From assembly GCA_000002445.1 (NCBI GenBank), contig CM000208.1, positions 768,001 to 832,000 on the forward strand: a DNA stretch of 64,000 nucleotides. Reading direction: 5' to 3'. The notes below the pieces were generated by a model. That model did no database searches, was not told where the DNA came from, and was given only the letters and a program-made list of their open reading frames with translations. Both the position numbers and the translations under genes were made by a program. Source of the DNA: Trypanosoma brucei. Taxonomy: Eukaryota. This document shows positions 1 to 64,000 of the stretch, piece after piece; position 1 is the first letter of the stretch, and each line of letters begins with the position of its first letter.

Positions 1-1
1 A

Positions 2-3000
2 GGGGGTGGGAGAGATGAAACCGTGGGTGCGGTTGTTCGTATGTGTGAAAAGGACGTGGAGGAGATCTACTTGCTCCTTCGTATCTGCCTTCAGCTGTCC
101 CTGTACAAACATCACCTAAACGTTTCAGCTCGTATGGCAGACACTTTTGGAGGCACTGGTAATAATACCTTCAAAAGTATTCCCGTACTGGTTTGCCTGA
201 CAATGGCCCGGTGCATGGAAGGAGATAGGCATCTTCCCTTGTGTGTGGAGTGCTTGTGGAATATGCTCGACGTAATCCCCGAGGAGGCTGCAAAGGAAAT
301 ACTCCACCACACCGGAGATGAAAGCGGCGCCCACTTCCAACAGGAAGGAAAAAAACAGAGTGAGTACGCGACCACTAACTCTCCGTTATCCAGATTGTCT
401 GCCACTGAAGCCCTTCTACATTGTCTTTTGCAGTTTCTTGTCTCGGGGCACCGGCTTGAATACCGTGAGCTACGCAATGACATCATTGTGTTGATGCTCA
501 TTGTTCTCCGTACCCATACAGCAGGGCTCAGGCAGCAGGAAGAAACATTGCTGTATAATTCTGAGTTGGAGCACCCAGCCTTACCCCCGGGATCAACTAT
601 CGAGGCTATTACAACCATGGCTAAGACAGTATTCGATCTGGTCTGCGGACCAGAGTTGCAGGTTTTTGGGACAACTGCAGAACTCACACTAGAATCTCCG
701 GAGTTATTCAGGCGGTATCATACTGTGCTCTCCCCCACTACACGAAGAGAAAATTTGCAATTTAAGGTACTTGGTTGGCGCTTTTTGGAAGCCTTTCATG
801 AATGGCAAAACGTCCGGCTCACGTTGGAACTACGTTGCCGCCCACACATGTCACGCACAACGTTGAGCACGCGTGCCCCCGCCCCATCGGGATATGTCTT
901 TGACACAAGCAATACTGTCTTTGATGTGTGCGGTGCCGGATTTGTAGACCTCCTTCTTATGTATGTAGATACGGAGTGCAGTAACGAGCTAGTTCTCGCA
1001 TGGTCAAGAGAAGATTTGCTTACTCTACAGGAGGAGTCATGGAGGGTTATTTTGGCCATGGTTGAGCCCCACGCAGAGCATTCTGTCACTAAGGCCTTTG
1101 AGGGTGTTGGTGCGGATCACACATGGCAAAATGGAAAGGAGGTTAATTTGTTTAGCGGAAACCCCGGTGGAGGTTTGTGGGTTGAGGGTGTTGGGGAAGA
1201 ATGGCCGTTGTTGCAGGCAGATTTGGCCTTTGTTGGAACCAACGGTATCGCATGCGCCATGCGTTACATCCAAGAAACGTGTAACGGCGACACAGAAATG
1301 ATAGGGTACTTAGCAATTCACGTGCTGTCGGTACTCAGTCGCTTTCCCATCCATCGCGAAGCGCTACTCGCCTTGCGGACTCCGGCGCCAACCACAGGTG
1401 AGCCCGTGCCTTTGTTACTCGCGACGACAGTTCAGGTGATTCAGCGGCTGTTTAATCAAGTTGAAAACAGCGCGAAAATAAATAGTAACTCCAACGGGAC
1501 ACGGGGTATGCCAAAGCCCGACGGAATATCAAGGGCAGAATCAGTGCAGCATGTCGTGAGGGATGCCACTGTCTCTAAGGGCAATTATGGGAGCAGCGTG
1601 CGGTGGCAAAAAGACTCAGAGGGAAGGAAGAAAACGCTTAAGGAGTCACAAAGTGTGCAAACGCGACCTGTTCATAAGGGGTCTAGTTTGTTTGCCTTTT
1701 CGAATGCAGGGTGTTCAAGTACACAGAGAACCTACGGCATGTTACAACTCTCAAATACCCATGTATACTTTCCCGCGCAGACAATCAGTGTTTTTCTAAA
1801 GTGTCTTTCGCTATTACACAACGTTGCCGATGGAAGTAGGGATGAGGTGGTCGCAACGCAGAGGGCCTTCATACTAATGGATGGCATAACCCACATTTTG
1901 AGGCTAGTGTGGAACTCACTCACGCCATCGACATCAAACTCGAAGTTTTCTCGATTTCAAGTTGAAGAGAGAAATAAGGAGTTGCTCGCCGCCGCGCTAA
2001 ATTGTGTTCGGGTGTTCCTTATTGGAAATGAGGCGGGTCAAGCCCAGTTTGTCCGTGGAGACGGTGTGAACACGTTACTAACTGTCATTGAGGCCCATTT
2101 GGGGGAAGATTCAGGCCAACTCTTCGATACTGTGGAAGGTGGCCATCCCCCTGCTTTACATCTCACGTTGACCATTTTAGCAGACTTGTTGCGTGAGAAC
2201 GCGGAAGCCCGCGATGCGTTCTTAAAGTGGTTTAACTACACTTCACAAGTAGTGGAAAAAGCAGACGATGGGAAAGTGAATGCTGTGCAGTTGCTGCTCC
2301 GCTTGTGGAATGAAGGTGCTCCTAGCAGTGAAACTCATGACGGTTCACAGCGGGTGGAATCAGGATGCGATGTTTCTTCAGTTGCGACGACTGTGGGTCG
2401 CGAACCGAGGTTACGGAAGCGAGATTTCGATTATCTAAAAATCTCAACAACCTCCACTACACTTACGAAAACATACGATGTGTGTGATGAAGATATCGAT
2501 GATGCTTCGGCTGGACGACCCGCCGTTGCGACCGAGTTACGTCCGAGTTCGTGGGGGCTAAATTCACTTGGTTTGCAGGGTCGTGAGCTTGTCACTGCAG
2601 CTCTGTGGAGGAGATACGCCGATCTGGAGCGGATGGATCGATTCAACACTGAGGCAAGCTCATCTGGGGAGCTTGCTTCTCCGAGAGGTTTCCGGGAACT
2701 GCTTTCAGCGCCCATATGCAAAGTGCTGGGGTTACGCGTAGGTGTGTACGCCTGTTTGGCTGCACTTGGATTCGAGCGCATTTCGGAAGTGAAGGCAAGT
2801 CCCAGTGAGCGGGTGAAGTTGCTACACATTGCTGCTCTAGAGGCATTGTGTAAAGATGAAGTGTGGGGCGCGATTGCGGAATCTGTTGACTTGGCCGGTC
2901 GTGTGGTAATACGCGCAGAGAAGAGGCCATGTACAAGTACTATGGGTTCCTTCTATGGAGGAAAACATCGAAATTCCGTCAGTTTTAGGAATTCCACTTT

Positions 3001-3493
3001 GTTAGTTCCCATCATACCTGACGCCGATAAACTCGTGAGTGTACTGGCGGACGTCGACACACGCGCACGGGAGATGAAACGCTTTGAAGCGGTGACATTG
3101 GATATGCAAGGCGTGCACAATTTCGAAGACCTACATCGCTCTTTACTTGCATTTGTGCGACACGACGACAAGGTCCCTGCTTGCACAATTGCTGAGCAGT
3201 TTAGGAATGGGTGCAAAAAGGCAAGCGCGGTGCGCTTAATCTCCCCTCCCTTAACTGTTCATACGGGAAGTGAAGGTGCCGAAGCTATGAACGATCTGGT
3301 CACCATCGACCAGTATCCCACTTTGTCGGGAAACAATGCTCCAACAACACCAATGGGAAGCTGGCGTCCGTACCTTACCATGCCTACGGGATTTTCCGAG
3401 AAGAAAAGGAAGAAAGAAGCTATGATAAAGAACAGCTTCAAGAGCAGCAAGGCACAATGTAAGAAGTCAATGACGTCTACATGTCACATGTAA
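2..3493 (+). CDS. Large hypothetical protein, 5'-truncated by the window edge. The frame is open from base 2, and the track's M at 23 is a GTG codon.
   Basis: Uninterrupted ORF of more than 1,150 codons, same strand as its neighbours, with a protein-like composition. I recognise no diagnostic motif. Confidence 0.55.
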   Translation, partial: GGGRDETVGAVVRMCEKDVEEIYLLLRICLQLSLYKHHLNVSARMADTFGGTGNNTFKSIPVLVCLTMARCMEGDRHLPLCVECLWNMLDVIPEEAAKEILHHTGDESGAHFQQEGKKQSEYATTNSPLSRLSATEALLHCLLQFLVSGHRLEYRELRNDIIVLMLIVLRTHTAGLRQQEETLLYNSELEHPALPPGSTIEAITTMAKTVFDLVCGPELQVFGTTAELTLESPELFRRYHTVLSPTTRRENLQFKVLGWRFLEAFHEWQNVRLTLELRCRPHMSRTTLSTRAPAPSGYVFDTSNTVFDVCGAGFVDLLLMYVDTECSNELVLAWSREDLLTLQEESWRVILAMVEPHAEHSVTKAFEGVGADHTWQNGKEVNLFSGNPGGGLWVEGVGEEWPLLQADLAFVGTNGIACAMRYIQETCNGDTEMIGYLAIHVLSVLSRFPIHREALLALRTPAPTTGEPVPLLLATTVQVIQRLFNQVENSAKINSNSNGTRGMPKPDGISRAESVQHVVRDATVSKGNYGSSVRWQKDSEGRKKTLKESQSVQTRPVHKGSSLFAFSNAGCSSTQRTYGMLQLSNTHVYFPAQTISVFLKCLSLLHNVADGSRDEVVATQRAFILMDGITHILRLVWNSLTPSTSNSKFSRFQVEERNKELLAAALNCVRVFLIGNEAGQAQFVRGDGVNTLLTVIEAHLGEDSGQLFDTVEGGHPPALHLTLTILADLLRENAEARDAFLKWFNYTSQVVEKADDGKVNAVQLLLRLWNEGAPSSETHDGSQRVESGCDVSSVATTVGREPRLRKRDFDYLKISTTSTTLTKTYDVCDEDIDDASAGRPAVATELRPSSWGLNSLGLQGRELVTAALWRRYADLERMDRFNTEASSSGELASPRGFRELLSAPICKVLGLRVGVYACLAALGFERISEVKASPSERVKLLHIAALEALCKDEVWGAIAESVDLAGRVVIRAEKRPCTSTMGSFYGGKHRNSVSFRNSTLLVPIIPDADKLVSVLADVDTRAREMKRFEAVTLDMQGVHNFEDLHRSLLAFVRHDDKVPACTIAEQFRNGCKKASAVRLISPPLTVHTGSEGAEAMNDLVTIDQYPTLSGNNAPTTPMGSWRPYLTMPTGFSEKKRKKEAMIKNSFKSSKAQCKKSMTSTCHM

Positions 3494-3964
3494 ATATCTA
3501 ACTATCTATATATTATAAAATTATTGTATGAGATCAAACAATAGATGATCCATCTACAGCGTCGCCTTGATATCGCAGCAGTTTCCACATGTAGATCCGG
3601 AAACGAAGGGGGATGTGGTGCCCCAACGTTTCTCAATATTGTAATACTTTATTTGTAAGCTCTGCAACAGAAGAAGGAGGGAAGAATGACACCGACGTCC
3701 GTCATCAGCCTATTCACCGCTGTACGCCCAGCCTATGCTTCACTTTCTGGATATCAGAAGGTGTTTGTTCTGCATAATTTTTTTTGAAATCCTCTATTGA
3801 TTCTTTTGTGTTATCTAAACTCTTTTCTGTTCATTTCGGATATTGTGTTTAGAGCATACAAACACGCACATACGCGGTCGTGGTGATTGTTCACTGTGAG
3901 AACTCTTTTTAGGAAGGGGGGCAAGTAGAAACGAGCGTGGTGAGCCCCGGTGGTAGACGCCTGT

Positions 3965-6271
3965 ATGAGGTTATGGAATAGATTCTCTCGTCTTGGAAAC
4001 CTTTTGTGTGCGTGTGCTGCATGTGGTTGTTCGTTTACACCATGGCGTTGTTCATCGTCTCCATTATTATCGTCTTTCAGTGCATACAACATGAGTAGTG
4101 GGAACAGGGTGACGAGCTCTGTGGGCGGCAGCAGCGGTGCAACTGAGGTATGTCCTTCACATACACCTTTATCGTCTTCGACATTACTCAGATATACCAT
4201 TGCACCATCAGAACCAACTATGGGCTCGCCTTGGCAAACCAGTGAGGAAAGTGCTTCTCGTCGACTGGCTGCTCTCACATCCTACCCACCATCTAACATT
4301 CGCAACGTCGCCGTTGTGGCACACGTAGACCACGGGAAGACAACATTAAGTGATGTTTTGCTCAGGCGAACCGGCGTGCTAAAGGGCTCTGTCAACGCAG
4401 GAGCTTATACTGATAGGCTGCTTGTTGAGCGGGAGCGCGGCATCACAGTGAAGTCACAAACATGTTCCATGTTTCTGAAGTACGGCGGCTCAGAGTTCTT
4501 GCTCAACTTGATTGACACGCCAGGTCATGTGGATTTCCAGTATGAAGTGTCACGTAGTGTGCGAGCGGCACAGGCTGTGCTTCTGCTCGTTGATGTGGCA
4601 CAGGGGATTGAGGCGCAAACGATGTCCCATTTCCACATGGCATTGGATCAAGGATTGGCCATAATCCCCGTTTTCACCAAAATGGATTGCGTGCTCAACG
4701 ACACAACGGTTGATGCTGCGCTACAACAACTCGAAGACTCCACAGGTCTACTGCGAAGTGAAGTGGTCTTTACCAGTGCAAAGGAGCAACTGGGGGTGGA
4801 GGCACTGTTGCAAGCTATCATTGAGCGCGTGCCTTCACCAAGTGGTGCAATAGGGCTGTCGGACGTGTGCCAACTTCCTCCTCTTTTACCAGGCAGCACA
4901 GCCCGCGTGGCAATGGAGGCTGAGATGGTGCCACTGCGAGCCATCTTACTTGACTCGTGGACGAGGGAATGCGGTGGTGGACTCTATCGTCCGCCCTCAA
5001 AAACGAGCAGCGCCTTAAGCGGGAATGTAAAGATCGATGAAGATAAGGACACCGTCACATGTCTCGTATCTGTCATTGATGGAACTCTCACCGCGCGTAC
5101 TAACATACTGCTGTATCATTCACAGAAACGCTACGAAGCTCGAGAAGTTGGAGTAATACATCCCGAACTTCGGCCCACTGGTGCCCTAACTGTTGGAATG
5201 GTTGGCTACGTTGTGTTTACTCGCGTCCAGCGCGAGGACTTTTCGGTTGGAGAAACACTTTACACACTTCCCACGCGAAAGTTCACGCGGGGAGGCATAG
5301 CACCTGTTCCCGGCTTCAGGCGCGTGCACCCTGTTGTGTTTGCGGGGTTTTACCCAGACGAGGGAGAATACGTTACACAGTTGCGTGAAGCGGTGGAGAA
5401 GCTTCGAATGAATGATCCTGCTGTTACCGTTGAACCCCTCGAGTGCCAGGCACTTGGCTCTGGCCTACAGTTGGGTTTTCTCGGTGTGTTGCATATGCAA
5501 ATCTTTCAGGAACGCCTACTCTCCGAATTCGGGCAGCGTGTTCTCGTAACGCCACCTGTTGTTCAGTACAAGTACCGCGAAGCTGCCGGTGGCGATGACC
5601 AGCCGCCCAAACCCCTCTCGGTCCACACGTGGCGGTGGCTCCACGAGGGAGTGTCATGTTACATGGAACCTCACGTTACTGCCACAGTAGTCACACCGAG
5701 TGAGTATGCACAAATCATCGATGGCGAAGCGCAGAGGCACTATCGCGGGAAGCAGTTGGATATGCGAGTGATGGATGATGCCCGTGTCCTCCTGCGCTAC
5801 AAAATGCCCCTCGCGGATATGGTGCGGGGTTTCTTTACTTTTGTGAAGAGTCAGTCCCACGGCTATGCGTCACTGGAGTACGATGAACTGGTGTATGAAG
5901 AAGCGGATTTGGTACGCGTAGACATCGTGGTGCAGAAGGCCCGTATCTCTGCGCTTGCCGTTATCTGTCCACGACACGAGGCACCATCGGTAGGAAAGCG
6001 TATAGTAGCGAGCCTAAAGTCCAATCTCACACGCACTGCTGTGGACATCCCCCTACAGGCACTAGTTGGGAGCAAGGTAGTTGCGAGGGAAACGGTTAGG
6101 GCGTACCGCAAGGATGTGACAGCAAAAATACACGCGGGTGACATCTCACGCAAACAGAAAAAGTGGAACGACCAGAAAAAGGGGAAGGAACGCATGGCGC
6201 GGCGCACGGTTGGAGGCGTAACACTTGATCAGTCGGTCCTCGCCGCAGCAATGGGTGCCACTGCATTGTGA
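3965..6271 (+). CDS. GUF1: Translation factor GUF1 (LepA/EF4 family GTPase), probably mitochondrial.
   Basis: Contains G1 '[12 protein letters not shown]', G3 'DTPGHVDF' and the LepA C-terminal domain. The track ORF begins at a GTG (3950), so I use the first in-frame ATG at 3965. Upstream of the GTPase core is an S/R-rich extension ([12 protein letters not shown]...) that looks like a presequence. The precise start is uncertain. Confidence 0.85.
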
Positions 6272-7229
6272 CAATAAAATTATGAGGAGAGAACCGTTTG
6301 TAGAAACGGGGGAAGAGAAGTCAAGGAACATGTATGCGAGTATCTGTGGGGTTGCCGGTGAAAAGATTATGGGATCACATGAGGAAACGTCAGTCGTGGC
6401 CCCATCCCACTGACACTTGCAGGGAGCGGCAGTTAAAGGATTTCTCATTGTTTTTTCCCCTCTCCTGTTCCTTATATTCGTTGATGTCTTAGCGCTGCAC
6501 TGCGGCATTTAATACCATTGTTATTGCTGCCAGTGGTCACATTAGGTGTCATCGTAATCTCCTTTTTCTATGTTTTACCTCGCTTCGTCTCTACTTTCTG
6601 TTTTGCAATCATTCGTCTAACAAAAATAAGAAATAAGACCGAAAAAGCAACACCACTCTATCGTAGAAACAGTTTCATATCGCATCATTATTATTATTAT
6701 TAGCACTCAATTACTATTAGTGATAACCAAGGGGAGATAGAAGGGAGGTATATATATTTTTTTATTTATTTATTTATAGGTCTTGTGGATTCCAACTAGT
6801 GTATCGGTTTTAATTTTCGGCTAGGAACGATAGGATTAGGGGAAAAGACACGTTTTCAGGAGTAGGGGCTGCAACGAGTGAAAACAAAGTGGGGAATAGG
6901 TGATACCCTTTTTTTTCTCCGATAGTAACTTGCTTATTTTTATTATTACTTTCTCTTGTAAAGAAGCTTTATCGGCAAAGGAAGGTAATATTTGCAATAT
7001 TATCTCATTTTGCCTATATTTGAGGGAAAAAGTGAGGGTGGGAAACGCACAACACAAACAAACAAGCAGTTAGTCTGTTGCAATTCAACTTCCTTCAAAG
7101 GAAGATAACATAGCGTACAAGAAACCGAGAGAGAAAAAATCACGAAGAAGGAACGAAAAACATATATAGTATATAGTATACAGTGTATATTTATTTCTAA
7201 TAAAACGGATAAAGTGAAGGAGAGGTTCC

Positions 7230-7577
7230 ATGCTGCCCCTCCGTGTACTACCATTCATCGCTGCAGGCGGTTACGCCTCCCAATTACGCTTCTACAGCGA
7301 GGGGAAGCCAACTGAAGGACACAGAAAGATCAACCTGGACGATGATGAGAGGTGGATCGAGGCGGAGTTCGACGAAAAACTTCGGTCTCCAGAAGAACGA
7401 TATGCACTCGAACGACAGCGCGAGACAATGAAGGGACTCATCAAGAAAATACGCAACGAACACAAACAGCACATGCACGAATCTGTACGCGAGAGGGACG
7501 CTCAAATTGACAACCTCAAAGAGCAAATACAGACAATGGAAAAGAAACTACAGCAGTTAACGAACGAGAAGCAATAG
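7230..7577 (+). CDS. IF1: Mitochondrial F1-ATPase inhibitor IF1-like protein (115 aa).
   Basis: ATG start. The N-terminus (MLPLRVLPFIAAGG...) resembles a presequence. The C-terminal half is a coiled coil with 'EERYALERQRE...HKQHMHE...' that parallels the 'EEERYFRARAKEQ...HHENEISHH' region of bovine IF1. The size matches IF1 proteins. Confidence 0.5.
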   Translation: MLPLRVLPFIAAGGYASQLRFYSEGKPTEGHRKINLDDDERWIEAEFDEKLRSPEERYALERQRETMKGLIKKIRNEHKQHMHESVRERDAQIDNLKEQIQTMEKKLQQLTNEKQ

Positions 7578-7628
7578 GAAGGAGCAGGCGTCATTCGCAA
7601 GAGCTCTACCACAATGTTAACAAACATG

Positions 7629-7652
7629 TAAAACCGCCATTATATATATATA
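7629..7652. repeat. (TA)12 microsatellite.
   Basis: Direct reading of the sequence. It lies in the IF1 3' flank, just upstream of repeat copy A. Confidence 0.9.
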
Positions 7653-7719
7653 TATATATATAAGCAACGAGCGTAACGTTTTTTCTTTAGCTAAAATGGT
7701 CTCAATTTCCTATAAAACG

Positions 7720-7740
7720 TTTCTTTTTTTTTTTTCACCT
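7720..7740 (+). promoter_or_regulatory. Polypyrimidine tract, a putative trans-splicing and polyadenylation signal between IF1 and repeat copy A.
   Basis: 'ttcttttttttttttcacctcc' contains a T12 run. Kinetoplastid SL trans-splice acceptor sites lie just downstream of such tracts. This is an inference, and no AG acceptor has been mapped. Confidence 0.3.
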
Positions 7741-7759
7741 CCAAAATATTATCACTACT

Positions 7760-8893
7760 GTGACAAATCATGAAAACTGCTATTATTGTTATTTTTTATT
7801 TATTACTTCTTCATTTCCACTCAAAATAATATTTTTTCATGCACTTTCCATCAGTTGCAACCCTTCCTCACCATGTCACACCAAAACGGCCACCACTCCA
7901 ACAAGGTTTTCTATTCGGGTCACTGTGGAACTACGAATCCGACACAACTGGGGCAGCACGTGGCAGGACCAAGTGAAAGGCAACGCGTGCATTGAAACAG
8001 TGCTTGATGTGGGCCTCTTGATATTTGTCTGCAGAGTTTTGTCTTTGTTCACACTTCGGTGGTGTTGCCTTCATGTGCATGTTCCCCGCATTTGTTACTT
8101 ACTCTCGTCTATTGCCTCTCTTTGGTTTTTAACAATAAGGCAATATCATCAAATACTGTGCAGGGATGGACATAAAAAGGAAACTGAATTTGACCTCGTT
8201 GGGGTGTGGGTTTCATTTGAGAGGGACTGTAGAAGTCTCTCGGTAAGTCAAGGTTGGATCGCACTGCTACGGTACTACCTGCAAGTAACGGAACTCATCC
8301 TGTGCAACCTGCAGAAGGATAAAGAAATTTGGGATAATGCCCACACGTTGTTAAATACTGCATTTACTTTTGTGCAGCTGCGGGAGTACTATGAGTCGAG
8401 ACATAGAAGTGACGAAGGTGCACTCGCTGCTGATATACGAAAGTTCTGCCGGAACAACCTAAACAATTTGGTTCCTAATATACGACGGCTCTCACAGTCC
8501 TTTCCATCCGCACAGGATAGCACGGAGGTTAGGAAGCTGTCCCAACGAGTTGAGTGGAGAGACCTTCTACACAAACTCCCAGAGTCAATTAATTCTGTGT
8601 ATTTTGAAGCAGAAGTGAGGGAAGCCAAGGAGTTTGCCAAAAGGGGCGTCGAGGGCAGTGAAAAGGCTCGGGCAGAGTCATTGAAGAAGCATCTCGAACA
8701 AATTGACAATATGTCGACCGAGGACACTTTGAGGAATATCAATAAAACCATCAACCTCTCTGGTGGGTGCTGGTATAAATGCCCTAAAAGACACCTTTAT
8801 GTTGTCGGAGAGTGTGGCAGCCCTGCAGGGGAAGGAATAGGTGGGGTGGGCCACATCTCATTCCCTGGCAATACATCTGTTGGGAGGTTTTAG
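7760..8893 (+). CDS. Hypothetical protein with a C-terminal RZ-finger-like motif (copy A); start unresolved.
   Basis: The ORF opens at a GTG, and there is no in-frame ATG for about 950 nt. The first 160 codons are C/W/L/R-rich and look like translated UTR. From about 8315 onward the sequence is protein-like, ending 'CWYKCPKRHLYVVGECGSPAGEGIGGVGH'. That resembles the RZ zinc finger of ZNFX1/RNF213 ('CPNGH.Y.IG.CG...IGG..H') but lacks the internal CxxC pair. It is duplicated at 24081..25136. Confidence 0.4.
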   Translation: MTNHENCYYCYFLFITSSFPLKIIFFHALSISCNPSSPCHTKTATTPTRFSIRVTVELRIRHNWGSTWQDQVKGNACIETVLDVGLLIFVCRVLSLFTLRWCCLHVHVPRICYLLSSIASLWFLTIRQYHQILCRDGHKKETEFDLVGVWVSFERDCRSLSVSQGWIALLRYYLQVTELILCNLQKDKEIWDNAHTLLNTAFTFVQLREYYESRHRSDEGALAADIRKFCRNNLNNLVPNIRRLSQSFPSAQDSTEVRKLSQRVEWRDLLHKLPESINSVYFEAEVREAKEFAKRGVEGSEKARAESLKKHLEQIDNMSTEDTLRNINKTINLSGGCWYKCPKRHLYVVGECGSPAGEGIGGVGHISFPGNTSVGRF

Positions 8894-10574
8894 GAACCGG
8901 GAGGGTGTCATAGTGGACGAACTATTTCCTGTTGTAATGATAAGTGGAATGGAATATAATGTAATATGTGATGATGTGAAGTATGGAGCATAATTTGAAT
9001 GGAACTAATGATGGAATGGGGTTTTTGTGGATAGGAGTGCATCTCCTGTTGATCATGCAATCCATATCCCTTAATGAGGGCACAGCACTCCTTATTAGTA
9101 CTTTTACTTTTACTTTGCTTTTGCTTTTTCTTTTTTTGCTTTTGCTTTTGCTTGTTCTGTGAATGCTATCATTGGGTGTCTTATGCCCTTGCTTCTGTCG
9201 TTTGGCTGCTTTTGTTACTTTGTCAGCCACTTACTATATTACCATCCTTTACCTTAATTCTACCTCTCTTGCACACATACCACAACTGGGATACTAAAAG
9301 GGGGGTTATTGAACGGTAACAAACAAAATAACTCGTGCTCTGATTAATTGCATCGCAACGTGGTGGTTTCGAGATGTTCCATCCCCAATTGGTGGCGGGT
9401 GGTGCCAATCGCGCTGCACCGGCAGAGGAGCTACGCGACACAGCCGAGACGGTGCAGATATCGTCTTTGGCATTGCTCAAAATGCTGATGCACGGGCGCG
9501 CTGGGGTGCCGCTCGAGGTAATGGGTTTGATGATTGGTGAGTTGATTGACGACTATACGGTCCGTGTATCTGATGTCTTCTCCATGCCTCAAACGGCCAC
9601 GGGTCAATCCGTTGAAGCTGTGGACCCAGAGTATCAAGTTCATATGTTAGACAAACTCTCCGTGGTGGGTCGACCGGAAAAAGTTGTTGGGTGGTACCAC
9701 AGTCACCCTGGTTTCGGCTGCTGGCTTTCTGGTGAGGATGTAATGACGGCGAGCAGCTATGAGCAACTGACGCCGCGCAGCGTGTCGGTAGTGATCGACC
9801 CTATCCAATCGGTCCGCGGCAAAGTAGTAATTGACGCCTTCCGCACCACGAAGGACCCGCATACGGGGCCGCGAATCATGTTCCAAGAGCCACGACAGAC
9901 AACAAGCAACATCGGGTGGCTGACGCGACCTTCTCCTATTGCTCTCACCCGTGGGTTGGATCGTGACTATTACAGTCTTCCCATTACCTTCCGCAAGAAA
10001 AACCACGAACTTGCGCTACTCCTCAACGTCTACAAGAAGGGTTGGCAGGAGGGTTTCCGATTAGAAAACATGACACGTTTTGATCGCAATACGGTGCGAG
10101 AGAAGATGCGTGCGCTGGCGTCGCTTGCCGTCCAGTCGGAGCGATTCATTGTTCAGGGTCTCGATGAAGATGATGTAGGCAATGTCGGTCGAGCAAATCC
10201 CATTGCGCATCTCCAATCCGAATCGGAGGGCCTAATCAACGCGAGTCTTAACCAATCCATAGGAGCGATGATTAATGGGGTTGTCTTCTGAGGAAACAGG
10301 GTACATTGCGTGTGCTCCAGCTATTACTGACCATACTTTTTATATGCGCTACCGTATTGATTTTTTATCACCCTCTCTATAACGTTTACGGGGTGTTATG
10401 CTCCTTTTCTGCACTCCCGTTTCTGTGACAATGTGGCGTGATTACAATCAGCACAGGATGGCATTTGCTAGTGATGTGGTGTCATCTTCGTGAATGGCAT
10501 GTCATTTGTTTGTGGTGGGGTAATTACTCGTCCTGAATTTCCTAGTGATTCTACAAACATATCTCTGCAATACC
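7845..10574 (+). repeat. Segmental direct repeat, copy A (2,730 bp: RZ-like gene, RPN11 and its 3' flank).
   Basis: Aligns base-for-base with 24088..26817 at a constant offset of 16,243 bp. I saw about 6 mismatches over the unit. The left boundary lies next to a T12 run and a (TA)12 microsatellite. The right boundary is about 35 bp upstream of the next ORF. Confidence 0.9.
9374..10291 (+). CDS. RPN11: 26S proteasome regulatory subunit RPN11 (PSMD14), a JAMM/MPN+ metalloisopeptidase (copy A).
   Basis: ATG start. Contains the JAMM motif 'GWYHSHPGFGCWLSGEDV'. Shows PSMD14-like blocks along its length ('VIDPIQSVRGKVVIDAFR', 'EPRQTTSNIGWLTRPS'). Confidence 0.9.
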   Translation: MFHPQLVAGGANRAAPAEELRDTAETVQISSLALLKMLMHGRAGVPLEVMGLMIGELIDDYTVRVSDVFSMPQTATGQSVEAVDPEYQVHMLDKLSVVGRPEKVVGWYHSHPGFGCWLSGEDVMTASSYEQLTPRSVSVVIDPIQSVRGKVVIDAFRTTKDPHTGPRIMFQEPRQTTSNIGWLTRPSPIALTRGLDRDYYSLPITFRKKNHELALLLNVYKKGWQEGFRLENMTRFDRNTVREKMRALASLAVQSERFIVQGLDEDDVGNVGRANPIAHLQSESEGLINASLNQSIGAMINGVVF

Positions 10575-10749
10575 TCACTTCCATATTCCTTTAATTGCTC
10601 TAATCCCGGTGATTGCTCGTTGCGATCCCAGTGTCGTGTGCCCAACGCACTTAGTGACACTCAGGACAAGTGGTGAAGGGGGCGAAAAGCTTTTATTCTA
10701 CCGTCTCCGATTGGGTGAAGCAGGGTATCGAAACTATCGTCTACTGCAT

Positions 10750-13700
10750 ATGTATGCAATGCCCGGTAATAGTGGTGATCTACAGTGTGATGATGGTAAG
10801 AAAAGACATATACCGCCATTGTCACTGTTGCTGTCGGGCTACGGGAGCAGTGAAGGCAGGGAACTGGACACATCGTATACACCAAAGCAGTGGCTGTGGT
10901 TCCTCTATGTGACATCATGGGCTCGACCGTTTTTTACTTATGCATCATCTGGTGGTGCGTCCGAAGCGACGGAGGGCAGCAGTGATAACAGAAGTGGGAG
11001 CGCATATTGGGGCAGGTTATCATTTGACGAGCTGTTGAAGTTGTCGGGGTCCCCCATTCCTCCCGCCATGGTGTCGCTTTGGATGGGGCTTTGCATGCCG
11101 ACAGATGACGTCGTGCAAGAGCTGCGAATAATGACGGAGGGGAAGGCAGAAGGTCGGCAGCGCATATATCCTTTCCTGCCTCGTGTTGCAGAGTCAACAT
11201 TTGGTCGTGCTCTGCGATCGTTGGCCGTGCGACAGCATATATCCTCCTGGATGCCTTCTCATGCCGGTGACGTGTGTGCCGCCCTTGACGTTCTGGTGCG
11301 AGACACACTTGAAGTTATTCAGAACTCTGCCGATGTGCGGAAGACTGCGAGAGTACGGTGTGAGGAAAGAGATGCGTCAGGGGAGGAAGCACTTGAGGGG
11401 GCTTTCCGGAGCATGCTTTCTGCATCTACTACCGCACCGAAGGTGGTGGAAGCGACAACTTACCGTCCTCTGTTCGATGTGAAGGCATCCATACCCGAGG
11501 GTGGAACTGCGCAAGTCCTTATCAGGGTGGCTAATGCTGCACGTTTGTTTGCCGCCCTTTCGGTGGAGGCATTTGGTCGTGTCAAATCTGAATGCGCCGT
11601 CCTACTTCTTGCTCATATCAATCAGCGCGATGCACCAGAGCATGTGGATGCCCGTGCGTACGGTGTGGTGACTGGCGTTGTGGAGTATGCTATGGCTTAT
11701 CGGTATTGCAGGGATGATGGTACGGGACGGTGCCCACTGACGTGCGCTGCTTTGCTGTTGCATCGTCTCGTTGAGCTGCAGGGAATTGTGGAAAAGGATA
11801 CTGCTGCTGGTGACAGGTGTATGGGGATGGCTGTATCAGCTTCTCGGTTCGCAAACATGACTGTGGCGTGTATACAGGAACTGCTCTTCTGTGTGGTGGC
11901 AGGTGATACAGTAAGGTGGCACAGGGAACACCAGCCCGATGGTGTCTCTGTCTGTCCCACCGCTGCACGTACCTTAACGCTGCATGAAACAGATTGTCTA
12001 CTACAAGTCTTCATCCCGGCACTGCTCCAGCAGGTGGGGTTTGAGTGGCCCTGGTCAGAGTCACTCCGGCATGCCAAGATGCTTGATCGGGCACGAACGC
12101 AACATATTGTGATGGAAGATGGTGTCAGGTTGGATAGCCGATCGGTGTTTGAGGAGCTTTTGGTCTCAGTTGCGCGACGAACGTACGGACTGCGCCTTCG
12201 AGCCATTCTCCCTCAGAGCTTCGACGTCATTGCGGAAAATATTTTTGTTTCGATCCACGATGTGCCGAATGAGGGTAAAAGCAGTGGAGGGAATCCTGAG
12301 AAGGTGGCTGATAATTCGTCTTCTCGCTTCGCACTACCTCTGTATTACCGTACTGCCGGTGAGGTCTTGCTAGAATATTTTGATCGCTGCGGTCCAAGTG
12401 GAATAACAGCGGAGGAAACAGAGCGGGTGTTGAGACGGGCCACCGATGTGCAGCCTATGGTTGTGCAATTGCAGGCACTGGGAGGGGACACAAACGGTGG
12501 CATTACTGATTGTGTCAGCTACTGTGGTGAGCTTTCTCGCACAGTATATTTTTCCGCGCGTGAGAAGGAGCGTTTACTGCAGAGGTACCGCTGTGAAGTG
12601 CTGCTGGCCTCCCTCGTGGTGTACACGCAACTGAGAACGGTGAGTGTCGTGCAACAGCTCACGCGGCAACTCGCCCCATTGTTTGAGCAGCTGCTTCTGC
12701 CGCTTGCGCATGAGCGTACCCTCAGTCGTTGTCCTGTGATTGCATCCAGGAAGGGGGACGGGGTTGATGACAACGGCACACCGTTGGTGGACTTAACACC
12801 GGAATTCAAGATGCTGGTAGACGAAATTCATTATGAGTTCTACCCTCTGGAATGGGTACCCGAAGCCGTTGATGCCCATATTCGGCAAGAGTGTGGTGTC
12901 CGGGAAAAAGAAGGAGCACCGTACCACGAAGGCGGGAATGGTCCCCCCTGTTTTGCCCAATACTCTCTATTTGCAGCTATTGCTCATCAGTTTGGCCTCG
13001 TTCTGGAGGGGAACCCGCGTGGATTCCGTGGTGGCGACGGCAGCAGCAGTGAAGTACGCACGAAGGCATACCGTTTCTTCACACTGATGTTGCTCAACAA
13101 TCTCGGGGATGCAGTATCTTCCTCATGTGAGTTAGATGGGGCTGCAGCGCTGGCCGCAACGCGGCGTGTTAAGGATTGTCAGGACGGTAGCGAAAATTGT
13201 AAACAACGGCAAGCGGCTGTGAGGCAACGCGGCGGCGCATCGTTTCACAGTGTGGTGAGCGCGTGCGATGTTGTGGTTACTATGACACAGTGCTTACTTC
13301 CCGCACACTTATCATCACACCCACGTATGGCAACCACTGGTTCTATGAGCAACGAGTGGATGCGCCGGGTTGGGGAGTGGACACGATCGGCGTACTCGAA
13401 GTACACCGCGTATCAGCAGCAGGTGCATGGTTTGGATCTTCCTGTGCCGCTCATCTCTCTCTATAATAGTCTCACCTTTGACTCCGTTCCCCTTGCTCGT
13501 GAAACCATCCGCGCCGTACGGAGCCGCCTCCTTGAGAAGATGAGTGTGGTGACTGCGTCGCCGCCAGGGGATGTAGAAACTGCGGGTAAACAGCTCCTGG
13601 AGCAGCACCTTTCCAGCCTAACCGTAACACTCACAGCTGTTGGGCTTCTGCCGCTCTGTGTGCGTGGGGGAAGCCATGTACCCTGCGCAACTCAACTATT

Positions 13701-13764
13701 GTGGGCATCCCCATTTTTCTCCCACGAACTGCTGCACTGCGGTCGATACGAAGTAAGTGTATAG
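10750..13764 (+). CDS. Large hypothetical protein (about 1,000 aa).
   Basis: Long ORF with protein-like composition throughout. The track start 10609 is a GTG, so I use the first in-frame ATG at 10750 (MYAMPGNSGD...). No recognisable domain. Confidence 0.55.
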   Translation: MYAMPGNSGDLQCDDGKKRHIPPLSLLLSGYGSSEGRELDTSYTPKQWLWFLYVTSWARPFFTYASSGGASEATEGSSDNRSGSAYWGRLSFDELLKLSGSPIPPAMVSLWMGLCMPTDDVVQELRIMTEGKAEGRQRIYPFLPRVAESTFGRALRSLAVRQHISSWMPSHAGDVCAALDVLVRDTLEVIQNSADVRKTARVRCEERDASGEEALEGAFRSMLSASTTAPKVVEATTYRPLFDVKASIPEGGTAQVLIRVANAARLFAALSVEAFGRVKSECAVLLLAHINQRDAPEHVDARAYGVVTGVVEYAMAYRYCRDDGTGRCPLTCAALLLHRLVELQGIVEKDTAAGDRCMGMAVSASRFANMTVACIQELLFCVVAGDTVRWHREHQPDGVSVCPTAARTLTLHETDCLLQVFIPALLQQVGFEWPWSESLRHAKMLDRARTQHIVMEDGVRLDSRSVFEELLVSVARRTYGLRLRAILPQSFDVIAENIFVSIHDVPNEGKSSGGNPEKVADNSSSRFALPLYYRTAGEVLLEYFDRCGPSGITAEETERVLRRATDVQPMVVQLQALGGDTNGGITDCVSYCGELSRTVYFSAREKERLLQRYRCEVLLASLVVYTQLRTVSVVQQLTRQLAPLFEQLLLPLAHERTLSRCPVIASRKGDGVDDNGTPLVDLTPEFKMLVDEIHYEFYPLEWVPEAVDAHIRQECGVREKEGAPYHEGGNGPPCFAQYSLFAAIAHQFGLVLEGNPRGFRGGDGSSSEVRTKAYRFFTLMLLNNLGDAVSSSCELDGAAALAATRRVKDCQDGSENCKQRQAAVRQRGGASFHSVVSACDVVVTMTQCLLPAHLSSHPRMATTGSMSNEWMRRVGEWTRSAYSKYTAYQQQVHGLDLPVPLISLYNSLTFDSVPLARETIRAVRSRLLEKMSVVTASPPGDVETAGKQLLEQHLSSLTVTLTAVGLLPLCVRGGSHVPCATQLLWASPFFSHELLHCGRYEVSV

Positions 13765-14121
13765 GAAACACTCCGGAAAGCTTTGCCCGAAGAAACGCTG
13801 TCGTTGCTTTGCTGCTTCTTTAATGAGGGGGTTTACCTGTACAGATCACCTCTCCAGTGGTTCCCTTGCTTCTTTCGTATGCGATTTTGTTGGTGTCGGA
13901 GGTGACGCTCCTGTAATTGTAAACATTTTATTTATCATCATCACCACCCAATGCTGAAATGGTTGCGAGGTAAATTCTACTTACACACCCCTAACCAAAT
14001 TTGCTCCGCTCCACACCCTACCAATAAATGTACGCATATACCCTTTGATCCGTAGCACCAGGCAAGTGATATAGCAGTAAAGTACCTGGATTTCTTTACA
14101 GACGCTTTCTGATCCATTACC

Positions 14122-16479
14122 ATGAACAGTTTCGTGTCTCATTCCTCTCCTCCCCTTTCCGCTGGAATAAATGAGATGTCACTGGCGGAATTGCGGTTAG
14201 GTATTCACGAATTCCTTCGGTCAAGCGGAGCTTTGGGTTCTCTCAAAACACAACTACGTGGTGTCATTACATCAGAGTTGTTAAAGCGGAGACGGACAAA
14301 GGATATTACCGCCGGTGAATGCAACAGTCGGGAGCTGGACGCGGGGGCTGATGTTAGTAATAAGGATGGAGAAGGCGAAAGCGCATGGATACAGCGTCTC
14401 GCCGATGCTATAGTGGAGCAGCATCTGCGGCAAACGGGGCGTGCCTTTTCGTTGGCGATTTTCAGTAGTGAGGCAGATGTAAGCTTCAGAGCAACTGGGG
14501 ACGATGCCCTCGCAGTACTCCTCCATCTTGACAACCCCGTATTGACTACGGCGGGTTGGCGTGCGGGACCGGACTCGACTCCTGCCAATGCGAAGGTTGC
14601 ACATCACCGGAGTAGCAGTTTTTTACAGATTCTTACAGCTGCACACTTGAGGCATGTGGGTGATAGTCGAGGACAGCGACCTAGATACGCTGTCGGTACT
14701 CAAACTGATAGTGACTTTGGTAGTGAGTTTTCGGGGGAATCCGCGAAGCCACCGGTTGAGGTTCGCCTTGCAGCTGTGGATGCAAAGTATGCTCTTTGCT
14801 TCGCCCGTATGGAACATTCGACACGCGAGGAACTGGACCGGCACATGGAAACTTACAGAGAGGAATTGAAGCTGCAGATGGAACAAACATACCAGCAGCG
14901 GCTTCGTGCTTTCGAGCAGCAAAAGCTTTTGGAGGTGCGGCGGGAGGCGGAAGAGCATTTCAGACTACTACTTCAACACAAGATGGAGGAGCAACGGGAA
15001 ATAGAAAGGCTAAGTGCTCAACGTGTGGAGGCTGAACGCGTCCGGCTCTCGCAGGCACGTGAAGATATACAACTACAGCGTGTTGAATTGGAGCGACGGC
15101 AGCGTGAAATACAGCTCCTGTTGGACGAGCGTGATAAGGCGACGGTCGAGATGGAAGGCCGCTTGCACGACGCGAAGCAGCAAATACGCGTCTTAACATC
15201 ACAACTGCAACAGTTTGAGGAGCTCTGTGCCTCCCGACTCGCTGAGGCTGAAGCAGCACGTGACCGTGAGATGCGGCGGGTGGGAGATATTCGGCGGCTT
15301 CAAGCAGAGCATGTGGCAGAGTTACAACTAAAGGATGAGGAAATTTGTCGTTTGCGTTTCCGACTTAAATCACTGGCAGCTTCCAACACCGGCGGCAGTT
15401 GGCATCACAACGCCCTGAACACCACGGAGAATGGGGTTATTATGGTGCACGAAGTTCCCTCAGGAGCGACCCGACAACATAAGCAAGGAAGCCGACAGCA
15501 GGCGTCCCATGAAGCAACGTACCTTGCGTCAACACCTGTTCCGCGTGAGGCAGCATGGCAGTCCATTTGGCACTCAACTGATGTTGTGGGACCCACAGAA
15601 GTCGTAACAGCACCGTGGAGGGGGGAAGAGGGAGTAGTTGAACGGCGCTCACATTTGGTGGATCCTTCCTTGCATTCCAGTGATGTTCACCGGCAGGGAA
15701 AGCGTGGTAGTAGGGACACTAACGATGCGGCCATCGAAAGTCAAGAAAGGAGCATGAGCATTCAACCTCGAAGAGCCGCAACCACGGAAAGTGGCAGCAC
15801 TGTAACCACCACTAGCTCCAGAGTGGGGTCTCGCGTGCTTCTTGCTGATGCTGCTGTCGCCAAGTCAGCACACGAATCTGCAACTGCGGAAAAGCAGGAA
15901 ACTCCGGTGCCGCAGGAGTGCGGATCTTCAGAGAGATCAGGCCGGGCAGGAAATGATGAGAAGGATGAGGTGGCGCATAGCAAGAGCTCGTCAGGCAGCA
16001 CCAAGGTGACCAGGAGCAACACAACGGGAGAAATTAACGGTGAAGTGGACCGTTCGCACCCACCTGTCGTGCAGGGGTCGCACTCGGAGGGTCCCCTCTC
16101 CCTTAATGCATCTGAGGGCAATACCGCCATTGCTTCCTCTTCCAAAATGTCATCTGTGCGTTCACACAAGAGCCAGTCTGTCACAACGCCACGTGCAGCC
16201 GCGTCCCACGCGCTAAGTGATTTGGTGGGACGAATTAACGCTGAGGAGGAGGACAAACGGAAAGAAATTGAGAAAGAGGAAGAGACGAACCGAGGTGGCA
16301 TTAAGTGGGCCGCCACCTCTCAGCACAACTTGCTGGTGCAACGCCAAACAGCGATGGAAGAGTTTTCTGGGCGTGAGGAGAGTAATGTGGTTTTGTTGGA
16401 CCGCACGACCATATCCGATGATGGCAGTGAGGATGATATTTTATATCGAAAAGGAGATGACAGTGATGACTCCATATGA
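14122..16479 (+). CDS. Hypothetical coiled-coil protein with a Ser-rich C-terminal half.
   Basis: ATG start. Residues of roughly 230-420 form a long heptad-like E/R/Q/L-rich stretch (LKLQMEQTYQQRLRAFEQQKLLEVRREAEE...). The C-terminal 300 residues are S/T/E-rich and low-complexity, ending in an acidic 'DDSDDS' tail. Confidence 0.6.
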   Translation: MNSFVSHSSPPLSAGINEMSLAELRLGIHEFLRSSGALGSLKTQLRGVITSELLKRRRTKDITAGECNSRELDAGADVSNKDGEGESAWIQRLADAIVEQHLRQTGRAFSLAIFSSEADVSFRATGDDALAVLLHLDNPVLTTAGWRAGPDSTPANAKVAHHRSSSFLQILTAAHLRHVGDSRGQRPRYAVGTQTDSDFGSEFSGESAKPPVEVRLAAVDAKYALCFARMEHSTREELDRHMETYREELKLQMEQTYQQRLRAFEQQKLLEVRREAEEHFRLLLQHKMEEQREIERLSAQRVEAERVRLSQAREDIQLQRVELERRQREIQLLLDERDKATVEMEGRLHDAKQQIRVLTSQLQQFEELCASRLAEAEAARDREMRRVGDIRRLQAEHVAELQLKDEEICRLRFRLKSLAASNTGGSWHHNALNTTENGVIMVHEVPSGATRQHKQGSRQQASHEATYLASTPVPREAAWQSIWHSTDVVGPTEVVTAPWRGEEGVVERRSHLVDPSLHSSDVHRQGKRGSRDTNDAAIESQERSMSIQPRRAATTESGSTVTTTSSRVGSRVLLADAAVAKSAHESATAEKQETPVPQECGSSERSGRAGNDEKDEVAHSKSSSGSTKVTRSNTTGEINGEVDRSHPPVVQGSHSEGPLSLNASEGNTAIASSSKMSSVRSHKSQSVTTPRAAASHALSDLVGRINAEEEDKRKEIEKEEETNRGGIKWAATSQHNLLVQRQTAMEEFSGREESNVVLLDRTTISDDGSEDDILYRKGDDSDDSI

Positions 16480-17440
16480 TCTATAGAAATGAGATTTTGT
16501 TGCTACATTATCTGATGTTCGGAAGCGAACGTTTCACGACCGCCCGCTCTCTTGAGCAACCGATAAGGTGGTGGTGTGTTTGGGGGGTACCCTCGGTGCT
16601 GCCTCCAGAAACTCGATTGAAGACCCCCCCCCCTACCCGCCATATCATCTCAATCACCTAGTGAAGCATTGAAGATACTGTCGGAAGACTCGCCTTTAAG
16701 TTACACGTAGCTTCCAATACTGATGAGTGACGTTTCTTCTGCGAGTAACCTTGCTGTCTCCTCTATTAATCTTCATGCCTACTGTTGTTGGGGTTGGTTG
16801 CCACCGTATAGACGGGCACTGGTGTCTTTGTCCACTAACTGTGGTAGAGTGCGTGGTGTGTCGTACTACACCTTTACATGGCAGCTGCCACACCGACACA
16901 AGCGAAGTTGTTGTGTGTAATACATAAAGCGACGGTGGTTTGCATGTGTTTGGTCCTTTCACATCAATGAAACGGGTAAGAGTGACACATCCGGCACATT
17001 GTGAGCGAGGTCGTGAGAGTGGGAACCGTTTCCCGGTTATGTCAACCGATACGCGCAAGCGGAAACAAAAAAAAATACGGGTGTCGAGGTGAAGGGGCGC
17101 GTAGGTAAATGATGTTGGGCCTTTTGCAATCTCAAGCTAGTGACCGAAAAACTATTTTACTGACTGATGTGCTAGTTTATAATAGATGCTTCCACCCTAC
17201 TGAGGTGTGTCACGTTGTTGGTGGGGGTCACACGCGTCTGTGCAATTCCCTTCCTCCTTCCCCCCACTATTTGCCCGTTTCTCGCTTACGGTAGGTCACC
17301 GTCATACACTAAGGTTCATCTCTATTTTATCTCTTTCCCCTATTCATCCTGCTTTGCGTGTACGTGGTGTGGCGGCAGCGAAGCGGTGGCGGCAGCTGAC
17401 TGCGGCCTCCATCAAGTTTGAAAAATTAACCACACGAATA

Positions 17441-20400
17441 ATGCCATTACCATCCACGCTACCTTCACCAGCACCTCCCTCACCACCAGTAGCGACATCA
17501 AAACTTGATCTTGACATCAACGGGCTTCAGAAGATTTTGCAGCAGATCGACGAATCGTTTCATGCTAGTGACGACGACGTAGACCGCAGACTGCGGCTTC
17601 AGCATCTGGAACGGCAGCAGGTGGCACTGCAACAACTCTGTGACGCGGCGCTACAGCAGCAAGACGGTCAAGCAGTCCCTCCGGCATTGGATAATAGCAC
17701 GGATGTACGACCCATCACCTACAAGGTTCTTGATACCGATGTTGTCTCAACACCGCGGTCCATAGATGCATTTAATCCCTCTCACAACACCCGAGAGACA
17801 CTCCAGTCCATTGCACGCAAGACTGAAACCTGTCTACGTTCTCCTCATGCCCCCTTGGTCGCGCCACCTCGGTTGCTTTCTCCGTCACGAGTCACATCGA
17901 TGCCTCACATGGGGGCGGGCACCACCGCCCAGGGAGAAGTAAAAACTCCAGACCATGCTGGCGTAGCAACCGCGAAGATATTTCCCCTTCGGTCACCTGA
18001 GTTGCCACCAACATATCATGACGGTGCCGCAGTTCAGGAAGACCGTGATCTTGTTGAATCATTCCTCGGTGATGGGCGGGCCAAAGCGCAACACCCGTAC
18101 GCTGTGGAAGAAGGCGGTGTCCATAGGGTGCGGGGGTCGACAGGTGGATGGCAGCAGCGTGGGATTCATACCCTGCGAGGTGTGCGTTCTTGTCGTCTTA
18201 TGGCTCCTCGGATGTCATCCGGGACCGACCGCACTGCCTCGCCGGAGCACTTTGACATTGGTGAGGATGAGAAGTTAATCCGGCAGCTTATTGGAAGGAA
18301 TGAGACACGTGTCAAGGGGTCCACAAACAGGAATAATCACTGCTTTCAAACGGCTCCCACGAAAGGGGAGAATGTTGCCGCCCATTCGTGTGGTACCGAG
18401 GGCCAAATACACAGACATTCCACAGTGCCATCTGCTAGTGGGAGGCAACCTGCCCAAGGCGATGCCCACCCTACTAGCACAAGCATGGCTCACAACCCAC
18501 ATAAGGAGGATTGTGCTGCGAGAAATGGACACTGGGTGCGGGGCAAAAGTGTTAAGGAGCTAACGCAGAAAATGGAGTGCCTGGCGCGACACCTCGTTAA
18601 GTGCATGCGGGACCGGCTTCAGTTGCAGTACCGTGTTGACCGCCTTGAGGGAATGCTAGATGTTGCTAACACAGAGGTTGGGAGACTGAGGAGAACTCTG
18701 GAGCAAAGGGAGGAGGGTACATTGACGGAGTCTGCGTGGCGAGCGACCATAAATGCGAAGGAGCGCGAATTACGGGTTTGTGAAGATGAAATCCGACGTC
18801 TTCGTATCCTCGTGGAGCAGCAGGTGACACGGCAGGGATGCGGCCTGGCACGTCAGAATGAGGCTGCGGCACTGCAGCAAGCGAAGGCCGATCTGGAGTG
18901 TATGATGCAGGAGCTCGGTGTTGCACATATGCGTCGGAGGGAAATGGAAGAGGAGTTTGAGCGCACAAAGCAAGCGCTCGATGCAGCAGAGTCACACATA
19001 CAAATGCTAGACAAACGACTGGCGCAAGCGGAACGAGCTGCTGCACTGGCGCGAGTGTGGGACGTTAGTGGTGACCTGAATGTACAAGTGGGTGATGTTC
19101 CTTCTGCCCCGGCGTCAACCGCACTCCAAAAAGGGCTCCCAGAGGCAAAGTTGAAGCTGCAAGCAAATGTTGGGAACGTAGACAGCTGGACACATGATGC
19201 ACAACGTGAGATCGCTCGGCTCACCGCTCATATTGAAAATCTAGCACTGAAGCACGCAGAAAGTGATCGCCACGCTGAACTGCGATTGTCGAATGCTCGC
19301 AAGGAGAGCGATGTCCTCCGCAGGCAGTGCAATGAACTTAGAGTGGAAGTGAGGTCACACGAGGTGCAGATTGAAACCCTGCGGAGGGACCGTGTTGCGG
19401 TTGGTTTGAGAGAAGGACAACTGAGGCAACAACTCCTGGATCTTCGCGACGATGCCGTTTTACTTGCTGATCTCCTGCAAGCCACCACCAAAAACGCGAA
19501 AGGGATGCTGCAGATACTGGGAACGGATGACGTGGAGCATCGCCAGTCGAAAGCAGCTGTTGAGCGGTTTGTTGCAGGTGTGCTGTGCGACTTCGATGCG
19601 TTGGGGCGTTTCTTTGGAGCATTACAGTGCATAGATATAGGCGAGTCACGGTGTCAGATGGAAGAAAGGGTGTCGGTGTCTGAAGCCACAGCGGCGAGAA
19701 GGGACTTCGTATTGAAGGCTGTAGAAGATGCCATGGAACGTCCTTCGCAGGGATTTGGACCCGCCACGTTGTCCAGCAGCAAGCCGCCGTGTGTTGAAAC
19801 TTTGCAAGCCGCACACGAGTCGCACCGTCCGTCTGTTGCGGCTGACTGCATCCTTGCCACAGGCACGCGCCCACCGGAAGATCGGAAACCGCCAACAACG
19901 TCGTCGACCCCCTCCCCCGCACACCCCGTACTTCGGTGGGTGGCAGATCAAAACATTAGTCTCGAAGGCGTAACAGCACCCGACGAGGGTAACCAACCGC
20001 AGAATGGCGCAAAGATGGCTGAGTCACGTGCCTCGGTTATGGAAGGTTGTACCGGGAGAAATTTGGAACAGCAGAGCAGTAATGACTTTTACGCCTTGTC
20101 TGGCACGAACACCGACACTGAGCCAAAGATATCGTTGTTTCCCACTACCTCATGGCCCTCACCGCAGGGTGCGCGGAGGGGTAGCCCGCCTTCTCGCCTA
20201 TCAGATCAAGCAGAGTCGCACGTGTTGATACAGGATAGCGCCCGCAGCCGCATTTCCACCGGCATTTCATTTCTTTCTAAGGCACCTGACGGTAGCGGCA
20301 CCGTGGCTAGTGAGGGTATTCCTCACCTACAACAACCACTTTCACACTCAATGGTATCGTCACAGAGTCATATGGTGGAGGAAACTAGTGATGAGAGATC

Positions 20401-21112
20401 CTCGGGCCCCATGCTGTCGGTTGTCGCTGCCACCACCCGTCACGTTGATACACTGAGCGCGCAGGCGGTGGCAAATAGGGTGGACGATGTTGATTTAAAG
20501 GGAGTGACACTTGAATTATTGCGAGCTGAGGACAGGACTAGTGTCAAAGTGCACCCCGCCGTAAGCTGGAACACTGGGGCAGAAAACAGTGCCGAGAAGG
20601 ATGGTGTTGGAGGCGAACAAACTGATTTAAACGATGTACCTGTCACTGAGGTCATGCGTCACCTGCAGCCGAGAGATGACAGTCCGGAGAACAGGAAACA
20701 AACACCTCCTCGTCTCATGCCGCACTATGTGGTGACCCACGCATCCAGCACGGCTACTGCAACCCGAGAGGAGCGGTCGGGTGCCCCGGTGGGTAGGCGA
20801 CCAGCGGTTCAACAAGCTGCTGATCCTGCGCCCCTGCGACGGGCAGTGGTGGGAGGAGGGAGAGATGGAAGAGGTAGAGGTAGAGCAGTTGCTTTGGCTG
20901 AACCACAGCGTCCTACCGCTGCGCGACCAGGGGCGGCACTGCTGCCAAGTGTGAATGATGTGGGACCGGAACCACGAAACAATACAGTCACAGCGACAAT
21001 GGTGTCAGGAGAAGCGGGTACCGCACATCGCCATCATCTCCCAGTAGGCACAGAATTCCTGTCCCTGCGGCAACCGGCACTCGCCAATGCCCAGTCTAAA
21101 CCGAAAGACTAA
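17441..21112 (+). CDS. Large hypothetical protein (about 1,220 aa) with a central coiled coil.
   Basis: The track ORF starts at a GTG (17207), so I use the first in-frame ATG at 17441 (MPLPSTLPSPAPPSPP...). It has a Pro/Ser-rich N-terminus and a coiled-coil region at about residues 430-740. Near the C-terminus is an RGG-like 'GGGRDGRGRGRAV' stretch. Confidence 0.55.
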   Translation: MPLPSTLPSPAPPSPPVATSKLDLDINGLQKILQQIDESFHASDDDVDRRLRLQHLERQQVALQQLCDAALQQQDGQAVPPALDNSTDVRPITYKVLDTDVVSTPRSIDAFNPSHNTRETLQSIARKTETCLRSPHAPLVAPPRLLSPSRVTSMPHMGAGTTAQGEVKTPDHAGVATAKIFPLRSPELPPTYHDGAAVQEDRDLVESFLGDGRAKAQHPYAVEEGGVHRVRGSTGGWQQRGIHTLRGVRSCRLMAPRMSSGTDRTASPEHFDIGEDEKLIRQLIGRNETRVKGSTNRNNHCFQTAPTKGENVAAHSCGTEGQIHRHSTVPSASGRQPAQGDAHPTSTSMAHNPHKEDCAARNGHWVRGKSVKELTQKMECLARHLVKCMRDRLQLQYRVDRLEGMLDVANTEVGRLRRTLEQREEGTLTESAWRATINAKERELRVCEDEIRRLRILVEQQVTRQGCGLARQNEAAALQQAKADLECMMQELGVAHMRRREMEEEFERTKQALDAAESHIQMLDKRLAQAERAAALARVWDVSGDLNVQVGDVPSAPASTALQKGLPEAKLKLQANVGNVDSWTHDAQREIARLTAHIENLALKHAESDRHAELRLSNARKESDVLRRQCNELRVEVRSHEVQIETLRRDRVAVGLREGQLRQQLLDLRDDAVLLADLLQATTKNAKGMLQILGTDDVEHRQSKAAVERFVAGVLCDFDALGRFFGALQCIDIGESRCQMEERVSVSEATAARRDFVLKAVEDAMERPSQGFGPATLSSSKPPCVETLQAAHESHRPSVAADCILATGTRPPEDRKPPTTSSTPSPAHPVLRWVADQNISLEGVTAPDEGNQPQNGAKMAESRASVMEGCTGRNLEQQSSNDFYALSGTNTDTEPKISLFPTTSWPSPQGARRGSPPSRLSDQAESHVLIQDSARSRISTGISFLSKAPDGSGTVASEGIPHLQQPLSHSMVSSQSHMVEETSDERSSGPMLSVVAATTRHVDTLSAQAVANRVDDVDLKGVTLELLRAEDRTSVKVHPAVSWNTGAENSAEKDGVGGEQTDLNDVPVTEVMRHLQPRDDSPENRKQTPPRLMPHYVVTHASSTATATREERSGAPVGRRPAVQQAADPAPLRRAVVGGGRDGRGRGRAVALAEPQRPTAARPGAALLPSVNDVGPEPRNNTVTATMVSGEAGTAHRHHLPVGTEFLSLRQPALANAQSKPKD

Positions 21113-21474
21113 AGTAGCCGTGTAGCGCTCGCTGTATTCGGTGTGTTTCCGTGGGCAATGCCATCCGGGTATGTATGGCCAAGAGAATAGAGTTGTTATC
21201 CGGACAGTCACCTATATTTTTATGTTCCGTTTATCATAACACTGTTTTCTGTTATTGCTTGCGTACTCGTTAGTCCGCTGTGTGCGGTCCCTGCAAACCG
21301 TGTACGTGTTGAAGTGGAGCAAGGAAGGGAGCTGGTCTCATTTCCATGCGGCACGGCGGGCGAAACAGAGTTTATTCCACTGCTACCATCTGTGTTTTTT
21401 CTTCATGTATTCAAATTCTTGTTCTTTAAAGGTGAGACCTTCGCAGTGGCAGCTGGCTGTGCAAGGCGCACTCC

Positions 21475-23796
21475 ATGTCGGGTCGGCGTGTCACAGTGGA
21501 GAACACGGCATCACCATCGCCTCATTCGAGTGCAAGCCAACAACCACTGCAAGATATCATATCATCACCGGAGCGGCAATGCCACTCATTTCATGGATAT
21601 TATGGTGTGGGAGGTCAGTGTGGTACGCACTATCCATTGGTGGAGGCGACGGCGATGAACTTTAGTGCCGCGTTAGGTGAAGGTACTTCTAGCAGCAATG
21701 CCGTCTCCCCCGAGCAGGACCCACTACTAGAGGGACTGCGTGAGAAGGAAAGGCAGTTCGACGCTCGAGTTGCCGCACTGGACAAAATGTTGATATGCGC
21801 ACAACAGGGCTGCACCCAGCGGGATAGTCTGATTGACAGATTGAACACTGAAGTGGGTCGATTGCGGAAGCAACTTCAGGAATCGAAGGGCACAGGAAGT
21901 AAGCCCAAGGAGATGCGGGGAAGTGCCCTCGAAGGAGACACTACAGCTCTCGAGGAGGCTCGGGCAAAAATTGAGGAGATGAGTAACAGGTTGCGTGAAA
22001 AGAGCCGCCGCTTAATGGCACTGGAAAGGCAATTGGGGTCGCGTGGCGTCGACACCGAAGAGGGTGCAGTGGTTGGAAGAACGGCACCACGAAAGAACCT
22101 AGTCGAAGAGCAAGGACAGCAGAAGCGAGCTCGCTACGCCGCCACTCTACGGTCGTTGCAAAAGGAAGTTGGTCTGTTGGAACAGAAGTATCGTGTGATG
22201 ATGAAGGAGAAAGAGTCTCTCGCGGAGGAGAACCAAAGCCTTCGCCGGAGGGTTGATCGCATTCAGGAGGACGCAGAGGCGGAGCTAGTGGGAGCTGTGA
22301 GAGCGACACACAAGGCGTTGGGTGAAAAAAAAGATCTTGAAACACAGGTCATGGCGACGCGGTTGAGTATGGCGAGACTCCTGCATGTTCTCAGCGAGGT
22401 TCCAGAGATGAGCCGGTATCTGCGCGTTGACGGAGTGACCGGAGACCTCTTGTTCATCGGTTACGCGGCTTTACCGTTGAAAGAGACTGCAGATGGAAGT
22501 GAAGTTGGACGATCTCACCGTGGCGGCTTATCCTTGTCTGCCATGGGCACTGGTGTTGACGACGGAATTTACGGGGGAAGCGCAAAAGCGCAGTCGCACA
22601 ACATTTATCTGAACGGGAAGTGGTGCAACCGTCTACGCGAGATCGTTGACGATGAGAATTGTTTCTTTCGCCGTGCAAAGGTTCATACAGGGGAATTGGA
22701 GGATGTGACGCACTCTCTTGTGGGTGAAAGTGTTCCACGAGTACCGCTCCCAAGCGATGTGCTACAAGGGCGTCAACGCGACAGGGACTTCTGGATTCCG
22801 TATGGTGTTTTCGTGGAAGCGCAGAAGTTCAAAAATCGCTATTTTCCTTCCATGAATGTCGAGTGTTTCTATCCGTTTCTCTTTTCCATCAATGTTCTAT
22901 GGAACAAGCGTATGATGCAGCGGGTGACAACCGCAACAAAGCGCGTTAGTGAGCAACAGGAGAGGCGGCGGAAGCAAATGCTGAGATGTATGAAAAGGGG
23001 AGGGGAACACTATCTTGGATCTCTCTCTCCCTCTACTGGCAGTTTCTCCCCATCCCCGTCAGTAGTGGCACTGCGACGCCAGTTGCAACTTCTGCGTCGT
23101 GAGGTACAGCGGCGCGTTATAGGGCGAAGCAGTTTAGACTTGTTTCACCGTTACGACCTGCTGGTAAGACGCACTCTGCAATGCTTGGAGAAAACGCACA
23201 GGGGTTATATTACACCCTTGAACCAAGCACAACAGAGTGGCACAGCTGGGTCCGTGTCCTCAGACACTGACTTTACTGGTGAACATGTCAATGTGTCGCC
23301 GCTGTGGCGTGACGAATCACCCGAAGAAATGAAGATGAATAACGGCAGCGATGTCAGTGGAAGTAAAGAAAGTCATTACCGCTGTTCCCCATCGATACCA
23401 TTGGCGGGGTTGCTGAACATCAGCCAGCGTGCGTCAACCCATGTCCTTGCATCTTGCAGGCACTTGCGAGAACTCCTCGAGGCCCTGCGCAAGAAACACC
23501 GGTGGTTCTCCCTCAGTGACCATCACTATGAAGGAGATGAGGGTGTGCGGTTAGCCTGTGGGGCAGAACGCACATGCGTGCCCGTATCTACCCTTCACCA
23601 CCTTATTGAAGGTGTGGTAGACTTTGTGGGGGAGGTACAGCAAGAGGTACTGAAAGCGCACAATGCTGTGGAAAAATACTGCACCCACCAGAGGGATGGA
23701 AATGACGTGGTGCTTTCTGCACTCAACAACCAAAGAGCTTCCCGTATTATCGAAGGAGTTTGGAACGACATTCCGTGTGAGGGGGTCAGTGAGTAG
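21475..23796 (+). CDS. Hypothetical coiled-coil protein (773 aa).
   Basis: ATG start. Residues of roughly 80-290 form an E/K/R/L-rich coiled coil (LREKERQFDARVAALDKML...). The rest is protein-like without a recognisable domain. Confidence 0.6.
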   Translation: MSGRRVTVENTASPSPHSSASQQPLQDIISSPERQCHSFHGYYGVGGQCGTHYPLVEATAMNFSAALGEGTSSSNAVSPEQDPLLEGLREKERQFDARVAALDKMLICAQQGCTQRDSLIDRLNTEVGRLRKQLQESKGTGSKPKEMRGSALEGDTTALEEARAKIEEMSNRLREKSRRLMALERQLGSRGVDTEEGAVVGRTAPRKNLVEEQGQQKRARYAATLRSLQKEVGLLEQKYRVMMKEKESLAEENQSLRRRVDRIQEDAEAELVGAVRATHKALGEKKDLETQVMATRLSMARLLHVLSEVPEMSRYLRVDGVTGDLLFIGYAALPLKETADGSEVGRSHRGGLSLSAMGTGVDDGIYGGSAKAQSHNIYLNGKWCNRLREIVDDENCFFRRAKVHTGELEDVTHSLVGESVPRVPLPSDVLQGRQRDRDFWIPYGVFVEAQKFKNRYFPSMNVECFYPFLFSINVLWNKRMMQRVTTATKRVSEQQERRRKQMLRCMKRGGEHYLGSLSPSTGSFSPSPSVVALRRQLQLLRREVQRRVIGRSSLDLFHRYDLLVRRTLQCLEKTHRGYITPLNQAQQSGTAGSVSSDTDFTGEHVNVSPLWRDESPEEMKMNNGSDVSGSKESHYRCSPSIPLAGLLNISQRASTHVLASCRHLRELLEALRKKHRWFSLSDHHYEGDEGVRLACGAERTCVPVSTLHHLIEGVVDFVGEVQQEVLKAHNAVEKYCTHQRDGNDVVLSALNNQRASRIIEGVWNDIPCEGVSE

Positions 23797-24080
23797 CACC
23801 AATGGAGTCGGAACCGCATTTGGCGGTGGTATATCCTGAAGTGATATTGTGGTGCATGGATGAAATGGTGATGAGGACATTGCGTGCCCCAGCGTTCTCC
23901 CTCCGGCACCATTTTCAGTTTTACAGTAAACACATACACCTCTATTGTATTTTCCTCTACGTTGGAACAAGCATGAGTGCTCAGACCATGCACCATCAGC
24001 TGCGGCGTTGCCTGAATCCCACGCGGCCTTCATGAGGTAAATCCTCACATTATGGAGGACGTATCGAGAAAACGAGCTAA

Positions 24081-25136
24081 GTGTCATTTTCCATCAGTTG
24101 CAACCCTTCCTCACCATGTCACACCAAAACGGCCACCACTCCAACAAGGTTTTCTATTCGGGTCACTGTGGAACTACGAATCCGACACAACTGGGGCAGC
24201 ACGTGGCAGGACCAAGTGAAAGGCAACGCGTGCATTGAAACAGTGCTTGATGTGGGCCTCTTGATATTTGTCTGCAGAGTTTTGTCTTTGTTCACACTTC
24301 GGTGGTGTTGCCTTCATGTGCATGTTCCCCGCATTTGTTACTTACTCTCGTCTATTGCCTCTCTTTGGTTTTTAACAATAAGGCAATATCATCAAATACT
24401 GTGCAGGGATGGACATAAAAAGGAAACTGAATTTGACCTCGTTGGGGTGTGGGTTTCATTTGAGAGGGACTGTAGAAGTCTCTCGGTAAGTCAAGGTTGG
24501 ATCGCACTGCTACGGTACTACCTGCAAGTAACGGAACTCATCCTGTGCAACCTGCAGAAGGATAAAGAAATTTGGGATAATGCCCACACGTTGTTAAATA
24601 CTGCATTTACTTTTGTGCAGCTGCGGGAGTACTATGAGTCGAGACATAGAAGTGACGAAGGTGCACTCGCTGCTGATATACGAAAGTTCTGCCGGAACAA
24701 CCTAAACAATTTGGTTCCTAATATACGACGGCTCTCACAGTCCTTTCCATCCGCACAGGATAGCACGGAGGTTAGGAAGCTGTCCCAACGAGTTGAGTGG
24801 AGAGACCTTCTACACAAACTCCCAGAGTCAATTAATTCTGTGTATTTTGAAGCAGAAGTGAGGGAAACCAAGGAGTTTGCCAAAAGGGGCGTCGAGGGCA
24901 GTGAAAAGGCTCGGGCAGAGTCATTGAAGAAGCATCTCGAACAAATTGACAATATGTCGACCGAGGACACTTTGAGGAATATCAATAAAACCATCAACTT
25001 CTCTGGTGGGTGCTGGTATAAATGCCCTAAAAGACACTTTTATGTTGTCGGAGAGTGTGGCAGCCCTGCAGGGGAAGGAATAGGTGGGGTGGGCCACATC
25101 TCATTCCCTGGCAATACATCTGTTGGGAGGTTTTAG
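24081..25136 (+). CDS. Hypothetical protein with a C-terminal RZ-finger-like motif (copy B of 7760..8893); start unresolved.
   Basis: Near-identical to copy A over the shared region, with 3 nucleotide differences that are all nonsynonymous (A to T, L to F, L to F). The ORF again opens on a GTG that lies outside the repeat, so the N-terminus differs from copy A. This supports the view that the 5' portion is not translated as drawn. Confidence 0.4.
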   Translation: MSFSISCNPSSPCHTKTATTPTRFSIRVTVELRIRHNWGSTWQDQVKGNACIETVLDVGLLIFVCRVLSLFTLRWCCLHVHVPRICYLLSSIASLWFLTIRQYHQILCRDGHKKETEFDLVGVWVSFERDCRSLSVSQGWIALLRYYLQVTELILCNLQKDKEIWDNAHTLLNTAFTFVQLREYYESRHRSDEGALAADIRKFCRNNLNNLVPNIRRLSQSFPSAQDSTEVRKLSQRVEWRDLLHKLPESINSVYFEAEVRETKEFAKRGVEGSEKARAESLKKHLEQIDNMSTEDTLRNINKTINFSGGCWYKCPKRHFYVVGECGSPAGEGIGGVGHISFPGNTSVGRF

Positions 25137-26817
25137 GAACCGGGAGGGTGTCATAGTGGACGAACTATTTCCTGTTGTAATGATAAGTGGAATGGAATAT
25201 AATGTAATATGTGATGATGTGAAGTATGGAGCATAATTTGAATGGAACTAATGATGGAATGGGGTTTTTGTGGATAGGAGTGCATCTCCTGTTGATCATG
25301 CAATCCATATCCCTTAATGAGGGCACAGCACTCCTTATTAGTACTTTTACTTTTACTTTGCTTTTGCTTTTTCTTTTTTTGCTTTTGCTTTTGCTTGTTC
25401 TGTGAATGCTATCATTGGGTGTCTTATGCCCTTGCTTCTGTCGTTTGGCTGCTTTTGTTACTTTGTCAGCCACTTACTATATTACCATCCTTTACCTTAA
25501 TTCTACCTCTCTTGCACACATACCACAACTGGGATACTAAAAGGGGGGTTATTGAACGGTAACAAACAAAATAACTCGTGCTCTGATTAATTGCATCGCA
25601 ACGTGGTGGTTTCGAGATGTTCCATCCCCAATTGGTGGCGGGTGGTGCCAATCGCGCTGCACCGGCAGAGGAGCTACGCGACACAGCCGAGACGGTGCAG
25701 ATATCGTCTTTGGCATTGCTCAAAATGCTGATGCACGGGCGCGCTGGGGTGCCGCTCGAGGTAATGGGTTTGATGATTGGTGAGTTGATTGACGACTATA
25801 CGGTCCGTGTATCTGATGTCTTCTCCATGCCTCAAACGGCCACGGGTCAATCCGTTGAAGCTGTGGACCCAGAGTATCAAGTTCATATGTTAGACAAACT
25901 CTCCGTGGTGGGTCGACCGGAAAAAGTTGTTGGGTGGTACCACAGTCACCCTGGTTTCGGCTGCTGGCTTTCTGGTGAGGATGTAATGACGGCGAGCAGC
26001 TATGAGCAACTGACGCCGCGCAGCGTGTCGGTAGTGATCGACCCTATCCAATCGGTCCGCGGCAAAGTAGTAATTGACGCCTTCCGCACCACGAAGGACC
26101 CGCATACGGGGCCGCGAATCATGTTCCAAGAGCCACGACAGACAACAAGCAACATCGGGTGGCTGACGCGACCTTCTCCTATTGCTCTCACCCGTGGGTT
26201 GGATCGTGACTATTACAGTCTTCCCATTACCTTCCGCAAGAAAAACCACGAACTTGCGCTACTCCTCAACGTCTACAAGAAGGGTTGGCAGGAGGGTTTC
26301 CGATTAGAAAACATGACACGTTTTGACCGCAATACGGTGCGAGAGAAGATGCGTGCGCTGGCGTCGCTTGCCGTCCAGTCGGAGCGATTCATTGTTCAGG
26401 GTCTCGATGAAGATGATGTAGGCAATGTCGGTCGAGCAAATCCCATTGCGCATCTCCAATCCGAATCGGAGGGCCTAATCAACGCGAGTCTTAACCAATC
26501 CATAGGAGCGATGATTAATGGGGTTGTCTTCTGAGGAAACAGGGTACATTGCGTGTGCTCCAGCTATTACTGACCATACTTTTTATATGCGCTACCGTGT
26601 TGATTTTTTATCACCCTCTCTATAACGTTTACGGGGTGTTATGCTCCTTTTCTGCACTCCCGTTTCTGTGACAATGTGGCGTGATTACAATCAGCGCAGG
26701 ATGGCATTTGCTAGTGATGTGGTGTCATCTTCGTGAATGGCATGTCATTTGTTTGTGGTGGGGTAATTACTCGTCCTGAATTTCCTAGTGATTCTACAAA
26801 CATATCTCTGCAATACC
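24088..26817 (+). repeat. Segmental direct repeat, copy B.
   Basis: See copy A. The flanks are unique on both sides (the 3' UTR of the 21475..23796 gene on the left, an AT-rich spacer on the right). Confidence 0.9.
25617..26534 (+). CDS. RPN11: 26S proteasome regulatory subunit RPN11 (copy B).
   Basis: Protein identical to copy A (305 aa). I saw one synonymous nucleotide difference (gatcgc versus gaccgc), and the JAMM motif is intact. Confidence 0.9.
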   Translation: MFHPQLVAGGANRAAPAEELRDTAETVQISSLALLKMLMHGRAGVPLEVMGLMIGELIDDYTVRVSDVFSMPQTATGQSVEAVDPEYQVHMLDKLSVVGRPEKVVGWYHSHPGFGCWLSGEDVMTASSYEQLTPRSVSVVIDPIQSVRGKVVIDAFRTTKDPHTGPRIMFQEPRQTTSNIGWLTRPSPIALTRGLDRDYYSLPITFRKKNHELALLLNVYKKGWQEGFRLENMTRFDRNTVREKMRALASLAVQSERFIVQGLDEDDVGNVGRANPIAHLQSESEGLINASLNQSIGAMINGVVF

Positions 26818-26942
26818 CCTGTGGCTTTGTGGAAGTAGATCGGCTGACTTTGTTTTTTCTTTATTATTGTTTTTTTTAAATATATTTAGCACATCTTTAA
26901 TTTGTTATTAACTCATTTATTGTACTAAGTTCCGCTTTCTTG

Positions 26943-27350
26943 ATGTTTTCACGAAGCTTTGTCGGACGAATGGGTAATGGCACGTATGGAGGCTGGCCGT
27001 GGCCTGTGAAGTTGCCCCTCAAACGTGGCTGGCATCACGAATTGGATCGCCATCAGAGTATCGCTGAGGAATCTCGAAGGTACATTTTATTTGGTGACGC
27101 GCTGTTGGTTTCTATTGTTTTGTACTCCGTGTATCGGCTTTATTATTTAGCCCTTTGTAGTGACGCGTATCGAACTCACCTATCTCACCTCAGTGGAGCT
27201 CCCCCCGCCATCATAGCGAACAGCTTTGACTTCGCAAACCTCGAAAATAACCGTACGGTGCCGCGGGCAGTTCTCGACGAATATCGCGAGGCTGTTGTTG
27301 ATGGAAAAGTTAAGCGCGCTCCTATTGAGAGCATCATCTTCAAGTACTAG
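26943..27350 (+). CDS. Small hypothetical protein (135 aa) with one predicted transmembrane helix.
   Basis: The track start is a TTG, and the ATG is at 26943. It has a hydrophobic segment 'ILFGDALLVSIVLYSVYRLYYLAL' and sits directly downstream of repeat copy B. Coding status is not established. Confidence 0.35.
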   Translation: MFSRSFVGRMGNGTYGGWPWPVKLPLKRGWHHELDRHQSIAEESRRYILFGDALLVSIVLYSVYRLYYLALCSDAYRTHLSHLSGAPPAIIANSFDFANLENNRTVPRAVLDEYREAVVDGKVKRAPIESIIFKY

Positions 27351-30300
27351 GCAAATGAAGGGGGACAGGAACGCATGAGTAAACCTGAGGTGATGTAATG
27401 ACAACTGCAAAGTGTGTCGCACCTCCATCTTTCCACAGCTGTTCCTCGTCTCCCCTTTCCCATGGTCTGTAGAGCACCTGATAAGTGGGAGTCATCATGA
27501 GAGTTGTCTTTCCACAGATTCCTTTCTCTGATCGGGTTTTCGTAGCGACTCTAGTAATCCACTTACTACCATCACTTCCTTATTATTGTTCTTTTTTTCT
27601 TTTTTCTTATTTAGGTACGTGGGGAAGATGGGGAGAGGGCAAGAAAAAAAGGTGGCTGGGCCAGTGGTAATAGGGATTTGACCAGTTGAACCTTACACTA
27701 ATACGAAAAGACGACCCTTCCATTATAAAGCGCCAAGTTACGGTTGCGAAGAAAACGAAATGTACGTGCACTGACCCTTCTGCGGGCCAGAGAAAGCAAA
27801 TGCATTACACACTGTGGTTTTCCTGGCCGGCCGTTTCGTTTGTTTTTTTGTCCTTGAGTTCTGAGTTCTCGCGCTTGATATGGTGTTTCCTCCCTTTCGT
27901 CTCTTTTTTTTTCTTTTTAACTCTTTCTTTTTTTCCAAAATTTTCCTCGCGGTAACCACTGAAAATTCCACCAACCCAACAGTGTCTAAGAAAAGGGCCA
28001 AAAATGAAAACAAGTAATTGGCAACAAGAGGTACCACGCAAGTAGAGCGAAGCATGCGGATGAACGTTATTTCAATTGCCGTATGTCGTTAAACACCGGA
28101 GTCTCAACCGCGCCCACGGCCCACTGTTCCTTAAGCGAGCAAAACACGTGGGATGCCGCTGCGTATGTGTTTGTCGGGAGGGGTGAAGTTTTGCAGTTTT
28201 TTAACCCTTGGTATCTCTGAGTTAATTCGGGTGTTGTGGGGACTTTCCCACTTTCCTTACAGCATGCTCCGTCGAGGAAGCGATAGTACAAAAGTAAAAA
28301 CACAAGAAAGTATTCAATTCTGAGTGGGAAGGGGGAAAACAACAAAAGAAAGCGACGCTCAACAACAGCAGCACCGATGGGAGCGGCTCTCACGAAATCG
28401 AGAGGAGAATTCAAGAGGTAACATCGCGTATTTAACCACATCGTTTCACGAAGGGTAGACGACTTTCCCCCAAGTGCAACTCTGGAAAGTGAGAAACGAA
28501 TCTGGGGGGTTTGGGCCTGTGAAGCGGTTATTGCTCGTTGTTCCTTTTTCGTGGTTTATTTCCACAAAGTGCCATCGAAGAAACACAATTCACACCGATG
28601 GGAACACGCGTAGGAATAAATGATACTATCGCAGCAGCACTGGGCACACGCACAAACATCGCGGGGTACCATCAAAAAGAAAAAAAACTTTTAATGACTG
28701 GTTTCAAAGCGGCACAACAACATTTGCGTAGTGTAACTTCGATGGTGACGCTTTGGTTATCACCGTCGAGCAGGGTATCACACTAAGGCAACTCATGGCG
28801 TAGTCGAAGGCTCGTCGCGGCCCCTTCTTGTTTTTACTTGATTGCACCGTTTCCCACCTCTAATAATGCGGCGTCAGTCTCCAATAAGTGCGAAACATGC
28901 GGCAGTGGCCGGTTGTGGCGGCTTTCTGATTCACCTTTCCTGCTCACTAGGTGTGGGCGCACAACTTTCTTCATCCCATGTAGGAGTCATTGCGGAAAGG
29001 ATTGTCTTTCTTCCCAGTAGCACGTCGTGTCAACCATCGAATTTCAGAGCGTAGCATTATCTAAGCTATTGTTATACGAAGTTGTGCTTTCGTTTTTTGG
29101 AGGGAGAAGTATTTTCCACTAATAGCGTGCCTGTTTCGTCATTTGCTGAATAGTGCGAGGGGGGAAACCGCGGAAGCTTCACCCCGGTGCTTAGTATTCG
29201 CCCTTTCGGGTCTATCAGTCCACACCCTGCCCTTAATTCCCTCAGAGTACTGCATTCACTTGGGCGGCATGACGATCCTTCACACACTACATTTGGTTGT
29301 CGGTGGTCATGTACTTTTTTCGCGGTTGTGTGCTTTCCCTGGACGCCGTGCCAACCGACATTTATCATACCTTTTTCCATAGACTGTACGGGAGTTACCC
29401 TTTCTCCACGCTTGACCTCATGTTCCTCCTTTGCGCCCGTCCCCTGTACCCAACATTTGCGTCGGTGGAGTGACTTCCGCTTGAACAATCCACCGCAACT
29501 CACCGTGGTACGTAGGAATGCACACACTAATAATAAATCTCCCTTCAACATCCCCAGCTGTGACTGCAGTCGCTCCAATAAGTTCCCTGATGCCCAGGCC
29601 CGGTTATGAGGCGTTTCGCCGACTTAGTCTTTACATTGCCTCCTCCTCCTGCCTTCCTCCACCATCTGGGCAGCAGGTGGGGTAGAATTAAGTGGAGACA
29701 AGTTACATATCGAGCGGGCTGCGGAGCGCTAGGGACTGGCCTTCCTCGGGTCTCGGAAACTGCAACTCTCCCCACTACTTCCCCCATCTTTCTCCGCACA
29801 CATTACACGTTGTCGACGTTGAGCGCCGACTCTCGTTAATGCAACCCAAGGCACTTCAATGTGCCGGTGGGGGAACTGGGCAAGAATAGCGCCTCACGTC
29901 TACGCCATCCTCCTTCTGGCAGATGTGACAAAGCAGATTGCTGTGGTATGCATTTGGGCCTCTTTCCTTAGTCGAACCTCTAAGGTTCCTTTTCTTTCCC
30001 GACAACCCTCTCACTGCATATGCCCCTAGTGGCGGATCTGTGGCGGTTTGCTCCCTCTCTCAGCCGCCTCATTTTCGTCTGTTCCACAGTGGGGGAAACG
30101 CCGCATTAAGACGGAAGCGTTCCGCTCCATACGTCCCAGCATTGACCCCCATATGCGTCGGAAAATGCCCTCCTTCATGTTGGCTCTGTCTTTCGCGAGA
30201 GAATTGGTAATGTTGAACCTCTGAAAACGGCTGCTTCAGTCCTAACACTATCCTCTCGGAGAATTTTTTAAAGGACATCTTCCAATCCCGTTCCCCTTCC

Positions 30301-33300
30301 CTCAAAATAAAAACGCTTTCACAACCACAATAGCGTGATGATCCGCCCACCCGCTTGCGCATCTTGGTTGCCACACCCACCCTATTGAATGGAGGAGTCC
30401 CTATTGCGAGCGGTGAGCCTAAACTAACCGCACAGGTGGCCCCAAATGGGCAAAGCACGTTGTCGTATTTCCCCCTTCTTCTTAATATGTGTGTCTTTCC
30501 CTCCTTATACATGGCATTTGCTTTTGCTCACCCTGAAGGAGGGGCCCTTTTTCTTGGTCTCGCTTCTTATTGTTGTGTTTTGGTCAAATAGTGTTTTCCC
30601 GTGAGCGTACCACGTTGTAACACCATCCCTTCAAATCATTTAATCACTCATGCGTGCGATGTCCCGAAGGGCTCGATTTCTCTTCCATCACGCGGGATGA
30701 CCCTCCCCTGACCACAAGCTGAACAAAACATCCTATTGCTTATTGCACCTCAAGAGTTGATGGATCGGCCGCGCCTTCTTCAGGGTGTCGCTACCGGTCC
30801 TGCTGGACAGCCCTCCGTCTACAATGCTCCCCGTCGGACCATGTAACATTTCCATCGTGCTTTTATCATTTATGAATGTTGAGAATAACCACGGTCCGGC
30901 CTCGTAGCGCACACGCACACACACAGCTGCACCAACCCCTGATGGAATCCCCAGAATACTCATGTGACCCAGTCCGGTGAGGAAACCGCTCCTAACTTTA
31001 CCAGCATGAGCCTGGTTATTATGGACACTTCTTGCGCACATAACTCCACGACTCATACAGGCTTCGTTGTGTGGCCCGGTTACTTTGGCGCCTTCCTCGA
31101 CGCATACATCTACGGGTCACCATAAGATTTAGTGATGGACGCGTTATCCCCCGAAACAGTATGCGCCCGCTTTGGTAGTTTAAACTTCAATGAAGTCATC
31201 TTTTGATCACTAGGTATCGTGGACAGGTCCAGCCCGTGGGGTTACATTTCAGCTTCCGTCAACCCGCCTCCGTTTGCGTTAGCGTAAGGTTGCCGGCGGG
31301 GAAAAGGTTTCATATATTCTGTTTACATTGGTTAGTGACTCAGTGGATCTATCGTTCACGGCCATGAACAAAACAAAGTCGGACACCGTTTTTTTTTTGC
31401 CACACGGTACGGCTATATGGGGCCTTCCCAAAGTACTGTCGGTTTATAATGACTCTTGCTACCTTGTTGGGTGAAAGTTTCTTACCCACCACATAATTTG
31501 TAGATTAGAAAAAAACTTTCTCGGCTGCCCCGAAAATGACAACATTTCCCATGGGTTCAAACTCACGAGTGTAGAGTACGAATTTCACCGTGACGAGCAC
31601 CGTCGATTCGTACCAAGTTGCGTCTCCAATCAACTGAGTTATGGATTCTACTGACAAGGTGGGCGCAGAAACCTTTTCCTTTTGTATACGCAACCAACGG
31701 TCAACAGAATCCACAAAACTCCTTTGAAGCAACCGCTGCATTGCTTTGTAATTGGCGCAGGTGGGCGCTGTTAGTTTTTGGCGATGCCATGACAGAAGTC
31801 CCCTTGCTTTCCCATAACGCCAGTTCAATAGCTTCACACTTCCACTTTCCCAACGCTCCCCGGTATTTTCGATTCCCGTTGAGTAGTTTTTACATGTAGT
31901 TTAGCCCGTTTACCTCCATGTGCTTTAGTTGGTCTACCATACACGCCATTTTCTCCAGAAGAGGGGATTGGCGATCTTCCCGTGGCAACAATCGGCTCAA
32001 CCATGCGAAACAGTTTGTGTTTCGCGTCTTTCCCACCTCCGACACGTTCGTTACCGGGGCATCTGAGAGTTTTGTCTGTCGTTGGTGGCACATATTTGCC
32101 GTTGGTCGCTACCCCTGCTCCTTCTATCAGCATCTTGCCGTTTATCACTGGTGGAAGGGTTGGTCCCCATTCTGGGGCGTGCACCGCGTTCGAAAACTTT
32201 TGATCCTTTCCCCCCTTGACAACAGTCTGGCTCCGTTATTTTTCTGGTTGTTGGAAACTTTTTTTGTAGATTGCTTTTGCCCTTGTTCTGATGTTTCTAT
32301 TATTACTTGTTCCGTCATGGAAGCTTTCACACATCCTCCTCTGGCTCTGAAATCTCTTTGGCCCCTATCTGACAACCACTGCTCCGTGCTTCGCGTTGGC
32401 CCTTGCCGCCGACTGGCGTGGAGTTCCGCACACCGCGTCGTTAGGACTGTTCCCACACTTTTTAGACTTGTAAAATCATTTTCACCATTCCCACCACGCT
32501 TTTTTTTTTCCAGTGGTGACCAACCTGCCTTCCTCCGCCGGGAGGGATAACTTCGGCATGCACCTGGCATCATCTTTCCAACACCCGACCAAACAGTAAT
32601 GCCAACAGTCGTCCATTGCTGCCGACAGGCCTGCGTACGGCGCTCCGCTGTGACACTTCAAGAAACCCCCCTGGAAATCGGCGCGGTCCGTGCCTCGTTT
32701 TGCGGTTCGTCCTCCTTCGCCTGATCGCCCATGCGCTGGAGATTCCCATTCCTTCATTTACGTACCAGTCAGCAGGCGGCTCTCGCCCGCCACGTTCTTG
32801 GGTATGCGTTCTCCCGGGCGAGGTGGCGAAAGCTAGCTCCCACTCCTGGGAATGGTGGCTCCTCCGGCACGTTTAGTTTTTCTGAGGTCTCCGCGTTCGC
32901 GTTGAAGCCCGTCGGGAAGCGGACTGCCGTCGCACCAGTTTTTGCATTACGGTTGGGCGCTCCTACTGCGATTGGTTTTTCCGACTCTCCCGCACTTGTC
33001 GTCAATTTGGAGCCCCGCGCCGTTGCAAGCGGCGATGGGCGAACCACGCTGTTCCGTCGTGCCGAGGTCCCATGTTCTTGGAAGGACTCCTTTTTCGACG
33101 AGAAACGTCTCTTAGCAGGGAGCGTCGCATCACCTCAGAACGTCGGCACGGGGACGTGACGGAGGCTGATGGATCTTCCGTCGCAGTGTTACAACTAAAG
33201 GCGTATGTCCACTGGGGGCACGTTGCTTGACGGGTGCGGTGACACGTCGGTCGTTGGGTCTGATCGTTGTGAGACTGTTGCGGGCAGCGCACCGGTTCCC

Positions 33301-36300
33301 TGTGGAGGAGGGTAGAACGTGTCTTTGGCCTTCGTACAGGCGGCGCTTGACACCGACGCTACGAGGGAGTGGCCCATTTTTTAGTGATGCGTATCCTTGT
33401 CTGTTGGGCAGTTGGGGTGAAGAAGGGTCGAATGATGGCGCCTCCGTTGATTTTCTGCCTATACGTTCTTTCTGAAATTATTGACCGTTTCCTTTTCTTT
33501 ATACCTGATTGCTCATCCTTCGTGTGGCATATTTTTTTTCGCTTTAAATATTTTGGTAGGACATTAATAGACGGTACTATCTGCTATTGGTGGAGTTCTA
33601 AGGTAGCTGTAGTTATGGACGCCGCAGATGCCACCGGAGGGGGCAGCGTAAAGCCATTGGCTGAATTAATTCAGCTAATCCGTGTCCGCGGTGGCGTTAC
33701 AAAGGAGTGTGCACGCCCTAGGCGTACTAACGATCATTCGAATGACCTTTGCGCTGTACCCTTTTCGTTACCTGTGTGGAAAAGGGCGCGAGGTCACAGT
33801 CCCCCAAGGGCCGCTTTACCAGTGAAGGAGTCGGTGTCAAGGCGACCTGAACTGTCAACAACAGTGAGAAGACGACGACGACGAATGGAAGGTTGCCATG
33901 CGGTGACTACGAGAAATGTTTCTACCTGTTCGGCTGACTTTCAGATTATGGAAAAATTATCAGTTGGGGCGTATCACTTGACGTACGTGCACGTCGATCT
34001 TTATCATCACGGGTTGAAACGTCTGATGGACGATGCGGTGCTTAGGACAAACCCGAAGAAAATCGTTGGACGCAAGTGCTGCTATTTAAAACCCGGCACA
34101 GATCTTGTGGTGACTGGTTGCGTAATTGAATTCACTAAGAATGATCTATCTGTGCAAGTGGCCCCGGATAAGGGCATTGACGTGGACGTGGAGTGGGTGA
34201 AGTTGGAGGATGTTTACGTCCCGGAAAACATTGATAAAGTGAGAGTACGTGTTTCCGATGAAGTGCGCTCGGGATTACAGAAAGTAAAAGAGGCTCCAAA
34301 AGAGATGAGGAGAAGGTTTGCTTCACAGTAATATTCTAATGGGCTGTACATCAAGTTCTATTGAAACGTGTGCAAGGAAGTGTTCACAAACGCACTAGTA
34401 GTCGAAAGTAATCCCTTTTAAATTAGATAAAACGTACCATACCTGTATGCCATTTACCCCTAATATGGAGCACCAACCCCCGTTGTGTGCATGGAAATGG
34501 CCCTTTGGTTACCCACTTGTATCCTTCCCTTGGGGAGGCATTCGATTGCAATATCGAAATATTTCCCTTATAAGTTTTTGCACCTTTCCGTGCAACGTTA
34601 TGTGTATGTATGGGGAAATTGGAAGCGTTGCAGCTGTTTTTGCGACGACGGTATTTCCACTAGTGTGATTCTGTAGTTAGTGGAATATTCACAGATGCTG
34701 TTTTTCAACTTTTTCTCTCTCATATATATATGTATGAGGGGGATCGGTTACTTTTCTATGAGTTTCTCCCCTCTACTAATCTGTTCACTCCACATCGGCT
34801 GTGCTGCTGCAAGTGTAAGTGATGGGGGTGGTGAGATGAAGTACCGCCTCTTGAGCTTCCAATGTGGATGACAATCACTGCCTGTGTAGCGAATTGCTGT
34901 ACATATGTATATGCGTGTGCATGTGTGTCTTGACCACCATAAGAAGTTTTCCCACTCCTTCGCATATTCTCATTCAGTTTTTCCTTACACCTACATCTCT
35001 GTTTTCGTTCACATTACGTTGTAAGGCTACTTGCTCCGGCGCTCGTCCTTTGTTGATTTGTACGGGACTATCACAAACATTTATTACATATAAGTATATA
35101 TATTTGTAAGAACCAGTCACAGTTTGCTATACGGGGCCGTACTACAGTGTCTATGCACTGTGGGCGCATTCGTCGTTGGATGGTGGTTACATGAGCGGAG
35201 CACATTAGTTTGGACTGTAGATATTGAAAGTTGTAAGAACCGTGGTATTTCAAGGAAAAGTTCGGGTTTAGTAAGCTGCATTCGGATTGTACTCCGCCTC
35301 ATTACGGGAGAGCTTCATTCGGCGGTTAATTGACTTCCGCGTTTTGACCCTCTTTTGTTATTTTACTGATGCTTTGTTTTAGCGGCGAGTGGTTGGCTGT
35401 GAAGCGCATAGCCATAAGAGTCTCATATAACTTAGACCCTCGCAACCTACTTTTCAAGTAGACCGTTTGAGCATTTTGTTTGGTGATGGAAGACATTAGC
35501 TTGCGCGGAAAGTGAGGAGATTAAGTCATAACCAGTGCTGGATGGTTTGTTGCGAAGCAACGGATCAGACTCCTGTATACGGCACCGATTTATTAGTTTT
35601 CAGGATATCGTAAATTGCTCCTCTTCAGTTGGGTGGTGCTTAATTTTCTTCAGGAGTCGCGAGCTTAATTTTGCACCATTCGTATGTTGTTTGCTCTTGT
35701 ATACGTTGTTCGTTTTTTTTTTTCGTGGGGATTCGGCGTAGAGATATCTGAGGAATGACAACAGCATGAATGAGTATGATGGATTTATGGCACTGTAAGT
35801 GTTACAAAATTATGGTGCACGTACGGTCAACCGCTGTCAGTCGACTAAAATGCCAGCACATGTTGTATAATCAGCACTTTCCTTTCCCCAATGGGATTTA
35901 TGTGAGTCCTGTGTCTCATCAGGAGGACTTTGCTGAGCCAACGGTAGACTCATTCGACACTTTATTTTTCTTTTTTTCCTGGGTGTCAAGATGGTAGGTG
36001 AAGGTGTGGAGAAAAGTGTACTCTCGGCGTGGGCACCCAAACTGCTGAAAGTATTTGCGTGACGACCCCTCCTCGTCGTAGCTATCACGGTTCCACAATC
36101 GTGATATTGCCAAAATACTGATTTTACGTAACAGCGATAGTGTGTTAACTATCTTAACTAAAGTTTTAATAAACCTAACTTCATTATTGCCACACTGCCT
36201 ACTTTATGTTCACCACTTTCGTTTTAACATTTTGATGTTGCACACGTTTTTGACGATGCGTACGAGGCAACTGGTTTAACTCACGGTGGGAAGGTGCTTA

Positions 36301-37159
36301 CACTGTGTGTGGTTTACGTTAGCGGAGTGCATCCATTTGTTCACCTGCTTTTGTCGTGGGGGTTCAGACTGCTTTCACTCAATGAGGGAGGGGGAAGGGG
36401 AATGTTGCCGTCTTAATTACTGGTTTCCCCTGCGTGGTTAACCTTACACTTCACGGAAAGGAAAATGTCTCCGACCACTCGTTTACACGGTAGCTGCCCC
36501 GTGATTTGCAACTTCAGAATTATGTCTGTTGTACACCTACGTTTTTTTCCTTGCATAGTTTGCTATGTGCACTTCATCGCCGGTTGGTACGTGTTGATAA
36601 GTTCATGGTTCGTTTATTGGCGAGGCATAGTTTGTGTGTTGGTAACTGTTGACATATTTTGTAGCTGTATAAGATGAAAGCTGTGTGATCGAAAGTTTTT
36701 CTGCCTCATTGATACTAGATTTTTTTGTGCCACATATATACAGGTTTTCTTGAAGATCTATTTTTTTTTTTTTTTGCGTTCTACTAATATCGTTTTTACT
36801 GCACATGAGCACTATTTTAGGTGTGAAGCACCAGCCGTTATGCACGGCTCGTATATACGAAGAGGGTGGGGACTTTATTCGCTTAAAGATGTTCTGGAGG
36901 ATATATCTGATTCACTCGTGCAAGCCTCTTACTGTCGACAAAACGTCGTACTGGGCGCTTGAGTCTAGGGTTTATTTTTTGCTTTTTCTTCGCCGATAAT
37001 GATAATAATAACACTTCTGCAGAGTTCCACCGAAGTTGTTCGTATACCTCCATAAGTGTTGCCACCGATACATTTGCAGTGTACCTCCGACGCATGCAAC
37101 GTCTCCTTCGCTCTTAGTAAAACATTTACCGAATCTTCTTTCGTTTTCACTACGAATAG
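27351..37159. other. Roughly 9.8-kb gene-poor interval inside the polycistron. No ORF is long enough to trust. One sampled sub-block (32.5-33.4 kb) is roughly 60% G+C by eye, and I extend that label to about 28.8-33.4 kb from the same kind of ORF pattern, without sampling it.
   Basis: Only short, mutually overlapping ORFs on both strands. The flanking genes sit at roughly one gene per 1-3 kb. A 33615..34331 ORF is the only plausible gene. Confidence 0.6.
33615..34331 (+). CDS. Candidate hypothetical protein (238 aa) inside the gene-poor region.
   Basis: The track ORF (33369, GTG) begins with F/C/W-rich UTR-like text. From the in-frame ATG at 33615 (MDAADATGGGSVKPLAELIQL...) the translation is protein-like. 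It includes an 'RRRRRR' run and an acidic/hydrophobic C-terminal half. Same strand as the polycistron. Confidence 0.3.
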   Translation: MDAADATGGGSVKPLAELIQLIRVRGGVTKECARPRRTNDHSNDLCAVPFSLPVWKRARGHSPPRAALPVKESVSRRPELSTTVRRRRRRMEGCHAVTTRNVSTCSADFQIMEKLSVGAYHLTYVHVDLYHHGLKRLMDDAVLRTNPKKIVGRKCCYLKPGTDLVVTGCVIEFTKNDLSVQVAPDKGIDVDVEWVKLEDVYVPENIDKVRVRVSDEVRSGLQKVKEAPKEMRRRFASQ

Positions 37160-38344
37160 ATGGGGATAGTCCGAGTACAGAGGCCGTTGTTGTGGCTGTT
37201 GGGTGCCGTGTTTTTGCTATGGGTTTTACGAAGACAGCGCCGATGCAGCCGATTTTTTGCTTCTTTAAAAACAAGTATTCTAAAGAAACTTACGTGCAAA
37301 CGTTTGGGGAGAAAACAACCCCGCGTGGCTGTCAGAAAAGTTGATCTATTTGTAGAGAAGGTGCTCGCCCAGGGAGGCTTACAAGACGTGGATAAGATAG
37401 TGGGTATTTTCCCGCGACACTTCGAGCTTGTAGGCCATGTGGTCGTGGTAAAACTCAACCGCGGAATAGCACGGGATGTCTTTGCACCGTATGCAAGGGC
37501 GCTGGCAGAATCCTTTTTTCCACGAGTTATTGACGTTGTGTTGTTGGATACCATGGGAATTGTCGGGGAGCTTCGGGAGCCCCACCTAGAAGTACTGTGG
37601 TCGAGTGCCACTTCCCACTTTAGTGTGAACGATAGTTTACTGAAAGTCACCAAGGAGCGAGTGCGCAAGGCATCGACCTTTACCTCAGAGGACGCGGAGT
37701 TGCTCGGCTCATGCGCAGAAGCGGTAACATTTACAACTCATGTCGAAAATGGGGTCCGGTATAGCTTTGATGCATGTAAGGTAATGTTCTGTAGTGGGAA
37801 TGTGACCGAGCGTATGCATTTTGCTTCCATCATAGCCAAGGATGAGGTGGTGGTTGATATGTTTGCTGGTATCGGTTATTTTACACTACCACTGGCCATC
37901 AATGGCGGTGTGAAAATTGTACATGCACTAGAAAAGAACAAATACAGTGCGTTGTATTTGGCATTTAACGCAGTTCAAAATAAAGTCAGTGATTTAATAG
38001 TAATTCATTGCGGCGACAATAGGGACGTGGGATCGGAGTTGTGTGGTCGGTGCGATCGAGTAATAATGGGTTATATACCATCGTGCGAGTCTTTTTTGCC
38101 CCGTGCTATTTCGTTTCTGAGGCGTTCGACGCGTGGGGAACCAATGGGGGTGGTTCATTATCATCTCCTTTCAGAGAAAGATCAGGTCATAAACACTGTA
38201 ACACATCACGTGCGGTCTACCTTGGATGAAGCAACTACATCGCTTATGCGTATCGTGAACTTTCGCATGGTGAAATCATATGCGCCGAAGCGTTTTCATT
38301 TTGTGGTTGACATGCATTTTAGCAGTTTACAGGAGCCGGAATAA
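37160..38344 (+). CDS. TYW2: tRNA wybutosine-synthesizing protein 2 (TYW2/Trm12, Trm5-family SAM-dependent transferase).
   Basis: ATG start. 'VVDMFAGIGYFTLPLAINGG' matches the 'LYAGIGYFTLPFLV' SAM-binding block of human TRMT12/TYW2. 'MGYIPSCESFLPRA' matches its 'NLGLIPSSE'. An upstream 'FPRHFELVGHVVVVKL' block is typical of the Trm5/TYW2 N-terminus. Confidence 0.75.
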   Translation: MGIVRVQRPLLWLLGAVFLLWVLRRQRRCSRFFASLKTSILKKLTCKRLGRKQPRVAVRKVDLFVEKVLAQGGLQDVDKIVGIFPRHFELVGHVVVVKLNRGIARDVFAPYARALAESFFPRVIDVVLLDTMGIVGELREPHLEVLWSSATSHFSVNDSLLKVTKERVRKASTFTSEDAELLGSCAEAVTFTTHVENGVRYSFDACKVMFCSGNVTERMHFASIIAKDEVVVDMFAGIGYFTLPLAINGGVKIVHALEKNKYSALYLAFNAVQNKVSDLIVIHCGDNRDVGSELCGRCDRVIMGYIPSCESFLPRAISFLRRSTRGEPMGVVHYHLLSEKDQVINTVTHHVRSTLDEATTSLMRIVNFRMVKSYAPKRFHFVVDMHFSSLQEPE

Positions 38345-38527
38345 GTCGCGGTCGTTTGGACGGTTGAGGAAATGGTATGTTGTGTGCTAGAGAGAATAAT
38401 AGGATGTATTAGCGTGACTATACTGTTTACATTGTTTCTTTTTTAACCTGTTTAACAACTTGTTCCTGCGGAAAGTCTTTTGTACCCACAAGTATCAATC
38501 TTCACAGTTGGTGTAAATCAAGTCATT

Positions 38528-41029
38528 ATGAGGTCGTTGGAGGTGCAGAAAGACTCCATATTGGCTGCAATAGTTATGGAATGCGTTAAAAATAAGCCAT
38601 CCAACACCAGTTATCACAGTTCTGTGTTGTACCAGCGCCTTAGTGCACCAGAGACACGGAATCTCGTTTACCAATGCTGTTTAGAGCTTGTCGACGATTC
38701 TCAACGGCGCCGAGATATAGGGCAATTGTTGCTGAACTACATTTCCAGCTTTCCACCCTCACAAACAACCCTGCAGGCGATTGCTAGTAAGTGTAAACCG
38801 CACGCAGCAAGTCGTTCCCCCTACAGCAGCATTTACCAGGAGTTGAAGGTAGTGGTTGAAACGTACCTGAACCACAAACCTCTTGGCTATATGCTTGGTC
38901 GTACACTCCAGCCTGAAAAGGAGAGCATCACATTTCGTCAAAGTGAGTTGAGCATTAATCCAGGTTACATTCAAAAGTGTAATCTGCAGCCGCCAGTGAC
39001 ACAGGGTACGGAAAAAGGCAAACACGTTGTTCCCTTTTCTGGCTGGTCTGATGATGATATCACCTCTACCGCAAGGGAAAAGAACAAGACGCGCAGTCGG
39101 CTGTGGACTGTCAAGTATCAAGTAGTTGGTTGCAAAGACTATGTCAATCAGTTGCCACTGGAATGTACTGAAACCCTTATTGAACAGCAAGTTCGCGTGC
39201 TCAATTCGTTCTGGGAAAAGTACAATACTAGCGTTGAGGTTGTTCGGGCTACGTCGTTTTTAATTAAACTTATGTGCGACGCGTATGTTTCAAAAATCCC
39301 CCTACAATCCAACTACTCATTCTTCCGTGCGGTAAGCATTTGTTATCTTCCAACATTGTTCGAGATGATGAGCAGTACTTACGCCTGCGTTCGTAGTCAC
39401 GTGTACGACATATTGTTGACTTTGGGCATGCACTTCCAGCTGGTTGACACACAAGGACTCTTCCCTGGTTGTACCGAGGCGTTGGAAGAGGAATTGATCT
39501 GGTTACTGCTGACAGTCCTTAGGAAGCAGTCCATGTGTGAGGGAGATGATGAGATGATATGGACGATAGCGGCGAAGTGCACAATTGTAGTGATACCCCG
39601 ACACAAACATCACCTTATTGACTGTCGGGCACTCTATCAGTTGATGAAACTTCCGACGGTTATCACGTTCCATCCTCATCTCTACACCACCTTTGCCGAG
39701 GCTTTTGCTAAGAGGGTGTTGAGGTGGGACCCGTCAGGTGATGATGCGGAGGACATGATCGCCCTGGATGAGGATGAGTTCAACAAATGCGGGAATCAAC
39801 CTGTCGCGAAGTTGCTCTTCCTGTACAGACAAGCAATGACATTAGGCGCGCGGCTAGCCTTTTTTCAGGTTCTCTTTACACATACGGTGATGGTGTTACA
39901 ATCCCGCGCAACGTTGCCGCGATTGTATCCACGAATATTAAGGCGATGCTACAGTGAGTTGGTAAGAGTGGGATTTCACTGGCATCTTCACTCGTTGCTT
40001 TTTTACCAGTCGCGCCAAGTTTTTCGTGAACTCCCTGGCCATATTACGTATGACATGGACGTTGAGGTTGTTAGGGATTACAAAATGGAAGTGACGGCAA
40101 TAGTACAGTGCATGTTGCAAACCGTTGAAGATAATGTGCGCCTTCCAGACGTTATAAGGAGCGCGTTTAGAAATGCGGTGGGAACGCGTGTGGAGGAGCG
40201 GACTGCCCTTGCCAGGGTGGTATCTGAATGCGTAACTTTGATTCCAGCTATGCTGAAAGAGGATACTGACGGCGTACTGTACAACATTGGGTGGCATACG
40301 GCACTATACTGTATGCGATTAAGCCGTGAAAAGTTGGATTCTGACGAGAGTGTAGCCTTGTTGGACAAATTGGCAACCAATCTGGTTTCCTTTTCTGAGT
40401 TTAAAGATCGCACGGAGCTCACAAAGATAAAGGGAGCTTGTCCAGATATATTAGCTGCGCTGATGTTCTTAGGTAGGAAACATCCCAACCAAGCTGTGGA
40501 GCCGTTCAGTATATTAATTGAAAAATTTCTCCATGACACTGCGGTAGTTGACAGCCAAAGCGTCATGCAATTGTACTACAGACTCTTTGGTTCCCTTGCC
40601 ATTCAGAATGGGCCGTTTAAGGGCGCTCAGCGGGCTGACATTTCGCAGTTGCTTTGCAGTGAGCAGCTTGTTACTGCGCAGCCCATTATAGACGGTATTG
40701 GTTCACGTGTATTGTGGGCCCTCTACCGTTCGCTCTGTACGGTGCAAACCGCTTCTGCCTGCCGGGCCCGCCACGTATTGGCTTCTTTTTTGGAGGAGTT
40801 GGATACTTCCGGTGGAAGCAGTCATTCCTACTCTTGGAAAACTATAATGGACGACCCATACCCCCCTGTGGCACTGATAGGTGCTCAAAGGATTCTGCAA
40901 ATGTGCGGCAGAACCGCCTACGACCGCTTCGACGAGGCAATGAACACACCAGAAAAAAGTGAAAAGTGTGACTCAGTGTACGTCCTCGCTCTCAAGGTCA
41001 TCCAATTAGCAGAGTCAAGGAAAGAGTGA
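38528..41029 (+). CDS. Hypothetical protein (833 aa).
   Basis: Long ORF. The track start 38480 is a TTG, and the first in-frame ATG is at 38528 (MRSLEVQKD...). Protein-like throughout, with no domain I can name. Confidence 0.55.
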   Translation: MRSLEVQKDSILAAIVMECVKNKPSNTSYHSSVLYQRLSAPETRNLVYQCCLELVDDSQRRRDIGQLLLNYISSFPPSQTTLQAIASKCKPHAASRSPYSSIYQELKVVVETYLNHKPLGYMLGRTLQPEKESITFRQSELSINPGYIQKCNLQPPVTQGTEKGKHVVPFSGWSDDDITSTAREKNKTRSRLWTVKYQVVGCKDYVNQLPLECTETLIEQQVRVLNSFWEKYNTSVEVVRATSFLIKLMCDAYVSKIPLQSNYSFFRAVSICYLPTLFEMMSSTYACVRSHVYDILLTLGMHFQLVDTQGLFPGCTEALEEELIWLLLTVLRKQSMCEGDDEMIWTIAAKCTIVVIPRHKHHLIDCRALYQLMKLPTVITFHPHLYTTFAEAFAKRVLRWDPSGDDAEDMIALDEDEFNKCGNQPVAKLLFLYRQAMTLGARLAFFQVLFTHTVMVLQSRATLPRLYPRILRRCYSELVRVGFHWHLHSLLFYQSRQVFRELPGHITYDMDVEVVRDYKMEVTAIVQCMLQTVEDNVRLPDVIRSAFRNAVGTRVEERTALARVVSECVTLIPAMLKEDTDGVLYNIGWHTALYCMRLSREKLDSDESVALLDKLATNLVSFSEFKDRTELTKIKGACPDILAALMFLGRKHPNQAVEPFSILIEKFLHDTAVVDSQSVMQLYYRLFGSLAIQNGPFKGAQRADISQLLCSEQLVTAQPIIDGIGSRVLWALYRSLCTVQTASACRARHVLASFLEELDTSGGSSHSYSWKTIMDDPYPPVALIGAQRILQMCGRTAYDRFDEAMNTPEKSEKCDSVYVLALKVIQLAESRKE

Positions 41030-41450
41030 TCATACGCTAGATGCAGCGGTGACCGTTTTGTCTTCATACCTTTCTTTATTCGTTCACTTTATGACCCTTA
41101 TTACTGCTGAGCTCATCGTTCTATAAGCTGCATGGAGCTTGCTGGAGTTGACCAGTAAAAAATTTTGCTTTCCTTATTTTCATGAGGGTGAAGACGCAGA
41201 AAGACGTAGAGGAACTGTATTCTTCCTTTTTCACCTGTGAACTGTTCTTTGAACTCTGTTTGTGGTGTAGCAAGCGGTTTACGACGAATTACTGTTGCAT
41301 AAATCTGGTGTTAAGTTCAAACCCCTAAGTCACTTTTAAAGAACTCTAATATTCAGGAAAGCGATATTCTGCGAGCGACTCCGTTGCTGCTGTCCGTGTA
41401 GTTGACGAAATTTAACGTATTAGGGCTTGCAGGGGTTCTCGACGCACTCA

Positions 41451-43547
41451 ATGGAGGGAAAGAGCGTAGTAGGTGGTTCTCACAAACTTGCTGATGGGAG
41501 TTCTTCCTGCGGCACGATTGGCGCAAACCCGGGTTATGCCGGTACAAGCACCCCGTTGGATGCCAGTTCTTCGTTGTATTTTGGGAAGGTAGTAGAGGAT
41601 GCCGTACCTGTGAGAGTTGAAGTTGGAGAAACCACCACACGACACACCGATCCACAGGGTGCGTCCGTTCCTCTGACCAGGAAGGCAACCGCTAAGGACC
41701 GTATAGCAGTAGAAAAGACATCGGATTTCGTATTTTGCGACGAATGTGGTCAAAACATTCCAGTCTCCGAGTGGGCGGATCACCGTGAACATCCGCGAGT
41801 GGTGGAACATGTTACCTCATGGGTGGGTAGATTGAACAAATTATTGATTCGTCTTTTCATCGATTTTTTCATGTGGGTGCTCATGAATATTTACTTTCGG
41901 GAGGTTGTGGTGGTTAACGAAAAGAGCATTCCAAAAACTGGTGGTGTTGTGTTTTATGGTAACCATCAGAATCAGTTTATCGATGCTATGATGATCCGTG
42001 CAAACTGCGGCAGGCCCGTGCGATTCGTTATGGCGGAGAAGTCGTTTCAGAGACCGATCATCGGTCTCTTCGGCCATATGACGGACGCAGTGCCGGTTAT
42101 AAGGCCGCAGGATGCTCCTCTCAACTCTGGTGAGGGGCGTCTTATTCGCATGGATGGAGATATGATTTATGGGGAGGGTACAAAGTTTACAATGTGTCTT
42201 TCCGACAGGGATGTCATAATATGGTACAGAGAGGATGTAAAGTGCACCGCACAGGTTTTGAAGATAAACTCTGACACGGTGCTGCAGTTAACTATGCCCG
42301 TTGCGGCATGTGATGCGGTGACTAAGCCTGTGGGGTTTCAAGTGTCTCGGCGCATCGACCACTCTGAAATGTACGCCAGCGTTTATCAGACGCTTCAGAG
42401 TGGGCAATGCATCGGCATCTTCCCAGAGGGTGGGTCGCATGACCGCACATCGCTGCTACCTCTCAAGGCAGGTGTCGCTTTATTTAGTCTCGGAGCGGCG
42501 GTGCGTGGCATAGACGTCAAGGTTGTGCCGTGCGGACTAACCTACTTTTACGGCCACAAGTTTCGCAGTCGGGCTCATGTTGAATTTGGCGAACCAATTA
42601 CACCCTCGGCGGAGGTTGTGGCGCTTTTCAACACTGACAAACGCAAGGCCACTGGCATTTTTTTGGAGCAACTAAACGAAGAACTACGCGGCTTTACCAT
42701 AAATGTGCCCAATATGAGTGCCCTAAACTTTCTTCATGGATTTCGACAGCTGTATCAACCACAAAATTGTATTTTGGCGACACGGGATCACCTACGTCTG
42801 ACGCGCCGTCTTAGTGTAATTATGGAGGAACAAAAGGGTAACCCAGAATTCATTGACTATCGAAGTAGAGTAGAAAACTATCAGGATTACTGTAATGCAC
42901 TGCTTGTTCGTGATAGCCAAGCGGCGACACTGGGGAAATTGGGATCTAATGAAGCGCGACAGCTTCACTTGATGTTTCGAAGGTGTTTTACTCTATTTTT
43001 GATGGGTGTTATTTTGGTACCGTTCTTTGTTGTTGGGCTCCCCATCGGTATTTTAGCAAAATCCTTATCTGAGAGGCACCGCAAGAAGGCCCTTTCGCAG
43101 AGTAATATAAAGATTGTAGGCACCGACGTAATGGGCTCGTACAAACTCATTGTAGGTTTTATCAGTGTGCCTGTCGTATTCTCAATTGTCTCAATTATCA
43201 CATACGTGTACACCGATCTCCGTACTGCGTTAACAGTCTCAGTTTGCCTTCCCATGACAATGTACGTTTCTCTGCTGATTCTCCAGGAGGCCGCAATTGA
43301 AATGCGAGCCGCTCTGCCCCTCTTCATGTCGTTGATATCCAAACACAAACAGTTTTGTAAACTGTACGAACGACGCCGTGCTTTAGTGGCATTGACTAAG
43401 GTGCTCGTGAAAAAGTGGGATCCCGAGTTAGAGGAGGAGTTGCAGCATTACGTACAGGAGTCTAAGCAGAGCATGAAACTGCGTGAACCGTCATTGTTTT
43501 CCTTGCGGCACGGCGGGCTGCGCCGGCTTGCGGATATCAAAAATTGA
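41451..43547 (+). CDS. GAT: Glycerol-3-phosphate acyltransferase (GPAT/DHAPAT family; Sct1/Gpt2-like, cf. kinetoplastid GAT).
   Basis: Acyltransferase motif I 'GNHQNQFIDAMM' (HxxxxD). Motif III 'IFPEGGSHDRTSLLPLKAG'. C-terminal hydrophobic segments. The track start 41427 is a TTG, and the first ATG is at 41451. Confidence 0.8.
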   Translation: MEGKSVVGGSHKLADGSSSCGTIGANPGYAGTSTPLDASSSLYFGKVVEDAVPVRVEVGETTTRHTDPQGASVPLTRKATAKDRIAVEKTSDFVFCDECGQNIPVSEWADHREHPRVVEHVTSWVGRLNKLLIRLFIDFFMWVLMNIYFREVVVVNEKSIPKTGGVVFYGNHQNQFIDAMMIRANCGRPVRFVMAEKSFQRPIIGLFGHMTDAVPVIRPQDAPLNSGEGRLIRMDGDMIYGEGTKFTMCLSDRDVIIWYREDVKCTAQVLKINSDTVLQLTMPVAACDAVTKPVGFQVSRRIDHSEMYASVYQTLQSGQCIGIFPEGGSHDRTSLLPLKAGVALFSLGAAVRGIDVKVVPCGLTYFYGHKFRSRAHVEFGEPITPSAEVVALFNTDKRKATGIFLEQLNEELRGFTINVPNMSALNFLHGFRQLYQPQNCILATRDHLRLTRRLSVIMEEQKGNPEFIDYRSRVENYQDYCNALLVRDSQAATLGKLGSNEARQLHLMFRRCFTLFLMGVILVPFFVVGLPIGILAKSLSERHRKKALSQSNIKIVGTDVMGSYKLIVGFISVPVVFSIVSIITYVYTDLRTALTVSVCLPMTMYVSLLILQEAAIEMRAALPLFMSLISKHKQFCKLYERRRALVALTKVLVKKWDPELEEELQHYVQESKQSMKLREPSLFSLRHGGLRRLADIKN

Positions 43548-44274
43548 GGAACAACTCCACTAACTATATTACTTTCAGTAGCTTTTTTTTGCTATCTTCC
43601 ATTGAAAGTTATCGACTCTTTTCGTAGTTGGGTGGATGTTTTTAAATCGCACGATATCGTGTCACACCTTGGTCGTCCCGCGGCACCCCCTTGGAATTGA
43701 GGTGAACCTGCGTATAAATTGTCTTCGAAGTTTGCGTGTGCGTACGAGTGACGTGGCGTACGGGTGGCTGTGTTTGTGGGAAGGGATTTGCTCCGTAGTT
43801 CTCTTTGTTCTGTTAATGTTAATGGCTGTGGAGAAAGGTGGCATCGTGTGTGGGAGGTTCAAGTGGAATAGGGGAACATACCCGAGCATGGGTAGCGGCA
43901 TCTTTTTTTGCGCGGGGAATTATGTCCCTCTAATGCATGAATGATCGCACGCTTCTGGAGTTGCAGTAATTTGTTCCGTGCTGATATGGTAGTTTCTCCC
44001 CTTCGACCACGGGTAGCGGTTGGACTCATAGTGTGCACCCCCAATTGTGACATTTCACCCACCATCGTTTCGAGATGTCTTGAGGTTTTGATAGCACCTA
44101 ACTGAGGCCGCCCTCCAGGCACCATGCCCCTGCGGCATGTTGCTTAAATATGTCGTGCAAAGGTTCCCTTTTTGTTCACACGTGGTGTGTGTACTTATAT
44201 TCTCTTTCCTTCTTACTTGACTAGGGGGCAGTTAGAATCGTATACACCTGTGGACGTTGGGAGGCACAGAGGGA

Positions 44275-46008
44275 ATGCAAGCGATAGGAACTTCGCCAAA
44301 GGCGCCTCTAGAGGGTGAGAGGGATTTACTTAAAGGGAGAACTGCAATGATTTCGATGCCTGATTGGTCCACAATGTACACGTGCAACCCTGCAGGGAAT
44401 AAAACATTGTTTGAGTTAGAGGCAATTGTTGTTAAGCGGCTGGAACTTCTGGGTTGGATCGACCAGCTGCTGAACTCACCGAACATGAAGAACCTCAGTC
44501 AACTACTTGACGAAGTGGGGGCCCACCTGCCACTTGAACGACGCAAACAGTCAACTCAGCCCGCGGCAGATCACGTCGTCCTTGGGAGAGATAGTGTCGA
44601 TGGCAGCACTTCTGACACCCCAGGATCGCGTGCACCGCGGCACTCTTCTCGCTCATTAACGGCCATGTTGTCAACGCAGAATGTCTTTGTGTTTGAGGGC
44701 GACGAGGATCTTCTTTCCCATCGGCTGGCCCGTTTTGTTTTCTGCATGAGCGAAAAGTGGCGCAAATGGTTCGTGCGCACGGAAGAGATGCTCCTTCGTG
44801 CAAGGCTCAGGCTCCAGCTTGCAAAATGTGAAGCTGATTTTCTTCCCAACCTCATGAGACTGAACGGTCTTCCTTGTGACGCCCTTACGGACGATCAGCA
44901 ACAGGACCCGCGCCTGCAGAAGTATATCATCTACCATACGGCTGTGCAAGGCAAGGGCCAGCTGCGCCGGGCCGATGAGTATTTTTTGGTTCCGTTGTCT
45001 CTAGCCACACGCTTGATAAAGGCGCGTAGTGTCCTTTGCTTGCGGGGCCATGCTATCCTTCACCGAGATCAGGTTCAAGAAGTGTTTGTAACCATGTTCT
45101 TATCGAAACTTAACAAAGGACTCCACGAGGCGTACCTCGCACGCATGAAGCTGTCGTCACACGAAGATCATGATGAAAGAGAAACCGTGATGAAAATGCT
45201 GGATGCTTTTTTGGAGTATTTTATCGAGGACACCATGAATGAGGTGCAGGAAGCTTCGGCTGGTGCTGTAGGTGCTGGTGATGTGCGCCATCTTGCGCAG
45301 ACACACTTCCCCCTTTGCATGCGTCAGGTGGACGAGCACCTTCGCCGTGAAGGTCACCTTAAGCATCAAGGGCGCTTCACATACGGACTGTTCCTCAAAG
45401 CGATCGGTTTGTCGATGCAAGATTCTATGGTCCTCTTTTCTTCTTTGATGACGTTGAAGGCTGGGGCTGCCGGGAAAGGGGACCCTGAAAGTTTTGCAAA
45501 AACATCGTACGGGTACAATATACGTCACAACTACGGTATGGAGGGTAAGAAAACTAGCTATAGTTCACTCTCGTGTACATCATTGCTGGGTTTGCCCCCA
45601 GTTGTCGATAAGTTTGATTGTCACGGTTGTCCGTTTCGCTTCAAGAATGAGAGTGCATTCCGGGGGGTGTTGTTAAAAGAACAGCTCCACCCACTTGGAA
45701 AGGGCCACTCATCAATTAGGCTTGCTGCAAGTGACATTGAAGATATTATACAGGATTGTAAAGGTCAGCATTATACACGGGCCTGCTACAAATATTTCAT
45801 GGCAACCCATCCAGGCGCGCGCCGCGATACGTTGTTTCGCTCCCCACACGAATATTATGTAACAAGTCGCGAAATGACTGATAAGGTGGGGGACTCTCTA
45901 TCTGACTCAACCCCAGCACATGAAACGCCCGGCAGGGATAATTTGAAGCGTTCGATCTTCACACCCACCTTGCGCGAGGATGTAGTCCGTCCGCGTGATT
46001 CTTTGTAG
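44275..46008 (+). CDS. PRI2: DNA primase large subunit (PriL/PRI2).
   Basis: 'HFPLCMRQVDEHLRREGHLKHQGRFTYGLFLKAIGL' matches the eukaryotic PriL signature '[35 protein letters not shown]'. 'YGYNIRHNYGMEGKKTSYSSLSC...CHGCPF' supplies the 4Fe-4S cysteine cluster. The track start is a TTG, and the ATG is at 44275. Confidence 0.9.
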   Translation: MQAIGTSPKAPLEGERDLLKGRTAMISMPDWSTMYTCNPAGNKTLFELEAIVVKRLELLGWIDQLLNSPNMKNLSQLLDEVGAHLPLERRKQSTQPAADHVVLGRDSVDGSTSDTPGSRAPRHSSRSLTAMLSTQNVFVFEGDEDLLSHRLARFVFCMSEKWRKWFVRTEEMLLRARLRLQLAKCEADFLPNLMRLNGLPCDALTDDQQQDPRLQKYIIYHTAVQGKGQLRRADEYFLVPLSLATRLIKARSVLCLRGHAILHRDQVQEVFVTMFLSKLNKGLHEAYLARMKLSSHEDHDERETVMKMLDAFLEYFIEDTMNEVQEASAGAVGAGDVRHLAQTHFPLCMRQVDEHLRREGHLKHQGRFTYGLFLKAIGLSMQDSMVLFSSLMTLKAGAAGKGDPESFAKTSYGYNIRHNYGMEGKKTSYSSLSCTSLLGLPPVVDKFDCHGCPFRFKNESAFRGVLLKEQLHPLGKGHSSIRLAASDIEDIIQDCKGQHYTRACYKYFMATHPGARRDTLFRSPHEYYVTSREMTDKVGDSLSDSTPAHETPGRDNLKRSIFTPTLREDVVRPRDSL

Positions 46009-46610
46009 GTGCTGTGCTACCAGTCTTGTTACATTCTCTGTAATTGCGCACATATCACTGGTTGGGCGGGAGAGAGGGTGCGTAGGTGCTGTATAAGGTG
46101 ACTCAGGATCCTTCGTGGGTAGAAGCGTATATATATATATACTTTTTTTATATGTGTTTGTGTTTGTGATTGTTTGGTTGTTGCTACTATCGCATAGAAG
46201 TGGGGTAGTTGTGACGTATATTTTGCGAAGGTATCATAGAGAGTTCTTGTATCTTGCTTGAGCGGCCCTCTTCAACTCGTGCTTCATAGATACACATCTT
46301 TATAGATTGTGAGGGATTACAGAACTGGTTTGACATGCGCCGAGCAAACGCTTTAGGATGGCGTTGTTGGTATTGTGTCCGCTTCTTTTTTTTGCATACA
46401 GATTTTTTTTACGTTGCTTTGTTCCATACCAACAAGCGTTACCCTTGTGGTGCACACAGCCTCATAGTAGGGCTTTGCTCCAGGTGTCTTCTTTCTTACC
46501 CCTTTGATCCCTCCTTGAAATGCTTGTGAGTGACGAAAAAACATTTGAACTCAATTTCGTATAGGTGGACAAATAGTGACTTAAGAAGGAACTTTCTCCT
46601 TTCGCTTCGC

Positions 46611-47309
46611 ATGCTCCGTTCCCCGTGGACTATGCTGTGTGGTGTCGGCCCACCGGGTCTGGCGCCAAAGCGGAAGCCAAAGATACGGATCGAGAGTGGT
46701 TATGAGCGGGAGAACCAAAAATATTACGAAGAGCGTGGGCACTTTTTTTCCGCCTTTGCAAGCATATCTATTCTATCACTCGGTTGTACCTTCCTATTCG
46801 TCCCTTTGTATCGTATGTACTGCGCCCCTACCGGCCGCGGCGCAGACCCGAAGTTCTACACGCCACAGGCTCAACGGGACCGAGAACAGTTGAATGAAAT
46901 GTATCCTGTACCCAAGAAGCTCCTCAAGGTGCGTTTTCTGAGCGATGTCGGCAATACGATGCCTATTGCCTTTGTTCCACTGCAGAAGGAGGTGGAGGTC
47001 TTGATAGGTGAACCTGCTCTGGCCTTTTACTCTGCATATAACCGTAGCAACCGCACTCTTTTGGGTGTTTCGTCCTATACAATTGCACCACCGGAGGCAA
47101 CAAACTACCTGAATAAAATTCAGTGTTTCTGTTTTGAAGAACAGCGGTTTAAACCACATGAGTTAGTCGAGATGCCAGTTTTCTTTTATATTGATCGTGA
47201 CTTTCTTAATGACCCGATGGTAAACTGGCTAGACGAGGTTATTGTCAACTATACTTTCTTCAACTTAGAGAAAACTAAGGACATAATTTTTCGGTCGAAT
47301 TTAGCGTAG
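46611..47309 (+). CDS. COX11: Cytochrome c oxidase assembly (copper chaperone) protein COX11.
   Basis: Contains the 'NKIQCFCFEEQR' copper-binding CFCF motif. A TM helix is followed by 'VPLYRMYCAPTGRGA', matching the COX11 'PLYR.FC..TG.GG' block. The track start is a GTG (46530), so I use the first ATG at 46611, which gives a plausible presequence. Confidence 0.85.
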   Translation: MLRSPWTMLCGVGPPGLAPKRKPKIRIESGYERENQKYYEERGHFFSAFASISILSLGCTFLFVPLYRMYCAPTGRGADPKFYTPQAQRDREQLNEMYPVPKKLLKVRFLSDVGNTMPIAFVPLQKEVEVLIGEPALAFYSAYNRSNRTLLGVSSYTIAPPEATNYLNKIQCFCFEEQRFKPHELVEMPVFFYIDRDFLNDPMVNWLDEVIVNYTFFNLEKTKDIIFRSNLA

Positions 47310-47929
47310 CACATAAGCGACTACTTGTCCACATGGGGAAACTGAAGAGGCCTTAAAACCGCACATGTTACGGAAAGACGAGGGCTGCATGGACTACCAG
47401 GCGGTTTCGTACGCTGTGTGAATGAGTTGTAGTTGTCAGTCGCGGGTAGCTACCTGTGAAAAATGTCTCAGATTTTTTTTTTCCGACGCGCGCCGCGTGT
47501 ATTTTATCGTGTGTGGCGCAGGACGGTGTCGCCTACCACTTACCGGACGTTTATAAAGGTCAAATGCCTCCCTCACCCTCCGTCACATACGTGTATGTGC
47601 GTTCGAAAAATTGTGTGGTGTTATGAATGTACGGTTCCCTGCTGTGTTTGTATTTCTCTTACTTCCTTTTTGTTACGCCTTTAAAAATACATTCAGACTT
47701 TATTTTAGTCTCTGAAGTGAACTAGAATTTTTTGTTTTCGATAGTCCGCGCACCGCAATTACACGACTACGTGTGGGGACGGTACTGTTGTGTAGCTATC
47801 AGCTGTCGGAGGGGTGTGAATCAGGTGCCCCGTCCAAGGATAAGAAAAAAAATACTGAAAAGAGGAACATATATACATTAACACTAACGAAGAAAGAAAG
47901 AGACGCTCAAAAGGGGGCAATATCAGGGG

Positions 47930-50284
47930 ATGAATGTTCTCATTGGAAAACGTGAGCTTTTTGCATTCGCGGAACGCTACTCCGAGTGCCGCATAAAGGA
48001 GTATGCAGAGCTGGCAGATGGTGCCATACTGTGTTCTTTGTTCGCTGCCGTGTTTCCAAATATGCGCATTCGGACTGCAACATCGCAGACGCACACACGT
48101 TCTCAGCTTGCGCATGCAAACTGGTCAGCTTTACGCAAAGCGTTAAGTGCTGTTGGCATCCCTCCGTCGTTGCTTAACCGTGAAAGGCTGCAGTGTGGCG
48201 ATGCTGAAAGCGGCTTCTCCGCCCTTGTGCTTTTCTACTTTTTGTTTCACCTGTCGAGGCGCAGCGACTTCTCTGCAGAGTTCGCCGCTGATGTCTCTGA
48301 AGAGCTCACAGAGTTTCTTCAGTCAGTTGATTCCATCGCGGCACTTGTTGCTGGAGGCGCCATGTCCTTAAGCGCGGTTCCACTGCCTTTACAAGAGCAA
48401 TTGCGAGGTGCTATTATGAGAACACGTGAAGGATGTGGGCTTCCAGAAGGCGGGAAGGAGAGTGGAAGAAGTTGTGGTGATACGGGCTTAGACACTGCTT
48501 GTCCCTCATCTGTTGTCCTTGCTGTGCAGATGGATGGAGGAGATAATGAAAACAACGAGAAAACAACATCGGATGACCTAAAAAGGCCGCCGAGTTTCAG
48601 TTCTCCCGAAAAATTTGCTGAGAGGAAGGATGACCGAGTGCCTCAAGAGACAGGGGGAAACGAAAGGGAAGTCCACTCCGGTTATTCAGTCTGTAGGAAG
48701 TGGAAACAAGATGACAGAGAGTGTGAAGAGGCATATGACACTATCGACCACTGCGATAGCTGCAGGGGTGGCGATGCTGGGTATCGTAGAATGGCTGCTG
48801 GTGTGGCGGAGGAAGTGGGTGATGAGTTGATGGCGCCCATATTTCAACAAAATCGTGATCTTCAAGAGTTACTAATGGTCAAAGAAAAGAAGTGTGAGGA
48901 ATTAAAAGCACAGAACTTAGAACTACTTGGCCACTTAACTAAACTCCGCATCCAGTATTCGATGGAAAAAGCTTTGCCCTGGCAGGGTGACGATACAGCG
49001 AACGAATCTACCAAAGTGGAGAAGGGTGAACTTCTAGCATCGGAGGAAGTGCAACACCTGCGCTCTGTTCTGCAGACCACAAGATCGGAGCGTCGCCGAC
49101 TTGCGGCAAAGGATGGTGTTCCTATCGATGAACTTCTGGGGGGCATCGTTGATGCGGAGACGGGAGAAGTAATTGATGTTGAAAACGAGGCCACTTTGCT
49201 TAATGGTGTGCTCGCTGATGTTCTTCGTGATATTCCTCGCGATCGGCGCGAGGCCCAGAGATGTCTTTGGCGCATTGTGTCCGCCTTCAACGTTTTGGAA
49301 GAACGTCTTGCAGTTGCAGTTGGTACACAAAAACCGAATTGTGAGCGAGTGAAAAGGGAAGCAAATACGATCTTTGGTGATGACGGTGGCGAATGTGGGT
49401 CACCTGCTTCGGTTTTCCGCCCCCCCACCACTCCGTGCACCACCGCAAAACTTGTTGAGTCTTGTGATGATTCATCAATGTTTGATCTAAAGGCCCCCGC
49501 CGACCCTTCTTTGTCGCCTGAAAACATTTTCTCGCGGTTAAAGGAGGAGATGATACTGCGACAGAGGCGATTTGAACGCCAGCTTATTCAACTGCACGAC
49601 AATGAGGCACGACTGCAGAAACGTATCCATGTACTACAGAACAAAATCTGCCATTTGTGTCAGAGGTCTCTGGAACGTGATTTGACGTGGAAGTCCTTGT
49701 GCGCTGCAATCTGTGAAGCCGAACGCACTTCACTTCTTGTTGCAGATGCGGAGAGTGAGGAAGCGGTGGAACGGCTGCTGGAACAAAGGAATGCATGCTA
49801 CATACGTGCAGACGAAGTATCGGCTTCGCTTATGCGGGACCAAGAGGAGCAAGGTGATGCTCTTATTATGCCCGGTGGCCATGAGAACGACTGCCACGAT
49901 GTGTGTGAAACAATGAAGGTGCTCCTTGAGAGCGTTACGCAGGACAGAGACAAACTGTTAAAGGAACTCGAAGCTCTGCAAGACGTGGGTGAAACTGGGC
50001 GCAATCAAAGAACTGAGCACCAGCAACGGTTGTCAAAGGGTGACTTGAGAAAGTCTGTGCGAACGCTTCTGCAGGAGGAGGGTCACTCGAGCAATGGGGA
50101 GTGGTTTGCGCAAACAAGCACGTTTTTTCCCTTTGCTTCCTCACCTTCAAAACTTGTGCTGAAGAATTCGGTGTCCGCAGCACAACAGGAGGACGGTCGA
50201 CCCCTTCATGGGGGTCGTTGCCCATTGCCTCCAGGGGAAAACCTTTCTGCGCTGCTCTCATTGCCTGGAGTGATAGGACGGTAA
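47930..50284 (+). CDS. Hypothetical protein with an N-terminal calponin-homology-like domain and central coiled coil.
   Basis: ATG start. The N-terminal 110 residues (RELFAFAERYSECRIKEYAELADGAILCSLFAAVFPNMRI...NWSALRKALSAVGIP) resemble the EB1-type CH domain ('L.W.N......I..L.SGAAYCQFMDMLFPG'). A coiled coil spans about residues 300-360 and 520-560. The CH-domain call is tentative. Confidence 0.55.
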   Translation: MNVLIGKRELFAFAERYSECRIKEYAELADGAILCSLFAAVFPNMRIRTATSQTHTRSQLAHANWSALRKALSAVGIPPSLLNRERLQCGDAESGFSALVLFYFLFHLSRRSDFSAEFAADVSEELTEFLQSVDSIAALVAGGAMSLSAVPLPLQEQLRGAIMRTREGCGLPEGGKESGRSCGDTGLDTACPSSVVLAVQMDGGDNENNEKTTSDDLKRPPSFSSPEKFAERKDDRVPQETGGNEREVHSGYSVCRKWKQDDRECEEAYDTIDHCDSCRGGDAGYRRMAAGVAEEVGDELMAPIFQQNRDLQELLMVKEKKCEELKAQNLELLGHLTKLRIQYSMEKALPWQGDDTANESTKVEKGELLASEEVQHLRSVLQTTRSERRRLAAKDGVPIDELLGGIVDAETGEVIDVENEATLLNGVLADVLRDIPRDRREAQRCLWRIVSAFNVLEERLAVAVGTQKPNCERVKREANTIFGDDGGECGSPASVFRPPTTPCTTAKLVESCDDSSMFDLKAPADPSLSPENIFSRLKEEMILRQRRFERQLIQLHDNEARLQKRIHVLQNKICHLCQRSLERDLTWKSLCAAICEAERTSLLVADAESEEAVERLLEQRNACYIRADEVSASLMRDQEEQGDALIMPGGHENDCHDVCETMKVLLESVTQDRDKLLKELEALQDVGETGRNQRTEHQQRLSKGDLRKSVRTLLQEEGHSSNGEWFAQTSTFFPFASSPSKLVLKNSVSAAQQEDGRPLHGGRCPLPPGENLSALLSLPGVIGR

Positions 50285-50526
50285 AATTTCCTCAAGCAAC
50301 TACCTGTTTGCCTTTCCTCAAGTAGAGTTGCTATAAAGACATAGACTTTTTACACTTATGTTTGTCCATAGAGTTGGGGAAAACATAGATTTATTTAATG
50401 AAAGGGTTAAGTGATCTCATCGATAACCTCTTTGCCAGTGGTAATAGCCCCATTTTTTTGTTCTCTCAACTCTTCCATTTCGTTTTGTTTCGCGGAAAAC
50501 CCTTTTTCCAGAAGAGATTCTGGGAA

Positions 50527-50545
50527 GTGTGTGTGTGTGTGTGTG
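50527..50545. repeat. (GT)9 microsatellite.
   Basis: Direct reading of the sequence. Intergenic, upstream of the LRR gene. Confidence 0.9.
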
Positions 50546-50778
50546 ACAACCTGGTCACTGGTCTGCGGCCATAACCGCTTTTCTTTTGAGACCCAATGCG
50601 CTTCATACGTGTGACTATGTAGCGTTTTTTGTCACGTTTTGAGCGTTTCGGAAGGAGTGCATGTTTTTTTCGTTGTGCGCGAGGGCTTCTTAACCGTTTC
50701 TGTTTATTAAAGTTTATGCTTGTTTTATCTCTGTCTTATCTCTTAGGTTTTAGTGCATAGCGGTACTTTACACGTACC

Positions 50779-52671
50779 ATGTACACCGTGGCTCCTGCTC
50801 CGGGTTGTCTTTCCCGCCAACTGCACGTTTCTGGACGTAATAAAAACATTAAAGACATTGATCTTGGTGCTGTTTTCTTTACGCATGAGGATAAGGAGAC
50901 TCTGGCCCTTATTACATCGTTCGACCTTTCACATAACTGCATTGAAAAGTTACTACATCTGGATGCCCTCGTGTCTCTTACAAGTTTGGACGTGAGTCAC
51001 AACCGCATTAACGTTGTTGGCACACTCCCTATTACCATCACACGGTTGAATCTCTCTAACAACGGGTTGGTAACGCTTGACAACGTTGGGGCACTGCGAA
51101 ATCTGCGTGAGCTGGATGTGAGCCACAATAGGCTCGATTCCTTTATTGGCCTGCGGTCCATTTCCACGCTCCAGATATTGAGGGCTGACAATAACCGTAT
51201 TTTTAGTGTGTCGGAGCTGGGCTGCATGACCTCGCTGCATTTTCTCAGTCTTGATCATAACGTGATTAGAAATGTCAACGAGCTTGTCTTTCTTACATCG
51301 ACCAAGCACCTTGAGATGCTTTCGTTATGTGGTAATCCCGTTTCAAACATGAAGGGATACAAAAAACTTATAACTCAGTTGTGCCCCGGTCTTCTTTCCC
51401 TGGATGGATTGCCTCTTGCAAGCGACACATCGGAGTGTGTCGTTGATGTGCCGGACGACGACGAGGAGGATGAGGAATTACTTACTCCTGTCGCACGACT
51501 AGGGCCGTGCCCGGCCCCGCACCCGCTGTTGAAGACTAATCGTGCCGTCCATGGTGGAAATGTTCGCGTTAATGGCTTTCTTCTTGTGGAAGGACAAGGA
51601 GGTGAGTCGGCTACTGGAAAAGGCGGCCGTGCAGATTCCTCTGTTCGCCGTTCTGTAGTTGCTACCAAGTGCTGTGGAAACAAGCAGTCTGCTGCAACCG
51701 AAACAGGAAAGCCCCCGGAAAATGATCTTTCGAGCATCAAGGTTGCTAGTAGTGATACTTCCGTGTCCTCAAAGCAACGGGACTCTCTAAATGTGGGCCC
51801 AGAAGGATCAGAACGGCCCCAGCGGGGAATGCAAAAACAGCGGAAGCTGCAGCAACTGCAGACTAGAGGGTCAGGCGTTGAAGCTCCTACCATCTCTAAA
51901 ACCACTTCTTCATACGCCAGTAAGATTGCATCCAAAGTTTCTCATCATTCAAGCGAGGAAAAAGACGGGAGTTCATCTTTTTCCGGTTCCCAACCTTCGC
52001 GAGATACCGAGCGATTACTGCGGGAGACACAGGTGCTTGTAGAGGAGCTTAGGAAAGAAAATGGATACCTGCGCGCGCGCAACAAGAAGATTGAGGCCCA
52101 GCTGAGAGAGGTGCGCAGAGTTGTGACGCACCAGCTTGACGATATAACGGACCTAAGAAAGCGATGTGCTGCTGCCGAGAGCCTTGTGGCTGCGTCCAAA
52201 GAGCAAATGGAAAAAGTTAAACGGCACGCGCGTGCCACTGGAAAATACACACACAGTGCGGTGGATGCTATGGCTCTGGAGCAGGAGCGCCTGCGGGCAG
52301 GTTACGAGGCTCAGATTGCGGACCTCAACGTGCAGCTGAGGGACGCGCAGATGCGATCAAAGAAAGCGACAATGTGTCCTATCCAACAATCGAGAAGTGG
52401 GAAGGTCCTAACGTTAAACACAGAAGATATTAATGGTGCCTGCACCGAAATTGAAATATCGTTGGGAGAGGGTATGAGTAGTCCTACGAGAGAGGGATGT
52501 GAGTTATCTCTTGTTTTGTCTCCCACCGACACGACGACAAGCGACTCGGAACGCTCTGTTACACGCGACTTTTGTGATGATGCTGGAGTTTTGAATGGCA
52601 GTGTAAACACATCCGGCATCCACAAACCTAAAGGCACGAGGGACACCGAAGAGAGCGCGTGTCTTGAATGA
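50779..52671 (+). CDS. Leucine-rich-repeat protein with a C-terminal coiled coil.
   Basis: ATG start. At least six tandem roughly 22-residue LRRs (LDVSHNRINVVGTL / LNLSNNGLVTLDNVGALRNLRELDVSHNRLDSFIGL / LSLDHNVIRNVNEL...). An acidic 'DDDEEDEELL' run follows the repeats. A coiled coil spans about residues 400-520. Confidence 0.7.
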   Translation: MYTVAPAPGCLSRQLHVSGRNKNIKDIDLGAVFFTHEDKETLALITSFDLSHNCIEKLLHLDALVSLTSLDVSHNRINVVGTLPITITRLNLSNNGLVTLDNVGALRNLRELDVSHNRLDSFIGLRSISTLQILRADNNRIFSVSELGCMTSLHFLSLDHNVIRNVNELVFLTSTKHLEMLSLCGNPVSNMKGYKKLITQLCPGLLSLDGLPLASDTSECVVDVPDDDEEDEELLTPVARLGPCPAPHPLLKTNRAVHGGNVRVNGFLLVEGQGGESATGKGGRADSSVRRSVVATKCCGNKQSAATETGKPPENDLSSIKVASSDTSVSSKQRDSLNVGPEGSERPQRGMQKQRKLQQLQTRGSGVEAPTISKTTSSYASKIASKVSHHSSEEKDGSSSFSGSQPSRDTERLLRETQVLVEELRKENGYLRARNKKIEAQLREVRRVVTHQLDDITDLRKRCAAAESLVAASKEQMEKVKRHARATGKYTHSAVDAMALEQERLRAGYEAQIADLNVQLRDAQMRSKKATMCPIQQSRSGKVLTLNTEDINGACTEIEISLGEGMSSPTREGCELSLVLSPTDTTTSDSERSVTRDFCDDAGVLNGSVNTSGIHKPKGTRDTEESACLE

Positions 52672-53309
52672 CTGTCGTAGTTGCTGTTAGTGGGAACCGT
52701 AACCATCTTTGGAGTTTTTTTTTTCGCACCTCCTCCCCTAAGGCAATGTGAGTTCGACTGGATACATCACTTGATCATGCCTGCCTGGGGTGAGATACTG
52801 GTTCCTTGGGCAGACTGTGAGGCAGCCATCTGGGGCACTGGTTGATTCACGTAACATTTAGTTCTCCTGTTACCTGCAAGTGACGGAGGTGCAATTGTAG
52901 CGGCTAGGTGACGAGATCTGCCTTTGTGTTTCATGAATACATTGTGGAACTTGTAGCATCCTGCGTGTTGTCCGTGCGTTAAGGTTCACCCCTGTCTATT
53001 TGTGAGTGGTGAGTGGGGTATGAATCTCATCCCTTGAAAACATTTTTCACTTTGGAGTGCCTTGTTTTTGCTGCAAATTGGGGTCTTCTGTCCTTTGGTT
53101 GTATATTTTTTTCCTCCCCATTTACGGCCTTTTTCCAGGTTGCTTTTCGGGACTCCCCATGTTTTGTCGCTTTTGTGGTTTACGGTCGTGCTAGAGCCAT
53201 TAAACTTTTATCTCAATGATTTTTCTTCCCCGCCGTCACGGTGACAAACACAAACGTGTATGTATGTGTATCCGTGAACTGTACATTTAGAAGACAAAGG
53301 AACAAGACC

Positions 53310-53927
53310 ATGGTATCCAACGGTAAAACCAACGGCAACGAGCGGAGCATAACCGGACGGGAACTCCGACCTGTTGAAGGACTTCAGATACGTGTACTTG
53401 ACGATCCACGCTTAGTTGAACGCATCCGCGTTTTAGATGGGTATTGCTTGCCTATTAAGTACGGGGACCACTACTATGACACGTACGTGCGGCCTTGTGC
53501 TCACAGGTATAGCCAAATTGCCCTCTTTCACGACATGCTTGTGGGGAGTTGTACCTGTAGACTTGAGCGCACTGAGGATGAGGATGAGTTTTTTCTCTAT
53601 ATCATGACGATTGCAGTACTTGAGCCGTATCGGCGGCTCGGTGTTGGTAGTCGGTTGCTTGAGAGCGTCCTACGTGCAGTGGCTAGCGAGACGAAGGTAC
53701 GCGTCCGGCAGGTGACGTTGCATATGCAGGTGAGTTCTCCAGTGATTGAATTTTACAAAACGTTTGGGTTTGAAGTAATGGAAAGAGTGCCAGACTACTA
53801 TACAAACTTGGACGAATGTGACGCCTACCTCCTCCGCAAGGTGATTGACCAACCCCATCTTGAGTCAAAGCAACATCAAAATCGAAAAGCAAAGGGGGGT
53901 GCTGGAAAGGGTGGGAAGGCGAAGTGA
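53310..53927 (+). CDS. NAA50: N-alpha-acetyltransferase 50-like (NAA50, a GNAT-family acetyltransferase).
   Basis: 'FFLYIMTIAVLEPYRRLGVGSRLLESVL' matches the NAA50 'RLYIMTLGCLAPYRRLGIGTKML' acetyl-CoA-binding (Q/RxxGxG/A) block. 'LHMQVSSPVIEFYKTFGFEVMERVPDYYTNLDECDAYLLRK' matches '[42 protein letters not shown]'. The track start is a GTG (53241), and the ATG is at 53310. Confidence 0.8.
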   Translation: MVSNGKTNGNERSITGRELRPVEGLQIRVLDDPRLVERIRVLDGYCLPIKYGDHYYDTYVRPCAHRYSQIALFHDMLVGSCTCRLERTEDEDEFFLYIMTIAVLEPYRRLGVGSRLLESVLRAVASETKVRVRQVTLHMQVSSPVIEFYKTFGFEVMERVPDYYTNLDECDAYLLRKVIDQPHLESKQHQNRKAKGGAGKGGKAK

Positions 53928-54335
53928 AAGCAATGGGAGTATGGTGAAGAAATAGGGTTAGCTGCGCGAATTTGTACTTCGTCGGTGCATGCGCGCCCCG
54001 GAATGAGCGTTCCATGGGACAATGACGCTGCTGCTTTCTTCCCCCCCCCCCATAACGAGGAATATAAATAGTTTAAATAAACACATAAAAGTGTGTACCT
54101 TCGGTTAAATTATATCCTCTTGAGGGCATTGTGTCGCTACCTCGTTCTTGGTCTTCAATCTCGACTCGCCATTTTTTTTTTTATACCTCCTTTGGTGCTT
54201 CGGCAATGCGTTTCGTTACCTGGTCAACAGCGGAGGGAGGTTTTCGAAGGATCGTTGGGTAAAGAGTTAGGTAGATCGTGATAATTTGCGGAGTCGGAGG
54301 GGCTGACAACAAGCAACAGCTACCGGGCAACGACA

Positions 54336-54728
54336 ATGCGTTACTATCCCACTGGTCTTGACCGTGATTCACACATTTCAGGTGTACGCCCCGGAGGAGG
54401 GGCTCCAGTTTCACACGACGTAAACAAACGAAGGGACAATTTGCCTGATCATGTGTTTGCCTCCATCCGTGAGGAGGTTCTAATGGAGGAGCGAATGCGC
54501 CATGTAAATGCGGAGGCGCGAGCCCGTGCACAGCTAATACAAGCCTCAGGCACACACGGAAAACGTATGGCCGGTGGTTCTGTTGGTGATGATCGCCGCG
54601 AGCTTGAGCGGGTGTCGAGTGCAGAGGCAGTGAATGCTCGCCATCGTGCGCTGTTGGAGTTATATTCACTGGAGATGGAGGGGTGGAAGGAAGAATTGGC
54701 AGAGCGGGGGTTGAGCATAGAGATGTAG
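54336..54728 (+). CDS. Small hypothetical protein (130 aa).
   Basis: ATG start, same strand. Charged, helical-looking composition (EEVLMEERMRHVNAEARARAQLIQ...). No recognisable motif. Confidence 0.4.
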   Translation: MRYYPTGLDRDSHISGVRPGGGAPVSHDVNKRRDNLPDHVFASIREEVLMEERMRHVNAEARARAQLIQASGTHGKRMAGGSVGDDRRELERVSSAEAVNARHRALLELYSLEMEGWKEELAERGLSIEM

Positions 54729-55193
54729 AGTGGAGGGAGCAAGGCATGATTATCCTTTCCTTTGTTTGCTGTTTTCACTGGCCGTGCCGGCGGGGGGTTG
54801 TGTGCCGTTTAGTATGTATATCAGCTGTGCTTCCCTTATGGACTGGCCGCGGCGCGCTGCCACACGTGGGGTGACCCAGCAATCAAAGTCGGCAGCAATT
54901 TGTGTTCTACCCTTTCCAGCTTTTTTTTTTACACACTGGCTTTCCGGTTAGATATTCATTACTTGGGTTTTTCTTTGGGTACCTCTTTTTTTTCCATTCT
55001 TGGAAATATGCTTTTCCTCTCTACACACACCGCTCCCCAAACACTAGTGGTTTATTGTTTGTTACGGGAGAAGGGGAGAAAGTAGAGGCGGGGGGAAGGT
55101 TTTGCACCAAGCACGCAAAAACAACAAGAGAAACAGTAGTGACAGGGCTGGGAAGGAGGAAAAGGGAAGAACAAGTTCTTATTACCTCACTAC

Positions 55194-57365
55194 ATGGATC
55201 TTGCACAGGCAAAGACTATTCTTGATGCACATGACCCCAGGGTTGTTCGTGTGTTCCAGGAGAGCGTACCGGAGCTTGGCTTGCGGCGGCTCGACGCATG
55301 CGTTCTGGAGTACCTTTTGAGGATGCTTGAGGGGCAGATGAACCCAGCATCATACCTCCCGGAAAAGACGATTGAGCAGACGCTCAGACTTTATTTGAAT
55401 GAATTCCAAGTTTGCCCGGATGAAAATGCTGTGGATTCGGCTGTGGTTTCCATATGCAACGCCATGGAGACGAGCGGGCTGGTGCAAAAACCCAAGGAGG
55501 ATTCGAGTCGTCTTGTTAATGCGGTCAGCATCGGTAGGCAATACGAGGAGAACCTGAAAAAGGCGACGATGATACGGACTGTGGGTAGGGCGGCTGTAGT
55601 TAACACAAATGCGGACTGGACTTGGGAGACAAAACGCAATGCAGCAAAGGAGACCCGCAAAAAGCGGAAAGAGGAAGAAAAGAAGTCCATGCTGGCAGAG
55701 GAATATGAGGAGTTCCTCCAAAAACGTGGTATTGCCAGTGCAACCGCCATAGTTAAAATCCATCACAAGAGTGACGGGGTACAGTACACTACGGATATAC
55801 GGTGCGAGAATATCCGTATCCACATGGGCAAGCAGGTGCTTTTGGATAACACGGAGCTCACTATACTTTCAGGTCACAAGTATGGGCTCGTTGGGCGCAA
55901 TGGAACGGGCAAAACAACACTGTTACGTGCGTTGACGGAGCGGGAGATAGAAGGCGTGAGTCCGTTTGTTCAGATTCTTCATGTAGAACAAGAGGTGGTG
56001 GCAGGAGGGGAAACTCCACTCGAAGTTATACTGTCAGCCGACGTGGAGCGCGAGCAATTACTGCGTGAGGAACAGGAACTGCTCAAGCGCAGCGACGACG
56101 AAGCCAACAACCGGTTGAAGGACGTTTATGAGCGGTTGTATGCTATCGAAGCGCATAGTGCGGAAGCACGCGCGTCAGCTATTCTTAGTGGTTTAAGTTT
56201 TACACGCGAAATGATGACCAGTCCAACGAAGAACCTTTCTGGTGGTTGGCGTATGCGTGTGGCATTGGCACGTGCACTGTTTGTGGAACCGGACGTTCTG
56301 CTGCTGGATGAGCCTACAAACCACCTTGATCTCTTTGCCGTTCTATGGCTTGAGCAGTTCTTGAGGGATTGGAAGCACACACTTGTGGTGGTTTCCCATT
56401 CTCGATCCTTCTTAAACAATGTGTGTGGCGAGATCATCCATCTTGATGACAAAAAGTTGCACTACTACACAGGCAATTACGATCAGTTTGAGATTACGCG
56501 TGTAGAGCAGTTGCGGCAGCAGCAGAAACACCACGACGCACAAGAGCGGCAGCGTGCTCACATGCAAAAATTCATCGATCGCTTTCGTTACAACGCTAAG
56601 AAGGCCAAGATGGCCCAATCGCGTATCAAAACACTTGAACGCATGGAAGTTGTGGCTGCCGTGAAATACGACCCGCAGTTTTCTTTTAAGTTTCCAGATC
56701 CAGAGCCCATTTCTGGGTCATATTTACAGTTGGTTGATTGCGAATTCGGTTACAAACCGGGGACAACGCTATTTCGCGACGTTAACATGGGTATCGACGA
56801 AAACTCTCGGATTGGTCTTCTGGGTGCGAATGGTGCAGGTAAGTCAACTTTCATGAACATTTGTTGTGGAAAATTGGAACCGCGCCAGGGCCATGTGGTG
56901 CGCAACCAAAAAATTCGTGTTGCTCATTTTGCACAACACCATCTTGAGGCGCTCACACCCCAGCTTTCTTCTGTTGAGTTCATGCGCTCAAAGTTTCCGC
57001 AAGTGGAAGATCAACAGTTACGTGCCCATTTGGGCTCTCTTGGCCTTTCGGGTGATAAGGCACTTCAACCCATATACACACTTTCTGGTGGGCAGAAATC
57101 ACGTGCCGTACTTGCTTGGATTACCTTCACGCGACCTCATCTATTGTTACTGGATGAGCCGACGAACCACCTCGATATTGACACCCTTGACGCCCTCATC
57201 GAGTCGCTTCTTGATTACAAAGGTGGGTTGGTGGTGATATCGCACGATGAACACTTTATTACATCGGTGTGCGATGAGATGTTTGTGTGTGGTAACGAGA
57301 CAATAAAGAGATTTGATGGAGACTTCTCAGAGTATCGGGATATTGTTATGAAGCAGATGCGCTGA
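55194..57365 (+). CDS. ABC-F family ATPase (GCN20/ABCF-like, two ABC cassettes, no transmembrane domain).
   Basis: Two Walker A motifs ('GRNGTGKTT', 'GANGAGKST'). Two ABC signatures ('LSGGWRMRVALARAL', 'LSGGQKSRAVLAW'). Two Walker B motifs ('LLLDEPTNHLD', twice). A roughly 200-aa N-terminal extension precedes the first cassette. Confidence 0.9.
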   Translation: MDLAQAKTILDAHDPRVVRVFQESVPELGLRRLDACVLEYLLRMLEGQMNPASYLPEKTIEQTLRLYLNEFQVCPDENAVDSAVVSICNAMETSGLVQKPKEDSSRLVNAVSIGRQYEENLKKATMIRTVGRAAVVNTNADWTWETKRNAAKETRKKRKEEEKKSMLAEEYEEFLQKRGIASATAIVKIHHKSDGVQYTTDIRCENIRIHMGKQVLLDNTELTILSGHKYGLVGRNGTGKTTLLRALTEREIEGVSPFVQILHVEQEVVAGGETPLEVILSADVEREQLLREEQELLKRSDDEANNRLKDVYERLYAIEAHSAEARASAILSGLSFTREMMTSPTKNLSGGWRMRVALARALFVEPDVLLLDEPTNHLDLFAVLWLEQFLRDWKHTLVVVSHSRSFLNNVCGEIIHLDDKKLHYYTGNYDQFEITRVEQLRQQQKHHDAQERQRAHMQKFIDRFRYNAKKAKMAQSRIKTLERMEVVAAVKYDPQFSFKFPDPEPISGSYLQLVDCEFGYKPGTTLFRDVNMGIDENSRIGLLGANGAGKSTFMNICCGKLEPRQGHVVRNQKIRVAHFAQHHLEALTPQLSSVEFMRSKFPQVEDQQLRAHLGSLGLSGDKALQPIYTLSGGQKSRAVLAWITFTRPHLLLLDEPTNHLDIDTLDALIESLLDYKGGLVVISHDEHFITSVCDEMFVCGNETIKRFDGDFSEYRDIVMKQMR

Positions 57366-57677
57366 GAAATGTTTTCTATACGTTAAGCCTTCGATCCAGT
57401 TGATCAAGAGAGCGCTCTCAGTAATACGTATGGGGGAGGACATACGAAAAAAAAAAGATTAAACATAAATCTATCGAGGTTTTTTTTTGTATACGAAGTA
57501 AACCAGCAGGATACCAAGTTTTTTTTGTACCCTTCAGTCATTTTTTTTTTGCCTTTGCGTGTTGCTAATGGAAATTACAAGTACGTTATTCTGCTGTTTC
57601 CCTCCACTTTTGAGCTCTGCCGCGCTTTGGTCTAGGTTGTTGTGCCCCCGGGAGTGATAGAAGAAAAAGTGGGGGAA

Positions 57678-59024
57678 ATGACAAAACAGCAGATGTGCCT
57701 CCGAGATTTTTTTCTAAAAGGGAAAAAAGGTATGATTAAAGACGCTTGTAGTGATGTGATTGATCTTCATGTTGCTGTTAAGGGGGACGAGTTGGTTGAT
57801 GCCTTTTCCTCTAAGGAGAAACATGAATTTTTGGACTCAATGCCACCCATGAAGCATTCTACCGATGTCTCTGCGTCATGTTACCTGGACGATAACGTGC
57901 CAGAAAGCTCCAGCAGTAATCACGGGGAGGGTTCCACTTTAGCAAGACCCAGTGGCGTAACCGCTTTCCCCTTTCAGACGAAACATGTTGGTAAATACGG
58001 CGCACTGACAACACGTAGTAGCAAACGCCCTCGTTCAGGGGCTCAGACATGTCTGGATTTTGGTCAAAGTGACATTGGTGGCGTGACCACCTGCAGGATA
58101 TGTGGAATGATTTATAACGCCGTTATGCCTGAAGATATACGTTTGCACAGGAGGTTCTGTCGACCCCAGGCACTCTCCAACAAAAGGCGTAAGGAATTAG
58201 ATGCTGCTGATGGTCATTGTGTGTGGCTTGCTTCAAGAGATGTTATCGTGCAACTCGATAGACTTGCTGGGTCTCAACGACAGAACTTGGCAATGCAGAG
58301 AAGATACCGCGCCGGTGCAGCGCCAGTGTGCCTTAAAGTGCAAGAGTCCACAGCAGATGAGTTCATTTGCTATGTACTTGAGTGCGGTGCACGGGGTTTA
58401 GCACGCAGCGCCGTGGTTTCTCGGTTTGTTGAAGCTCTGCAGTTCGATGACGTCACACTACAGGGTGAATCAGATTATTGCTTGGTCGCTGTTGTGCAAG
58501 TTTATTTGGAGCGACTCGTTTGTGTTGTGGCGGGGAGACCTGTCGCCCGTACACATGAACCTACGCTACTCCCGTACAAGAACCATTGCGAAACAGCACT
58601 TGGAGGGAAGCAGTATTTGGAAACTTCACAGAAGACCCTGTGTGATGTACCGTATATATGGCTACAAAGTGAGTTGGTGCTTGCCACCACATGGAGGGGG
58701 TGCTTGCAACAGCAAATAGCACCCGCAGTAAAATCGCAGCGGGACGTTACGCGAGACTTTTTCAAATGTAGGGGCATGGCAAGCGAGAAGAAGTTTGAGG
58801 ATTTGCAGCAAACTCGTTCTCTTGGCGACGCTGCCTTAAGTCGCGCCCTGTCCACTTTGGGTCGTCATGTAACGTACGGCTGCGCGTTGTGTCCGCGTAG
58901 GCAGTTTTCGTATGACAGTAGCGTAGTTAATGAAAGCGTGTTGCATCGTGTCGCTGGAGTTATGGGATGTGATGATGTTTCCACTTTGTACACCCACACC
59001 GGTGCGTCGTCTCATTTTCAATAA
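57678..59024 (+). CDS. ESCO/Eco1-like N-acetyltransferase (sister-chromatid cohesion acetyltransferase family), tentative.
   Basis: 'CRICGMIYNAVMPEDIRLHRRFC' matches the Eco1/ESCO zinc finger 'C..C.M.Y....PED...H...H', except that the last residue is Cys rather than His. Eco1/ESCO proteins carry their acetyltransferase region downstream of this finger, but I could not identify acetyltransferase motifs here. The track start is a GTG (57642), and the first ATG is at 57678. Confidence 0.6.
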   Translation: MTKQQMCLRDFFLKGKKGMIKDACSDVIDLHVAVKGDELVDAFSSKEKHEFLDSMPPMKHSTDVSASCYLDDNVPESSSSNHGEGSTLARPSGVTAFPFQTKHVGKYGALTTRSSKRPRSGAQTCLDFGQSDIGGVTTCRICGMIYNAVMPEDIRLHRRFCRPQALSNKRRKELDAADGHCVWLASRDVIVQLDRLAGSQRQNLAMQRRYRAGAAPVCLKVQESTADEFICYVLECGARGLARSAVVSRFVEALQFDDVTLQGESDYCLVAVVQVYLERLVCVVAGRPVARTHEPTLLPYKNHCETALGGKQYLETSQKTLCDVPYIWLQSELVLATTWRGCLQQQIAPAVKSQRDVTRDFFKCRGMASEKKFEDLQQTRSLGDAALSRALSTLGRHVTYGCALCPRRQFSYDSSVVNESVLHRVAGVMGCDDVSTLYTHTGASSHFQ

Positions 59025-60557
59025 TCAAAGGAACGTACAATTTTCTATAGGGACTGTCCACCAATGTGGCGTTGAGAAATTCCGTCCCATGTCATAGAGA
59101 GTCGCTTTTGTATATTTCACCTTTTATTCTTTTGTTTTTTTTTTTTGAAATTCAATCTAGTTCTCCTTTTTTTTTTCTTGACATTTTGTTGTGCTGCATG
59201 CTTCCTCCTGGTCGTCTGGTGGGGTGGACGTTGTAGCGGTGATACATGGAAGGAGCTCTCTTTCTGGAGGGCCGCAATGTCGTTTTCTTTTTTGTTCCTT
59301 TTAAAAATTTATTTGTCGTTGCTGTGAAGCATGACGGTGTGGAGGAGCAGATGAGGTGTGTTTTGGTTTGGGAAGATGAGAAGGGTCTTTTCAACGTCAT
59401 AACTGCTGATGGTGGCGGGAAATGGTACCGATTAATGGGCCGTGGGCGCATACGCGTTATGTTTCGTGTGGTGGCGACGGTTGCGGGAAGGGATTTCTTT
59501 CCTCCTCTTCTTGTTCATAAATTTAAAAGACCTTCGATTTTCCCTTTCCCCTTATTTTCGTGGGAGCTGCCCCCTTCTTTCTTCCTGCCCACCCGTCCGT
59601 ACTTCGGGCCGCAGCGGTGCGGAGGCGTTTCTTATCCCTTTTATCCTTTTCCTTTTTCTTTTTTGTTTGTTTTGTTTACTGATTTATATTTTAAAGGCGT
59701 TGGGGTATTAGAATACAACAAGGACGCGATGTATCTGCTCCTGCGGTGTTTTCTTCCCCTTTTCAGTTTTGTGCATGTAATTTGTCTTCCCTTCTCTTAT
59801 GGAGGTGGTGGTTGAAGGGAAACAATGTTCGAGAGAAAGGTTAGAAAGTGTGCGAGAATTAAACGAAACTTCTGCAGAGAGAGTTGAGGTTGCATTAGAT
59901 CATTTCTTCACATAATGAAAGGTTAAAGCAAAGGGTAGGGGAAATAATCGAAAGCGTGGATGTACAAGGACATCAAGTATTCAGAGGAGACTTCTCTCAG
60001 AAGTTTACTTTCTATTTACTTTGTCTTCTTTGCTTAAAAAAAAAACTCTTGCTGTAACCTTGCGGTTACGGGAAACTGTTTTTGTTGTTAGCTTCATGGA
60101 CAAATTTTGTTCGTAGGTCTTAAAGGAAGCAACTAAAAAAAAAAAAGAAGCCAACAAAAGGAAGGTAGTTAGGTGTAACAATTTGCTTCATACTGGATTC
60201 TCTCTTGTACTATTCTTCTTTTCTTTTGCTACTTTCCCATCCTTTATTGATAATTAGGCTTCGCTACTTCGAGCAACAGTACTAATAACGTTTTTTTCTC
60301 GTGTTTGCACGTGTACGCGACTTCCGTTATCTCGTCTTGCTCACATTAGCCCGCAAGACAACGGAACCGAGGAATCCGACACAAACACTACCAGGTGATA
60401 AGGTGTACCTTTCCGCGCCGCTGCTACCACAAATTCATTCGTTCTATTGTGGAGGCAACACCTTGTGCTTGTCTGGCTAGATATACACCGCTGATTCTTT
60501 TAGGTCTTAGACAGTTAGTTAGCTCCTTCAGTTGCTTCATCTGTCTGTGGCACCGCA

Positions 60558-61301
60558 ATGTATCAAGACCGTTGCATATTTTTCTCCAAAATGGGGGCCT
60601 GTCGGCATGGGGACGGCTGCACGAAGGTTCATGTCCGGCCAACCACCTCGCCGACAGTTCTTTTTCCCTTCATGTACCCGAACCCCGCGGCTATTGAGCA
60701 CATTCAGGATAGGGAATGGAATTTTCACTTTGAAAGGAAGTATTTGAGGCGGCATTTTGAGCACTTTTACAAGGAGACGTGGCGGACGTTTATGGAACTT
60801 GGACGGATTGCTGAGCTGCGCGTTGTGAGCAACCTCGGAGACCATTTGCTTGGCAACGTTTATATCCGCTTTGAAGATAGTCACGATGCCTCTCGCATCG
60901 TACGGGAACTAAAGGCGAAGAAATTGAACGACATTGTTCTGTTGCCGGAGCTGAGTCCTGTAACAAACTTTGCTGAGGCTTGCTGTAAGGAGGACCTGGA
61001 GGGTAAATGCGAACGCGGACCGCAGTGTAATTACCTGCACATCATGAAGGTGTCTCGGAAATTAATGGAGAAGTTAGAAAAAGAGCAGGCTAAGTTTTGG
61101 AAAAAGAAGGAGAAGCACAGCAGCAGCAGCAGTAGCAGTCGCAAGAGGGAACGCTCAAAAGAACGTGGTGGAGAGCGCTCGAAGGAACGCTCGAAGGAGC
61201 GCGGGAGGGACAGGCAAAAGTCACCTCGGGGGTATTCCAGCGACATGTGCCATATTTGTGGAAAATCTGGTCACATCTCTCGCGAATGCCCCTTAAAATA
61301 A
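60558..61301 (+). CDS. U2AF35: Splicing factor U2AF small subunit (U2AF35-like).
   Basis: ATG start. First CCCH finger 'CIFFSKMGACRHGDGCTKVH'. Central UHM/RRM-like region ('LGNVYIRFEDSHDASRIV'). Second CCCH finger 'CCKEDLEGKCERGPQCNYLH'. C-terminal 'RERSKERGGERSKERSKERGRDR' RS/KER-like repeats, followed by a CCHC zinc knuckle 'CHICGKSGHISRECP'. Confidence 0.8.
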   Translation: MYQDRCIFFSKMGACRHGDGCTKVHVRPTTSPTVLFPFMYPNPAAIEHIQDREWNFHFERKYLRRHFEHFYKETWRTFMELGRIAELRVVSNLGDHLLGNVYIRFEDSHDASRIVRELKAKKLNDIVLLPELSPVTNFAEACCKEDLEGKCERGPQCNYLHIMKVSRKLMEKLEKEQAKFWKKKEKHSSSSSSSRKRERSKERGGERSKERSKERGRDRQKSPRGYSSDMCHICGKSGHISRECPLK

Positions 61302-61627
61302 GAATAGGAGCAGAAAAGAGAAAATAAACATAAAAAAATATAATATAACAAAGATGTCATTCGGGCTCGCGGCGCGGGTTCTGTTTGAGAATGCCGTATG
61401 GTAATGAACGCGTATTATGTTGTGGAGGGGATAAGGGGGGGGGGTCTTCAATTAATGAAGAAAAAAAAATAAAGAAAAATTGACTAGCGTGAAAGAAGAT
61501 GGGCGACTAAGTGAGCTAAGAACTCTGTGGGTGTAGGGCGGGGGCACCTTGTACTGTTAATGTGTCAGCTGCTATTTGAGAGTTTAAGGGTTAACTTCAC
61601 GCCGTTTCTCTCCCTCTTCAATGCGTC

Positions 61628-61650
61628 CACACACACACACACACACACAC
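61628..61650. repeat. (CA)11 microsatellite.
   Basis: Direct reading of the sequence. It lies in the U2AF35 3' flank. Confidence 0.9.
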
Positions 61651-62607
61651 CAACTAGACCAATAGCCCCTCTCTACACTACTTGTGCATGCAAACGCTTC
61701 GAAGAGGGAGGAAAACGGCGTGTGGTTGGGCTTCACCGCGAGAGTTGTGTTGTGAGGTGTGAATTTAGGGAGACATTAAGGGGGGAGGGAAGCTCAAGCA
61801 CTGATGCGTAGGCTGGCGGTTTGGGAAGGAGTGAGCGCTTGGAATGGCCACTGTTTTGTTTTGTACCTCCTTTTCACCATCAGTGGCCTTCTGGTGCCAT
61901 CCAGTCGACGGAGCGCCACCAGACCAATCCAGTGCGTGTTTGTGGAGGGTAATGTTTGAGGACTGGGGAAACTGTGGGAAAATGACGAAAATACCGGAGA
62001 AAGAATAAAGGAGAATATGGAGAAAAGAGGGACATATAAGGTGCCTACATCTCTTTTTCCACGCGGTTGGGTGCGATATGATGATGTGCGTGGTTGTGCG
62101 TAGAGGTTGGCGGAATAATCGAGTGAGTTCCATTCGAAGATAACATTGCCATATGGACATAGTGGTGAGGAGAAGGAGTTAAAAAGGAAAAAAGATAAAT
62201 TTACCACAATCTTCAAATTGTGATGGTGCCCAAGTGCCAAGGCCCCTGTCTATTTGAATACGGTGGTGGTGCATCACCACTTTTCTTTTTTCACTTTTTT
62301 TTTTCGGTTCTTTCTTCGTCGCTGCAACTGTGACTCAGCTTCCTTTATTTTTATCATTATTATTACTGATGTTTAACAGTGCCGATAATTTCGACCTGCC
62401 CGCGTCCGAGCAGCTGTGCAGAAAATCATGTCACTGGTTGGCGCTCGTGGAGAAATACCAACAAAGGTGAAGTTGAGGGATATATGTGTACTTTCCCTCT
62501 GCTTTTGTTTCTCATTCGTTAATTAGTCAAAAGAAACCAATTTCAAGAAGAAAAGCAAACCAACGCCTGCTGAAAAAGAAAAAGAAAGCGGAATATAACA
62601 GACAGAA

Positions 62608-64000
62608 ATGCTTCGCCGTACGTTGCCTTTTGCGTTTGCCTTCGTTAAGTCACCCCCTGCGGTGAATGAGCGAATGGATTCGTTTCAACCGGGTTCGGAC
62701 TCTGCTCGTGGAACGTTGGAAGCGTGTAAGCGCCTGCGTTGTGGTGCTACTGATTGCCCAATAGTTATTGGTGGGAAGGAATACCGCACTGATAACGCCA
62801 TCAACCGCATGATTCCATCTAGTCACCAACAGCAGGTTGCGAAGGGGTATAACGCAACACCGGAGTTGGCACAAAAGGCTATTGACACAGCACTGGGTGC
62901 CGCCAAGGAGTGGAGTCAGATGCCCTTTAAAGATCGGGCGGCAATATTTCTGCACGCGGCACATCTTATCTCGACGAAATATCGTCACGAATTGCGTGCA
63001 GCCACGATGCTCGGGCAGAGCAAGAATCCCTTCCAGGCAGAAATTGATGTGATTGCTGAATCGTGCGACTTCCTTCGATTTTCGGTGAAGTACGCCGAGG
63101 AGTTGTACAATCAGCAGCCGATCTCTCCCGCAAGTGGTCCGGTTTGGAACGCTCTTGATTACCGACCACTTGAGGGGTTCGTATCCGTCATTGCGCCCTT
63201 TAACTTTTCGGCAATTGCAGCGAACCTTGTGGCATGCCCCGCACTAATGGGAAATGTGATCTTATGGAAGCCCTCACCCAATGCTGTGCTTTCAAACTAT
63301 CTTTTGTACAAGGTGTTTGAGGAGGCGGGGCTTCCCGCGGGCGTGGTGAACTTCATGCCATGTGAACCAAAGGTAATGACTGAGGTTGTTAATTCTCATC
63401 CCGAGCTTGCTGGCGTCGCCTTTACTGGCTCCACGAACGTCTTCCTCTCTATCAACAAACAGATCTACTCCCGCTTGGAGGAGTACCGCAACATCCCGCG
63501 CATCAGCGGCGAAACAGGTGGAAAGGACTTTCACCTCATCCACCCGACGGCTGATATGAAAATGACAGCTGCTCTGACGGTGCGCGGCGCGTTTGAGTAT
63601 CAGGGTCAGAAATGTAGCGCCACATCACGGATTTACGTGCCGCAGAGTCGGTGGGAGGAGCTAAAGGGGTACTTGTTGGAACTGCATGGGAAGCTGAAGA
63701 TGGGCCAACCCGATGACTTCCAGAGTTTCATGTGCGCTGTTATCGATGAGACTGCATTCGACCGAAACAAGAAGTACATTGACATTGCCAAGGCGGATTC
63801 CAGTGCCTACACCATCATTGCTGGTGGTGGCTGTGATAAGTCGGAGGGGTGGTTTATTCAACCTACCATTATTGTGGCTAAGGACCCCAACGCACAGCTT
63901 CTGCGTGAGGAGATCTTTGGACCCATACTAACAGTGCATGTGTATGATGACAGCAAGCCAGATTTCTGGTCAGAGGCATGCAACCTTGTAAACAACGCAA
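62608..64000 (+). CDS. P5CDH: Delta-1-pyrroline-5-carboxylate dehydrogenase (ALDH4-type aldehyde dehydrogenase), 3'-truncated by the window edge.
   Basis: ATG at 62608, and the frame is open to the end of the window. ALDH motifs are present: 'FTGSTNVF', catalytic 'ETGGKDF' and 'EYQGQKCSA' (catalytic Cys), plus 'EEIFGPIL'. N-terminus 'MLRRTLPFAFAFV' is presequence-like. It is not in the ORF track because no stop falls inside the window. Confidence 0.9.
   Translation, partial: MLRRTLPFAFAFVKSPPAVNERMDSFQPGSDSARGTLEACKRLRCGATDCPIVIGGKEYRTDNAINRMIPSSHQQQVAKGYNATPELAQKAIDTALGAAKEWSQMPFKDRAAIFLHAAHLISTKYRHELRAATMLGQSKNPFQAEIDVIAESCDFLRFSVKYAEELYNQQPISPASGPVWNALDYRPLEGFVSVIAPFNFSAIAANLVACPALMGNVILWKPSPNAVLSNYLLYKVFEEAGLPAGVVNFMPCEPKVMTEVVNSHPELAGVAFTGSTNVFLSINKQIYSRLEEYRNIPRISGETGGKDFHLIHPTADMKMTAALTVRGAFEYQGQKCSATSRIYVPQSRWEELKGYLLELHGKLKMGQPDDFQSFMCAVIDETAFDRNKKYIDIAKADSSAYTIIAGGGCDKSEGWFIQPTIIVAKDPNAQLLREEIFGPILTVHVYDDSKPDFWSEACNLVNNA

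What the first reader, a model, noticed from the sequence alone, without database searches (positions are those of the whole stretch)
7845..26817. A 2.73-kb two-gene module (RZ-like gene plus RPN11) is present twice as direct repeats bracketing a 13.5-kb block of four large genes
Bases 7845-10574 and 24088-26817 align at a fixed 16,243-bp offset with only about 6 mismatches. The three mismatches in the first gene are all nonsynonymous. I found one synonymous mismatch in RPN11 and two in the 3' flank, so the two RPN11 proteins are identical. A recent segmental duplication of an essential proteasome lid gene is unusual. Such direct repeats in trypanosomatids are substrates for homologous recombination or amplification that could delete or circularise the intervening 10750-23796 gene block. 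It could also be an assembly artefact, with two haplotypes or allelic copies laid in series.
Basis: seen in the sequence. Interest (0 to 1): 0.6.

Follow-up and report, generated by a model that had tools for sequence, protein, structure and literature searches.

The report
Old RPN11 duplication kept identical
Trypanosoma brucei really does carry two near-identical copies of a 2.7-kb piece holding the proteasome gene RPN11 plus a dead fragment of a helicase gene. The pair is already annotated and looks old but kept alike by gene conversion, so it is a tidy but fairly ordinary case of concerted evolution.

Summary
The repeat is real: 7845-10574 and 24088-26817, offset 16,243 bp, six mismatches, no indels, and the only repeat in the window.

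The window is T. brucei chromosome 10. Both copies, each with its own flanks, occur in T. b. gambiense DAL972 and T. equiperdum IVM-t1. Both RPN11 genes are already annotated in TREU927 and DAL972, so this is not haplotypes laid in series.

Copy 2 sits at the ancestral site: T. grayi, T. theileri, T. conorhini and T. vivax have p773-(helicase)-RPN11-p135. Copy 1 is a derived insertion between a small gene (p115) and CBP110. A T. congolense contig starts with the RPN11 3' end directly upstream of CBP110, so the duplication probably predates the brucei/congolense split.

Within a strain the copies differ at 0-6 sites. Between strains they differ at 13-22 sites (3-9 between the window and T. equiperdum OVI), and both copies share strain-specific indels. 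That is the pattern of gene conversion.

The 'RZ-like gene' is a pseudogene, the last ~240 codons of a 2095-aa ZNFX1-like helicase. It has no usable ATG, has lost half its zinc finger, and carries premature stops in other strains.

Interest is low to moderate.

The parts
7845..10574 (+). Repeat copy 1. This is the derived copy, inserted between the small gene p115 and CBP110.
   Evidence: establish the repeat. T. grayi and T. cruzi have GUF1-p115-CBP110 with no RPN11 between them, and T. conorhini has no RPN11 in the 625 bp upstream of CBP110. T. congolense has the RPN11 3' end directly upstream of CBP110.
24088..26817 (+). Repeat copy 2, at the ancestral position (p773 - helicase relic - RPN11 - p135).
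   Evidence: The same gene order, p773 - (helicase) - RPN11 - p135, is found in T. grayi, T. vivax, T. theileri and T. conorhini.
8174..8893 (+). Pseudogene relic, copy 1: the last ~240 codons of a ZNFX1-like SF1 helicase, with a degenerate RZ finger. The stop-free frame extends back to 7760, but its only in-frame ATG lies 60 codons before the stop.
   Evidence: tblastn against the T. grayi 2095-aa helicase matches residues 1847-2085 at 36% identity, E 6e-34. The T. congolense ORF matches at 48%. The Pfam RZ match covers only profile positions 8-32 of 54, at 28.5 bits. Eight residues holding the second CxxC are missing. Variable codons between strains are 15 nonsynonymous to 1 synonymous, with stop codons in DAL972 and OVI.
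24417..25136 (+). Pseudogene relic, copy 2. It probably forms part of the 3' UTR of the p773 mRNA.
   Evidence: Searches show the same homology as copy 1. Logan contig L020 runs without a break from 21440 (35 bp before the p773 ATG) to 25366, across the repeat boundary and the relic.
9374..10291 (+). RPN11 copy 1 (305 aa). By literature numbering this is Tb927.10.2980, directly upstream of CBP110 (Tb927.10.2990).
   Evidence: Pfam JAB match, E 8e-31. It is 100% identical to T. brucei RPN11 Q8WRU0/AAL72634.1. Gene IDs come from PMC3694164 and PMC8311971.
25617..26534 (+). RPN11 copy 2 (305 aa), with a protein identical to copy 1.
   Evidence: The public records carry two RPN11 entries per genome: EAN77723.1 and EAN77728.1, and CBH15288.1 and CBH15294.1.
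9101..9300 (+). Pyrimidine-rich (CTTTTG)n tract and spliced-leader acceptor of RPN11. The AG is at 9298-9299, giving a 5' UTR of about 74 nt. The same features sit at 25344-25543 in copy 2.
   Evidence: Tandem-repeat scan. Logan contig L007 begins with TACTATATTG, the last 10 nt of the spliced leader (SL sequence from my own knowledge), joined to window position ~9300.
7230..7565 (+). p115, a small conserved gene upstream of copy 1. It marks the left side of the insertion site.
   Evidence: tblastn finds it between GUF1 and CBP110 in T. grayi (58% identity) and T. cruzi (45%). It is called as a 115-aa gene in other assemblies.
10750..13764 (+). CBP110, a nuclear cap-binding complex subunit. 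It is the first gene of the unique 13.5-kb middle block.
   Evidence: Pfam CBP110 match, 1360 bits. 100% identical to the TREU927 protein.
14122..23796 (+). Three further unique genes of the middle block: p785 (14122-16479), p1301 (17207-21112) and p773 (21475-23796).
   Evidence: Orthologues lie in the same order in T. congolense, T. grayi, T. cruzi, T. theileri and T. conorhini.
26943..27350 (+). p135, the conserved small gene that follows RPN11 at the ancestral site.
   Evidence: tblastn gives 59-63% identity directly downstream of RPN11 in T. vivax, T. grayi and T. theileri. A 135-aa gene is called downstream of RPN11 in T. conorhini.
3950..6271 (+). GUF1/LepA-type GTPase, the left landmark of the locus.
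   Evidence: Pfam GTP_EFTU, EFG_C and LepA_C matches.

Best explanation
This is a genuine dispersed duplication on T. brucei chromosome 10. It is old but has been kept homogeneous.

Ancestral order (shown by synteny): GUF1 - p115 - CBP110 - p785 - p1301 - p773 - [ZNFX1-like helicase] - RPN11 - p135.

A copy of RPN11, with the 3' end of the upstream helicase and 283 bp of 3' flank, was placed 16 kb upstream, between p115 and CBP110. This happened in the lineage leading to T. brucei and T. congolense. The dating is inferred from a single T. congolense contig end.

Since then the two 2.73-kb copies have repeatedly exchanged sequence by gene conversion. They are therefore 99.8-100% identical within a genome, while the same unit differs at 13-22 sites between most strains. 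The pattern is shown; the mechanism is inferred.

The helicase itself was lost from T. brucei. Only its last ~240 codons survive in both copies. This relic has no start codon, a broken RZ zinc finger and neutral substitution. It now probably serves as 3'-UTR DNA for the upstream genes: partly shown for p773, inferred for p115.

The practical result is two identical RPN11 genes in one polycistronic unit. They share the same splice acceptor, 5' UTR, CDS and first 283 nt of 3' UTR. This amounts to a plain dosage duplicate (inferred).
For: **The repeat is real and not an artefact**
- The repeat and its six mismatches are confirmed.
- Both copies, each with its own flanks, are in DAL972 and in T. 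equiperdum IVM-t1.
- By arithmetic, the short-read OVI contig stops about 30 bp into copy 2.
- Logan contigs cross the copy-1 right junction (L007, which starts with spliced-leader sequence) and the copy-2 left junction (L020).
- Two RPN11 accessions per genome exist for TREU927 and DAL972.

**Ancestral order**
- T. grayi has p773 - 2095-aa helicase - RPN11 - p135, and GUF1 - p115 - CBP110.
- T. cruzi has GUF1 - p115 - CBP110.
- T. theileri, T. conorhini and T. vivax have p773 - RPN11 - p135.

**Age**
- T. congolense contig CAEQ01002324.1 starts with the last 44 codons of RPN11 (95% aa identity). CBP110 follows 417 bp later.
- Synonymous sites between T. brucei and T. congolense are saturated, with pS 0.70-0.77.

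**Concerted evolution**
- Differences between the two copies within a strain are 6, 1 and 0. Between strains they are 13-22, except 3-9 between the window and OVI.
- A 21-bp deletion is in both IVM-t1 copies, and a 1-bp insertion is in both DAL972 copies.
- No copy-specific site is shared across strains.

**Pseudogene status of the upstream ORF**
Against: - The T. congolense evidence is 136 bp at the very end of one contig of a fragmented assembly. I could not see whether T. congolense also has a copy at the p773 site.
- The T. congolense helicase contig (L014) has no RPN11 within 2.4 kb downstream, so its arrangement is not understood.
- Compared with T. congolense, the relic has pN 0.30 and pS 0.76, the same as its functional neighbours. 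The helicase was therefore under selection until fairly recently, yet the truncated form and 330 bp of unrelated sequence to its left are in both copies. This requires either that the truncation was carried from one copy to the other by conversion, or that the present repeat is younger than the first insertion.
- Identity between copies can be inflated by assembly or polishing. IVM-t1 was Pilon-polished (PMC6395869). DAL972 was a whole-genome shotgun ordered against the 927 reference (PMC2854126).
Confidence: 0.68

Rival explanations
1. The duplication is young and specific to the T. brucei group. The unit was copied once, after the helicase had been truncated, and its near-identity simply reflects its age. 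The T. congolense RPN11-CBP110 adjacency would then be a contig chimera or a separate event.
For: Identity is 99.8% even in non-coding parts. Both copies share the same truncated relic and the same 330 bp of unrelated sequence to its left, although the helicase codons look selected until recently. That is simplest if copying followed truncation. The T. congolense evidence is a single contig end.
Against: The T. congolense contig reads cleanly from the RPN11 3' end through a stop codon into CBP110. The spacing (417 bp) is similar to that in T. brucei (459 bp). Even within the T. brucei group, the copies inside one genome (0-6 differences) are closer than the same copy in most other genomes (13-22 differences) and share strain-specific indels. 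A single copying event without later conversion cannot give that pattern, because the duplication has identical boundaries in all the strains.
Confidence: 0.17
2. The duplication is real, but the apparent concerted evolution is an assembly effect. Reads from both copies were merged or polished to a single consensus, so true differences between the copies are hidden.
For: DAL972 shows 0 differences and IVM-t1 shows 1. IVM-t1 was built from about 7,500 PacBio reads plus MiSeq reads and polished with Pilon. The DAL972 authors warn about the limits of assembling repeats.
Against: The window itself resolves six differences between the copies, so its copies were not fully merged. Those six are still fewer than the 18-22 differences from DAL972 or IVM-t1. 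At all six sites one of the window's two alleles is found in other strains, in either copy. This fits polymorphisms shuffled between copies rather than fixed differences between the two.
Confidence: 0.1
3. It is an assembly artefact: two haplotypes or alleles laid in series, with only one copy in the real genome.
For: The near-identity, and the fact that the six differences look like allelic polymorphisms seen in other strains.
Against: The two copies have different sequence on both sides, and the 13.5 kb between them is unique. Haplotypes laid in series would duplicate the flanks as well. All four junctions recur in DAL972 and IVM-t1, and two recur in Logan contigs from other samples. The RPN11-CBP110 junction also exists in T. 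congolense, and the RPN11-p135 junction exists in five other species.
Confidence: 0.03

Closest known systems
Duplicated genes under concerted evolution in T. brucei (Jackson 2007, BMC Evol Biol 7:54, PMC1855330)
   Same: Paralogues cluster by genome rather than by position. Identical coding copies sit in one polycistronic unit, where extra copies are the usual way to raise dosage.
   Different: That study treats head-to-tail arrays and reports that conversion between loci in trans was very rare. It also found T. brucei and T. b. gambiense array sequences usually interspersed rather than clustered by taxon. Here there are only two copies, separated by 13.5 kb of four unrelated genes. The homogenised tract includes about 1.8 kb of pseudogene and intergenic DNA. 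RPN11 is not mentioned in that paper.
Segmental duplications that differ between T. b. brucei and T. b. gambiense (Jackson et al. 2010, PMC2854126)
   Same: Multi-kilobase units of one to three genes are duplicated in the chromosome core.
   Different: Those are tandem and subspecies-specific, and often have divergent copies. This one is shared with identical boundaries by TREU927-like, DAL972 and T. equiperdum genomes, and its copies are near-identical.
ZNFX1 / NFX1-type SF1 helicases with a C-terminal RZ zinc finger (Pfam PF20173; human ZNFX1 and RNF213 carry RZ fingers, from my own knowledge)
   Same: The T. grayi orthologue has AAA_11/AAA_12 helicase domains, a Cys-rich region (seen in the sequence) and a complete RZ finger scoring 79 bits. 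The T. brucei ORF aligns to its last 240 residues.
   Different: The T. brucei sequence lacks the helicase, the Cys-rich repeats, a start codon and half of the RZ finger. It is a relic, not a member.
Direct-repeat-mediated gene amplification or deletion in Leishmania (from my own knowledge; not checked in the paper library)
   Same: Direct repeats of a few kilobases bracket a block of genes in a trypanosomatid.
   Different: No circular or deleted form is seen in any T. brucei-group assembly sampled. The block contains CBP110, reported as essential. The only recombination the data support is non-crossover conversion.

Membership tests
RPN11/PSMD14 (JAMM/MPN+ deubiquitinase of the proteasome lid) | MPN/JAB domain | tested here: met
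   Pfam JAB match, E 8.2e-31, residues 23-134.
RPN11/PSMD14 (JAMM/MPN+ deubiquitinase of the proteasome lid) | JAMM metal-binding motif HxHx7Sx2D | tested here: met
   Read directly from the translation: HSHPGFGCWLSGED in both copies. The motif definition is from my own knowledge.
RPN11/PSMD14 (JAMM/MPN+ deubiquitinase of the proteasome lid) | Orthology to the named T. brucei RPN11 | tested here: met
RPN11/PSMD14 (JAMM/MPN+ deubiquitinase of the proteasome lid) | Both copies expressed and incorporated into the lid | not testable with these tools
   There is only indirect support. A spliced-leader-containing Logan contig runs through RPN11 into CBP110.
ZNFX1-like helicase with RZ-type zinc finger (the 'RZ-like gene') | SF1 helicase core (AAA_11/AAA_12) | tested here: not met
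   The core is present in the T. grayi orthologue. No match exists in the window outside residues 1847-2085, even at E up to 10 near either copy.
ZNFX1-like helicase with RZ-type zinc finger (the 'RZ-like gene') | Complete RZ finger with both Cys pairs | tested here: not met
   The Pfam match covers only profile positions 8-32 of 54, at 28.5 and 27.3 bits, against 79 bits in T. grayi and 69.6 bits in T. congolense. An 8-residue gap removes the 'CPEC' pair.
ZNFX1-like helicase with RZ-type zinc finger (the 'RZ-like gene') | Intact, selectively maintained reading frame with a start codon | tested here: not met
   The only in-frame ATG lies 60 codons before the stop. Variable codons between strains are 15 nonsynonymous to 1 synonymous. 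A TAG is present in both DAL972 copies and a TGA in OVI.
Dispersed duplicate under concerted evolution (gene conversion) | Two copies with distinct flanks, reproducible in independent assemblies | tested here: met
Dispersed duplicate under concerted evolution (gene conversion) | Paralogues within a genome more alike than the same copy between genomes | tested here: met
   0-6 differences within a genome against 13-22 between most genomes (3-9 between the window and OVI). Strain-specific indels are shared by both copies. The caveat is possible merging of the copies during assembly.
Dispersed duplicate under concerted evolution (gene conversion) | Duplication older than the divergence of the lineages compared | tested here: inconclusive
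   Identical boundaries in three other T. brucei-group genomes, and an RPN11-CBP110 adjacency at the end of one T. congolense contig. The second T. congolense site was not seen.
Dispersed duplicate under concerted evolution (gene conversion) | Conversion tracts seen on phased, copy-resolved reads | not testable with these tools
   No read data are available.
Retroposed (RNA-mediated) gene copy | Poly(A) tail, target-site duplication, and no intergenic sequence in the copy | tested here: not met
   The copy contains intergenic DNA and the splice-acceptor region. It has no A-run at its 3' end and no flanking direct repeat.
Assembly artefact (haplotypes in series) | Flanks duplicated together with the unit, and junctions not reproducible | tested here: not met
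   The flanks are unique. The junctions are reproduced in other assemblies and species.

The most novel reading that the evidence does not exclude
A non-tandem gene pair 16 kb apart has been kept 99.8-100% identical over 2.7 kb since before T. brucei and T. congolense separated, a distance at which synonymous sites are saturated. About 1.8 kb of that tract is non-coding or pseudogene DNA. Conversion would also have carried a recent helicase truncation from one copy to the other. Two unrelated upstream genes (p115 and p773) would then have ended up with the same helicase-derived 3' UTR. That would be an unusually clean natural example of long-lasting intrachromosomal conversion between separated repeats in the T. 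brucei chromosome core. It would also show a dead gene recycled as UTR.
Probability: 0.45. Interest if true: 0.4.

Novelty: new member of a known kind. Interest (0 to 1): 0.27.

Why it matters
- **Practical consequences.** RPN11 in T. brucei is a two-copy gene with indistinguishable mRNAs. This affects knock-outs (four alleles), RNAi and CRISPR design, and read mapping.
- **Annotation.** The ORF upstream of each copy should be labelled a pseudogene, not a gene.
- **Evolution.** The locus could serve as a natural gauge of gene-conversion rate between separated repeats in the chromosome core. It also records the loss of a ZNFX1-like helicase that T. grayi still has, and that T. congolense probably still has.

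None of this changes how the proteasome or trypanosome genomes are understood.

Tried and rejected
- **A larger, diverged duplication.** Both repeats are preceded by an ORF of exactly 773 aa (3950-6271 and 21475-23796), so I suspected this. It is a coincidence: one ORF is GUF1/LepA and the other a coiled-coil protein, and blastn shows no similarity.
- **Retroposition or a transposable-element origin.** There is no poly(A), no target-site duplication and no reverse-transcriptase match.
- **Origin of the left 330 bp of the repeat (7845-8173).** The frame is stop-free, but tblastn with the T. grayi and T. congolense helicases found nothing there at E up to 10. It remains unexplained.
- **RNA genes.** Rfam (gathering thresholds on the whole window; E-value mode on 26.8-37.2 kb) and ARAGORN found nothing.
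- **Homologues of the relic.** The word-based protein search found only one T. brucei ORF from a Logan assembly. The full HMMER search was needed to find the T. congolense and T. grayi relatives.
- **A discarded number.** The dN/dS line for the 44-codon RPN11 end was out of frame, so I did not use it.
- **Downstream neighbours.** tblastn of genes downstream of RPN11 in Leishmania, T. vivax and T. theileri found nothing in the window.
- **Literature.** My searches found no paper describing this duplication.

Full report
**1.

At a fixed offset of 16,243 bp, bases 7845-10574 match 24088-26817. That is 2730 bp with six mismatches (8624, 8756, 8795, 10084, 10356, 10453) and no indels. The repeat finder and a blastn self-comparison find no other long repeat in the 64-kb window.

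The three mismatches in the upstream ORF change the amino acid in that frame. The one in RPN11 is synonymous, and the two RPN11 proteins are identical.

**2. Where the window comes from**

- CBP110 (10750-13764) is 100% identical to the T. b. brucei TREU927 protein.
- The RPN11 protein is the named T. brucei RPN11.
- The window is 99.0-99.7% identical to chromosome-10 sequence of T. b. gambiense DAL972 and of two T. equiperdum assemblies.
- In the literature RPN11 is Tb927.10.2980 (PMC3694164) and CBP110 is Tb927.10.2990 (PMC8311971). That numbering fits copy 1.
- NCBI holds two RPN11 entries per genome: EAN77723.1 and EAN77728.1, and CBH15288.1 and CBH15294.1. The duplicate is therefore already annotated.
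- I infer, without checking, that the second gene is Tb927.10.3030.

**3. It is not an assembly artefact**

- Each copy has its own sequence on both sides, and the 13.5 kb between them is unique.
- DAL972 and T. equiperdum IVM-t1 have both copies, at offsets of 16,242 and 16,221 bp and with the same boundaries.
- By arithmetic, the short-read T. equiperdum OVI contig ends about 30 bp inside copy 2. That is what a de Bruijn assembler does at a repeat.
- Logan contig L007 starts with TACTATATTG, the last 10 nt of the spliced leader (SL sequence from my own knowledge). It runs through RPN11 across the copy-1 right boundary into CBP110.
- Logan contig L020 runs from just upstream of p773 across the copy-2 left boundary to 25366.
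- The independence of these assemblies is imperfect. DAL972 contigs were ordered against the 927 reference. IVM-t1 was scaffolded on TREU927 and Pilon-polished.

**4. Which copy is ancestral**

| Species | Gene order seen |
|---|---|
| T. grayi | p773 - 2095-aa helicase - RPN11 - p135; separately GUF1 - p115 - CBP110 - p785 ... p1301 |
| T. cruzi | GUF1 - p115 - CBP110, no RPN11 between |
| T. theileri | p1301 - p773 - RPN11 - p135 |
| T. conorhini (one 20.7-kb contig) | CBP110 - p785 - ... - p773 - RPN11 - p135; no RPN11 in the 625 bp upstream of CBP110 |
| T. vivax | p773 - RPN11 - p135 |

Copy 2 is therefore in the original place. Copy 1 is an insertion between p115 (7230-7565) and CBP110.

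**5. Age of the duplication**

T. congolense contig CAEQ01002324.1 begins with the last 44 codons of RPN11 (95% aa identity) and a stop codon. CBP110 follows 417 bp later, compared with 459 bp in T. brucei. On parsimony the insertion predates the T. brucei/T. congolense split.

Only one RPN11 location per assembly was found for T. vivax, by an exact-protein look-up. That is weak evidence that the event followed the T. vivax split.

Between T. brucei and T. congolense, synonymous sites are saturated (pS 0.70-0.77) and non-coding DNA cannot be aligned. Paralogues that old would be unrecognisable outside the coding sequence unless they had been homogenised.

**6. Concerted evolution**

Across the 2730 bp, the two copies differ at 6 sites in the window, 1 in IVM-t1 and 0 in DAL972. 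The unit differs at 13-22 sites between those strains, and at 3-9 sites between the window and OVI copy 1.

A 21-bp deletion is present in both IVM-t1 copies, and a 1-bp insertion is present in both DAL972 copies. No site distinguishes copy 1 from copy 2 consistently across strains. At all six sites the window's copy-2 allele equals that of OVI copy 1.

Every copy 1 descends from a single insertion. Without conversion, copy 1 and copy 2 in one genome should therefore be at least as different as copy 1 is between genomes. The opposite is seen. Gene conversion is the best explanation, with the caveat that assemblers can merge near-identical repeats.

**7. The 'RZ-like gene' is a pseudogene**

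- The ORF aligns to residues 1847-2085 of the T. grayi helicase (36% identity, E 6e-34). That helicase has AAA_11/AAA_12 domains and a complete RZ finger scoring 79 bits.
- It also aligns to a T. congolense ORF (48% identity) that is open to the start of its contig and has an intact RZ finger scoring 69.6 bits.
- In T. brucei nothing upstream of residue ~1847 survives.
- The only in-frame ATG lies 60 codons before the stop.
- Eight residues containing the second Cys pair are missing, and the Pfam match is half-length at 27-28 bits.
- Among T. brucei-group sequences the frame has 15 nonsynonymous and 1 synonymous variable codons. These include a TAG in both DAL972 copies and a TGA in OVI. RPN11 has 0 nonsynonymous and 5 synonymous.

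**8. An unresolved point**

Against T. congolense the relic has pN 0.30 and pS 0.76, like CBP110 (0.30/0.70), p785 (0.34/0.72) and p773 (0.35/0.77). Those codons were therefore under purifying selection for most of the time since the split, and the truncation is comparatively recent.

Yet the truncated form, plus 330 bp of unrelated stop-free sequence to its left (7845-8173), is in both copies. There are two possibilities:

- The original duplicate carried more of the helicase, and the deletion was later copied across by conversion.
- The present repeat results from a more recent, larger copying event laid over an older one.

I cannot separate these. In addition, the T. congolense helicase contig has no RPN11 within 2.4 kb downstream.

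**9. How it probably works now**

- The RPN11 splice acceptor (AG at 9298-9299) and the pyrimidine tract (9101-9167) lie inside the repeat.
- The repeat ends 283 bp after the stop codon, just before the pyrimidine tracts of CBP110 and of p135.
- In trypanosomes polyadenylation is coupled to the downstream trans-splice site (established knowledge). The two RPN11 mRNAs are therefore expected to be essentially identical, which makes this a dosage duplicate (inferred).
- L020 suggests that the p773 transcript extends through the relic to ~25366. The relic would then act as 3'-UTR DNA for p773. By analogy it would do the same for p115 at copy 1 (inferred).
- Crossing-over between the repeats would delete CBP110, reported as essential. 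This fits the absence of any deleted form in the strains sampled.

**10. Verdict**

The locus is a real, already annotated, probably ancient dispersed duplicate kept alike by gene conversion, carrying a helicase pseudogene. It is a new example of known processes. Its value is mainly practical (annotation, genetics of RPN11), with modest evolutionary interest.

Noticed in passing
window 27351-37150: About 10 kb downstream of p135 is ORF-poor: no stop-free stretch exceeds 326 codons. GC skew turns negative around 28-32 kb. There are no Pfam, Rfam or tRNA hits, and no similarity to what follows RPN11/p135 in T. vivax, T. theileri, T. grayi or Leishmania. The region is conserved at about 99% in DAL972 and IVM-t1. 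I do not know what it is.
   Followed up: partly
L011:2413-8700 (T. grayi); L014:1-2304 (T. congolense); L009, L015, L019: The ZNFX1-like helicase (SF1 helicase, Cys-rich region, RZ finger) has a patchy distribution. It is full length in T. grayi, at least 767 codons with an intact RZ finger in T. congolense, and a 240-codon relic in T. brucei. It is absent from the syntenic gap in T. vivax, T. theileri and T. conorhini. The full HMMER search found no other close relative.
   Followed up: partly
window 7845-8173 and 24088-24416: The left 330 bp of each repeat is stop-free in the relic's frame. It encodes hydrophobic stretches and matches nothing in the T. grayi or T. congolense helicase in any frame. 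Its origin is unknown.
   Followed up: partly
L006:1-3006 (Logan ERR7929157) and L008:1-30: Two Logan contigs join unrelated sequence just upstream of the RPN11 ATG. In L006 a TCP1/Cpn60 gene lies on the opposite strand and the join is at ~9332. In L008 the join is at the splice acceptor, ~9299. These are probably chimeras from RNA-seq assembly, not a third genomic context.
   Followed up: partly
L014:2305-4736 (T. congolense CAEQ01001963.1): The 2.4 kb after the T. congolense helicase stop codon has no RPN11 and no similarity to the window. In T. brucei RPN11 starts 480 bp after the relic, and in T. grayi 1.3 kb after the helicase.
   Followed up: no
window 3950-6271 and 21475-23796: The ORFs preceding the two repeat copies are both listed as exactly 773 aa, but they are unrelated: one is the GUF1 GTPase and the other a coiled-coil protein. 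It is a coincidence of length.
   Followed up: yes

What the first reader, a model, noticed from the sequence alone, without database searches (positions are those of the whole stretch)
7760..8893. Duplicated gene ends in an RZ-finger-like motif but has no in-frame ATG for about 950 nt
The C-terminus 'CWYKCPKRHLYVVGECGSPAGEGIGGVGH' looks like the RZ zinc finger of ZNFX1/RNF213 (the E3-active RZ domain) with the internal CxxC pair deleted. That is an unusual, possibly degenerate, variant. Both copies' ORFs open on GTG codons with different N-termini, because the copy-B GTG lies outside the repeat. The first roughly 480 nt translate to UTR-like C/W/R-rich text. Either translation starts far downstream, the gene is a pseudogene, or the mRNA is processed unusually. 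The RZ assignment rests on my recollection of the consensus.
Basis: partly seen in the sequence, partly recalled or inferred. Interest (0 to 1): 0.55.

Follow-up and report, generated by a model that had tools for sequence, protein, structure and literature searches.

The report
Dead remnant of ZNFX1-like gene
The ORF is the leftover last 240 codons of a large ZNFX1-type helicase/ubiquitin-ligase gene that Trypanosoma brucei has otherwise deleted; the leftover was later copied along with the neighbouring proteasome gene RPN11, and it is a decaying pseudogene rather than an unusual gene.

Summary
The ORF at 7760-8893 has no in-frame ATG before 8711. It lies in a 2733-bp direct duplication (7842-10574 = 24085-26817, 99.7% identical). 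Its end matches Pfam ZnF_RZ-type just above the curated cut-off, but only the first half of the profile.

It is not a gene. Only 8174-8890 (and 24417-25133 in copy B) is homologous to anything. That stretch matches the last ~243 residues of a 2095-aa SF1-helicase/Cys-rich/RZ protein of T. grayi and of its T. congolense orthologue.

In T. grayi the full gene sits exactly where copy B sits, between the orthologue of the 773-aa gene and RPN11. T. brucei therefore deleted about 1850 codons in situ. The stump and RPN11 were then duplicated 16 kb upstream to give copy A.

An exact 8-codon deletion removes the CPEC pair, two of the four zinc ligands of the RZ finger. Among T. brucei-group genomes, 12 of 13 substitutions in the stump are non-synonymous. 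T. b. gambiense carries GAG->TAG in both copies. Neighbouring real genes show 47 synonymous to 31 non-synonymous changes (Fisher p = 5e-4).

The branch to T. brucei shows no extra amino-acid change and the frame is still open, so the loss is probably recent. Interest is low to moderate: an ordinary unitary pseudogene that records lineage-specific loss of a ZNFX1-like gene.

The parts
7760..8893 (+). Mechanical ORF of copy A: 377 codons, GTG 'start', stop at 8891-8893. Only the last ~240 codons derive from a gene.
8174..8890 (+). Relic A, homologous to the last ~243 residues of the ZNFX1-like helicase/RZ protein. It is about 48-52% identical to T. congolense CCD15604.1 and 35-37% identical to T. 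grayi KEG15635.1.
   Evidence: HMMER; tblastn; alignment
7842..8173 (+). Duplicated sequence upstream of the relic with no detectable homology to the helicase gene in any frame. The relic's frame stays open here. T. equiperdum has TGA at 8161.
8762..8836 (+). Half RZ finger (GGCWYKCPKRHLYVVGECGSPAGEG), matching Pfam PF20173 profile positions 8-32 of 54. It keeps Zn ligands 1 (Cys) and 2 (His) and the catalytic-loop Cys.
8827..8828 (+). Junction of the in-frame 24-nt (8-codon) deletion. T. congolense has GTAAGTGGAAGGTGTCCAGAGTGT (VSGRCPEC) here. The deletion removes Zn ligands 3 and 4.
8630..8630 (+). Site of a GAG->TAG nonsense variant upstream of the RZ motif. It is present in both copies of GCA_000210295.1 and in Logan contig ERR7929156_5272.
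8711..8893 (+). Only ATG-initiated in-frame ORF (60 codons). It is open in all genomes examined, and all 3 substitutions within it are non-synonymous.
7842..10574 (+). Segmental duplicate, copy A (derived). It contains the relic and RPN11 and was inserted between the 115-aa gene and CBP110.
24085..26817 (+). Segmental duplicate, copy B, at the ancestral syntenic position.
24417..25133 (+). Relic B, lying within the mechanical ORF 24081-25136. It differs from relic A by 3 substitutions, all non-synonymous.
9374..10291 (+). RPN11 copy A (JAB/MPN proteasome lid subunit), the functional passenger of the duplication.
25617..26534 (+). RPN11 copy B, with a protein identical to copy A.
9299..9300 (+). 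AG trans-splice acceptor of RPN11 (equivalent to 25542-25543 in copy B). An RNA-derived contig joins the spliced-leader 3' end to window 9300/9301, which is 408 nt downstream of the relic's stop.

Best explanation
The ORF is a unitary pseudogene fragment. The ancestor of African trypanosomes carried a gene of about 2100 codons for a ZNFX1-type protein. That protein had an SF1 helicase core, a Cys-rich finger array and a C-terminal RZ finger, and the gene lay immediately upstream of RPN11. In the T. brucei lineage a deletion of about 5.5 kb removed the start codon, the helicase and the Cys-rich fingers. Only the last ~240 codons remain (24417-25133). A further 24-nt in-frame deletion removed the CPEC zinc ligands of the RZ finger. 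A 2.7-kb segment holding this stump and RPN11 was then duplicated 16 kb upstream, giving copy A at 7842-10574. The two copies are kept alike by gene conversion. The stump has no ATG and no constraint on its codons. It is most likely only transcribed passively as part of the polycistron, as 3'UTR or intergenic RNA upstream of the RPN11 splice site, and is not translated into a functional protein. Shown here: the homology, the synteny, the deletions, the substitution pattern and the nonsense allele. Inferred: the order of events, the recency of the loss and the absence of translation.
For: 1. An exhaustive HMMER search of 1.84 billion representative proteins found only two real relatives, both matching by their C-termini: P0002 (T. 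congolense, query residues 7-241 against 493-731 of 732) and P0003 (T. grayi, against 1847-2054 of 2095). Source names are confirmed.
2. P0003 carries AAA_11/AAA_12 helicase domains and a full RZ finger of 79 bits. P0002 has a full RZ finger of 69.7 bits. The relic scores 27-29 bits and matches half the profile.
3. tblastn finds nothing else of the protein anywhere in the 64-kb window.
4. Synteny: T. grayi has 1362-aa gene / 862-aa gene / ZNFX1-like / RPN11 / 135-aa gene. The window has 1301-aa / 773-aa / relic B / RPN11 / 136-aa, with tblastn identities of 35%, 41%, 35%, 88% and 59%.
5. An exact 8-residue gap removes CPEC, corresponding to 24 nt at the DNA level. In mouse RNF213 the equivalent Cys4471 and Cys4474, together with Cys4451 and His4455, bind zinc, and mutating any of them abolishes E3 activity (bioRxiv 10.1101/2021.05.10.443411).
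6. Population pattern: 13 variable sites in 717 nt, 12 of them non-synonymous including one nonsense, and 1 synonymous. Four neighbouring genes show 47 synonymous to 31 non-synonymous changes (Fisher p = 5e-4). The neutral expectation is 22-28% synonymous and about 4% stop-creating.
7. Variable-site density is 1.8% in the relic, against 0.5-1.1% in flanking coding sequences of the same four genomes.
8. No + strand gene is called at this place in three NCBI assemblies.
9. The RPN11 mRNA 5' end maps to 9301, downstream of the relic.
Against: The frame is still open over 240 homologous codons in the window strain. It also runs 114 further codons upstream, where the other two frames have 3-4 stops.

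A relative-rate test with T. grayi as outgroup shows no acceleration on the T. brucei branch: 21 T. brucei-specific against 19 T. congolense-specific amino-acid changes. Either the inactivation is recent, or the fragment was constrained for most of its history.

A 60-codon ATG-initiated ORF (8711-8893) that retains the catalytic-loop Cys is intact in every genome examined.

There are no direct data here on translation or on mature transcript ends. The sample is small: 13 substitutions from about 5 related genomes, and the copies are not independent because of gene conversion.
Confidence: 0.9

Rival explanations
1. The fragment is a functional small gene. On this view it encodes a truncated C-terminal protein or a 60-aa peptide starting at ATG 8711, with a degenerate zinc-free RZ loop that keeps the nucleophilic Cys. 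It would be retained, and even duplicated, because it is useful.
For: The frame is open over 240 or more codons in the window strain. There is no rate acceleration relative to T. congolense. The 60-codon ORF is intact in all 8 sequences and still scores 34 bits against PF20173. The fragment is present in two copies.
Against: There is no ATG for the long form. A nonsense allele sits in both copies of the T. b. gambiense assembly (GCA_000210295.1), and T. equiperdum has a second stop upstream. The ratio of 12 non-synonymous to 1 synonymous change fits neutral evolution, and all 3 changes within the 60-codon ORF are non-synonymous. Two of the four Zn ligands are deleted, and single-ligand mutants of RNF213 are already inactive. 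The duplication is explained by the adjacent RPN11.
Confidence: 0.05
2. The fragment is an ectopic partial copy, by segmental or retro-duplication, of a full-length ZNFX1-like gene that still exists elsewhere in the T. brucei genome.
For: The fragment is demonstrably mobile within the locus, since copy A is a secondary copy. The rest of the T. brucei genome could not be scanned directly with these tools.
Against: Relic B lies exactly at the orthologous position of the intact T. grayi gene, between the same neighbours. The exhaustive HMMER search returned no T. brucei full-length protein with this C-terminal domain. It returned only the relic ORF itself, T. congolense and T. grayi.
Confidence: 0.03
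3. The apparent truncation and duplication are assembly artefacts. On this view, collapsed or misjoined repeats hide an intact gene.
For: The copies are near-identical (99.7%). The T. congolense orthologue is itself split by a contig end.
Against: Both copies appear with the same junctions in independent assemblies GCA_003543875.1 and GCA_000210295.1. Copy A appears in GCA_001457755.2. An RNA-derived Logan contig spans the 773-aa gene and relic B contiguously. The flanks differ cleanly at both ends.
Confidence: 0.02

Closest known systems
ZNFX1 / NFX1-type zinc-finger-containing protein 1 family (SF1 helicase + NFX1-type Cys-rich fingers + C-terminal RZ finger); nearest members are T. grayi KEG15635.1 (2095 aa) and T. 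congolense CCD15604.1
   Same: The relic is orthologous by position to the T. grayi gene. It aligns colinearly with the last ~243 residues of both proteins, including the pre-RZ helical region, the WYKCP..H..GECG half of the finger and the IGG..H/GN..G.F tail. The stop codon falls within one residue of the T. congolense stop. The top non-trypanosome relatives of the T. grayi protein are animal ZNFX1 proteins.
   Different: The window has no helicase core, no Cys-rich finger array and no start codon. The second zinc-binding pair is deleted. The sequence evolves without codon constraint and carries a nonsense allele in one subspecies.
RZ finger of RNF213 (the E3 active-site zinc finger; Pfam PF20173)
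   Same: The local motif is the same. phmmer aligns WYKCPKRHLYVVGECGSPAGEG with RNF213 WYTCPRGHPCSVGECGRPMQES. The Cys, the His and the catalytic Cys are in register with mouse Cys4451, His4455 and Cys4462.
   Different: The equivalents of Cys4471 and Cys4474 are missing, so the CHCC zinc site cannot form. There is no RNF213-like AAA or E3 module. The similarity to RNF213 is limited to the finger (E about 1 for the whole protein).
Unitary (in-situ) pseudogenes in trypanosomatid polycistronic units
   Same: It is a truncated, start-less remnant at the ancestral locus. It is probably transcribed passively, evolves neutrally and carries polymorphic disabling mutations.
   Different: Here the remnant was co-duplicated with an essential neighbour (RPN11), and the two copies are homogenised by gene conversion. 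As a result the disabling mutations are shared between copies.

Membership tests
Pfam ZnF_RZ-type (PF20173) / RZ finger | Profile match at or above the curated gathering score | tested here: met
   Copy A scores 28.8 bits and copy B 27.3 bits, against a cut-off of 27. Only profile positions 8-32 of 54 are matched. The intact orthologues score 79 and 69.7 bits over positions 8-53/54.
Pfam ZnF_RZ-type (PF20173) / RZ finger | Complete CHCC zinc-ligand set (mouse RNF213 Cys4451, His4455, Cys4471, Cys4474) | tested here: not met
   The first Cys and the His are present. The CxxC pair is removed by an exact 8-codon deletion relative to T. congolense, T. grayi and an animal ZNFX1-like protein.
Pfam ZnF_RZ-type (PF20173) / RZ finger | Conserved non-ligand catalytic Cys in the loop (mouse Cys4462, the 'GECG' motif) | tested here: met
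   GECG is retained in both copies, in register with RNF213.
Pfam ZnF_RZ-type (PF20173) / RZ finger | Zinc binding and transthiolation E3 activity | not testable with these tools
   This needs biochemistry. Loss of activity is predicted from the RNF213 ligand mutants.
ZNFX1-type helicase (functional member) | SF1 helicase core (AAA_11/AAA_12) | tested here: not met
   The core is present in T. grayi P0003. tblastn finds no trace of it in the window.
ZNFX1-type helicase (functional member) | Cys-rich NFX1-type finger array between the helicase and the C-terminal domain | tested here: not met
   P0002 residues 1-~330 and P0003 residues ~1290-1640 are Cys-rich. They have no match in the window.
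ZNFX1-type helicase (orthology of the remnant) | Same genomic position as the intact gene in a relative | tested here: met
   In T. grayi locus L011 the gene lies between the h773 orthologue and RPN11, followed by the h136 orthologue. The window has the same order around relic B.
Pseudogene | Loss of the start codon and most of the coding sequence relative to functional orthologues | tested here: met
   Only the last ~243 of 2095 residues are represented. No in-frame ATG occurs before 8711.
Pseudogene | Relaxed selective constraint and disabling mutations | tested here: met
   The relic shows 12 non-synonymous changes (one of them nonsense) to 1 synonymous. Flanking genes show 47 synonymous to 31 non-synonymous (Fisher p = 5e-4). 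The pattern is consistent with the neutral 22-28% synonymous expectation.
Pseudogene | No translated product | not testable with these tools
   This needs ribosome profiling or proteomics.

The most novel reading that the evidence does not exclude
The stump may not be fully dead. The 60-codon ORF from ATG 8711 is intact in every T. brucei-group genome examined. It keeps the RZ catalytic-loop Cys but lacks the second zinc pair. If translated, it would be a small zinc-independent Cys-loop peptide salvaged from a lost ZNFX1-type E3, present in two copies next to the proteasome lid gene RPN11. Alternatively, the relic RNA could have been co-opted as a 3'UTR or processing element for its neighbours.
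Probability: 0.04. Interest if true: 0.55.

Novelty: new member of a known kind. Interest (0 to 1): 0.25.

Why it matters
The result explains an odd-looking ORF as an ordinary pseudogene, so it should not be annotated or pursued as a non-AUG or unusually processed gene.

Its modest positive value is evolutionary. A ZNFX1-type helicase/RZ E3 existed in trypanosomes: it is intact in T. grayi and at least largely present in T. congolense. T. brucei lost it by an in-situ deletion. The loss predates the divergence of the T. brucei-group genomes compared here. It is probably recent relative to the split from T. congolense.

In other eukaryotes ZNFX1-family proteins act in RNA surveillance, antiviral defence and small-RNA pathways (from general knowledge). 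The presence or absence of the gene among trypanosomes may therefore be worth a comparative look.

The locus is also a clean small example of gene conversion homogenising a 2.7-kb duplicate 16 kb apart, pseudogene included.

Tried and rejected
1. Word-indexed protein searches were uninformative about other trypanosomatids.
- The search with the relic found only the relic ORF itself.
- The search with full-length T. grayi P0003 found only itself and animal ZNFX1 proteins.
- The search with the last 330 aa of P0003 found generic RZ proteins and did not even return P0003.
I therefore do not read these as evidence of absence in T. cruzi or Leishmania.

2. I searched for further helicase-gene remnants upstream of 8174 and 24417. 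This covered all frames with a sensitive tblastn, blastn against the T. congolense and T. grayi loci, and Smith-Waterman alignment with shuffles. Nothing exceeded chance.

3. The weak Pfam hits to SPG48, SLS1_N and DegQ are below their cut-offs and were dismissed.

4. The PDB sequence search gave only the RZ stretch of RNF213 at E about 1. It served only for residue register.

5. A literature search for ZNFX1 together with trypanosomes gave no paper on a parasite ZNFX1.

6. I tried to use RNA-derived Logan contigs to fix the mature transcript that carries the relic. Contig L001 spans the 773-aa gene and relic B. However, other contigs of the same series cross known mRNA boundaries: L008 runs from RPN11 into CBP110. 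Contiguity therefore does not prove a single mRNA.

7. No microhomology or repeat explaining the duplication was found at either junction.

8. The ATG at 8166 is out of frame and would open only a 26-codon ORF, as read directly.

Full report
**What is in the sequence**

The window is from the Trypanosoma brucei group (subgenus Trypanozoon).
- It encodes the trypanosome-specific cap-binding subunit CBP110 (Pfam PF19042, 1360 bits).
- Its RPN11 protein is identical to entries named for T. brucei, T. equiperdum and Trypanozoon.

The flagged ORF (7760-8893, + strand, 377 codons) exists as described. The ORF lister opens it on GTG, and its only in-frame Met codon is at 8711. That leaves 951 nt with no ATG.

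A self-comparison of the window shows one 2733-bp direct duplication, 7842-10574 = 24085-26817, at 99.74% identity.
- Each copy carries the 3' 1052 nt of the ORF.
- Each copy also carries a complete RPN11 gene (JAB/MPN; 9374-10291 and 25617-26534) and about 280 nt beyond it.
- Both GTG 'starts' lie outside the repeat. They have no biological standing, because GTG is an allowed start only under the bacterial rule the tool uses.

**The RZ motif**

The C-terminus hits Pfam ZnF_RZ-type (PF20173) at 28.8 bits (copy A) and 27.3 bits (copy B), against a gathering score of 27. Only profile positions 8-32 of 54 are matched. phmmer against PDB sequences aligns WYKCPKRHLYVVGECGSPAGEG with RNF213 WYTCPRGHPCSVGECGRPMQES.

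Ahel et al. (bioRxiv 10.1101/2021.05.10.443411) describe the mouse RNF213 finger:
- Zinc is held by Cys4451, His4455, Cys4471 and Cys4474.
- Cys4462 is the ubiquitin-accepting nucleophile.
- Mutating any zinc ligand abolishes activity.

The window sequence keeps the equivalents of Cys4451, His4455 and Cys4462. It lacks the Cys4471/Cys4474 pair.

**What the ORF is homologous to**

An exhaustive HMMER scan of 1.84 billion representative proteins, using the translation of 8168-8893, found three strong hits:
- the same ORF from another T. brucei-group sample (P0001);
- P0002, 732 aa, 51% identical, with query residues 7-241 aligned to its residues 493-731;
- P0003, 2095 aa, 37% identical, aligned to its residues 1847-2054.

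The remaining hits (E of 1e-5 or weaker) match the RZ finger plus variable lengths of the preceding region.

P0002 is CCD15604.1 of T. congolense IL3000, and P0003 is KEG15635.1 of T. grayi. P0003 has an SF1 helicase core (AAA_11, AAA_12), a long Cys-rich array and a complete RZ finger of 79 bits. P0002 has the Cys-rich array and a complete RZ finger of 69.7 bits.

The P0002 reading frame continues, still homologous to T. grayi, up to the end of its 4.7-kb contig. This is read from the first 105 nt of L010. It is therefore a contig-truncated piece of a larger gene. The nearest non-trypanosome relatives of P0003 are animal ZNFX1 proteins.

Within the window, tblastn with both proteins finds only 8174-8890 and 24417-25133. 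No other piece of the gene is present in any frame.

**Synteny and polarity**

In T. grayi the gene order is: 1362-aa gene, 862-aa gene, ZNFX1-like gene, RPN11, 135-aa gene. The window proteins match that locus in the same order:

| Window feature | Window start | Identity to the T. grayi locus |
|---|---|---|
| 1301-aa gene | 17207 | 35% |
| 773-aa gene | 21475 | 41% |
| relic B | 24417 | 35% |
| RPN11 | 25617 | 88% |
| 136-aa gene | 26940 | 59% |

Copy B therefore sits at the ancestral position of the full gene. Copy A lies between a 115-aa gene and CBP110 and is the derived duplicate. Copy A begins at the same junction as copy B and contains only the stump, so the large deletion preceded the duplication. 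This ordering is an inference.

**Lesions**

1. About 1850 codons, including the start, the helicase and the finger array, are gone.
2. Alignment A2 shows an exact 8-residue gap (T. congolense VSGRCPEC) in both copies. At the DNA level this is a clean 24-nt deletion between CCTGCA and GGGGAAGG, with its junction at 8827/8828.
3. Eight versions of the relic were compared: both window copies, both copies in GCA_003543875.1 and in GCA_000210295.1, copy A in GCA_001457755.2, and a Logan contig.
   - The 717 homologous nt have 13 variable sites. Twelve are non-synonymous and one is synonymous.
   - One of the twelve is GAG->TAG at 8630. It occurs in both GCA_000210295.1 copies and in the Logan contig, and it truncates the frame before the RZ motif.
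   - GCA_001457755.2 has TGC->TGA at 8161, in the upstream non-homologous part.
4. In the same genomes four flanking genes show 47 synonymous to 31 non-synonymous changes, and RPN11 shows 5 to 0.
   - The contrast with the relic is significant (Fisher p = 5e-4).
   - The relic's ratio is compatible with the neutral expectation of 22-28% synonymous and about 4% stop-creating changes.
   - Variable-site density is 1.8% in the relic, against 0.5-1.1% in flanking coding sequences.
5. None of the three NCBI assemblies calls a + strand gene here.

**Timing**

A relative-rate count with T. grayi as outgroup gives 21 T. brucei-specific against 19 T. congolense-specific amino-acid changes over 223 columns. 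There is no excess on the T. brucei branch.

The frame is also still open. About 4.4% of random substitutions would create a stop, so a 717-nt frame is unlikely to survive more than roughly 5-10% neutral divergence.

Together these suggest that constraint was lost late on the T. brucei stem, but before the divergence of the genomes compared here, since all share both deletions and the duplication junctions. This is an inference.

**Transcript context**

One Logan contig (L008) begins with TACTATATTG joined to window 9300/9301, directly after the AG at 9299-9300. From memory, TACTATATTG is the 3' end of the T. brucei spliced leader.

This shows two things:
- That run series is RNA-derived.
- The RPN11 mRNA starts 73 nt upstream of its ATG and 408 nt downstream of the relic's stop.

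The relic is therefore not in the mature RPN11 mRNA. A contig from the same series (L001) runs uninterrupted from the 773-aa gene through relic B to the pyrimidine tract ahead of RPN11. That fits the relic being 3'UTR or intergenic RNA. However, these assemblies also cross known mRNA boundaries, so it is not proof.

**Verdict**

The object is not an unusual gene. It is the twice-copied 3' stump of a ZNFX1-like helicase/E3 gene that T. brucei has lost.

The residual uncertainty is about 5%. It rests on the still-open frame and on the intact 60-codon ATG ORF at 8711-8893, for which there is no sign of constraint (3 of 3 substitutions non-synonymous).

Whether T. cruzi, Leishmania or T. vivax have the gene could not be determined. 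The word-indexed search tool failed to return even the query's own parent protein, so its negative results carry no weight.

Noticed in passing
window 7842-10574 and 24085-26817; loci L002-L006: The two copies of the 2.7-kb duplicate evolve in concert. A-B differences within a genome are 7, 2 and 1 substitutions, against 13-22 between genomes. The junctions are identical in all assemblies. Strain-specific variants, including the gambiense nonsense allele, are shared by both copies. Only the site at 7844/24087, next to the left junction, is copy-specific.
   Followed up: yes
window 9299-9301 (= 25542-25544); L008:1-10: The RPN11 trans-splice acceptor can be read from a public RNA-seq assembly contig that begins with the last 10 nt of the spliced leader. 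Contigs L007 and L009 join unrelated sequence at 9332 and 9299, probably as assembly chimeras at or near splice sites.
   Followed up: partly
window 7844-8173 (= 24087-24416): The relic's reading frame stays open for 110 further codons with no detectable homology to the T. congolense or T. grayi proteins. The other two frames have 3-4 stops over the same stretch. By chance this is roughly P = 0.03. It could be unrecognisable former coding sequence or coincidence.
   Followed up: partly
L010 (T. congolense CAEQ01001963.1) 2305-4736: No RPN11 lies within 2.4 kb downstream of the T. congolense ZNFX1-like gene, whereas the gap is 1.3 kb in T. grayi and 0.5 kb in T. brucei. The gene also runs off the contig's 5' end. 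This may reflect assembly fragmentation or a different local arrangement.
   Followed up: no
window 7640-7663: A (TA)n microsatellite and long T-rich tracts (7680-7830) lie in the spacer between the 115-aa gene and the left junction of copy A. This is a plausible pyrimidine tract for trans-splicing that is specific to copy A and absent upstream of copy B.
   Followed up: no
window 3950-6271, 7230-7577, 10609-13764: The flanking genes are a GUF1/LepA-type GTPase, a conserved 115-aa coiled-coil-like protein without a Pfam match, and CBP110. The ORF lister's GTG starts overextend GUF1 and CBP110 relative to the annotated products of 768 aa and 1004 aa.
   Followed up: partly
(tool behaviour): the search for homologous proteins did not return P0002 when queried with P0003. 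It also did not return P0003 when queried with P0003's own last 330 residues. Its negative results are therefore unreliable for this family.
   Followed up: no

What the first reader, a model, noticed from the sequence alone, without database searches (positions are those of the whole stretch)
27351..37159. A 9.8-kb gene desert, partly GC-rich, embedded in an otherwise dense co-directional polycistron
Kinetoplastid polycistrons are normally gene-dense, and here nearly 10 kb lacks any long ORF. By my reading, at least 32.5-33.4 kb is G+C-rich, which is atypical for trypanosome intergenic DNA (usually AT or Y-rich), and the same ORF pattern may extend across roughly 28.8-33.4 kb. That sub-block is tiled by short ORFs in shifting frames on both strands, as expected for a decayed gene or retroelement (ingi/L1Tc/DIRE/VIPER-type) or a lineage-specific pseudogene. 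Alternatively it could host Pol III or snoRNA genes, or an internal transcription start or stop region. I could not recognise any element signature by eye.
Basis: seen in the sequence. Interest (0 to 1): 0.6.

Follow-up and report, generated by a model that had tools for sequence, protein, structure and literature searches.

The report
Known trypanosome transcription-unit boundary
The supposed 9.8-kb gene desert is an already mapped boundary between two transcription units on Trypanosoma brucei chromosome 10, holding a silent stop/start zone, one real conserved small gene and two catalogued low-abundance transcripts, so it is ordinary for this organism.

Summary
The window is T. brucei chromosome 10; window position + 768,000 gives the Tb927_10_v4 coordinate. 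The interval is not one desert. It holds a real gene, Tb927.10.3070 (CDS 33615-34331, 238 aa). That gene has orthologues in T. theileri, T. cruzi and Leishmania, and its protein has been found by mass spectrometry.

Published RNA-seq (Kolev 2010) accounts for the rest:
- The 3' UTR of Tb927.10.3040 ends at about 27856.
- No transcript is listed for 27857-32423. That study ends one + strand transcription unit there and starts the next, typed 'Internal'.
- Transcript Tb10.NT.37 (32424-33449) covers the GC-rich block.
- The Tb927.10.3070 mRNA runs 33560-34894.
- Transcript Tb10.NT.38 (35026-37032) fills most of the right part.

The only TREU927-annotated ORF in the gap (29072-29551, minus strand) gives no detectable transcript in wild type. 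Its Lister 427 orthologue rises about 35-fold when the promoter complex SPARC is lost.

Synteny shows the Tb927.10.3070 family gene is the first gene after a divergent strand switch in Leishmania. Up to four genes present in other species between it and TYW2 are absent from this interval in T. brucei.

No retroelement, pseudogene, tRNA or Rfam signal was found. The finding is already known.

The parts
26940..27350 (+). CDS of Tb927.10.3040 (old name Tb10.70.4500; 135/136 aa). It is listed as a succinate dehydrogenase complex II component and is the last gene of the upstream transcription unit. It lies just outside the finding's left edge.
   Evidence: The ORF is. The exact protein is EAN77729. 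The published 3' UTR lengths of 475-506 nt put the stop at window 27350. Kolev Table S14 names it as the last ORF of the unit. It appears as an SDH complex II entry in PMC6299225. The new-style ID is assigned from the order of accessions.
27351..27856 (+). 3' UTR of Tb927.10.3040, with poly(A) sites at 27825 and 27856.
   Evidence: Kolev 2010 Table S13 gives poly(A) sites at 795825 and 795856 on Tb927_10_v4. The offset of +768,000 was fixed and checked.
27857..32423 (.). A 4.6-kb zone for which the retrieved tables list no transcript. The upstream unit ends here and the downstream unit begins here (an 'Internal', non-divergent Pol II start region). The + strand is very pyrimidine-rich from about 29.0 kb onward.
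   Evidence: Kolev Table S14 lists the unit Tb10.70.5230..4500 (+), then the unit Tb10.70.4430..3780 (+), typed 'Internal'. Novel transcripts NT.36 and NT.37 are consecutive in the chr10 list, with none between window 25404 and 32424. There is no coding signal.
29072..29551 (-). Tb10.70.4480, most likely Tb927.10.3050: a 159-aa ORF found only in T. brucei-group annotations. It is the only TREU927-annotated protein in the gap, is probably not a gene, and serves as a reporter of promoter-proximal derepression.
   Evidence: The exact protein is EAN77730, named 'Tb10.70.4480'. It gives no detectable transcript in Kolev Table S2. The Lister 427 orthologue of Tb927.10.3050 has log2FC 5.13 in set27 knockout. 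Upregulated core genes typically lie within 2.5 kb of a SPARC peak.
31400..32200 (.). Hypervariable island just upstream of the first spliced 5' end of the downstream unit.
   Evidence: There are 68 differences in 800 nt against T. b. gambiense where 5.3 are expected (Poisson P 5e-50). Against the two assemblies compared (DAL972 and long-read T. b. equiperdum), 86 columns vary in a mosaic pattern.
32424..33449 (+). Tb10.NT.37, a low-abundance spliced and polyadenylated transcript (0.59 RNA per cell) with no convincing ORF. It covers the GC-rich block at about 32550-33400.
   Evidence: Kolev Table S7 places it at 800424-801449 (+). An AG directly precedes 32424. GC is 0.59-0.61. The codon-usage score is non-coding. 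The 142-aa ORF 32731-33159 is annotated only in DAL972 and OVI.
33560..34894 (+). mRNA of Tb927.10.3070 (Tb10.70.4430, UniProt Q38BT9). The CDS is 33615-34331 (238 aa). It is the first protein-coding gene of the downstream unit.
   Evidence: Kolev Table S1 gives the annotated ORF as 801387-802331 and the transcript as 801560-802894, so the splice site lies inside the annotated ORF. An AG precedes 33560. The protein is 100% identical to EAN77731. tblastn gives E 2e-29 for T. theileri, 6e-24 for T. cruzi and 1e-14 for L. infantum. The protein was found in SET27, CSD1 and JBP2 purifications.
35026..37032 (+). Tb10.NT.38, a 2-kb transcript (1.13 RNA per cell) without a long ORF. It fills the interval from which up to four ancestral genes are absent.
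   Evidence: Kolev Table S7 places it at 803026-805032 (+). An AG precedes 35026. No relics were found. The codon score is non-coding.
37160..38344 (+). TYW2/TRM5-type methyltransferase (most likely Tb927.10.3080), the right-hand anchor of the synteny comparison.
   Evidence: Pfam PF02475 scores E 2e-38. The protein is identical to EAN77732. Orthologues are listed.

Best explanation
The interval is a head-to-tail boundary between two RNA polymerase II polycistronic transcription units on T. brucei chromosome 10. In the literature this kind of site is called a non-divergent, 'internal' or single transcription start region (sTSR).

Proposed sequence of events:
1. The upstream unit ends with Tb927.10.3040, whose mRNA is polyadenylated at about 27.83-27.86 kb.
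2. Polymerase terminates somewhere in the next few kb.
3. A new round of dispersed initiation starts in the pyrimidine-rich, then GC/GT-rich, 29-33.5 kb zone.
4. The first processed products of the new unit are the low-abundance transcript Tb10.NT.37 (32424-33449), the mRNA of the conserved gene Tb927.10.3070 (33560-34894) and Tb10.NT.38 (35026-37032). TYW2 follows.

The short ORFs in the gap are chance ORFs.

In evolutionary terms, the boundary sits at the left edge of a conserved synteny block. In Leishmania that block begins at a divergent strand-switch region near the left end of the chromosome 3 record. The 2.8 kb to the right of Tb927.10.3070 is what remains where up to four genes stood (2-hydroxyacid dehydrogenase, class-V aminotransferase, a myosin and a dual-specificity phosphatase).

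Shown: the gene, the transcript ends, the published unit boundary, the synteny, and the absence of element signatures. Inferred: the exact position of termination and initiation, the chromatin marks at this locus, and that the GC-rich or GT-rich block is promoter sequence.
For: Identity of the locus:
- The region is collinear with T. b. gambiense chr10 at 99.0%.
- The proteins are identical to TREU927 EAN77729-77732.
- The +768,000 offset comes from Tb10.70.4480. It was checked by the annotated ORF 801387-802331, which equals 33387-34331, and by an AG preceding all three published 5' ends.

Published mapping (Kolev 2010, PMC2936537):
- Table S14 ends one + unit at Tb10.70.4500 and starts the next at Tb10.70.4430, typed 'Internal'.
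- The poly(A) sites, splice site and novel transcripts are.
- Tb10.70.4480 gives no detectable transcript.
- The main text says these start sites are enriched in 5'-triphosphate reads and coincide with histone-variant marked sites.

SPARC study (PMC9566855):
- The Tb927.10.3050 orthologue is up 2^5.1 in set27 knockout.
- Such genes typically lie within 2.5 kb of a SPARC/promoter peak. At unidirectional promoters, initiation shifts 1-5 kb upstream or becomes bidirectional.

The gene:
- It has orthologues by tblastn, a family alignment with 51 invariant columns and a coding-like codon score.

Synteny:
- L. infantum: [- strand gene], strand switch, 268-aa gene, 2-Hacid_dh, Aminotran_5, an uncalled DSPc-like match, TYW2.
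- T. theileri: 264-aa gene, 2-Hacid_dh, Aminotran_5, myosin, DSPc, TYW2.
- T. cruzi: a trans-sialidase gene lies upstream of the 264-aa gene, then myosin, DSPc and TYW2 follow.
- Decay of these genes is in progress in T. grayi and T. conorhini.

Composition: a GT-rich sense-strand window at 33.2 kb matches the GT-rich promoter concept (PMC5579346).
Against: - No chromatin or nascent-RNA data for this locus could be read here. The H2A.Z, H4K10ac, SPARC, H3.V and base J status is inferred, not seen.
- Table S14 gives flanking genes, not the coordinate of the start site.
- Equating Tb927.10.3050 with Tb10.70.4480 rests on the order of accession numbers. It could be Tb927.10.3060, though either lies inside the gap.
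- The RNA-seq comes from procyclic T. b. rhodesiense, so other stages could differ.
- The left-hand side of the synteny break was not examined in other species.
Confidence: 0.85

Rival explanations
1. The 28.8-33.4 kb block is a decayed retroelement (ingi/RIME, DIRE, SLACS or VIPER type) or another lineage-specific pseudogene. The transcription boundary would be secondary to it.
For: - Synteny breaks in trypanosomatids often hold retroelements (established knowledge).
- In T. theileri, a VIPER/DIRS-like element sits directly upstream of the orthologous gene on the minus strand. It has a GAG-like ORF with a CCHC knuckle, an ORF that by eye resembles a tyrosine recombinase, and an ORF with a weak RVT_1 hit.
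- GC skew is negative over 29.1-32.9 kb.
- Minus-strand codon scores in the gap are slightly higher than in ordinary intergenic DNA, but far below coding level.
Against: - Pfam gives no relevant hit at E <= 1 in any of six frames of 27351-34400; the sole hit is a chance-level phage-tube match.
- tblastx shows no similarity between the T. theileri element and the interval.
- There are no terminal, inverted or tandem repeats and no poly(A) tail.
- ORF lengths are within chance.
- The sequence is pyrimidine-rich on the + strand in both C and T, which fits sense-strand intergenic composition rather than an inverted coding sequence.
Confidence: 0.07
2. Region A keeps the skeleton of an ancestral divergent strand-switch region. 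On this view 29-33 kb is the remnant of a short minus-strand unit, like the single minus-strand gene left of the 268-aa gene in Leishmania. The site would be a cryptic bidirectional promoter, normally held unidirectional by SPARC.
For: - In Leishmania a strand switch lies directly upstream of the orthologue.
- GC skew changes sign at about 33.0 kb.
- The only annotated ORF in the gap is on the minus strand and is derepressed about 35-fold in set27 knockout.
- In that mutant, 14 of 54 unidirectional promoters become bidirectional.
- Kolev 2010 reports antisense 5'-triphosphate reads at all putative start sites.
- In the T. equiperdum OVI contig, the sequence right of 30349 is joined to a minus-strand unit.
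Against: - tblastx finds no similarity to the 358 codons of the Leishmania minus-strand gene available here.
- There is no minus-strand coding signal.
- The AT skew is also negative, so the strand is pyrimidine-rich rather than simply inverted.
- The OVI junction is contradicted by three other assemblies.
- This reading refines the best explanation rather than replacing it.
Confidence: 0.15
3. The ORF-free stretch is an artefact: sequencing or assembly errors have broken one or more intact genes.
For: - The T. equiperdum OVI contig has N-gaps at the positions matching 30.8 kb and 32.0-32.2 kb, a further N-run at about 32.5 kb, and a different left flank.
- T. grayi and T. conorhini contigs end just upstream of the orthologue.
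Against: - Three independent assemblies share the same structure at 99% identity or about that: the TREU927-like window, DAL972, and long-read T. b. equiperdum.
- There is no coding-like codon usage anywhere in the gaps.
- No homology was found in any frame.
Confidence: 0.02
4. The interval hosts Pol III-transcribed genes or a snoRNA cluster.
For: Some internal start sites in T. brucei lie next to tRNA, snRNA or rRNA genes, according to the type column of Kolev Table S14.
Against: - ARAGORN finds no tRNA in the whole window.
- Rfam gives no hit at gathering thresholds in 64 kb and none at E <= 1 in 26500-37400.
- Table S14 types this start as 'Internal', not 'next to tRNA/snRNA'.
- Caveat: Rfam covers trypanosome snoRNAs only in part.
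Confidence: 0.03

Closest known systems
Non-divergent ('internal', sTSR/ndTSR) RNA polymerase II transcription start regions of Trypanosoma brucei (Siegel 2009; Kolev 2010; Wedel 2017; Staneva 2022)
   Same: - The units on both sides are on the same strand.
- The tables retrieved list no transcript for several kb between the last poly(A) site and the first splice site.
- The start is typed 'Internal' in the published unit table.
- The hypothetical ORF inside the region gives no detectable transcript and is derepressed when SPARC is lost.
- A GT-rich sense-strand segment lies upstream of the first coding gene.
   Different: Nothing found here sets it apart. This locus is one of the roughly 54-57 such sites already catalogued. 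The exact initiation coordinates and the chromatin marks at this locus were not seen here.
Divergent strand-switch region near the left end of the Leishmania chromosome 3 record
   Same: It lies directly upstream of the orthologue of Tb927.10.3070. The same downstream genes follow: 2-Hacid_dh, Aminotran_5, a DSPc-like match and TYW2.
   Different: In Leishmania the left neighbour is a minus-strand gene and the non-coding interval is 1.1 kb. In T. brucei the left neighbour is a + strand unit and the interval is 6.3 kb between coding sequences.
Synteny-break regions of trypanosomatid genomes that carry retroelements or surface-gene families (El-Sayed 2005, recalled from memory)
   Same: The left neighbour of the 264-aa gene differs in every lineage examined:
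- a VIPER-like element in T. theileri;
- a trans-sialidase gene in T. cruzi;
- contig ends in T. grayi and T. conorhini.
   Different: In T. brucei no retroelement or gene-family remnant is detectable.
Dispersed CpG-island-type promoters of mammals (a comparison made by Kolev 2010)
   Same: Initiation is broad and intrinsically bidirectional according to the paper. Locally, GC is high and CpG observed/expected is 1.14 in the 32.55-33.4 kb block, against 0.92 for the window.
   Different: This is a functional analogy only. There is no shared machinery or sequence family, and trypanosome transcription units are polycistronic.

Membership tests
T. brucei non-divergent Pol II start region / head-to-tail unit boundary | Protein-coding genes on the same strand on both sides | tested here: met
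   All ORFs of 228 aa or more in the window are on the + strand. The flanking genes are confirmed by Pfam and homology.
T. brucei non-divergent Pol II start region / head-to-tail unit boundary | A gap in mature transcripts between the poly(A) site of the last gene and the splice-acceptor site of the first transcript | tested here: met
   From published tables mapped onto the window: poly(A) site at 27825/27856, and next 5' end at 32424. The mapping was checked by the AG dinucleotides.
T. brucei non-divergent Pol II start region / head-to-tail unit boundary | Primary (5'-triphosphate) transcript starts, listed as the start of a unit | tested here: met
   Kolev 2010 Table S14 lists Tb10.70.4430..Tb10.70.3780, +, 'Internal'. 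The method is described. This is a literature result, not recomputed here.
T. brucei non-divergent Pol II start region / head-to-tail unit boundary | Enrichment of H2A.Z/H2B.V, H4K10ac, RNA pol II and SPARC (CRD1/SET27) | not testable with these tools
   Indirect evidence only. The Tb927.10.3050 orthologue is up 2^5.1 in set27 knockout, and such genes typically lie within 2.5 kb of a SPARC peak.
T. brucei non-divergent Pol II start region / head-to-tail unit boundary | Termination marks (H3.V, H4.V, base J) just upstream of the start region | not testable with these tools
   No locus-level data could be read.
Kinetoplastid retroelements (ingi/RIME, DIRE, SLACS, VIPER/SIRE) | Remnants of reverse transcriptase, endonuclease, RNase H, tyrosine recombinase or GAG | tested here: not met
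   Six-frame Pfam at E <= 1 gave nothing relevant. tblastx with the T. theileri VIPER-like element gave nothing in the interval.
Kinetoplastid retroelements (ingi/RIME, DIRE, SLACS, VIPER/SIRE) | Terminal repeats, target-site duplication or an A-rich tail | tested here: not met
   Only a 23-nt T-rich family and one 71% complementary 28-nt pair were found.
Kinetoplastid retroelements (ingi/RIME, DIRE, SLACS, VIPER/SIRE) | Multiple copies in the genome, or nucleotide similarity to reference elements | not testable with these tools
   No T. brucei genome or repeat library is available. There is no second copy within the 64-kb window.
Pseudogenes of the syntenic genes (2-Hacid_dh, Aminotran_5, myosin, DSPc) | Detectable protein-level similarity in any frame | tested here: not met
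   tblastn gave no hit below E 0.1 anywhere in the window. The same queries detect frameshifted relics in T. grayi and T. conorhini.
tRNA, snRNA or snoRNA genes | A match to a covariance model or tRNA detector | tested here: not met
Conserved kinetoplastid 264-aa protein family (Tb927.10.3070) | Sequence homology over the conserved C-terminal half, and the same genomic neighbourhood | tested here: met
   tblastn gives E 2e-29, 6e-24 and 1e-14. The alignment has 51 invariant columns. The gene lies upstream of TYW2 in every species examined.

The most novel reading that the evidence does not exclude
The 800-nt island at 31.4-32.2 kb lies immediately upstream of the first spliced 5' end of the new transcription unit. 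It differs from T. b. gambiense at 8.5% of positions against about 0.7% for the flanks, and the haplotypes are mosaic.

The most novel reading is that Pol II initiation zones in T. brucei are local hot spots of mutation or recombination. That could follow from initiation-linked R-loops and DNA damage. It would also fit the T. equiperdum OVI contig changing partner inside the same gap, at 30349.
Probability: 0.15. Interest if true: 0.5.

Novelty: already known. Interest (0 to 1): 0.12.

Why it matters
It matters little for discovery. The boundary, the transcripts and the gene are already in the literature and in the genome annotation.

The useful outcome is corrective:
- In kinetoplastid scans, a multi-kb ORF-free, compositionally odd stretch inside a run of same-strand genes should first be read as a unit boundary (termination plus initiation), not as a dead element.
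- The annotated 314-aa start of Tb927.10.3070 is too long.

The synteny result adds a small piece of evolutionary context. It places this internal start region at the left edge of a synteny block that starts at a strand switch in Leishmania, and it shows stepwise loss of up to four neighbouring genes across trypanosomes.

Tried and rejected
- Six-frame Pfam scans of 27351-34400 with stops masked gave only a chance phage-tube hit at E 0.19. The first attempts with DNA references failed because of stop codons.
- Rfam found nothing at gathering thresholds or at E <= 1, and ARAGORN found nothing.
- Tandem and dispersed repeat searches found nothing relevant inside the interval.
- tblastn and tblastx with syntenic genes and loci of T. 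cruzi, T. theileri, T. vivax and L. infantum hit only the 238-aa gene. tblastx with the T. theileri VIPER-like element hit nothing in the interval.
- A homologue search with the 238-aa protein alone found only T. brucei-group proteins.
- A chimeric query (T. theileri 264-aa protein plus the 136-aa ORF) returned the 264 family. It returned nothing for the 136-aa part, not even the T. brucei protein itself, so the left-hand synteny anchor was never obtained.
- A look-up of the 314-aa product in the gene-position index failed.
- AlphaFold2 on the 7-sequence family alignment gave an unusable model (mean pLDDT 37, pTM 0.19). No fold search was run, and the weak Tudor-domain hint from the literature stays untested.
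- The apparent 1521-aa ORF upstream of the T. theileri element is a run of N.
- The two 773-aa ORFs in the window are unrelated.
- Siegel 2009 is not held in the library.
- Several paper look-ups made to find gene IDs were uninformative.

Full report
**Where the window comes from.** All ORFs of 228 aa or more lie on the + strand. The TYW2-type methyltransferase gene at 37160-38344 is found with an identical product on a T. equiperdum contig. The stretch 23400-44332 is collinear at 99.0% identity with T. b. gambiense DAL972 chromosome 10 (FN554973.1). The products of four consecutive genes are identical to T. b. brucei TREU927 proteins EAN77729-EAN77732. Kolev et al. 2010 list Tb10.70.4480, a minus-strand ORF, at 797072-797551 on Tb927_10_v4, and that ORF is window 29072-29551. 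So window position + 768,000 gives the v4 coordinate. Two checks support the offset. The annotated ORF of Tb10.70.4430 (801387-802331) equals window 33387-34331. All three published 5' ends that fall in the interval sit directly after an AG.

**The observation.** The gaps 27351-33614 (6.3 kb) and 34332-37159 (2.8 kb) are the two largest between + strand ORFs in the window. The GC-rich claim holds: 32.3-33.45 kb is the most GC-rich 850-nt stretch of the 64 kb, at 0.596 against 0.490 +/- 0.040. The claim that nearly 10 kb lacks any long ORF does not hold, because ORF 33369-34331 has 320 codons. The short ORFs on both strands are no longer than chance allows: the longest is 216 codons, against 146 +/- 27 (maximum 268) in shuffles. 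A codon-usage scan trained on the window's own genes finds no coding-like 300-nt window on either strand of the gaps. It does score the 238-aa gene and the 136-aa gene as coding. From 29.1 to 32.9 kb the + strand has negative GC skew, and it holds 11 of the 12 most pyrimidine-rich 400-nt windows of the 64 kb.

**A real gene inside the 'desert'.**
- tblastn with the 264-aa protein of T. theileri hits 33942-34319 at E 2e-29. The T. cruzi protein hits at 6e-24 and the L. infantum protein at 1e-14.
- A seven-species alignment has 51 invariant columns.
- Kolev 2010 Table S1 lists this gene among ORFs with a misannotated start. The splice-acceptor site is at window 33560, inside the annotated 314-aa ORF, and the transcript ends at 34894. 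The first ATG after the splice site is 33615, which gives 238 aa. This matches the T. equiperdum annotations and the point where the orthologues begin to align.
- The protein (Q38BT9, Tb927.10.3070) was detected by mass spectrometry in purifications of SET27, CSD1 and JBP2. It is listed as nuclear-enriched with a weak Tudor-like HHpred hint.
- My AlphaFold2 attempt was too poor to test that hint.

**What published transcript maps say about the rest.**
- The last gene of the upstream unit, Tb10.70.4500 (window 26940-27350, most likely Tb927.10.3040), is polyadenylated at window 27825/27856.
- Kolev Table S14 ends a + strand unit at Tb10.70.4500 and starts the next + strand unit at Tb10.70.4430, typed 'Internal'. 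The paper states that these sites are enriched in 5'-triphosphate reads and coincide with histone-variant marked sites.
- Novel transcripts NT.36 (ending at window 25404) and NT.37 (starting at 32424) are consecutive in the chr10 list, so none is listed in between. The minus-strand ORF there (Tb10.70.4480, EAN77730) is in the table of annotated ORFs without a detectable transcript.
- Tb10.NT.37 (window 32424-33449, 0.59 RNA per cell) covers the GC-rich block. Tb10.NT.38 (window 35026-37032, 1.13 RNA per cell) fills most of the right-hand gap.
- Independently, in the SPARC study the Lister 427 orthologue of Tb927.10.3050 rises 2^5.1-fold when SET27 is deleted. Tb927.10.3050 is the ID that by order falls on the minus-strand ORF. 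The authors report that upregulated core-chromosome genes typically lie within 2.5 kb of a SPARC/promoter peak. They also report that at unidirectional promoters initiation shifts 1-5 kb upstream or becomes bidirectional.
- Together these results place a unidirectional Pol II start region in the gap.

**Evolutionary context from synteny.** The gene order upstream of TYW2 is as follows.
- T. theileri: 264-aa gene, 2-Hacid_dh, Aminotran_5, myosin, DSPc.
- T. grayi: the same genes, but 2-Hacid_dh is diverged and Aminotran_5 is split over several pieces.
- T. cruzi: 264-aa gene, myosin, DSPc.
- T. conorhini: only frameshifted myosin pieces and small relics of 2-Hacid_dh and DSPc between the 264-aa gene and TYW2.
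- L. infantum: 268-aa gene, 2-Hacid_dh, Aminotran_5 and an uncalled DSPc-like match.
- T. vivax: at least 3.15 kb of ORF-free, 37% GC sequence.
- T. brucei: 2.8 kb with no relic at all.

The right-hand part is therefore the end state of a gene loss that can be seen in progress elsewhere.

To the left of the 264-aa gene every lineage differs:
- Leishmania has a divergent strand switch and one minus-strand gene close to the start of the chromosome record.
- T. cruzi has a trans-sialidase gene.
- T. theileri has a VIPER/DIRS-like retroelement followed by an assembly gap.
- T. grayi and T. conorhini contigs end there.
- T. brucei has the 6.3-kb interval, preceded by a + strand unit.

The internal start region of T. 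brucei thus sits at the left edge of a conserved synteny block that begins a transcription unit in Leishmania.

**Rivals.**
- The retroelement or pseudogene reading fails every test I could run: six-frame Pfam, tblastx against the T. theileri element, repeats, ORF statistics and codon usage. A nucleotide comparison with a kinetoplastid repeat library could not be done.
- ncRNA genes are not detected.
- An assembly artefact is unlikely, because DAL972 and a long-read T. b. equiperdum assembly share the structure.
- A relic of an ancestral bidirectional region is compatible with the data, but it refines the main explanation rather than competing with it.

**Verdict.** The interval is a catalogued head-to-tail transcription-unit boundary plus one conserved gene and two known low-abundance transcripts. 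It is already known and ordinary for T. brucei.

Two side observations may deserve a look:
- a sharply bounded hypervariable island at 31.4-32.2 kb, just upstream of the first spliced 5' end;
- the T. equiperdum OVI contig, which joins 30349 onward to a different, minus-strand unit.

Noticed in passing
window 31400-32200: Hypervariable island. It has 68 differences in 800 nt against T. b. gambiense, where about 5 are expected (P 5e-50). Against DAL972 and long-read T. b. equiperdum, 86 columns vary in a mosaic pattern: 42 gambiense-only, 17 equiperdum-only, 24 shared, 3 where both differ differently. The flanks, including the GC-rich block, differ by 0.5-1%. The island lies directly upstream of the first spliced 5' end (32424) of the downstream unit.
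   Followed up: partly
window 30349; L001:1-3266 and L010:1-7693: The T. equiperdum OVI contig CZPT02001851.1 matches the window only from 30349 rightwards. To the left it carries unrelated A/C-rich sequence and minus-strand genes (a Peptidase_S9 gene and a 459-aa gene). The OVI copies of Tb927.10.3040 and Tb927.10.3050 carry locus tags and accessions (TEOVI_0005875/76, SCU66650/51) far from those of the right-hand genes (TEOVI_0003954/55, SCU72378-80), which suggests they lie elsewhere in the assembly. This is either a chimeric scaffold or a rearrangement inside the start region. DAL972 and the long-read T. b. equiperdum assembly agree with the window.
   Followed up: partly
window 7842-10574 and 24085-26817: A 2733-bp direct duplication at 99.7% identity, 16.2 kb apart. 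It carries the RPN11 (JAB/MPN) gene and part of an RZ-type zinc-finger ORF. The second copy ends 123 nt before the Tb927.10.3040 ORF. Published transcripts Tb10.NT.35 and Tb10.NT.36 map to the two copies.
   Followed up: partly
L011:5521-9071 (T. theileri): A VIPER/DIRS-like retroelement lies on the minus strand directly upstream of the Tb927.10.3070 orthologue. It has a 421-aa GAG-like ORF with a CCHC knuckle, a 319-aa ORF that by eye resembles a tyrosine recombinase, and a 316-aa ORF with a weak RVT_1 hit. The apparent 1521-aa ORF further upstream is a run of N.
   Followed up: partly
L012:1188-3853 (T. grayi); L013:1673-6643 (T. conorhini): Pseudogenisation is in progress in the orthologous interval. 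In T. grayi, Aminotran_5 is split into four pieces and 2-Hacid_dh is only 38% identical. In T. conorhini, the myosin is in at least five pieces, DSPc is reduced to 46 aa, and 2-Hacid_dh survives only as relics.
   Followed up: partly
window 33615-34331: The first gene of the transcription unit encodes a protein that co-purifies with components of SPARC, the complex that defines Pol II promoters (SET27, CSD1, JBP2). The T. brucei protein is the most divergent member of its family, at 30-36% identity. No Pfam domain was found, and the AlphaFold2 model was unusable.
   Followed up: partly
window ~7260-7760 (+): A coding-like codon-usage signal (0.235 bits per codon) appears upstream of the GTG-started ORF 7760-8893. 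The RZ-finger gene may start further upstream than the mechanical ORF call.
   Followed up: no
window 3950-6271 and 21475-23796: Two ORFs of exactly 773 aa each. They are unrelated (BLASTP E 0.056), so the equal length is a coincidence.
   Followed up: yes
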